Of a stretch of DNA of 26,132 bases, positions 1 to 26,132 are shown piece after piece. The notes below the pieces were generated by a model. The model saw only the letters and a list, made by a program, of their open reading frames with translations, made no database searches and was not told the DNA's origin. Source of the stretch: Paramicrosporidium saccamoebae KSL3 (taxonomy: Eukaryota > Fungi > Cryptomycota). The stretch covers positions 22,239 through 48,370 of the forward strand of contig MTSL01000075.1 of the NCBI GenBank assembly GCA_002794465.1, in the 5' to 3' direction. How positions within the stretch are numbered: position 1 is the stretch's first letter; the number at the start of each line of letters is the position of its first letter. Position numbers and translations under genes: made by a program.

Positions 1-123
1 ATGATTGCGGCGTGTTCAACGAGTCTACTCCTTCTTATGAGCACATTGCACCTCCTGGAGATAACAAAGCCGAGCTGTGAACATTTGGGCAAAGTCGAAA
101 TCCCGAGCCGCAAATAGCGACAT
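1..123 (-). CDS. Possible 5' end of an unknown gene running off the window start
   Basis: ATG at 123 (MSLFAARDFDFAQMFTARLCYLQE...) lies head-to-head with the ATG at 156 across a 32-bp AT-rich gap, like other divergent pairs here. The frame stops after 32 codons unless spliced, and no unambiguous intron was found. Confidence 0.3.
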
Positions 124-155
124 AGGAATAAGGAATATTTATTTAGTCTTTACAC

Positions 156-770
156 ATGAGCCTTCAGGTGCGATTTGAAAGGTGTGAATGGGCGTCAGCA
201 TCATTGACGCGTGTCAGAGATGCATTAGATGTTGCCAATGTTTCATTGACCAAAGGGCAGCGTGTGCAATATACACTGAGACTGTACCAGAGGAGTGGCG
301 ATGATGCCTCCACCCAGCCAGTGCTAATAGGCCGGTCGTCGGAAGAGCCAACCGTCTGCTGGATTTCTGGCACAGGCGGACAAATCTACAAGGCAAGTGG
401 AGAGATGGAGACAATTGTGACTAAATTATACGAAGGAGCCTACAAGGCACGCCAGTCCATTGTTATAGAGGTACCCTGTGCGTCTGAGGTCTAAGGTGAA
501 TAGGTCACAAAGTGCCTGGTTCGAAGTGTTGGAATTAGCTTTGGGACCCTGAGTGTGGGCTCTGTGACTCTTGGAGTGCTCGTCATGGTAACATTTCAAT
601 TGCTAAATGTATTGATCTCATAGATGGAAGGAGGGACGAGGGAACTCTTAGAATCCTACCTGCCTTGTAAATATTTTCCAAATCTTGCCGTGATGCATTC
701 GCTGGACCATACAAGCACGGAAGAGGACCTGATGACGGTCCTGTGCAACATCATTCCCATTATTATATAA
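156..770 (+). CDS. MED20: Mediator subunit Med20/Srb2-like protein; exons 156-470, 504-587, 624-770
   Basis: Removing GT-AG introns 471-503 (33 nt) and 588-623 (36 nt, GCTAA branch-like) gives a continuous frame ...METIVTKLYEGAYKARQSIVIE|VTKCLVRSVGISFGTLSVGSVTLGVLVM|MEGG...IIPIII*. The pattern resembles Med20 'FDVLMVKLKGFFQSAKASKIE...VKVGTVTMG...GISVEVE'. Family call is by recall only. Confidence 0.5.
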
Positions 771-802
771 AGGTCTTTTTTTCCTTTTCGGGCTGGATTT
801 GC

Positions 803-2527
803 ATGTCCGCATTGTCGCGGCAAGGGCGTCGTTCCCTGCCCGTTGTCAAAGGGGATGGATATCTGTGGCTGGACCGACTGCGCAACTCTTGTGCCGAGGC
901 GAGTAAGAGGTGGATGTTGCCGTCGCATCGACGACAGGTGGAGGCATTTTTGGATTTTCGCCACCCGCACGAATGGTACCCGCAGGCGCGACTTTATCCA
1001 CGCACAATATACTGCCATGTCGGGCCTACTAACTCTGGAAAGACTCATGCTGCCATCCAGCGGCTTCAGAGTGCTAAGCGGGGCGTGTACTGTGCGCCCC
1101 TTCGCTTGTTGGCAATGGAAATGTGGGAGCGTCTGAATGGTTTGGGCAAGAAATGTGCACTGCGGACGGGAGAGGTTACTTCAGGACCGATGGACGCTTT
1201 AGATGCGGAATATACTTCGGTAGACACATTGGCCTGCACTGTGGAGATGCTTGACCCAACGCGTGAATTTGATGTTGCCGTCATTGATGAAATCCAAATG
1301 ATCTCGGACGAACAGCGCGGCTGGGCTTTTACGCAGGCTTTATTGGGTGTCAACGCAAGAGAGGTCTATGTCTGTGGGGAAGAGGCCGTTGTCAATCTGA
1401 TCAAAAAGATTGCTGGTCAGAGTGGAGACAGGGTCGAGGTGATTAAATATGAGCGCCTGTCTGCATTGGTCGTGTCTGAAAAGTCCCTGGATGGAAGTCT
1501 ATCGCAATTGCAGACAGGTGACTGCGTGGTTGCATTTTCCAGGAAGCGGATTTTTCAAACCAAACTGTTGATTGAAATGAAGACTGGGAAGAAGTGCGCC
1601 GTCGTGTATGGCAATTTGCCAATGGAGAATCGATCTCTGCAGGCCAAGGCGTTCAATGAGCGTCAAGAAGGCGTAGACATTATGGTGGCATCAGATGCCA
1701 TTGGGATGGGCCTGAATTTGTAAGGTTTATTGGATTTTATAATTGGTAGGAACATACAGAGGATCATTTTCCACGACATTAAACAGCAATCCTCTGGTGG
1801 AATCCGACTGGTCCCTTCTAGTCGTATCAAGCAGATTGGAGGTCGGGCAGGACGGTTTGGATTTGGCAAAGCCGAGGGAATTGTCAGTTGTCTCCATGCC
1901 GAGGATATGGAATACATGACGGAATGTATGAAGACGCCAAACGAGGAGTATCTGGCGGCAGGACTGGCACCACCCGGACCTGTCATTGAAGAAATCAGTC
2001 GCCAATTCCCTGATCTGCCTCTTGTGGCCGTCTTGTCTGCGATCACCCATGCGGGAAAGTACTCGGCCCACTTTGTGCCCTGTTTGTCAGAAGACCAGCG
2101 ATTGGTAGCATACATGTTGGAGGAATTCCCCTCATTGACAACCACCGACAGACTAACGCTCTCCGCCGCACCGGTGCAATTGCGAGATCCTCGAATCATC
2201 TCCGCCTTCCAATGGTTTGTGAAGAGCATTGCAGAGAAGAAGCCGTGTCCCTTTCGTGTCGATTTGGGCCATCATCGACAAGCCATGGACTATCTTGGTC
2301 TTGCTGAGAGCTTCTACCGGACATTGGACTTGTATCTGTGGCTTGCAAGTCGATTTGCAGACATTTTCATAGATCGGCAAAAGGTAATGGTGAAGAGAGA
2401 AATGTGTAGCCAATTGGTCACACGTCTGCTCTCTCAAATCACTGTGTCTCGCACAGGGTCCTTTGAAAAGTCGGACATGACCACTTTGGATCAAATGCTA
2501 AAGGATGTAGATTCTCAGCCCAAATAG
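803..2527 (+). CDS. SUV3: Mitochondrial degradosome RNA helicase Suv3; exons 803-1719, 1750-2527
   Basis: Motifs HVGPTNSGKT, YCAPLRLLA, DVAVIDEIQM, VVAFSRKRIF, VYGNLP, ASDAIGMGLNL|NIQRIIF, KQIGGRAGRFG. A 30-nt intron 1720-1749 (gtaagg...tag) joins the two ORFs. First plausible ATG at 803 gives an Arg-rich presequence-like N-terminus. Confidence 0.96.
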
Positions 2528-2656
2528 AATTCCATGTATATATTAAAGCCGAGTATAAATGTTCTGTATATTAGGACTATGGGGATGCGAGGATGCATCT
2601 GTGATCTAGGAGCTCCCAATCAAGGATCTTTCGGTGATTGAGAAAGAGATATATCA

Positions 2657-2783
2657 TATTTGTGCGCTAGAGTGGACATATTTGTGGTGAAGTGGATCAA
2701 TTAGCTGAGTATTTGAGGACAGTGAGACGTATTCGTGTGCTAGAGTGGATCGCTTTGCTGGGTATTTGGGGACAGTAAGATGT
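2657..2783. repeat. Imperfect ~53-bp tandem duplication plus a partial third copy
   Basis: 2691-2730 vs 2744-2783 match at 33/40 nt. 2657-2676 vs 2730-2749 match at 18/20 nt (TATTYGTGYGCTAGAGTGGA). Confidence 0.8.
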
Positions 2784-2830
2784 GTATACATACTATTATA
2801 GGATTAGCAGTAAACAGAACCCCCTTCCCG

Positions 2831-2919
2831 TCCATACTATTTATCCCCACTACGCGACGATATAATACCATAGATACTCATTCCCAATCAAAAGTCTTTA
2901 CCATAAGCCCCTCAATTAC
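2831..2919 (-). other. Conserved non-coding element, copy A
   Basis: 2843-2868 matches 22597-22622 at 23/26 nt. CTCAATTAC is shared at 2911-2919 and 22659-22667. Confidence 0.7.
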
Positions 2920-3056
2920 CGAGCCAAATAAATGTTTAGGTCAGGTATAAAGTTTCACTAACTTGGAAACTCGGATGCACCGAAACTGACAACCAACTCG
3001 AGTAAGGATTCTTCCTGTCGCCTCATGAAGATATAGGTCAGACAGGAGGCGTTTTA

Positions 3057-3413
3057 TTAGCTCAGAAATTTGGATGCACTGTGCAAATGACAACTAGCCT
3101 GAGTAAGAATCTTCCCCGCTGCCTCAATCCGTTCCGAGACTTTCTGGATCCGTGTCTCGATCAAATCCGAGTCCCTCTCCTCAAGCACATTGTCGGTCTG
3201 CTCTTTGAACCATTTCCGAATTTGTGTTTGAGCCAGTCCAACCTCTTTTGAGACTTGGGCAACGATCCTTCGCGCGGGTAGCATGCCTTCGTGCTCCTTG
3301 TGGAGCTGGACGAGTCTCTGCAGCTGGGTGTAGGACATGCCATTAAAGTCGTCGGTGGAACAGTAGCGTTGGATCTCACACGCGAGACGACTCCGCCTGC
3401 GAACTGCTACCAT
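3057..3413 (-). CDS. Atypical homeodomain + coiled-coil protein (HD-A)
   Basis: MSYTQLQRLVQLHKEHEGMLPARRIVAQVSKEVGLAQTQIRKWFKEQ fits the three-helix homeodomain register (Q12, L13, L16, P26, L40, I45, W48, F49), followed by heptads. The listed ORF starts at GTG 3521; the first ATG is at 3413. Confidence 0.75.
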   Translation of the reverse strand: MVAVRRRSRLACEIQRYCSTDDFNGMSYTQLQRLVQLHKEHEGMLPARRIVAQVSKEVGLAQTQIRKWFKEQTDNVLEERDSDLIETRIQKVSERIEAAGKILTQASCHLHSASKFLS

Positions 3414-3567
3414 GTCGGCCAGGACAACGGGCCCGCTGGAGGGTTGACCACTTTCCTGAAATGGAAAGTGGATCGTTGATGGCACGGCGCCTTCCTTATT
3501 TGTCAAAAGTTTAATGCCCACTGAGGGGTCATGGCACTTTCAATGTTCAAGTAGCTTCACAGAAAAC

Positions 3568-3584
3568 ATGGTTTTCAAAACCAT
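3568..3584. promoter_or_regulatory. 17-bp inverted repeat ATGGTTTT-C-AAAACCAT between the two homeobox genes
   Basis: Perfect 8-bp arms with a 1-nt spacer, upstream of HD-A. The regulatory role is a guess. Confidence 0.3.
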
Positions 3585-3603
3585 ACTTTTATGAGCATCG
3601 CAA

Positions 3604-4239
3604 TTACCTAATTAGCCAACTAGGGGCAAAGTACACGAGAGAATCGGCATAGGCTCTAGATTTCTTCAATTCGTCTTCCAGCCATTCAATCTTTCTCTGA
3701 AACGACATAATCTGCCCCTCAATGTGATCGATCCTCCGCATCACTAGCTGCGTCTCGTTCTCCGGAACTCTGGGCACCTCATGGGTCGTATTGGGTTTGG
3801 AACGCTCGAGGAACCACTTTCGTATTCGGCTCTGCGACAGCCTAAGCTTTATGCTCAAACTGCGTATCTCACGACGAGACGGAAGCTTTCCACCATGCTC
3901 CAGAAATGCATGTTGAAGGTCAAACTGGTTCCGGTCGGTGAGCTGGCTAAACGTGTCACTGAAGCAAAAGGCATCCATTGGACTTGCTCTCTTTGCTCTC
4001 TTGCTTGGGACAATCGACAGGGTTCCGGTCGAGATGGATGCACAACTTGGATCACTGGGCACCTCTATTCCCGTCCGTCTCACTGTGTTGCAGACATTCG
4101 GATTCTCCTTTCCCATAACACTGTGGACGGCGGCGTCATTCTGTCCTTCCGATCGCCTGGATACACCGAAATTCCGCTCCATCCTCCGACCACATTCGCT
4201 CCATTCCTCCGGTCCAAACATGGATGTCTCCAGTCGCAT
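3604..4239 (-). CDS. Atypical homeodomain + coiled-coil protein (HD-B), paralogue of HD-A
   Basis: LTDRNQFDLQHAFLEHGGKLPSRREIRSLSIKLRLSQSRIRKWFLERS (L16, F20, P26, L34, L40, I45, W48, F49). C-terminal heptads LVMRRIDHIEGQIMSFQRKIEWLEDEL. ATG at 4239. Confidence 0.85.
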   Translation of the reverse strand: MRLETSMFGPEEWSECGRRMERNFGVSRRSEGQNDAAVHSVMGKENPNVCNTVRRTGIEVPSDPSCASISTGTLSIVPSKRAKRASPMDAFCFSDTFSQLTDRNQFDLQHAFLEHGGKLPSRREIRSLSIKLRLSQSRIRKWFLERSKPNTTHEVPRVPENETQLVMRRIDHIEGQIMSFQRKIEWLEDELKKSRAYADSLVYFAPSWLIR

Positions 4240-4305
4240 CCTTCCGCTACATTCCGGTATGACCCGAAGATTTTATACGTAAACTCCCAACTTTATTCAC
4301 GCCAA

Positions 4306-5020
4306 TCACACGCCAGCAGAGAAGCGTGTGACAATGGAGCCCCGGAGCGACTTTGTTGAGCGCGGCGTGTTGAGAGAGGTTTGAACGTCTGTGGTAATGC
4401 GCTCTCCACGTTTGCGTAGGTCAGCGGCTTGTTGTCGTTCACGGTAGGAGCGCTCCAGGAACCGGGCGTAGTCAATATAGGCGGTGAAGCACAGTATGCT
4501 CAACACAATCTACACGCCATCAGTCGGCATTATCATTGATCCTACCAGGGCCACACTAACAGAGACAAGGACAACACCCAGCACATAGTACAAGTCGAAC
4601 ACTCTTGGGCAATCGCCTGGACTGTCACAGAGTGACCTATATAGAGTCATCTTTGACAGATTCACTCCCACAATGATCGTCGCAATAATATTGAGCATAA
4701 CAGCCAGTCCGTCCAGCAGAATGAAAATCAAAATAAGCGTTCTCCGCCTCTGTCTACTCAGTCTCTTATGTCGCAAACTACCTTGAGGACAGCCGGCAAA
4801 CCGACGAGACTGACGAGCACTGCAAACCCGCTGACAATGATCTGGAATATGTTTGCATTTACAATCTCAGGGGTGATGAAAAACTTGGCGGTCAACAACA
4901 AAGAGCTGACAATCTACATTCAAGACAGCCCTCCTGCCATACTAAATCTGAAAAAATGGCTGTCCGGGCAGCAGTAGTTATGGAGCAGATTTTGAGAAAT
5001 CGGGGCTGCTCAGATTCCAT
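4306..5020 (-). CDS. Four-transmembrane (tetraspan-like) membrane protein, 205 aa; exons 5020-4943, 4913-4782, 4749-4546, 4509-4306
   Basis: Three phase-0 GT-AG introns (4914-4942, 4750-4781, 4510-4545) join MESEQPRFLKICSITTAARTAIFSDL|IVSSLLLTAKFF...VSLVGLPAVLK|RRRTLILIFILLDGLAV...CDSPGDC...YYVLGVVLVSVSVAL|IVLSILCF... It has four hydrophobic segments and a Cys pair in the second loop. Confidence 0.75.
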
Positions 5021-5398
5021 GTGAGTAAACAAAAAGGATTAATGCGGCGGTTGTAGTAAACCCTTTGTTATGGGCTTCTGATCCTTGTGGAGCTTGTGTT
5101 TATAAAAAAACAAAGGGCTGTCAGGTATTATCTATACTCTTCCGCAGTAGCAGGAATTCTTTAAATCTGGGCTGTAATTATGATATGATATACTCTCACA
5201 ATAGGCCCTTTATCCCTGGTTCTTAGACACGCACTCTTACAATTAAGCTCTAGAGTTAATTGTCATTTGCCAATTAAACTGACTTTATGGTAAAACGGTA
5301 GTGCGCCCAACTCTAGATCAAAAGGTTGAGTATTCAGATCGCTCTGTTTGACATCGATTCTGTTCGTGTTGCAGGGGCCAACAACGGGCTGCAGTCTT

Positions 5399-6329
5399 AT
5401 GGTACGAGAATCCATCTCGATTCTTCTCTGTCTAGGCTGAGCGAAAAGCAACCAACAAGTATTACCCACCTGACTGGGATCCCTCCAAGGTTTGTACAAG
5501 ATTGTGGGCATTGACGTGTACGTAGGGCTCCATTAATAAGCACCTTGGACAGCACCCGTTGCGCGCGCGTGCCCGCAAACTGAATGAGGGCATTCTCGTC
5601 ATCCGTTTTGAAATGCCTTTTAACATTTGGTGTCTTGGCTGCAACCAACACATTGGTCGTGGCGTCCGCTTCAATGCCGAGAAGAAAAAGGTTGGCGATT
5701 ACTACAGCACGGCCATCTGGAGTTTTCGCATGAAGTGTCATTTATGCAGCCACTGGATGGAGATTCGTACCGACCCAAAAAACTCGGAATATGTGGTTAC
5801 TGAGGGCGCGAAGCGGAAGATGGAGGAACGCAGCGCAGAGGAGCTGGGCATCAAGGCGCCGTTGGGGTTGAAGGAGGCCGAGATGATGCAGAACAATCCC
5901 TTCTTTAGACTTGAGCACCAGGTGGCAGACGAAAAGGTAGCACAAGTAATGGTGCCAAAACTGAGTGCCATACAGACAGTGAATGAGCGGACTTGGAAGG
6001 ACGACTACGAGGCCAGTAGACTTTTGCGCAAAAAGTTTAGAGAGGAGAAGCAGCTGATGAATGAGGAGCGTAGTCGAGTTGATGCACTAAGGTCAAAATT
6101 GTCTATAGACTTGAAGCTGCCAAAAGAACGCGAAGAAGATGTCGTCATGGCCAGAAATCTTGGTCTGGATAGGAGGAAGACTGAAAGCCTGAGTGAAGCG
6201 ACAAAGCGCATTAGAGACGATTCCATCTTTGGCAACCGCCCTAATATCAAGAAGTTGTCGTTTGGAGACGAAATTGATGAACCCCTAGATCTTGTTCCCA
6301 AGCGGATGCTGAGACCTCGAAAGGAATAG
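5399..6329 (+). CDS. YJU2B: Splicing factor YJU2B/CCDC130 (Saf4 family); exons 5399-5401, 5436-5489, 5526-6329
   Basis: M|AERKATNKYYPPDWDPSK|GSINKHLGQHPLRARARKLNEGILVIRFEMPFNIWCLGC...GVRFNAEKKKVGDYYST...FRMKCHLC...TDPKN matches the CCDC130 N-terminus. Introns at 5402-5435 and 5490-5525. Confidence 0.93.
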
Positions 6330-6337
6330 TGCTTTAT

Positions 6338-7639
6338 TTACATATTCACAGTGTCCCCCATATCAAGTTGCGATTCCGAAAGTGAAATTGACACTGGCCG
6401 ATATTTCATTCTACTGCTAAGAACTGCAACCCAGCGATCCCGCTCGGCTTCTGAAGCACACTGGAAAACATAGCGATCCCTTCTCCCCTCTACCAACTGT
6501 CCGTTGACGTATTTTGCACTTTTGATTAGCGGCAAGACGTCGCCCCTCCCAAACAAAAAACTTTGACTAGACGCATTGCTCTTGACGCTCCTCATGCTGC
6601 CCACGGAAACCACTGTGCCTAGAGAGCCCGCGGTCGATTGGGCCTGGATTGAACCATCTAACCAGGACCCGCCCTGCAAGCTATCGTCTGCTGTGATTTC
6701 AAAGCGAAACTTGCCGCGTCGATCGAGAGGACGTACAGTGAGGTCCTCAAGAGGGATGACGCCGCGTGGAGACTTGTCTTGGTGACTGTAGAAATAATAG
6801 AGACATCCATTGACAATGACGCACCAGCGACGATTCCAAGAGTGGAAACGGTCACTCTTCTTCCAGAGCATTCCCTCCAGGTCACAAGAACTCAGAGTGT
6901 AATCAAAAATTCCCTCCGTTTCAGTTGTTAATTCATCCTTGGCGATCGAGTCGAAAATGTCCTTGGAGATTAGTCACAGTGGCGCGAATATACTGATAGT
7001 AGACTGTCGGGGACGTTTGTAGCCTCTTCAATTGCTTTGCTATTGGTAATGAAAATCTCTTTGGACATTCTCCGTGGGTTGTTGGGGTTATGGAGGTCCG
7101 TGTTTAGGAGAATCATAGAAAAGGACAATACAAAGACGGTGCTGCTGCTGGGAAAGGTGGTTGGGTTGCACTCATGAAAATGCTCTGCAAAGGCCTGTAG
7201 GAGACGATCAATTTTCTGTGCTTCCCCCGGCAGCTTGAACCTTGCCAACAGCCTCCTAAGCGCCGTCTCTAAGGAAAGACCTGCCATTGATATCATTTCT
7301 AAATAACACTTCAGCACGTTTTGATTTTTCTTATGACTAAAACATGATCCACATTAGTTGCAGTACAATCCAGCCAAGTACTCGCCAATCTGCACTCGAT
7401 CAAGGAATCCACAATGCTGCAGGAAGCTGGCAATTTCCCTTGGGTTATCTTCAATCAGCTGGTTCCGAACGAGGAATTCAATGCCCTTTTCGGCACTCAC
7501 CGCAAACTTGCTGCGCGCCTTGTCAATGGCATCAGTCCGGTGCGTGCCCTTTCTCGGACTCGCAGTCCCCGTCACTGTTCTAAAAATCAGCTGCTTGGCC
7601 AGAGTACATTAGAGGGACCGTGATGTTCGTCTCCTCCAT
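6338..7639 (-). CDS. Cytohesin/ARNO-type Arf-GEF (Sec7 + PH); introns ~7580-7607, 7337-7366, 6962-6993
   Basis: Sec7 motifs KGIEFL, QIGEYL, FKLPGEAQKIDR (catalytic Glu) and VLSFSMILLNTDLHNP. PH motifs GMLWKK..FHSWNRRW, CLYYF, PRGVIPLEDL, and the cytohesin hairpin LIKSAKYVNGQLVEG. The first intron boundary is ambiguous. Confidence 0.9.
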
Positions 7640-7728
7640 TAATAGCAACACTCACGACACCAACTAATTGTACCAATCAGCCCATCTACCCCAAAACGGC
7701 AACAATCAACGGGTAATTCATTATCTTT

Positions 7729-8817
7729 ATGCTTCGCTTCCTGCGGACGGCGCGCCGGTTTGGGACCGTAGCAGAGGGCAATCCGATTGATATGGGTTAC
7801 GTCATGTCGCTGATTGAAAGACCAGTGGAACGTCCCAAAACTGGCTTTAGGATGACTCCGGAACGGTGGCCAGACATTTCCGTATCGGCATCGGTGTTTA
7901 AGCTGAATTTGGATGAATACCGCATGGAAAAGGTAGCCGAGCGCAGCACGCCGCAGCCAGATGCATCCCAGATGCAGAATGTGCATGAAGAGGACGAATT
8001 TTGGCCCTTGTTGAGTGACAATGGAACGGCGTCGTTAGACGAGGTCATTGACAACAACCTCTCCCCGAACAAGACACAGGATGCCGAGACGAGTTTGAGA
8101 AAAATTGAGGGCATGCTAAAGACAATTGGTAGGGGCCGGTGGAATGTGGGTGATCGGAGGAACAAGTCAAACGAACGCTTCATTTCTCATTTGGAAGAGA
8201 TTTCATTTGGCGATTTGAAAAACAAGTCACTCTATTCGGTGCTTTCTAAGGCATTTGATGTTGAGACGGTCATACCCGACGTAGCCGTAGAAGAGTCCAC
8301 ACCAACGGTCCCAGAACAGTTGCCGATAATTCCAGATACTCCGTTGGTGCTGAGTGGGATTGATCTGCACTTGGTGGAGTTTGCACAGCTACAAAGACTG
8401 GCTAGATTGTATGGAATTGAAGATCAGTCGTCCCGAAACCAGCTGGAACGCAAATTGTGCAAATGGTTTGGAAAATTAATTGCTGATGGTTCTCCATTTA
8501 AGAGGATCCAGTATTTATCTGACGAGACGCTTCGGCACTTTACTCCCAAGAAAGCGCAAGGGCCGCCCACCACTTGGACAGAAGAGGAAGATTTGCAATT
8601 GGTCCGATTAACTGAAAAGATTAGAGATGCACGTCTTCATATTGTCAACCAAGTGGATTCCTATTTGCAGGAAAATCATTGCAGCCAATCCGCTCCGGAG
8701 GTTGACGAGAGTGACAATCTCTGGGAGGTGGTGGCGCAAAACTTTGTTGCCACGCCCAAGGCCTGTAGGAAACGCTGGATGCTCTTGCTGCGAATGCGCG
8801 AAATGTGTGCGAAATAG
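7729..8817 (+). CDS. Hypothetical protein with mitochondrial-presequence-like N-terminus and C-terminal Myb/SANT-like repeat
   Basis: 362-aa ATG ORF. N-terminus MLRFLRTARRFG; C-terminus TTWTEEEDLQLVRL...LWEVVAQNF..TPKACRKRWMLL has the Myb W-W-W pattern with an insertion. Confidence 0.8.
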   Translation: MLRFLRTARRFGTVAEGNPIDMGYVMSLIERPVERPKTGFRMTPERWPDISVSASVFKLNLDEYRMEKVAERSTPQPDASQMQNVHEEDEFWPLLSDNGTASLDEVIDNNLSPNKTQDAETSLRKIEGMLKTIGRGRWNVGDRRNKSNERFISHLEEISFGDLKNKSLYSVLSKAFDVETVIPDVAVEESTPTVPEQLPIIPDTPLVLSGIDLHLVEFAQLQRLARLYGIEDQSSRNQLERKLCKWFGKLIADGSPFKRIQYLSDETLRHFTPKKAQGPPTTWTEEEDLQLVRLTEKIRDARLHIVNQVDSYLQENHCSQSAPEVDESDNLWEVVAQNFVATPKACRKRWMLLLRMREMCAK

Positions 8818-8941
8818 ATTGACCCCACTGAACGCCGGATTGAGCGCTGAACTAAGTTACTGGTGTGGTCCCATTAGAGTGGCACAATTGTCATGTTTCA
8901 ATTGATTTAGATATAATAAACCTGCGACACTTGATTGGCCA

Positions 8942-10485
8942 ATGTCGGTGCAAGTTGTGCTGAATGGACAGACTTTGCATGTGGCGCCGGCAGAGTTTTC
9001 ACTAAAAGTCGAGGATAACCTTGTCGTAATAGCCGTGGGAGGGAATGCCTGCATGGTAGGGTGAGAATGAACAACCTTGACTGGTGTAGGTGCAGCCGGC
9101 TCTGATATTTACACTCCGACGGACAATGACAGATAATGAGAGTTTCGTCTTCACCATGGCGTCACACTGTTTCACTGCTCTCTCATTAAGTTATCGCGAG
9201 CGACAGGTGCACGAACAGGTCACACAATTCATGGAACAAGTGGCCAAGGTCCAGCGACAAAAGTTAAAGAGTCCCAAAAAGAAGACGCCAATGTCGATGG
9301 AGGAGGAAGATTATGAGAGGATGGGAGTTATTCACAGCGATTCAAAGTGGAGAATCAGTCGGGTAAATGACGAATTTCAAGTAAATTGTGCTCCCATACT
9401 GTCTTTCCTCTTAGATTTGCCCAACATATCCGAGATTGCTCGTGATGCCCAAGAGCGTTAGCGATTCAGTGTTGAGACATGCGGCTCGCTTCCGTTCCCG
9501 CGGACGTCTGCCTATCCTTTCTTATCTGTACTCCTCTGCGGCACTCCTTCGTAGCAGCCAGGCCCTCGTCGGTCTGCAACGCAATCGTAGTATCCAGGAC
9601 GAACATCTTTTGGCCGCCATCACCGAACTTGCTCCTCATAAAGAGTTGCTCATTGTGGATGCACGACCGACTAAGAGCGCAATGGCTAATGCAGTCACTG
9701 GAGCAGGATTCATGCCGCTGGAGCATTACGGAGAGTGTCGACGAGTGTATTTGGGGATTGAGAATATTCATGCGGTCAGGGAGGCGTATCTTGCCGTGTT
9801 TGAGGGATTGCTAGAAGGTCTGCCGTTGCGAACAGCCAAACTGGATGGAGGGTGGACGAAATTTTATGAGCGCATCATGGAGGGAGTCAAGATTATTGTT
9901 GAGCATCTAAAACTGGGACTGGCAGTGCTGGTCCATTGTAGCGATGGATGGGATCGAACGGCTCAGCAAGTATCTCTTGCCCAGATTTGTCTTGACCCAG
10001 CCACCCGTACCATTGACGGTTTCATCGCCCTCATCCAAAGAGAATGGATTTCTGCTGGCCATCAATTCGCTGCCCGTCTGGGACACACTCTCCCCCTAAA
10101 TGCGCTACGTCCCCCCACCGCTGCGCGCTCCATTTCGCGAGTCTTCTCCAACTTTACGCGCACCGGCAGCGAGGAGACGATCAAACAGCCTCAAGATGAG
10201 TATTGTCCCGTCTTTCCGCAGTTCCTTGACTGTGTGTTGCAGTTCATCAGGGTGTATCCCACGGCCTTTAACTTTGATCACAGATTGGTAGAACTCATCT
10301 GGAAGGAGGCGTACGCTTTGCAAACAGATACATTTAGATTTAATTGCGAGCAGGAAAGAATGACGGTGGAGACGCCAATGTGTTTCTGGTCCTTTTTGAA
10401 GGAGAGACGAGACGAACTAGCCAATTCTGGATACCAGCCGACTGGAGAGTTGTCCATTAACAAAGACGTCATGTTTTACTTGTAA
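8942..10485 (+). CDS. Myotubularin-family PI3P/PI(3,5)P2 phosphatase (Ymr1/MTM); exons 8942-9055, 9090-9380, 9415-10485
   Basis: ICPTYPRLLVMP, FRSRGRLPILSY, IVDARP..AMAN..GAG, IENIHAVR, active-site VLVHCSDGWDRTAQ, LIQREWISAGHQF, PVFPQFLDCV. Introns 9056-9089 and 9381-9414 (34 nt each). Confidence 0.95.
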
Positions 10486-10717
10486 TATAATCCCCCATGT
10501 GAGAGGTGATGGGAAATGTTGTCTAGTAGTAGGTAGATGAGGAAAAATTTATTCATTGCCGGTTTTTGGGCTCATATTTTTAACAAATGTCCTTTTAACC
10601 CATTCGCCCTGCTAATCCATCACTTGCCCTGCCAACTTATTACTTGCCATAATGACTACTGAATTCAAACAATGAATTAAGCAATTATCCTTTCTGCCCC
10701 CCCCCTTTTACCGGGAT

Positions 10718-10723
10718 AAAAAA
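10718..10723 (-). terminator. Pol III terminator (T6) of tRNA-Gln
   Basis: A run of six T on the minus strand begins 5 nt after the tRNA 3' end. Confidence 0.7.
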
Positions 10724-10727
10724 TAGT

Positions 10728-10798
10728 TGGTCCTACCGAGGTTCGAACTCGGGTTGTGGGATTCAAAGTCCCAAGTGCTTCCGCTACACCATAGGACC
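10728..10798 (-). tRNA. tRNA-Gln (anticodon TTG)
   Basis: Minus strand folds as GGTCCTA/TAGGACC acceptor stem, GTGT/GCAC D stem, TGGGA-CTTTGAA-TCCCA anticodon arm and CCGAG-TTCGAAC-CTCGG T arm. No intron. Confidence 0.97.
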
Positions 10799-10843
10799 AC
10801 GTCACTAGAAGTGAATTATAATTACTTGACTATGTATAATAAA

Positions 10844-12256
10844 CTATCTGTCGACCTCGCCAAACACCAAGTCGCAAGTGCCGACGATGGCAACAACATC
10901 GGCAACATAATGGCCCTTGGCCATAAGATCGATAGCGGCGAGATGGAAAAAGCCCGGGGGACGAATCTTGCACCGATAAGGGCGGTTAGAGCCATCCGAC
11001 TCGAGATAGACACCAAACTCGCCCTTGGGAGCCTCTATGGCGGTATAAGTGGAGCCGGGTGGCACATGGAAGCCCTCCGTGTAGAGTTTGAAGTGATGGA
11101 TGAGGGCCTCCATGGATTGCTTCATCTGAGCCCGGGAGGGAGGGACAATTTTGTGATCCTCCAGTCGATGAGGACCAGCGGGGAGGGTATCAATCGCCTG
11201 GGCAATGATACGCAGGGATTGACGCATCTCTTCGGTGCGTATAAGATAGCGATCATAACAGTCGCCGTTTTTTCCAATGGGCACGTCAAAGGAATAGTTT
11301 TGATAGCCGTCATAGGGCTGCGTCTTGCGGAGATCCCAGCGATAGCCAACGGAGCGCAACATGGCGCCAGAAAAGCCCCACTCAAGAGCCTGGGGAGCAG
11401 TAATGACCCCAACTCCCACGGTGCGATTGAGCCAAATACGATTGGCCGTTAACAATTCCTCCATCTCATCAATGCGGGAACTAAACTGCTGGGCCCAAAC
11501 GTAAATGTCCTGCAAAAGGCCGCGGGGTAAATCTTGGGCTACGCCTCCAGGCCGTACATAGGCGGCATGCATGCGGGCGCCTGAGACGCGTTCATAGAAT
11601 TCCATCAGCTTTTCACGCTCCTCGAACATCCATAACACTGGCGTTACTGCACCCACATCCATGGCGTGAGTGGTCAAGGCCATAATGTGGTTCAAAATGC
11701 GCGTAATCTCGCCAAATAACACGCGGATTGCTTTCCCACGCGGCGGTGACGTTACATTTAGCAACTTTTCTACAGCCAAGGAATAGCATTGTTCGTTTGT
11801 CATCATTGACACATAGTCCAATCGGTCAAAATATGGCAATGCCTGCAGATACGTTTTGTACTCAATCAGCTTTTCTGTCCCTCGATGCAGTAAGCCAATA
11901 TGTGGGTCAGCACGTTGCACCACCTCCCCATTCAGTTCCAATACTAAGCGAAGGACCCCGTGGGCTGCGGGATGCTGCGGTCCAAAGTTGATGGAAAAAT
12001 TGCGGATAGCGATGGGTGATGGCGTGGATTGGTCGACGCGGTCCGTGTCATCGGGCATGAGGTCTTCCTCTGTAATAGTGGTGCGTTGATACGCGGGACG
12101 GCGTTCCATGGGAGGCAAGTCTGCAGGATTCCGAATATGGAACTCGTCATTTTCAAGTCTCTTATCAGTGTTGCTATTTGCAAACCTCTTGCTCTCGTCA
12201 GTGTAAAGTCTATATGGCCTCCCGACCCGTCGCAAAAGTTGCTTTATAAGAAACAT
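10844..12256 (-). CDS. NDUFS2: NADH:ubiquinone oxidoreductase 49-kDa subunit (NDUFS2/Nad7/NuoD), nuclear-encoded with presequence
   Basis: [65 protein letters not shown]. Basic N-terminal extension; intronless. Confidence 0.98.
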
Positions 12257-12364
12257 TCAGTGCAACTCCGCCAGGGCCGCAGTTATTGAACGTGGAATTT
12301 TAGTAAAGGAGTGTCAAGAACCCAACCCAATTCAAACATCTGAAATTGTTCCGCTGGTTTATTA

Positions 12365-14089
12365 CTAACTCGGCACAAAGGCCAATCTATCGCGGATTAT
12401 CCTTACCCCGGAAAGGTCATAATCATGCTTTGAAATCCAAAAATCATTCATGCAGTCCAGCTTGGACATGACCGCGCCCCCTTTCCAGGTGACCACACCC
12501 GCATCCATCACGAGACTTTCTTTGGTGGGCTGGCCAGCGGCTCCGCCCAGCACAAACTCCACATCGTTTCCGGGATATCGCTCACGGAGCATCGTCCCGA
12601 GGTGTGCAACAAAATGGGGGAATTTGTGTCCATTCCCAATCACAAGCACCGAACCAAGAAACTTTTTCAACCGATCTGGGTTTGTAGCGCCGTCCAGAGA
12701 ATCGAGTGCCTTTTTGATGGCTTCGGTAAGTGACAATACTGCCAGAGGTTGCAGTTCTACAAGGACAGCGTCGTTTTCATATGTATCACTCATAATAATC
12801 TCAGAGGCCGGCTCAGATGGTGTCGTCTCGGCGGCCTCGCTGTCGCCATTGGCACCGTTGGCATAGTAAATTGGATCATTCTCACCAGCATAAAAAGAGG
12901 GATTTTCAGTCGTGTCAACAAAGTGTGACAAGAGGGAATTTTCGCTTTCAAACAATGCCGACGGGATGATGATGCGTTCCTCATACACCTTGAAGGGGAA
13001 CACTTTGGTCGACTGTCCCGGATTCCTCACATACACCTCATAGACCTGGGAGGTAATGTCGTCTTCATCCATGGTACACATTCTCACTTTCAAGTCGTCA
13101 ATCATTTCAAAATCAAGACTCTTTCTCAAGTCACAGTCGGTGTAGGGGAAATGGTGGATTTTCAAGACGGACAAGAGCAATCTGGACAGTTCGTCCCCAC
13201 CATATGGCAAAATTGATTTAGAAGCGGGCAAACTCTGGCCATCCTCAATGCAAACCACATTGCTAGTCTGAGCTCCAATGTCAATGACCAAGGCGGAGGA
13301 TATCCCCGAACCAAACGTCCCTGCCACACTTTCAAGGATGAATCCCACCGACCGGAAACCCATCTCCCTCACCACCAAATCAATCAACGCGCGAATCTCA
13401 AAAGCCATCACACCATCTGGCACGACCAGCATCATTCCATATTTACCAAAGTCTCGTCGGGCAATCTTTAAATCATCCATGATGGCTCGGGACCATATCC
13501 GATCCATGTCGTCAGTAACCTCTTTGCTACTCCTATACTGTTGTCGGTTAAAGTTTCCCCTTCGAATGGGCCATCGTCTGACATATTCCTCTTCGGGATT
13601 GATCCTCAATGCCGCCATTCCCGTTACAAATTTTGCACCGCCCGTCTTTGTCCATTCAAAGCCATATGCGTCGTTTAGGGCCGGGATCCTTTGCTCCACT
13701 GCCGTCTTGTTATGCGCAATGATGCTGCTGTAGATATTAGGGGGAGGCTTCTTTTTGGCACACCTGTAGCGTGCGTTCAGACGTTCTTGAAGTTCCTCTT
13801 CGCTAATATCGACGTCTACATGGTGCTCGGGTGTCAGCGTCCCACGGTGGGCAATGACATGTGGAATTGTGCGAGGAAGGGCGTCACGAGAGAGACCGAC
13901 TTTGCAGTAGCGTGAACCGTACTGAAGTACTATAGTGTCCGCCGGGTCAGGAATGTCTCCAGCAGGACGATGGGTCAGATAACTGGTGTCAGATTGCTGG
14001 TACGCAGACTGAACATTACGGTTGGTGATATTCAGAGAGGCCAAATGCGAGACGGTGCTATTCTTTGGCTCCACAACGGCCGGTGCCAT
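12365..14089 (-). CDS. ARP8: Actin-related protein 8 (INO80 complex)
   Basis: IVLQYGSRYCKVGLSRDALPRTIPHVIA, RWPIRRGNFN, ESVAGTFGSGISSALVIDIGAQTSNVVCIEDG, YGGDEL, WKGGAVMSKL...WISKHDY. Confidence 0.9.
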   Translation of the reverse strand: MAPAVVEPKNSTVSHLASLNITNRNVQSAYQQSDTSYLTHRPAGDIPDPADTIVLQYGSRYCKVGLSRDALPRTIPHVIAHRGTLTPEHHVDVDISEEELQERLNARYRCAKKKPPPNIYSSIIAHNKTAVEQRIPALNDAYGFEWTKTGGAKFVTGMAALRINPEEEYVRRWPIRRGNFNRQQYRSSKEVTDDMDRIWSRAIMDDLKIARRDFGKYGMMLVVPDGVMAFEIRALIDLVVREMGFRSVGFILESVAGTFGSGISSALVIDIGAQTSNVVCIEDGQSLPASKSILPYGGDELSRLLLSVLKIHHFPYTDCDLRKSLDFEMIDDLKVRMCTMDEDDITSQVYEVYVRNPGQSTKVFPFKVYEERIIIPSALFESENSLLSHFVDTTENPSFYAGENDPIYYANGANGDSEAAETTPSEPASEIIMSDTYENDAVLVELQPLAVLSLTEAIKKALDSLDGATNPDRLKKFLGSVLVIGNGHKFPHFVAHLGTMLRERYPGNDVEFVLGGAAGQPTKESLVMDAGVVTWKGGAVMSKLDCMNDFWISKHDYDLSGVRIIRDRLAFVPS

Positions 14090-14174
14090 CAGAGAAACGA
14101 ATATTTAAATTTGCATTTCCCAAATAACGCGAGTTGTGCGATTACTTGTGTATGAATATGATGCAGCTGTGGAT

Positions 14175-14321
14175 GTGTGAGGTCATAAAGGGTCGGTGTG
14201 AGATTGTAAAGGGTCGGTGTGAGATTGTAAAGGGTTGGTGTGAAATCATAAAGGGTCGGTGTGAGGATGTAAAAGGCCGGCGGGAGGTTGTATAAATTTG
14301 GTGTGAGGTTGTGTATGAATA
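14175..14321. repeat. 21-bp minisatellite, ~7 units (GTGTGAGATTGTAAAGGGTCG), in the ARP8 / SET-gene divergent intergenic region
   Basis: Units start at 14175, 14196, 14217, 14238, 14259, 14280 and 14301. A 13-bp direct repeat TTGTGTATGAATA occurs at 14146-14158 and 14309-14321. Confidence 0.92.
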
Positions 14322-14474
14322 CGCAAAGAGACCTATCATCTTTTGTGGCTGATCTGTTGCTATCATATCGATGTAATTTATTACAGCAGTTGTGATCATA
14401 GTTTTATTATAGTGAACCATCTTTCTCAACACACACAAGCCGCTATAATAAACGAATATTCAAATTTTGCGTTC

Positions 14475-16286
14475 ATGACGGGATCCCATCTGGAGACTCC
14501 TAGTCCAATCATTGCTGGCGTTTTCACAGAAAAGTATGTGCGGAGGGAGCATTGCAGGATGTGCGGTGCTTTTGAAGTAAGGGGTAAATATGCTCCGTGG
14601 GTATTCTGTAATAATTGTGGTGAATCCTACCATCAGTCCTGCGCACCGAACGCTCCAGACCCCGAACATCCTATCCGCGGCTGGCTGCCTCCCGGATACC
14701 ACGCACGGTGGAATTGGCAGTGCCCAGATTGCCGTTCCTGCTCCACATGCAGTTCTGAAGGTGCAGAGGTGCTTGTATGTCAAGACTGCAACAAGTCATG
14801 CTGTTCCACATGTGACACTGGAATGGATATTAATTTATGCTTCTACTACCAGTGCCTCGACTGTCGGCAACAAAGGCCGCGGAAGTGTCTTGGATGCGAT
14901 AAGGAAATTTCGGGTAGCATACGTCTCAAGCTCTTCTGTCCCACCTGCAGTCAACATTCTGCATGTCCACGATGCAAAGTGCGTTTCTCAGATGACGATT
15001 ACACGCAAGAAATGGTTTCCTGTGAAAACTGCAGCAATTGGACCCATTACTCCTGCACTGGATTCACCGAAGCGCAATGCGCAGCTCTTGGTGATCCAGA
15101 GGTAAAGTTTTATTGCTGTCGTTGTGAGGCTAGTCAGGGCTTTCAACATGATGGGACCTGTGGACTGCCTGCTCAATGTTCGGGCTGCGCCGATGGAGTT
15201 GCGGAAAGCTTTTTGCTTCCCACCCAATTGCACGTAGATTTGAATGTTTTATTGCCGACAGCGTTTAGCCATCAAAAATGTTTCAACCGCAAGGGTAATG
15301 TATCGATGCTCCAGACACCGGTTATGTGGTACCGGCACGGATCGCTGTCCATATTGATCCCGATGATACTAAATGACCGCGAAATGCATATTGTCTTTGT
15401 CGGCTGGCATCCACGGAAGCACCGCCAGCGAACACGATTTTTATTCCGGATTTCATTCAATAACAAGTGGAATATTGAAAGCGTCCAAGGCACCCTTGAT
15501 GGGATGTCAACCACCGCCAAGACTATCTCTGCTACGTATAGAATGCTAGCCAGATCAAATCCTGTGGATTTCAAGAGAATCTTTCAGATCTTTAATGCAT
15601 TTAGGGAAAGGCTAAAGTCGTTCTACCAGGCCCCTCCTGCGGTCCATCCTATCAAAGAAAAGCCTTTGCCGTTGCAAGGACCCCCTCTACCGCCATCAAG
15701 CGAATTGCCGACTAAATATGACAGTATTCGTCTGAAAGAGTATGTGAGGAAATGGAAGAAGCCCATAGTTATAGAGTTGAAAAGGTCTCTTGCTGAGCAA
15801 CAAGTATTTGACAAGGTTGCTGCTGTTAATAATCGAAACAACCTTCAGCTGCACCCTCATCGTCATCTCCACGTTAGACGTTCACACATTGCGGGATTTG
15901 GTCTCTTTACTTCTCAGGCCATCACTGCGGGAACCAAGATTTTTGAATACTGCGGCGAGCTGATCGGTCAACTGGTTGCTGATCGGCGCGAATTACTATA
16001 TGGTTTGCTACCACTTCGACGCCACGATTGCTATCTGTTCCGCCTCTCAGATGACCGCATCATTGATGCCACTCTCCGTGCCAACGCGGCACGGTTTATC
16101 AATCATTCATGTGCCCCCAATTGCGAGTCCAAGGTAATATGCAGTAGTCGGATTGTCATAGTGGCACTGCGAGATATTTCAATGGGAGAGGAGCTCTCCT
16201 ACGATTACAAGCTTAGTAGTGAGGGAGTGGAGGATGTTGCACCCTGTTATTGTGGAGCCCTTGAGTGCAGAAAGTTTATGAATTAA
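14475..16286 (+). CDS. Compact trithorax/MLL (KMT2)-like histone H3K4 methyltransferase: 3 PHD fingers + FYR-like region + SET/post-SET, 603 aa
   Basis: PHDs CRMC..CNNCGESYHQSC..WQCPDC, CSTC..CQDC..CSTC..CLDC and CPRC..FSDDDYTQEMVSCENCSNWTHYSC..YCCRC. SET RSHIAGFGLF, FEYCGELI, CYLFRL..IDAT..NAARFINHSCAPNC, GEELSYDY. Post-SET CYCGALECRKFMN. First ATG in frame is 14475. Confidence 0.9.
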   Translation: MTGSHLETPSPIIAGVFTEKYVRREHCRMCGAFEVRGKYAPWVFCNNCGESYHQSCAPNAPDPEHPIRGWLPPGYHARWNWQCPDCRSCSTCSSEGAEVLVCQDCNKSCCSTCDTGMDINLCFYYQCLDCRQQRPRKCLGCDKEISGSIRLKLFCPTCSQHSACPRCKVRFSDDDYTQEMVSCENCSNWTHYSCTGFTEAQCAALGDPEVKFYCCRCEASQGFQHDGTCGLPAQCSGCADGVAESFLLPTQLHVDLNVLLPTAFSHQKCFNRKGNVSMLQTPVMWYRHGSLSILIPMILNDREMHIVFVGWHPRKHRQRTRFLFRISFNNKWNIESVQGTLDGMSTTAKTISATYRMLARSNPVDFKRIFQIFNAFRERLKSFYQAPPAVHPIKEKPLPLQGPPLPPSSELPTKYDSIRLKEYVRKWKKPIVIELKRSLAEQQVFDKVAAVNNRNNLQLHPHRHLHVRRSHIAGFGLFTSQAITAGTKIFEYCGELIGQLVADRRELLYGLLPLRRHDCYLFRLSDDRIIDATLRANAARFINHSCAPNCESKVICSSRIVIVALRDISMGEELSYDYKLSSEGVEDVAPCYCGALECRKFMN

Positions 16287-16370
16287 GTTGGCAGAGCAAA
16301 TGTGTATTGACATGGGAGGCCAGACACTCCGAAGTGACATGGAGGTTGGCCCGGCCGGGGTAACGGGAAA

Positions 16371-17513
16371 ATGACCTTTGACTTGGCTCGCCTACTGGAC
16401 ACTCGTCCCGCCAGTTCCAGCGACAGCGAAGGTCCTCATGATTATGATCCTGAAGATGCTGACTTTGGGAACACAGCGGACCGCACTCGGGCCGGCTCCA
16501 AGCGCGTCCTCGAGGATTCGCGTTCTCACTACCGCGACGCTCTGCCCAGGACAAAGCATCTTGCCCTACCCATCGACGACTCCTCCTTCTTGGATGGTCG
16601 TTACGCAGGAGCCAAGACTACTCGCTCCAACTTGGGTCTTGATCCTACTACCACGCAAACAGGGGAAGAGTCATTTTCAGAGGAAGAGGAGCGCTTTGAC
16701 TATGAGGCGCCCGAGGTACGATTACGAGAACAGTTAAAGGCATATCGGGAGGCGGAGGAGATGCAACTGGAGATGGTGGCAAAGAGAGCGACCGACGATG
16801 TGGAGCGGGGCCGACACGTCAGACAGCAGCTGGAAAAGTGGCAGTCTGCGCTGGATCTGAGAGTAAGACTTCAGCCCCTCCTCACTATGACAAATAAACT
16901 CCCCGCCCCACCACAGCTGCACGCTTTAAAAGAACACTTGAGTTCTGAGATGGGACAAACAGAAAAGGATTTATCCCTTTTGACCGACACGTTGACTGCT
17001 CAGCTTACTGACGGCACTGACAGCGGCGAAGTGCAATTGGCTCGTCTCGATAAGGAAATGTCCCCCATTTGGCAACTCTCCTTGGACAAATGGAATCAGA
17101 AAATGGCACTTTCGACCGGAGGCAGCTCAAAGCGACAGCTAAAGGTGATCAACGCCTCCCTCTGGTCGCAGGTGGAGGCGGCGATGCGAGATCGCTCTCG
17201 ACTAGTCCGCCGCGCTACCACAAGACGCGGAGAGATGCCTCTTTTTGGCCCGGATGCGCCGGTTTTTGACGACAGCGATTTCTTTGCAACGCTCGTCCGG
17301 ACGTGGGTCGGAGAGGAGGCCAGTACGGCTGGATTGGTGGTGAAGAGGGTAAAGACTGGAAAAATGGTTGACACACGGGCCAGTAAAGGAAGAAAGATGC
17401 GATATGATGTCCATGATAAACTCGTCAACTATATGGTGCCAGTGGCCGATCCTACTCTGTGGGGCGATGCCAAAATTGATGCATTCTTTGCCTCTGTCTT
17501 TCCTGAACAATAA
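16371..17513 (+). CDS. BFR2: BFR2/AATF small-subunit processome protein
   Basis: DVERGRHVRQQLEKWQSALDLRVRLQPLL (AATF domain), WNQK, VFDDSDFFATL, and TRAUB-type VDTRASKGRKMRYDVHDKLVNYMVP. Confidence 0.93.
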   Translation: MTFDLARLLDTRPASSSDSEGPHDYDPEDADFGNTADRTRAGSKRVLEDSRSHYRDALPRTKHLALPIDDSSFLDGRYAGAKTTRSNLGLDPTTTQTGEESFSEEEERFDYEAPEVRLREQLKAYREAEEMQLEMVAKRATDDVERGRHVRQQLEKWQSALDLRVRLQPLLTMTNKLPAPPQLHALKEHLSSEMGQTEKDLSLLTDTLTAQLTDGTDSGEVQLARLDKEMSPIWQLSLDKWNQKMALSTGGSSKRQLKVINASLWSQVEAAMRDRSRLVRRATTRRGEMPLFGPDAPVFDDSDFFATLVRTWVGEEASTAGLVVKRVKTGKMVDTRASKGRKMRYDVHDKLVNYMVPVADPTLWGDAKIDAFFASVFPEQ

Positions 17514-17574
17514 ACTGTACTCTATTAGTGCCATTATTAGTCAATATCCGTTGTTCATGGAGGCGAGAAACGGA

Positions 17575-17684
17575 GAGATTGACACTCCAAACATGTTTTA
17601 ACATATCGATAAAGTACGTGGACGTGCTCTTGTCGCGTAACAGGGATAATACCATTTACTTTGACAAGCGTATTGACAGGCGTA
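17575..17684 (+). other. Conserved non-coding element, copy C
   Basis: 17632-17670 matches the reverse complement of 22574-22612 at 30/39 nt without gaps. It carries an internal 12-bp tandem TTGACARGCGTA x2 at 17661-17684. Confidence 0.7.
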
Positions 17685-17820
17685 TGAAAACATGTCCATT
17701 ATCGCTTGGTGTTTACAGTCTTATAAATACGATACGACGGGTAGACACGTCGTGTTTTGCAGCTATCGCGACTCTTAGCTAGACAATCTAATGTGTTTAA
17801 ATACTGATCACTAACCTCTA

Positions 17821-18696
17821 TTAATTTATTGGTTTGCGTAGCTTGGATTGCACCCAAATGCGGTACATTGTCAGTTTCCGATGACGATTGACTAATAATC
17901 TCCTGTCTGTGACATTACTGACCATCTCAAAGCCCGTCTGGGCAGCCAAGACGACCATCTCCTCTTCGGTGAAATAGTGCACCGCAGTGCCATCGCCCCG
18001 TACATACAAATCGGGTCGGATGAGTCGGTTGGCTTTAAACCGGAGCTGCGTCATATCGTACTTTCCATAGTCCCGGAACAACAACATGCCGCCTGGCTTG
18101 AGCACCCGCCAGATCTTTTCCAGAGCAATAGGCAGTTTGGCCGGATCCAATGCCGACAGCACGAAAATGGAAACGACCACGTCGATCGAGTTGTCGGAAA
18201 TATCCTCAAATTGATCTGGAGATGACAGATCATGTTGGAAGACGTGCATCCTCTGTTCGTCAAACTCTCTAAATTCCCTTACGAGCTTTACGGCTGATGG
18301 CGCAAAATCACAGGCATGGATCATGACTGTCGGATTCTCCCTCGCCAGCGGAAAGACAGTGTTCCCGGCTCCACAACCCACCTCCAATACAGTGTCCGCC
18401 ACAAACAGTTCAGGAAACTCGCTGGAGAGCCATTTTCGGTCTTTGAAGAACCACCGTGAGTGGTTTTCATAGAATTTGTGCCAGTTTTGGGAGGCCGGCG
18501 TCTGCACTACCTCCAAGACGGCATCGGGGTTGGCGAGATGTGGGGAGACGGCAAGTTGTGCAGATATCACTGCATCAGCCGAGGAGGCCAACTCTGGTGA
18601 CCAGGCAACATCATCCCACGAGTTGTGTGTCCAGACCTCAGAGTCTTCTTCTAATTTTCTATTCCTAGTGGTCATAGGCCCAACAGGGGTAAGCAT
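17821..18696 (-). CDS. METTL2: tRNA m3C32 methyltransferase, METTL2/Trm140 family
   Basis: HNSWDDVAW, NWHKFY..FFKDRKWLSSEFPEL, VLEVGCGAGNTVFPL, ACDFAPSAV, IFVLSA, LKPGGMLLFRDYGKYDMTQLRF, YVRGDGT..HYF, NRHRKLTMYRIWVQ. Confidence 0.93.
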   Translation of the reverse strand: MLTPVGPMTTRNRKLEEDSEVWTHNSWDDVAWSPELASSADAVISAQLAVSPHLANPDAVLEVVQTPASQNWHKFYENHSRWFFKDRKWLSSEFPELFVADTVLEVGCGAGNTVFPLARENPTVMIHACDFAPSAVKLVREFREFDEQRMHVFQHDLSSPDQFEDISDNSIDVVVSIFVLSALDPAKLPIALEKIWRVLKPGGMLLFRDYGKYDMTQLRFKANRLIRPDLYVRGDGTAVHYFTEEEMVVLAAQTGFEMVSNVTDRRLLVNRHRKLTMYRIWVQSKLRKPIN

Positions 18697-18726
18697 CTAA
18701 ATTTATTAACATGGGGTCTAAATCAT

Positions 18727-18765
18727 CTCTGGCCATGAACAACTCTGGCCATAAACAACTCTGGA
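18727..18765. repeat. 16-bp tandem repeat CTCTGGCCATRAACAA x2.4
   Basis: Units at 18727-18742 and 18743-18758, with a partial unit at 18759-18765. Confidence 0.8.
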
Positions 18766-18767
18766 AA

Positions 18768-18947
18768 CTACAGATCTGCACGGACCTTGCCTGAAAGGGT
18801 CGATTTCGTTACGCGGGGCTTCTCCACGACGGGAAGTGGGGCATCTACGTCAAATCTCTCCGAACTGCGCACCAGTCTTCGCAGGGTAGATTTGTGTCGT
18901 GGAATGGACGCTGCCGCCACTACGACCAGGAATGCAAAGAAGCGCAT
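18768..18947 (-). CDS. Small secreted protein, 59 aa (below the ORF-track cut-off)
   Basis: MRFFAFLVVVAAASIPRHKSTLRRLVRSSERFDVDAPLPVVEKPRVTKSTLSGKVRADL*. Classic n/h/c signal peptide with an AAA cleavage site. It fills an otherwise empty gap on the same strand as both neighbours. Confidence 0.65.
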   Translation of the reverse strand: MRFFAFLVVVAAASIPRHKSTLRRLVRSSERFDVDAPLPVVEKPRVTKSTLSGKVRADL

Positions 18948-19059
18948 ACTTGTGAATGGGGTGATGGTTGGTTCGGGAATTATATGTCGGTTGGTTCGGG
19001 AGAAGGAACGAATGATATGCGGCCATGCACTTGTTGGGAACCAATCAACAGTCTATAAT

Positions 19060-20642
19060 TTATTGAATTGCACTAGCAAACTCTGCAAGCAATTCTGCAG
19101 CAGTATCTTCTGTAGTTGGCGAAACCGCCAAAGCTGACGCTGACAAAATAAGGGGAGATGGAACATTTGGCGGAGCCAAGGGGGTGGGTGTAGACGCCGA
19201 TGCAGATGTGGACAGTGTGGATAGTGTGGATAGTGTGGATAATGTGGGTAATGTGGATAGTGTGGTTGGTGCAAACGAAGAGTCAATAGTCTTTTCAGTC
19301 ACACCCGTCAATTGTACAGAAGCATCACTGACGGGTGTGGAAGCATTAGTCAAAGAAGCACTTGGGTCTTCTTCCAGTCCATTTCTTTTCACTTGTTCAT
19401 CACCAATAAATAATTCCGACTTGAGCGGTCCATCAGGTCCCATCTTTAACACCAGTTTGATTGGTGATTTCGGCAAAGCATCTTCTAGTCCAAATGATTT
19501 CTCCATCTCAGATGATCCCTCCCGCTCAGATAATTCCTGCCGCTCAGATGATCCCTCCCGCTCAGATGCTTCCTCCAGTTCAGACGTCTCCTCCAGTCCG
19601 ACTGAATCATTACCCACTTCTATATCCTCGTCCATCCGCGATTCGGCCAGCACCTTTTCCAACTCAATCTTTGCAACCTTTTGACTTCTCATTGCAATAC
19701 GTTCTTCCCTCGTCATGACCCGTCGCTCTTCTTTCTTGGAAATGCGAGGACCCTCTTCCAGCTCATGCACATATTTAATACGCTCATTAGCAGCAATGCG
19801 GGAAGATCGTTTTCTTGACTCGGTCAGAGCGATTCGCTGTATCTCCAACTGTTCCTTCTTCATAAGAGCCTTGACTCGTCGTTCTTCTTCAATCAAAATG
19901 GGCTCTGCAACCGAAAAGATTGTTCTTTGAAGGTGCTTCAGTAGCGCCTTGTCGCTGCCGCGACGGCTGTTACTGAGTGAATTATCCTGAAGAAATTGGG
20001 TCCAAGATGGGATATCCCAAGCCACACATTGCCAATCATTGTCCTTTTCACCTTCTTCAAACAGCCAACAGTCGCCCAAGAACCAGAAAGAGTGTCCTCG
20101 TTTGTCTTTGCCCAAAGGCTCTACCCGCCATGCAGCTCCCTTGTCACGTATCCGACTGGTAAGTGTTTCGTCGTTGAACAACTGGAAAGAGCACAGACTA
20201 AAGAGCACAGTCAGGCGCTGGGTGTTGTCGAGTATGGACAGCGGTGGCCACTTTTTGAGGCCCGTGTCCATGTCTATGAACGGCTCCAGGTGTATACAAT
20301 TTGCGCCCAGATGTCTCCGATATTCGCGGTTTATGGTCTGTGTCAAGCATTTGTCACTACACTGTCAGAACCTGGCCATTGTTTTACGAGCTAGTCTTGG
20401 AGCGGTGGAGACTCTTTATAAGCTTTTTGTAAAGCTTCTCGATGGGGGAATCACCCTCGCTACCTATAATGGGCTCATCGATGAGCCTCTCCAATGCCTA
20501 TACATTAAGGTCCTGCGGCCAAGATTACAAATGGCGTCATCGGCTCAAGCCCCAGTGCCTCCCAAAACAAGTGCAAAAACTGCAGCGTGTTGGCGAAAGC
20601 ATAGCTGTCCCGCACGCGATCCCCCTGTTGTGCACCGTCCAT
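19060..20642 (-). CDS. RSF1/CECR2-like DDT-WHIM1-WSD chromatin-remodelling accessory protein; introns 20498-20528, 20357-20387
   Basis: FANTLQFLHLFWEALGL (DDT-like), LSILDNTQRLTVLFSLCSFQL (WHIM1), RVEPLGKDKRGHSFWF...WQCVAWD (WSD), RKRSSRIA, then a low-complexity tail. The start codon is uncertain. Confidence 0.75.
19206..19268. repeat. Coding 9-bp microsatellite x7 (T-L-S repeats)
   Basis: RTGTGGATA units encode TLSTLPTLSTLSTLSTLST on the minus strand. Confidence 0.85.
19507..19596. repeat. Coding 18-bp minisatellite x5 (REGSSE/LEEASE repeats)
   Basis: CTCAGATGATCCCTCCCG-like units at 19507, 19525, 19543, 19561 and 19579. Confidence 0.85.
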
Positions 20643-20821
20643 CACCAAGCTGCACCGAAGAAGGTAGCTAGCTATACCTGAAACGGAACACTTTCTGCCC
20701 CGTACCCCAGCGAACCAATCATATTTCATCCCGTCCATTGTTAACCCAAAACACCGACAAGATGATAAATTAGCTCTGGAGCTTACAGATAAAGGGGGCC
20801 CATGGGAAGCCAATTCACGCC

Positions 20822-21448
20822 ATGACCGCGCCGGCCTGTAGCATTCCGAGCCTAAATCTTCCTATGCAGGGCGAAAAATCGCCCTACTATGTTGCTCCGG
20901 AAAAGATGACCCCATTACAGAAACATTGTGCCTTTTTCGACCGCAATGGCGACGGTCTCATCATGCCCTGGGAAACGTATGAAGGCTTTCGCATTCTCGG
21001 CTACAATCTGCTCCTCTCCCTCTTTGGCACCTTCCTTGTGCACTTCTTCTTCAGTTACTGGACCCTAGACACATGGATCCCCGATCCCTTCTTTGCTATT
21101 GTCTTGCGGAATGTGGATAGACTAAAGCACGGGAGCGATACAGAGGTTTATGAACATGATGGAACAATCAAGCCCATACAAGGAGATGCAGTGGCCACCA
21201 TGCTGGGACGCTTTGACGGAGACGGGAAGGGCGGAATGGATTTTATGGAAATGATTTGGATGACGCAGCGAAAATGGGATGTGCTAGACTTTTTTGGCTG
21301 GTGGGCTGCCAAATTTGAATGGATTTTCATGTGGATCCTCTCCCAAAAGAATGGTGTAATGAGCTGGGATGACATTAAGGGACAGTATGATGGCTCCTTG
21401 TTCAAGGATATCGAGGCAAAGAGACGCGGGGAAGGATTGGTCCGTTAA
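20822..21448 (+). CDS. Caleosin/peroxygenase
   Basis: LQKHCAFFDRNGDGLIMPWETYEGFR (heme His plus EF-hand), a hydrophobic hairpin with proline knot IPDPFF, KHGSD, and WWAAKFEW. Confidence 0.93.
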   Translation: MTAPACSIPSLNLPMQGEKSPYYVAPEKMTPLQKHCAFFDRNGDGLIMPWETYEGFRILGYNLLLSLFGTFLVHFFFSYWTLDTWIPDPFFAIVLRNVDRLKHGSDTEVYEHDGTIKPIQGDAVATMLGRFDGDGKGGMDFMEMIWMTQRKWDVLDFFGWWAAKFEWIFMWILSQKNGVMSWDDIKGQYDGSLFKDIEAKRRGEGLVR

Positions 21449-21499
21449 CATAATGATATTAGTTGCTATATAAATATTCGAGCTTGCTCTCACCAAGAT

Positions 21500-22306
21500 T
21501 TATTTCGAGGATTCGCGGTAGCATTCTATACTGCACACTGGGATTTTCAGATGAGAGTGCATATATCTTTTAACGTTTTTACAACCCTTCACTGAACAGA
21601 GCAAAGGTTTGGGGTAGTCAACTGGTTTCTGCATAATCAATGGCACACTCTGGCCTAGAATCAGTACATTCTTGTCCTTGGTAATGACCGACCTAGCCCC
21701 GTAAGGCTTAATTCCATCCAACTTTGCGTCTGTCTTTTCAACCTCTGTATCTTGAGTCCTCATCTTTTTCGACCTACTCGACTGCTTTTGCAATAACCTT
21801 TGTATAGTATCGGCCTTGCTTTGCTCTAATTTCTGGTCGCGCATCATCAACCTCCTCCTACTCTTTTCACTCTTCCTCAACTGTTCCTCTTCCGTCAATT
21901 CTCGAGGTAAGAGGTGCTCTGTGGATGGCATCGAGTCGAGACTTCCCGAGAGGAGAGTTCGCTGGCGTGCCGTTAGTTTGGCGGGGGAGGTTTCGCTGCC
22001 GGAAACTGAAGTAAGAGAGAGGGCGTCATCATTGCTTTCTGCTTCGGATAGGGAGAGGGACAGGTCGCTTCCAGGCTCGGCAGCTTCAGTGGACTCGTCA
22101 GGAGACTCGTCAGAGGATTCTGGCTCGGGTGGGGCAACCTTTTTCGTGGCACGGACGGACCTGGCTGCCGGTAACTGGCGTTTCGACGGTACTTCGCGAG
22201 CAGTCCTGGTGCTTCTCTTGGACTTGTCGGGTAGGACGGTTACAGATTCTACTGAGCTTGCACTTGCGCTGCTGCTACTCTTTAAAATAATCCTCTTGGG
22301 AGGCAT
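21500..22306 (-). CDS. IES2: INO80 complex subunit B / Ies2 (PAPA-1 domain + zf-HIT)
   Basis: LTARQR, LTEEEQLRKSEKSRRRLMMRDQKLEQSKADTIQRLLQKQ (PAPA-1), and C-terminal CSVKGC..KRY..SHLKIPVCSIECYR. Confidence 0.85.
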   Translation of the reverse strand: MPPKRIILKSSSSASASSVESVTVLPDKSKRSTRTAREVPSKRQLPAARSVRATKKVAPPEPESSDESPDESTEAAEPGSDLSLSLSEAESNDDALSLTSVSGSETSPAKLTARQRTLLSGSLDSMPSTEHLLPRELTEEEQLRKSEKSRRRLMMRDQKLEQSKADTIQRLLQKQSSRSKKMRTQDTEVEKTDAKLDGIKPYGARSVITKDKNVLILGQSVPLIMQKPVDYPKPLLCSVKGCKNVKRYMHSHLKIPVCSIECYRESSK

Positions 22307-22573
22307 TATACAATATTAAATTATTTTGTAACTGTGAGGTTAGCATGTCATGAGGTGGAATCCGTTTACCCTGTAGATCCGTAGCTATTGTGACGTAGAA
22401 GACTGATTAGTTGGGTAGTTGAGAATGGTTTCCTAGTTTAGAGAAGGGATAATCAGAACAATCGATGAAGGATAATGAGGTCTTTACCATTTGGGGGTTA
22501 TGTTATTTGTGACTATAAATGGGTCGTTGAATTGATTGAATAAATTCTCTTCTCGTCCCATCTCGTCTCTCCC

Positions 22574-22667
22574 CGCCTGACAAAATCCGTGGTATCATCC
22601 CCATTACGCGACGCTATGATACGCTCTCCCAAGAGCCTGTTCAAACTCTTTTTTAATTCTCAATTAC
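22574..22667 (-). other. Conserved non-coding element, copy B
   Basis: Shares 23/26 nt with copy A and 30/39 nt with copy C. Confidence 0.7.
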
Positions 22668-22724
22668 ACCACACATCCTAATGTGCCACTGCGAGCCGGG
22701 TCAAAAGTTTTATGAAAGAGCTAA

Positions 22725-24232
22725 TTACAATCTTCCTAATGCATACTCCATGGCAGTTTGGGTCGTGGCAAGCACATAGCCTGCCTCTCCCCTGATGAGT
22801 TCATCGGGCACCAGCTTGCTAATAAACATTATTTGACTCGCTAAATCAGGGACACTTGCCCTCACCAATACATATGCCATCAACATTAGCAAATCTTCAC
22901 TCCCCATCGCTTCGGGGTGTTCTTCGGATACCTCCCGGCGCGCATCATCAACGGCCTGGCAGATTGCATTGCAGCAGCGCGTCAGACAGAGCAGCTTGTC
23001 AAGCGGAGTAACTTGGGTGGAGATTGCTTGGAGTTCAGAAATTGCCTTGGAGTAGATGCCGGCATCATTTATGGGGAATGTGTCGAGGGATTTATCACGG
23101 GGGATTTGTAATTTACCGCGAATGTTGAGACGTCCAAACAATTCTTCCCATGAACAAAGCAGAAATTTGTCCAGGATTGTCGAGTCTTCTTGAGCACAGT
23201 GTCGTCTGATCTGCGACTGTATGGCCGGAGAGAGGGCGGTGGTGAAGAAGAATTCTTGCACTGAAAGCTTTACCGACACTTTCAGGTCGGGATCTGCAAG
23301 GTCCTCAAACGTTCCAATTAACACTTCGGAAATGTGATACTCGACGGCAATAATCTCATCGAGCACTTTTTCAAGCAGAACACCAGGATCTCTCTCCAGT
23401 CCTGCCTGTCTTAAGAGTTGTCGGCATCGAGTAATGAATTCTCTGACCAGCACAGCCATTGGATCGGATGTAGAGGTAAACAGCTCTAAAATTGGCTCCA
23501 AAACTATAAAATCCTGCTCCTGCCGTTCCAAATCGGCAACGGCAAGCTTCAAGCTCTTTCTTCTCCTCTCCCTCTCCACCGAGTTTTTAATGTCCAAGGC
23601 CTTTGACGAAATGCCTCTGAATACTTCGCTTAGTTTATCATTTACAGTCGAGTAGAATTGCTGGCGTCTGCTGAGCAGATCAGAGACGTAGGCTTCGTTT
23701 TGTGCTAGGGAACCGCCACGAGCGCGCAGTATTTTCTCAGTTTTGGCTTTTTGTTTGGCCACCATTTCTTCAGCATGAGCTCGTCGGAGAGCAGTGAGAC
23801 TTAAATTTGCGTTCTGTGGAAGGAGAGGCGACGGGGCTCGCGGTGGATCCACCTTTCCCGCTGGAGGAGTGGGCAATGACAAATGGCGTTCTTGTGGTTC
23901 CTTGCTTGGGCGTGATGCACAAGGCACCGAGGCGAACTGTAAATACTCGCTATCCTCGTCTTCCGAAGCACTCACTTCAGTGGGCCATTCTTGAACCAGC
24001 CTCTGCATTCGGTCAAAGCAGTTTTGTGCAATTTTGAAATGGCTCAGGAGCAGCTCGCGAGGAGTGGAAGGTTGTGGTGTCTGGAGGTTTGACAGCAGAG
24101 TCAACAAAGACTCGCGGTATTTTGTGTAGGCTCCCTTTGGGTGTTATTTAGACCATCCAGCCGATTTACCTTGTAGTCTCCCTGCAGGTCCAGATCAAGT
24201 GCCTCGCTCACCAACCTTCCTACTACTGCCAT
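22725..24232 (-). CDS. VPS9-domain protein with N-terminal MIT-like helices (VPS9D1-like); intron 24135-24169
   Basis: MAVVGRLVSEALDLDLQGDYK|GAYTKYRESL...KIAQNCFDR resembles the VPS9D1 N-terminus. VPS9 core PLDKLLCL..CCNAI, GSEDLL..MAYVLVRA, GEAGYVLATTQTAMEY. Confidence 0.85.
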
Positions 24233-24433
24233 TTTGCAACGACAAGGGCAAGGGTGGTGGGTTTATTTGCTTTGCGGACTTGTTGCCTTAATAGGAAATG
24301 TCCCAGACCCAATCCAGGTACTTTGTCCAACTCAAATGTTTGGTCCATCATCCTAGATATCAGTTGTGTTTGCAAGGTCTTGGGCGTCACAAACAGGATA
24401 AACCGTAGCAGCGGTAGTGATTGGTTCATCAAG

Positions 24434-25233
24434 ATGGGCGAATTCCAGCAATGGTTTGCTTCCCAGCCGTTTGTCACCAAATGGCTCACAGTCTTCTCCC
24501 TTGCCCTGCCTCTTATCATGAAATTTCAAATAATTGGTGTACACTGGCTAGTCTGGGACTGGTATTCTATTTCCCGCAAATTTCAAGTAACCCTCCCGGT
24601 GTAGCTTATTTGTAGTTATGGCGGATGCTGACGGCCATGTTCCTAACCAAGGTGAGTTTCAACTTTATTATAAGTCTCTACTTTCGCTTCCAATATTCCA
24701 TGTTCCTTGAAACTGGCGTATTTGCTGGTCGCGAGGCAGACTATCTCTACTTTCTGCTCCTCTCGGCCACTCTCATTAACGCTCTGAACTATTTCGCCGA
24801 GTTGGCAGTGCTATGGGAGGCATTATCCATGGTCATTGTTTACGTCTGGTCCCGTCACAACGCAGAGGTCGTAGTTAATTTCATGTTCGGCTTTCGATTC
24901 CCCGCAAAATTCTTGCCCTTGGTATTAGGCACGATGGAGTTTTTGCTTGCCGGAGACCTGTATGGGCCGCTTGTGGGCATAGTTACGGGACACGCATATT
25001 ATTTCCTGAGCGAGATCTATGTGGCGAAGGATCCGAGTTGGAGGAGGAGATTGGCAGCGCCCGGATGGCTAAAGGGGATGGTTCCGAAGCCCCAAATCCA
25101 GACTGGACCACAGAAAGGATTTACCGTGCAAGCCCCCTATGGCGGCCGTGGTGATCCTTCCAAACAAGCCGATGTCAAGCCCGAAGGCTATCGTCCATTT
25201 GCCGGGAAATCACAAAAATTGGGCGACTCTTAA
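24434..25233 (+). CDS. DERL1: Derlin (Derlin-1/Dfm1-type) ERAD rhomboid pseudoprotease; intron 24587-24615
   Basis: WFASQPFVTKW, KFQ|LWRMLT (WR motif), YSMFLETGVFAGREADY, FRFPAKFLP, GIVTGHAYYF (GxxxG), and C-terminal SHP-like FAGKSQKLG. Confidence 0.92.
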
Positions 25234-25563
25234 GTTATGAATTGTAAGGCTTGTAGTAAACGACTCTTTATCGGAACCTGTAGTCTGTATATATATGTGA
25301 GATGATGTGTATCTACGGAGCAGGTATGAAGAGCCTGTTGGTGAATAGAATGTAAAGGACTGAGTGGCTATCTGGATTGGGTCCACTAACCGTAGACGGA
25401 TATTGTCTATCAGGGCCTGTTGAAAACCTAAAGTGTATTTATCAAAGCATCTGATGCTTTTAAAGGCTGCTATCTTCAACATGAAAGGAATTGATTCTAG
25501 GATCGCTATATAGGTCAGGAGCACTGATTGTAAGCAGATAGTGCCTAACAGGATCTTTACCAT
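25210..25563 (-). CDS. Possible orphan protein (117 aa) with a hydrophobic N-terminus
   Basis: An ATG ORF spans the whole Derlin-PFDN4 gap, head-to-head with PFDN4 (40 bp apart) and overlapping the Derlin 3' end by 24 nt. No recognisable motif. Confidence 0.25.
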   Translation of the reverse strand: MVKILLGTICLQSVLLTYIAILESIPFMLKIAAFKSIRCFDKYTLGFQQALIDNIRLRLVDPIQIATQSFTFYSPTGSSYLLRRYTSSHIYIQTTGSDKESFTTSLTIHNLRVAQFL

Positions 25564-25603
25564 CTCATATAAATAAATTATGAGAAATATGCAAAATTCT
25601 TAA

Positions 25604-26040
25604 ATGGCCAAGGAGCAACTGAATGTGAGTTGGGAGGACCAGAAGCGTATCAATGAGTTTGCCGTCCTAGTCCAGCGTCTCGACCGTGTTCGTGTTGAAT
25701 TTGCAAAGACAACAGTATCCTCGGCTATGTGGCTCATCAGGTAGAGGGAGAGTGAGACTGCAAAAGACGCGCTGCGTGAACTAGAGATGGTCCTCGACGA
25801 AGACGAACCTGTCAAGTATTTTACTAACGGGAGATTAACTTTAGAATTCGGTGCGGCTCGGGGTTTGCAAGCGCAGCTTATGATGACGTAGTAAATTCTC
25901 TTAACCAGGAACAAGAATCGCGACAACGGAGATTAGCCGACTTGAGGGCTGAAATATCACAAAATGAAGAGCGCTCCGCCATCTTGAAAAATGTATTACA
26001 GTCGAAATTTGGTGACGCGATACAGCTTGACCTTGAATAA
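25604..26040 (+). CDS. PFDN4: Prefoldin subunit 4 (Gim3); exons 25604-25714, 25745-25815, 25845-26040
   Basis: Absent from the ORF track. Spliced product MAKEQLNVSWEDQKRINEF...|RESETAKDALRELEMVLDEDEPVK|IRCGSGF...LKNVLQSKFGDAIQLDLE*. Introns 25715-25744 and 25816-25844, the latter with a perfect TACTAAC branch site. Confidence 0.92.
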
Positions 26041-26074
26041 ATTGTCTGTATTTTTGCCAGTCTTTCCGGTCGAC

Positions 26075-26132
26075 GCAACTGTGGTGTATTCGGTTATCAC
26101 GCGTCCTTCACACGGACGAGGCACCCGGTTCG
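26075..26132 (+). tRNA. tRNA-Val (anticodon CAC), 3' end truncated by the window
   Basis: GCAACTG-TG-GTGT-ATTCGGTTA-TCAC-G-CGTCC-TTCACAC-GGACG-AGGCA-CCCGG-TTCG aligns position by position with eukaryotic tRNA-Val. Confidence 0.88.

Follow-up and report, generated by a model that had tools for sequence, protein, structure and literature searches.

Intergenic motif copies in Paramicrosporidium saccamoebae as the probable best-preserved block of a decaying dispersed repeat family

Three copies of an intergenic motif in Paramicrosporidium saccamoebae (Rozellomycota), here called A, B, and C, are probably what has survived best of an old, decaying repeat family, non-coding and dispersed, and the family most likely represents the relics of a mobile element. 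Judged from sequence comparison, the motif is the most conserved part of a repeat unit of ~0.3 to 0.5 kb, and the copies of this unit are related by descent. The motif copies lie in a stretch of 26,132 nt (the window), and the wider comparison covered 55.7 kb of the contig to which it belongs, MTSL01000075.1. On this one contig, five to seven of the ~24 sizeable intergenic gaps derive from the single diverged family. The genome paper for P. saccamoebae gives 76% gene space and only 0.53% repeats, most of them simple (PMC5701793).

A preliminary description had quoted the three copies from the window, and each was recovered exactly: A on the minus strand from 2868 to 2831, B on the minus strand from 22622 to 22574, and C on the plus strand. 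They are as follows:

2831 to 2868, minus strand: copy A of the motif, with the intact core GTCGCGTAGTGGGGATAA at 2858 to 2841
17632 to 17670, plus strand: copy C of the motif, with the intact core GTCGCGTAACAGGGATAA at 17632 to 17649
22574 to 22622, minus strand: copy B of the motif, the most complete version, with the intact core GTCGCGTAATGGGGATGA at 22612 to 22595

The ungapped identities reported for them, 23/26 between A and B and 30/39 between B and C, also held, and the repeat listing carries these matches as family D17 and as I1, the window's longest inverted repeat. Smith–Waterman scores were 37 for A–B and 33 for B–C, with shuffle means of 19 to 20 (sd 2.2 to 2.5). The pattern GTCGCGTA[R][Y][R]GGGAT[R]A occurs three times in the window, far above chance. 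At up to two mismatches, the common core GTCGCGTARYRGGGAT, a pattern derived from the copies themselves, has three matches where 0.04 are expected. A 32-nt position weight matrix (PWM) scored A, B, and C at 41.6 to 47 bits, the next site in the window at 11.7, and the best shuffle at 16.4, and the window holds no site of in-between similarity. Four core positions vary among the three copies, all of them by transitions. Copy B is flanked by 7-nt inverted arms (GTATCAT/ATGATAC), and a 12-bp tandem duplication, TTGACARGCGTA twice at 17661 to 17685, directly follows copy C.

Homology between the copies reaches far past the motif, and the unit extends from ~100 to 200 bp upstream of the core to ~230 to 280 bp downstream. 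We scanned the 55.7 kb with the PWM for extra copies, as had been suggested; the scan added the decayed cores of two copies, D and E, and left A, B, and C as the only intact ones. When 24 intergenic gaps were aligned all against all, the top five pairs were all among the gaps of A to E. The strongest homology, between B and D, spans ~240 bp (z = 17 to 24, nhmmer E = 1e-11 to 8e-11), with matches in 157/259 columns for B −5 to +232 (75% at ungapped positions). A (+42 to +158) and E (+72 to +194) match at 78/122 (z = 12.6, nhmmer E = 5e-7 to 1e-6), B and E align from −25 to +76 or +78 (z = 9.7, nhmmer E = 8e-6), and A and B align from −97 (−98 on the B side) to +28 (z = 5.1 to 7.3). For copy C, B–C is the sole significant pair, and C aligns with no other copy outside +0 to +39. 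Identity at aligned ungapped positions is only ~67 to 78% between copies.

Based on these alignments, D and E are robust members of the family and F and G likely ones. Copy G reached z = 14. The E–F score of 20 was reached by 0/400 shuffles, and B, D, and A support F weakly. A further candidate, copy H beside a tRNA-Gln gene, resembles F only and was left out of the family count. The units and gaps of the window are as follows:

2529 to 2958, minus strand: repeat unit A, which fills the convergent gap bounded by the SUV3 stop (2527) and the stop of a minus-strand ORF (3057)
17514 to 17820, plus strand: the convergent gap that holds copy C, between the AATF stop and the METTL2 stop
18690 to 18785, plus strand: copy F, a probable, strongly decayed member without an intact core, antisense to both neighbors
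22380 to 22710, minus strand: repeat unit B, which fills the tandem gap with the VPS9 stop (22725) on one side and the PAPA-1 ATG (22306) on the other

Unit A contains an internal tandem duplication of ~53 bp at about 2650 to 2790 (family D9). Copy F, whose tandem gap runs from the METTL2 start to the stop of the upstream gene, carries a 16-bp tandem repeat at 18727 to 18764 (TRF).

The copies occupy entire intergenic gaps and stand in either orientation relative to their neighbors. The convergent setting described for A and C was borne out (SUV3 stop at 2527 and ORF stop at 3057; AATF stop at 17513 and METTL2 stop at 17821), and the NCBI gene table concurs with the convergent gene ends around both. 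Their assignment to three of the largest gaps did not stand, as the gaps of A (529 bp), B (418 bp), and C (307 bp) rank with the window's larger ones and are not its top three. Elsewhere in the window, convergent genes are separated by tiny gaps of 8 bp (6329/6338) and 51 bp (21448/21500). In tandem gaps, B is sense to the flanking genes and D, E, and F are antisense to both. This mixture of orientations fits insertion either way round, and it does not fit a promoter or 3′-UTR role for the neighboring genes.

The copies also turn over between sister lineages. The sister lineage has ~93 to 96% protein identity and 68 to 71% identity at third codon positions. Its B gap, at ~417 bp, has the same length as the B gap of P. 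saccamoebae and is otherwise unalignable; the intact core is absent from it, and a decayed copy is present in the opposite orientation. The intact core was likewise not found in the part of the C gap covered by the sister's contig (214 bp), nor was the family found in more distant syntenic relatives. A metagenome scan with GTCGCGTARNRGGGATRATACC gave 0 matches. A second one, with YGTCGCGTARYRGGGATRA, gave 66 single matches with flank identity at random level, mostly in high-GC bacterial contigs, and these were set aside as chance.

Dispersed, non-coding copies in either orientation, related by descent, are present in the 55.7 kb. Their source would most likely be a non-autonomous mobile element, or they may be relics resembling solo LTRs, inserted between genes either way round. 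Substitutions, indels, and local tandem duplications would later have eroded the copies. The core beginning GTCGCGTAAYRGGGATRATACC is better kept than the rest, likely because it served the element itself as a cis-acting site, for example as a promoter or for binding a protein, and stayed intact in the source copies.

Among the alternatives offered in the preliminary description, a decayed MITE came closest to what the sequence shows, a decayed dispersed repeat family; the terminal inverted repeats (TIRs) and target-site duplications (TSDs) that would identify a MITE were not demonstrable. What argues against the mobile reading is that no hallmark of any known transposon class was found. In A to E, complementarity between the upstream and downstream sides was not above that of shuffles (B 70/500, A 101/500), and an inverted-repeat search gave only weak arms with 70 to 86% complementarity at inconsistent positions. 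No TSD was confirmed, and B alone had a candidate: GGGAGAG, which occurs twice around it (7 bp, with 50 bp between), at first looked significant. It was rejected because the right copy lies inside the B–E homology and also belongs to a local tandem repeat. The 55.7 kb showed no autonomous partner and no internal reverse-transcriptase or integrase sequence, and the genome paper's low repeat figure (0.53%) likewise counts against a mobile origin. No sign of coding was seen when the core was read in frame by eye, and A has a stop where the frame of B and C is open.

A tRNA-derived SINE was also considered and rejected. By eye, the core TCGCGTAGTGG agrees with the A box TRGCNNAGTGG at 10/11 positions in copy A; a B box was not found, ARAGORN gave no tRNA-like fold, and the homology continues at least 100 bp upstream of the core. 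Likeness of the core to a tRNA, an A box, or 5S, noted by eye, was supported by neither ARAGORN nor Rfam.

Several known systems resemble this family in part. Like MITEs and other short relics of non-autonomous DNA transposons, the units are non-coding, a few hundred bp long, intergenic, and dispersed in either orientation, and they form a family with copies at differing stages of decay and lineage-specific presence or absence. Unlike MITEs, they have no significant TIRs, confirmed TSD, or visible autonomous partner, and their conserved block is internal rather than terminal. Solo LTRs such as yeast Ty delta and sigma, often found near tRNA genes, are also non-coding relics of 0.3 to 0.5 kb; in both cases an internal block may be promoter-like, and copies E and G lie on either side of a tRNA-Lys/tRNA-Met pair. 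The TG...CA ends and 4 to 6 bp duplications of solo LTRs are not definable with five to seven decayed copies, and the association with tRNA genes amounts to one locus, copy H at tRNA-Gln being unsupported. Transcription factor or insulator sites carried by transposons, such as CTCF sites spread by mammalian SINEs, likewise have a repeat unit around a long core rich in information, which some copies keep intact and others have lost to decay. In contrast to CTCF-type sites, neither a binding factor nor orthologous conservation was found for this family.

A different reading is that the intact cores of A, B, and C are host cis-elements under selection, the family having spread a site of ~18 to 25 bp for a sequence-specific DNA-binding protein. 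This putative site would now act as an upstream activating element, an insulator or roadblock, or a nucleosome-excluding element between tightly packed genes. We consider this somewhat unlikely, and it is the likeliest of the alternatives. The core is 83 to 89% identical in pairwise comparisons of A, B, and C, with flanks that are barely or not alignable, and the copies closest to A and B by flank (E and D, respectively) have decayed cores. Since the core of A, B, and C is so much better preserved than the rest of the unit, though those of E and D have decayed, selection could be acting on it in place. The 55.7 kb contain no PWM sites of intermediate strength, and the invariant core positions fall into two blocks, GTCGCGTA and GGGAT, separated by a variable 3-nt spacer. 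Some 90 bp downstream of copy B come a TATA-like site and a possible first exon of PAPA-1 (ATG|GTAAAG); similar TATA and ATGGT blocks are readable in the sister's B gap, though the gap alignment is not significant. In the relative L001, a 20-mer of its own, GTGTCGCGCCCCTTGAMCAA, occurs as an isolated pair in two gaps on the promoter side.

Several observations weigh against selection on host cis-elements. A and C point at the 3′ ends of genes that converge and have no gene downstream of them, and the sister lineage is without the intact core in its B gap and in the covered part of its C gap. The 14/18 invariant core positions are about what is expected for three copies at this pairwise identity, so core conservation does not exceed that expectation. 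TATA-like sites at +58, +90, and +93 were noticed post hoc, and that of A lies inside the stretch homologous to E. A literature search for 8-mers of the motif returned primers only, with no matching factor or known motif. Of the known binding sites MCB, Reb1, Abf1, Rap1, the plant snRNA USE, ZNF143, and DREF, none appears to fit all three copies.

In a more far-reaching version, which we hold to be unlikely, the repeat family would have seeded the genome with a long and specific putative protein-binding site, the host would employ those copies that are still intact (A, B, and C) as chromatin boundaries, transcription roadblocks, or origin-like elements between tightly packed genes, and the unused copies D to G would be left to decay. 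If true, a reduced rozellid genome, regarded as nearly repeat-free, would hold a regulatory network derived from a transposon.

The preliminary description had also raised an snRNA-type promoter or a small ncRNA family. The units would then be small ncRNA genes or pseudogenes, perhaps derived from U6 snRNA, and the motif would be their upstream promoter or form their 5′ end. In copy E, the stretch ATCCTGAAATTGGAAGGATACAGA agrees at 21/24 positions with nt 21 to 45 of human U6, a region just upstream of and including ACAGA; only 1/500 shuffles reaches this score. A weaker version sits at the homologous place in D, and B and D share conserved blocks after the core, as do A and E. However, neither Rfam nor consensus folding supported an ncRNA. 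Rfam scans of the five gaps from A to E (gathering thresholds and E ≤ 10) returned only tRNAs and chance-level matches, with none to the family and none to U6, and RNAalifold on four copies gave a consensus fold of 0 pairs, with single-sequence folds that differ between copies. The copies are also no more alike than the ~67 to 78% given above. As for U6, there is no covariance-model match, 5′ stem-loop, AGC/ISL region, or terminator, no similarity colinear with yeast or human U6 outside the 24-mer, and ACAGAGA is not intact in E. A U6 origin of the units was rejected, with the 24-mer in E as its sole match, and we judge the ncRNA reading as a whole to be very unlikely.

The reading that the preliminary description leaned toward was a bipartite replication origin or point centromere, defined by the motif together with a second box at fixed spacing. 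The boxes are as follows:

2911 to 2919, minus strand: second box GTAATTGAG in A, starting 61 bp upstream of the core start
17575 to 17583, plus strand: second box GAGATTGAC in C, starting 57 bp upstream of the core; not significant
22659 to 22667, minus strand: second box GTAATTGAG in B, starting 55 bp upstream of the core start

The spacing is therefore not fixed, and the box is not significant alone: ATTGAG occurs 15 times in the window, the box of C agrees with that of A and B at only 6/9 positions, and upstream similarity in the 120-bp flanks of the copies is not significant. In longer context, the alignment of A and B over −97 to +28 indicates that their box is part of the longer homologous unit and no independent second element. 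Complementarity for a long-range stem between the box and a downstream block was not significant either.

That the intact cores might be origins (ACS-like ORC sites) or centromere or insulator elements draws on a motif that is long and rich in information, on intergenic sites of which two of the three lie in convergent gaps, and on an intact-core density of ~1 per 18 kb in the 55.7 kb, within the range of yeast origin densities. Yeast ARS (ACS + B) and point centromeres (CDEI-II-III) are likewise short, sequence-defined intergenic elements. They are not, however, paralogous over hundreds of bp, whereas the elements here sit inside ~0.4 kb units related by descent. A point centromere is present once per chromosome, with a CDEII spacer of ~80 bp and >85% A+T; the three copies here fall within 20 kb, which excludes a centromere, and the stretch between the boxes is not an AT-rich spacer, in gaps of ~40% G+C and ~60% A+T. 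The sister's B gap and the covered part of its C gap lack the core, and sequence-defined origins are not known from outside the budding yeasts. The bipartite reading is thus without support and seems to us highly improbable.

That the motif is a 3′-UTR or terminator element of the upstream gene on the same strand is scarcely credible: A, B, and C do lie 103 to 190 nt past same-strand stops (3057 minus, 22725 minus, and 17513 plus), but any orientation in a convergent gap is sense to one gene, D, E, and F are antisense to both of theirs, and the sister lineage has not kept the core behind the orthologous stops.

Should the decayed repeat family extend genome-wide, much of this parasite's scarce non-coding DNA would consist of the relics of one element, missed by standard repeat finders, which bears on how genomes shrink and intergenic DNA turns over near the base of the Microsporidia lineage. 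The case also counsels caution, in that what shows up as a short "conserved bipartite element" can be just the exposed part of a decayed repeat. Annotation would be affected as well; one copy of the repeat is presently modeled as a 430-bp intron that fuses two genes.

The three copies of the motif with an intact core, A (minus strand, 2831-2868), B (minus strand, 22574-22622) and C (plus strand, 17632-17670), lie exactly at the coordinates first assigned to them, and their match counts of 23/26 between A and B and 30/39 between B and C were borne out (repeat family D17; also the window's longest inverted repeat). The common core, GTCGCGTA-RYR-GGGAT-R-A, had three matches at ≤2 mismatches against 0.04 expected, and the A-B and B-C local alignment scores were 6-7 sd over shuffles. 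With a 32-nt PWM, the three copies scored 41.6-47 bits, compared with 11.7 for the next site and 16.4 for the top of 30 shuffles. Taken together, the core counts, alignments and PWM scores show that the copies are real and that a graded series of weaker sites is absent.

We surveyed repeats on one contig, MTSL01000075.1, at positions 12394-68064 (55.7 kb; window position equals contig position minus 22238). Rerunning the core PWM over this stretch returned A, B and C as the only intact cores, plus two decayed ones, D and E. Pairwise alignments yielded two further candidates, F and G.

Copies of the repeat in addition to A, B and C
Copy D: contig 65832-65849, minus strand; decayed core, found with the core PWM
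Copy E: contig 49455-49472, minus strand; decayed core, found with the core PWM, 1.1 kb past the window's right end
Copy F: window ~18690-18785; likely decayed copy, from a single pairwise alignment with E whose score was reached by 0/400 shuffles
Copy G: inverted relative to E across the tRNA-Lys/tRNA-Met pair; likely decayed copy, from a single pairwise alignment (z=14)

When 600-bp contexts around each core were aligned in pairs, the similarity reached far outside the motif. The strongest case was B -5..+232 against D (157/259 columns, 75% of ungapped positions, z=24), followed by A +42..+158 against E +72..+194 (z=12.6), B -25..+76 against E (z=9.7) and A -97..+28 against B (z=5.1), all numbered relative to the core. 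An independent method, nhmmer, gave E=1e-11 for B-D, 5e-7 for A-E and 8e-6 to 2e-5 for B-E. When 24 intergenic gaps were each compared with all the others, the top five pairs all fell among the gaps holding A-E. Judged by these alignments, the repeat unit would begin near -100 (perhaps -200) and end near +230/+280, and it occupies entire gaps. F and G are likely further decayed members of the family. Membership of a candidate copy adjoining tRNA-Gln was unsupported. The window has a single tRNA-Gln(ttg), at 10726-10799. In L093, a stretch of the same contig, only 2 nt separate tRNA-Met(cat) from tRNA-Lys(ctt) (7197-7348), with the inverted copies E and G on either side.

We lean, with some reserve, towards a decaying, dispersed family of non-coding repeats, probably relics of non-autonomous mobile elements, in which the motif is the most conserved block. 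Core identity among A, B and C is 83-89%, with flanks that can barely be aligned. By flank, E is closest to A and D to B, and both of these relatives have decayed cores. Neutral decay does not fully account for well-kept cores in A, B and C alongside decayed cores in their flank relatives. The core may be a cis-acting site retained in source copies, so that copies of different age would have it in common. Searches for transposon hallmarks gave little: inverted complementarity between upstream and downstream sequence was not significant in any copy, and a candidate target-site duplication at B, a 7-bp direct repeat, was rejected, its right copy lying inside both the B-E homology and a local tandem repeat. 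The P. saccamoebae genome is reported to be 76% gene space and 0.53% repeats, chiefly simple ones (PMC5701793).

A less probable explanation is that the intact cores are held in place as putative host binding sites. Invariant core positions number 14/18, about the expectation for three copies at such pairwise identity, and 4/4 variable positions are transitions; these counts favour neither retention in source copies nor retention as host binding sites. Among relatives, no family copy was present in three syntenic metagenome contigs (L001, L002 and L004; 64-68% protein identity), and two scans of JGI metagenome contigs yielded no further family members. In a sister lineage with 93-96% protein identity and 68-71% third-codon-position identity, two gaps were readable. 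The 214 bp covered of its C gap, a partial view, contained no core and did not align with the window. Its B gap (contig L091) is complete and about equal in length, and held no site within three mismatches of the core; it did not align with the window's B gap (local score at shuffle level, global z=2). Its opposite strand bears a decayed member of the family: aligned with the reverse complement of the gap, E scored 23.5, reached by 0/300 shuffles, and nhmmer matched the gap to G at E=0.0013. The family therefore stands on both sides of the split, and the intact core was retained neither in the B gap nor in the readable part of the C gap.

The sister B gap also carries a 13-bp tandem array of ~8 copies, and the intergenic DNA of the clade turns over through tandem repeats. 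Within the window, a 21-bp array (14154-14321, consensus GTGTGAGATTGTAAAGGGTCG, ~6-8 copies) occupies the divergent gap between the actin-related and SET-domain genes. Minisatellites in the relatives' gaps differ by lineage, with (TAAGAG)n at L001 10939-11088 and 28 bp x3 at L004 10999-11082. L001 contains an isolated pair of 20-mers of its own, TTGKTCAAGGGGCGCGACAC (19/20), at 8012-8031 and 18074-18093, both in promoter-side gaps; the flanks of the pair are dissimilar, and only GTCGCG is in common with the motif studied here.

Copies A and C do lie between convergent gene ends, as originally described, in gaps of 529 bp (SUV3/ORF) and 307 bp (AATF/METTL2); the remaining convergent gaps of the window measure 8 and 51 bp. 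Of the copies in tandem gaps, B has the orientation of its neighbours (VPS9 and PAPA-1), and D, E and F are antisense to theirs. Such a mixture of orientations speaks against the copies serving adjacent genes as promoter or 3'-UTR.

The reading as a small ncRNA family found no support in an Rfam match or a shared fold. At gathering thresholds Rfam returned tRNAs only, and at E<=10 there was no credible match in the A, B, C, D or E gaps. The folds of the three motifs differ from each other, and RNAalifold predicted zero pairs across four copies. Copy E contains a 24-mer, ATCCTGAAATTGGAAGGATACAGA (L093 7083-7106, window-equivalent ~27127-27150), matching human U6 (nt 21-45) at 21/24 and corresponding to the U6 snRNA stretch ahead of and including ACAGA. 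No colinear similarity to U6, further U6 feature or Rfam match was found in E, and we take the likeness as a lead only.

The bipartite layout proposed in the preliminary description did not hold. Its second box, a short sequence upstream of the motif, is not a distinct conserved element: the window has 15 occurrences of ATTGAG, the C box matches that of A and B at only 6/9, and the box starts 61 (A), 55 (B) and 57 bp (C) ahead of the core rather than at a fixed spacing. The 120-bp flanks of the copies showed no significant similarity. Common descent explains the A/B box, because it lies inside the A-B homologous stretch. The reading as a replication origin or centromere fails on four counts: spacing, composition, number of copies, and conservation as judged from the sister lineage.

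Gene models around the copies also deserve comment. The window's ORFs are of eukaryotic type with few introns, and its VPS9-domain protein is identical to PJF19184.1 (Paramicrosporidium saccamoebae, Rozellomycota) except for the first alignment residues, over which the two gene models seem not to agree. The D gap is flanked by two minus-strand ORFs, which NCBI models as one 1528-aa gene with the gap as a ~430 bp intron (L096 1072-6397, or MTSL01000075.1 ~61.7-67.0 kb); introns seen otherwise are ~30-55 nt. The ORF downstream of D (L096 1072-2010, minus) has an ATG start and a hydrophobic, signal-peptide-like N-terminus, and the model probably joins two separate genes. Similarly, a 1026-aa model (L093 20144-21508) fuses the actin-related gene with the 49-kDa complex I gene.

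On the 5' side of the PAPA-1/Ies2 gene (window 22430-22495, minus), a TATA-like site is followed ~25-28 nt on by ATG|GTAAAG, which suggests a first exon ending directly after the start codon and a gene model longer than annotated. Similar TATA and ATGGT blocks are readable in the sister gap (L091 ~1895-1915), where the gap alignment with the window is not significant. The SUV3 helicase gene contains a 30-nt spliceosomal intron (window 1720-1749, GTAAGG...GGTAG, in-frame stop) inside a conserved helicase motif, very short by fungal standards. Adjoining this gene are two neighbouring paralogous ORFs (3057-3521 and 3604-4239, both minus; BLASTP E=1e-11, identity 29%), each with a weak homeodomain-like helix 3 (..IRKWF..) and one matching Pfam Homeodomain at E=0.0026; they could be a lineage-specific homeodomain pair. 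Finally, within ORF 19060-20346 (minus), 9-bp and 18/36-bp tandem repeats in the coding sequence (window 19197-19598) encode the low-complexity STL/SER-rich tail of a protein whose match to the WSD motif is weak.

Follow-up and report, generated by a model that had tools for sequence, protein, structure and literature searches.

An adjacent pair of divergent homeodomain and coiled-coil genes conserved beside SUV3 in Paramicrosporidium saccamoebae and related genomes

The window analyzed here, a 26,132-nt stretch of Paramicrosporidium saccamoebae contig MTSL01000075.1, carries two adjacent genes, B and A, which by their sequences are members of an undescribed family that combines a homeodomain with a coiled coil. 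Both genes evolve under strong purifying selection and retain function, and in three related uncultured genomes the B-A pair is again found beside SUV3. The best overall explanation, to which we give somewhat better than even confidence, is an old, co-oriented pair encoding dimerizing nuclear transcription regulators with a DNA-contact surface that is non-canonical or lost. The features of the locus are listed below in window coordinates.

3604..4239, minus strand: gene B, 211-aa protein, stop codon included; part of PSACC_01009
4192..4239, minus strand: B N-terminal motif MRLETSMFGPEEWSEC, starting at Met1; family pattern M-[RK]-x-[DEG]-x-S..F...W.[DE]C
3988..4002, minus strand: B basic cluster KRAKR, homeodomain positions -12 to -8; candidate nuclear localization signal
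3778..3963, minus strand: B divergent homeodomain (translation), 62 residues, loop 1 longer by two; F5, I31, L50, E51, S53
3661..3744, minus strand: B four-heptad coiled-coil segment VMRRIDHIEGQIMSFQRKIEWLEDELKK, heptad score 0.9; long helix in the AF2 model
3607..3642, minus strand: B C-terminal aromatic motif SLVYFAPSWLIR, conserved in B-clade relatives
3414..3603, minus strand: B-A intergenic spacer, 190 nt between two separate genes
3057..3413, minus strand: gene A, 118-aa paralogue, stop codon included; matches P0005
3174..3359, minus strand: A divergent homeodomain (translation), 62 residues, loop 1 longer by two; F5, V31, K50, E51, T53; net charge 0
3078..3161, minus strand: A four-heptad segment IETRIQKVSERIEAAGKILTQASCHLHS, heptad score 0.7; AF2 helix continuous with helix 3
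743..2527, plus strand: gene for the RNA helicase SUV3, convergent to A and synteny anchor of the pair; Pfam DEXQc_Suv3, Suv3_C_1 and SUV3_C

Two co-oriented open reading frames were found on the minus strand, B at 3604-4239 (211 aa) and A at 3057-3521 (154 aa, with a GTG start). A BLASTP comparison of the two proteins gave 29% identity over 100 residues (E=1e-11), the aligned region being the shared motif, and the description of the genes as tandem paralogues in the initial annotation was thereby borne out. The B frame matched PSACC_01009 at 100%, and its orthologues are P0002, P0003 and P0004. From the N- to the C-terminus, B consists of the N-terminal motif, a disordered linker, the basic cluster, the 62-residue homeodomain, a Pro-containing linker, the four-heptad coiled coil and the aromatic C-terminal motif. 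A is built of a basic cluster (RRRSR), a 62-residue homeodomain and a coiled coil, and has neither of the terminal motifs of B. Orthologues of A were present in the related loci L001, L003 and L004; because they begin at a methionine matching window position 3413 (MVAVRRRSRL or MVCRRRRSRL), the A gene most likely spans 3057-3413 and encodes 118 aa, and the 154-aa frame from 3521 is probably too long. The C-terminal splice annotated for PSACC_01009, in which SWLI is followed by SYLNIESAMTPQWALNF, was rejected and the unspliced B frame was preferred because the orthologues end in WLIR, WLFR or WLYS followed by a stop codon. A single spliced gene with two homeodomains was also discarded, since a GT...AG splice across 3522-3606 is out of frame with A and the B stop codon is kept at the same position in four lineages. 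No conserved non-coding motif, promoter motifs included, was found in the spacer beyond the closest relative, and a search for further family copies in the window and the related loci found only two per locus. PSACC_01009 already carries a homeobox-containing label in UniRef.

In comparison with the closest relative, dN/dS was 0.087 for B and 0.037 for A, the latter over 52 codons, in agreement with the earlier suggestion of selection rather than decay. The gene order B, A and convergent SUV3 was found in L001/L002, L003 and L004, and in a neighbor-joining tree the A clade and the B clade were separate. In two more distant lineages, coincident contig sizes, rather than read sequence, suggest that A and B are linked: clusters P0018 (A-type) and P0006 (B-type) both had members on contigs of 8321, 18176 and 2256 nt, and a contig of 3675 nt was recorded for P0042 (A-type) as well as for P0031 (B-type). 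No partner gene was found for the distant member L005 within its 2-kb contig.

Structural models and profile comparisons support the assignment of A and B as homeodomain-fold paralogues. The AF2 models were built from shallow alignments of 5-6 sequences and had an overall pLDDT of ~75 and a pTM of 0.42-0.44, with a pLDDT of 84-92 in the homeodomain regions (87-92 in B). When the models were searched against the PDB with Foldseek, homeodomains made up 50/50 top matches for A and for B, with TM-scores (normalized to the target) of 0.78-0.91 and an rmsd to engrailed of ~0.9-1.0 Å; the A model matched engrailed with a TM-score of 0.90 and an rmsd of 0.9-1.0 Å. Alignment of the family profile to canonical homeodomains with hhalign gave a probability of 96.1% and an E-value of 2.8e-9, with the gap in loop 1, and the homeodomain fold postulated at the outset was thus upheld. 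Against PDB sequences, the matches of the family profile were almost all homeodomains, the best single-domain E-value being 7.5e-4. The hydrophobic core was kept across the 65 aligned members: L16 in 62, Y/F20 in 52, L/I34 in 47, I/L/V40 in 62, I45 in 61, W48 in 61 and F49 in 58. It is extremely improbable that A and B are not homeodomains at all, either as helix-turn-helix proteins of a different class (transposase, CENP-B or psq, sigma region 4) that look alike by chance, or as decaying pseudogenes. Both window proteins do fall below the Pfam Homeodomain (PF00046) gathering score of 22.9 bits, with 16.0 for A, 18.0 for full-length B and 20.4 for the 78-aa core of B, and weak stray matches to HTH_Tnp_1, Sigma70_r4 and MerR occurred among members. 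However, PF00046 was matched by 43/50 family cores at E≤0.01 (best 1e-9) and any other family by at most 3, the hhalign probability was high, and every top fold match was a homeodomain. Decay is further contradicted by dN/dS values far below 1 and by reading frames that are intact in four lineages.

Homeodomain positions were numbered by profile-profile alignment to canonical homeodomains, with W48 and F49 in register. In this register the substitutions F5, I/V31, E51 and S/T53 read earlier in A and B were all confirmed. The proposed two-residue loop extension was also recovered, as an insertion of exactly two residues between positions 22/23 and 24 and as a loop 1 of seven residues in the AF2 models compared to five in engrailed. 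A TALE-like H23 did not hold, as histidine occurred in 12/65 members only and hhalign placed that residue in the inserted pair and not at position 23. Nor could Glu51 be kept as a class-defining residue, because conservation across the 65 members stops at F49, with none at positions 50-58; position 51 was E in only 15, D in 14, K in 9, N in 5, A in 5 and Q in 4, and thus acidic in 29/65. Neither N51, R53 nor a basic arm with R5 was found in A or B, and position 5 was F in 47/65 members. Of the acidic N-terminal arm described before, the non-basic character stood, with a family mean charge of -0.5, and the arm is hydrophobic, with the conserved motif M-x-x-[FLY]-C-F-x-x-x-F in place of the basic residues. 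The basic cluster was, as proposed, displaced upstream of the arm: KRAKR in B and RRRSR in A lie 8-12 residues before homeodomain position 1, and the region is R/K-rich in many family members but not strictly conserved.

The distribution of charge differs from that of DNA-reading homeodomains. The family mean was -0.6 at positions 50-60 of helix 3, whereas in the arm and in this segment engrailed and Antennapedia have +2 to +5; it was +2.6 in helix 2 and +2.8 in the N-terminal part of helix 3. The net charge of the homeodomain was 0 in A, +5 in B and +3.6 on average in the family, compared to +9 to +12 in engrailed, Antennapedia and MATalpha2. Near-invariant basic residues were R28, R/K29, R/K44, R/K46 and K/R47, and Q42 was also conserved. 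The homeodomain is the textbook DNA-reading module, with N51, R53 and the basic arm as near-invariant contacts. Because the basic arm is replaced and positions 50-58, including those of N51 and R53, are unconstrained and on average acidic, A and B would be unable to contact DNA in the canonical manner, and the family probably does not read DNA as ordinary homeodomains do. The conserved basic surface would instead lie on helix 2 and on the first half of helix 3 (R28, R/K29, Q42, R/K44, R/K46 and K/R47), where it might bind protein or contact nucleic acid in another, helix-turn-helix style manner; DNA binding may still be sustained by R28, R44, R46 and K47.

The C-terminal heptads reported for both proteins were found again. 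In B, four heptads with a/d residues V-I-I-I-F-I-L-L reached the score of 0.9, which was matched by 0/300 shuffles, and the AF2 model has a long helix at residues 87-131 (pLDDT 82-95), separated from the homeodomain by P55 and the Pro-containing linker. In A, the a/d residues were I-I-V-I-A-L-A-L and the score of 0.7 was matched by 6/300 shuffles; the modeled helix spans residues 62-117, with a pLDDT dip below 50 at residues 77-81. By eye, the e/g positions of the A and B registers showed no clear charge complementarity. The N-terminal motif of B was also found at the extreme N-terminus of P0003, P0007, P0012, P0021 and P0016, with the variants MRFGYENFF and MKIDLSKVTF in other clades. At the C-terminus, B-clade proteins end in forms such as YFAP[ST]WL[IF]R, FFTQGWLYS, NYFSTSWL and TYFSPFWL, each followed by the stop codon.

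An exhaustive HMM search gave 92 matches at E≤1e-3, of which ~60 were single-domain clusters with the A/B architecture. The loop insertion of two residues was constant in nearly all of the 65 members, the exception being the A orthologue in L003 with one residue fewer, and at least three clean heptads were found in 49/60 members, beginning 8-67 residues past the homeodomain after a linker that often contained proline. The atypical group recognized from A and B alone is thus real, with its constant loop, non-basic arm and C-terminal coiled coil. Outside P. saccamoebae, the members come almost only from unannotated environmental or read-archive assemblies. None of the 30 family proteins looked up, which came from Logan, JGI and ENA and in one case from NCBI, had a function name, a few being called hypothetical protein. 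A word-index protein search with a 50-member alignment returned only 3 proteins, and metagenome contig scans with the family alignments gave pattern matches of which 0 were upheld by tblastn. No described family with this signature was found in the literature searched, the coverage of which was incomplete.

Compared to canonical homeodomains (PF00046, 60 residues), the family shares the three-helix fold, the core L16, F/Y20, L34, L/I40, I45, W48 and F49, and the helix 2-3 pattern P-S-x-x-E/R...L-S...L-S-x-x-Q/R-I-K/R-x-W-F. It differs in the longer loop 1, in F1 and F5 in place of the basic arm, in the absence of N51, R53 and any conservation past F49, and in a much lower net charge. In canonical homeodomains R31 and E42 pair with each other; the family has L/I/V31 with Q42 in their place. 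The TALE proteins (PBC, MEIS, KNOX, BELL, MATalpha2 and CUP9) likewise carry extra residues in loop 1, and they share the proline at position 26, in a "PYP"-like spot. However, the TALE superclass is defined by exactly three extra residues and retains N51 and R53, and the insertion here is of two, which places the family outside TALE; since homeodomain loop insertions arose many times independently, the shared feature is no evidence of kinship. Like plant HD-ZIP proteins, A and B have a leucine-zipper-like dimerization helix after the homeodomain. In HD-ZIP the homeodomain is canonical and the zipper abuts helix 3, whereas the family has linkers of 8-67 residues, often with proline, and has lost the DNA-contact residues. 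The HD-ZIP-like geometry proposed earlier was therefore abandoned; a zipper that runs straight on from helix 3 of a canonical homeodomain was not seen, the helix in the A model being continuous but with the pLDDT dip noted above. The combination of homeodomain and zipper probably arose independently of HD-ZIP. In HOPX, a homeodomain-only protein, and in ZHX/Homez, vertebrate multi-homeodomain proteins, the fold is likewise kept while the canonical DNA contacts are degraded, and ZHX was among the matches, but there is no specific sequence kinship and the present family has a single domain with a coiled coil and occurs in microbial eukaryotes. Divergent or non-DNA-binding homeodomains and homeodomain-zipper combinations are already known, so the family is not a categorical novelty.

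Judging from these features, A and B are most likely dimerizing nuclear regulators with a DNA-contact surface that is non-canonical or lost. Nuclear location would follow from the basic clusters upstream of the homeodomain, and the heptad helix would mediate dimerization, for which the persistent linkage of A and B makes an A-B heterodimer the likeliest form; the proteins would act as transcription regulators. It is possible, but doubtful, that the homeodomains bind no nucleic acid at all and that the proteins are pure protein-interaction adaptors or co-factors, which the homeodomain surface and the coiled coil would bring to other factors. The model here is HOPX or the dimerizing homeodomains of ZHX/Homez. 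The lack of conservation at positions 50-58, the frequently acidic position 51, the non-basic, hydrophobic arm, the low charge of A and of the family and the ZHX homeodomains among both sequence and fold matches in the PDB all point this way, but the near-invariant basic residues of helices 2 and 3 have the look of a surface that contacts the nucleic-acid backbone, and B still carries a net charge of +5. We regard it as unlikely that A is a trimmed, microProtein-like antagonist, consisting of homeodomain and zipper only, that titrates B into inactive heterodimers; the A clade does lack the Met1 and aromatic C-terminal motifs kept by B and other clades, and A and B remain adjacent, but A is strongly constrained over its whole homeodomain and not over the zipper alone.

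Control of mating or cell type had also been suggested, with the pair as a locus like basidiomycete HD1/HD2 or yeast a1/alpha2. Fungal HD1/HD2 pairs (bE/bW, Sxi1/Sxi2, a1/alpha2) are likewise adjacent homeodomain genes, with products that plausibly heterodimerize, but they combine one TALE and one typical homeodomain, and those of basidiomycetes are divergently transcribed and multi-allelic. A and B, in contrast, are paralogues of one class, both with the two-residue insertion, in tandem on one strand and present together in every haplotype seen (the window itself represents a single one), and a dN/dS of 0.04-0.09 reflects strong constraint and not allelic hypervariability. The P. saccamoebae genome paper reports a diploid organism with a full set of meiosis genes, which would suit a mating-type function, but it places an HD1/HD2-like pair at another locus, PSACC_01945/01946, and reports no idiomorphic divergence. 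A mating- or cell-type locus is thus very unlikely, and this part of the initial annotation was given up. Synteny with the zygomycete and microsporidian sex locus (TPT-HMG-helicase) was dismissed, as the neighboring helicase is SUV3, and the larger open reading frames scanned in the 26-kb window included neither an HMG nor a TPT gene.

In this family, strong selection has preserved the fold together with helices 2 and 3, yet precisely the N51, R53 and basic-arm contacts have been released. A coiled coil and a hydrophobic, conserved motif at the N-terminus have been gained, and the two genes stay together as a cassette. Characterization of the family would yield either a new mode of nucleic-acid binding for this fold or a clean natural case of a homeodomain converted to protein interaction, and would contribute regulators for Rozellomycota, a group with an almost unknown biology. 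A more speculative version of the regulator reading, which we consider a long shot, is that the cassette is an obligate heterodimeric regulator, in which helix 2 and the first half of helix 3 have taken over the binding of nucleic acid or a partner, and that it controls a life-cycle transition. In Paramicrosporidium-like organisms and in the other eukaryotes with relatives of the cassette, the transition might be, for example, a cryptic sexual step or the choice between spore and intranuclear growth, and the cassette would then parallel the heterodimer switches HD1/HD2 and KNOX/BELL, with an independent origin. P. saccamoebae itself is a parasite whose host is an amoeba.

The two paralogous genes A and B (BLASTP E=1e-11, 29% identity across 100 residues) were co-oriented in the window:

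3604-4239, minus strand: gene B, 211-aa ORF
4192-4239, minus strand: N-terminal motif of B, pattern M-[RK]-x-[DEG]-x-S..F...W.[DE]C, at the extreme N-terminus
3057-3521, minus strand: gene A, longest ORF

The start Met of the A orthologues matched 3413, giving an A protein of 118 aa. The B ORF was 100% identical to PSACC_01009, which has the UniRef name 'Homeobox domain-containing protein'. The public model of PSACC_01009 (221 aa, P0001) starts at Met7, splices off the last residue and gains SYLNIESAMTPQWALNF (window 3522-3625 and 4221-4239). Because the B orthologues retain the Met1 motif and end with WLIR*, WLFR* or WLYS*, the unspliced 211-aa ORF looks like the right model for B. Judged from the sequence, A and B are separate genes. 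A single spliced A+B gene was rejected, since splicing across the 190-nt spacer would shift the reading frame and four lineages conserve the position of the B stop codon.

Scored as single proteins, A reached 16.0 bits and B reached 18.0 bits, both under the Pfam gathering score of 22.9 bits. A seven-orthologue profile compared with the PDB sequence set found almost only homeodomains, and 43 of 50 family cores matched PF00046 at E<=0.01 (best 1e-9), with at most 3 matching any other family. Comparison of the family by hhalign with seven canonical homeodomains gave 96.1% probability and an E of 2.8e-9 over 48 columns. The AF2 models, built on alignments of 5-6 sequences (pLDDT about 75 overall and 84-92 in the domain), showed three helices with the lengths expected of a homeodomain and, after them, a long helix at the C-terminus. 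The best 50 Foldseek matches in the PDB were homeodomains in 50/50 cases for each model, and superposition on engrailed gave an rmsd of 0.9-1.0 Å, the target-normalised TM being 0.78-0.83 (B) and about 0.90 (A). These results together established the homeodomain fold and homology of A and B at the computational level.

Residues of B and A by homeodomain position, assigned with W48/F49 in register
Position 5: B F, A F
Position 31: B I, A V
Position 50: B L, A K
Position 51: B E, A E
Position 53: B S, A T

Basic clusters were found at positions -12 to -8 (KRAKR in B, RRRSR in A). Each protein carried four heptads, with a/d residues V-I-I-I-F-I-L-L in B (score matched by 0/300 shuffles) and I-I-V-I-A-L-A-L in A (6/300). 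The initial annotation had described F5, I/V31, E51, S/T53, the basic clusters and the heptads accurately. Its 'TALE-like H23' did not hold, as H was present in just 12/65 relatives and the His sits inside the inserted pair. Glu51 had also been proposed to define the class, but position 51 was E15/D14/K9/N5/A5/Q4 among the 65. This position was mostly acidic in both the A clade and the B clade, and on the aligned sequences Glu51 marks a lineage rather than defining the class.

Searched exhaustively with the HMM (cut-off E<=1e-3), 1.84 billion representatives gave 92 matches, about 30 of which were multi-homeodomain proteins. About 60 were small single-domain proteins of 100-360 aa; the domain did not vary in length and had the signature M-x-x-[FLY]-C-F-x-x-x-F ... 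L16 ... Y/F20 ... G-x-L-P-S-R-R/K-x-L ... S ... G-I/L-S-Q-x-R/K-I-R/K-K/R-W-F. At least three clean heptads were present in 49/60 members, 8-67 residues past the domain. In many members a short conserved motif begins at Met1: B has MRLETSMFGPEEWSEC, whereas others have MIFNLSPFSVAKDWSDC, MRFGYENFF or MKIDLSKVTF. This Met1 motif was found in B-type and other members (P0003, P0007, P0012, P0021, P0043, P0047) and could serve in docking, in targeting or as a degron. At the opposite end, proteins of the B clade finish in an aromatic Y-F-x-x-x-W-L motif; neither motif occurs in the A clade. None of the 30 representatives looked up had a function name, a few being just 'hypothetical protein', and the literature searched contained no account of such a homeodomain and coiled-coil family.

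In the per-position profile, conservation was high across helix 1 and the loop (at G and L-P-S). It stayed high in helix 2 (R28 in 59/65, R/K29, L31, L34, S35) and in helix 3 up to its midpoint (Q42 in 64/65, R/K44, I45, R/K46, K/R47, W48, F49). Conservation collapsed past F49, positions 53-58 were unconstrained, and Pro55 terminates helix 3 of B early. The arm (positions 1-9) was hydrophobic or acidic (F1, D/N3, F5, D/N6). The mean charge was -0.5 on the arm and -0.6 at positions 50-60, compared to +2 to +5 in engrailed/Antennapedia; it was +2.6 on helix 2 and +2.8 on the N-terminal part of helix 3, and the net charge of the A domain was 0. The collapse past F49, the non-basic arm and the charge profile indicate that, family-wide, the canonical arm for the minor groove and the residues that read the major groove are lost and that a different basic patch is conserved. 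The patch would suit a nucleic-acid contact that has been relocated, or else the binding of a protein.

The two-residue loop extension was found as the initial annotation had it, but is unremarkable by itself because, according to a review of homeodomain classes, loop insertions arose repeatedly and do not serve well as a class character except for the three-residue TALE insertion. With two extra residues instead of three, membership of the TALE superclass fails. HD-ZIP geometry was ruled out by the variable linker. A mating-pair model of the HD1/HD2 kind failed because A and B differ from such a pair in class composition and orientation. In addition, the genome paper assigns the HD1/HD2-like pair to PSACC_01945/01946, and reports no MAT-like heterozygosity there. 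No HMG-box or triose-phosphate-transporter gene was seen among the larger window ORFs scanned, so there was no sign of zygomycete or microsporidian sex-related synteny. The nearest functional analogues are HOPX and ZHX/Homez, with degraded or dimerising homeodomains, and zipper-coupled homeodomains. Most likely, A and B would encode dimerising nuclear regulators whose DNA contact is non-canonical or lost; we infer the dimerisation, the pairing of the two proteins, their localisation and their binding.

The closest relative was L004, a contig from a JGI metagenome; against it, dN/dS was 0.087 for B (146 codons, dS 0.68) and 0.037 for A (52 codons, dS 0.92). The gene order B, A, convergent SUV3 was common to the relatives' loci L001/L002, L003 and L004. 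In a neighbour-joining tree of 65 cores, the A clade (A of the window, L001A, L003A, P0013, P0018, P0019, P0022, P0042) was apart from the B clade, which argues that the duplication is older than the lineages in these clades. Indirect evidence of A-B linkage in more distant lineages came from matching contig sizes rather than contig sequence: members of clusters P0018 (A-type) and P0006 (B-type) were on equal-sized contigs (8321, 18176, 2256 nt), and P0042 (A-type) and P0031 (B-type) were each on a 3675-nt contig. The distant member P0061 (L005 530-913, Logan SRR25266749) adjoins a Sedlin/TRAPPC2-like gene and had no partner gene inside the 2-kb contig, and thus A/B pairing may not extend to the whole family. 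The paired genes of the initial annotation are real and, apart from H23 and Glu51 as a class mark, were accurately described; they are a conserved two-gene cassette of a strongly diverged, hitherto undescribed homeodomain and coiled-coil family.

The remaining genes of the window, which comes from Paramicrosporidium saccamoebae (Rozellomycota), are standard eukaryotic housekeeping genes:

SUV3 helicase, Yju2, myotubularin, actin-related protein, SET/PHD protein, AATF, caleosin, VPS9 and Der1
10844-12256, minus strand: complex I 49-kDa subunit, nuclear gene

The SUV3 gene consists of two plus-strand ORFs (743-1723 and 1730-2527), apparently split by a 30-nt intron GTAAGG...TAG (1720-1749, plus strand), removal of which restores ...GLNL|NIQRIIFHD; L001 and L003 are split at the same position. 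Upstream of B, three or four ORF pieces (4306-5032, minus strand), probably divided by short introns, make up a gene for a small multi-pass membrane protein with no Pfam match; the gene is kept at the same position in L001 (5029-5692, plus strand). The span of a 428-aa ORF (19060-20346, minus strand) with no Pfam match contains in-frame tandem repeats with units of 9 bp and 18/36 bp (19207-19265 and 19494-19594). A tRNA-Gln (anticodon TTG; 10726-10799, minus strand) is directly downstream of the complex I gene. The 21-bp tandem repeat GTGTGAGATTGTAAAGGGTCG (14175-14312), with about 5.6 copies and 81% matches, is just upstream of the SET/PHD-domain gene (14343-16286, plus strand).
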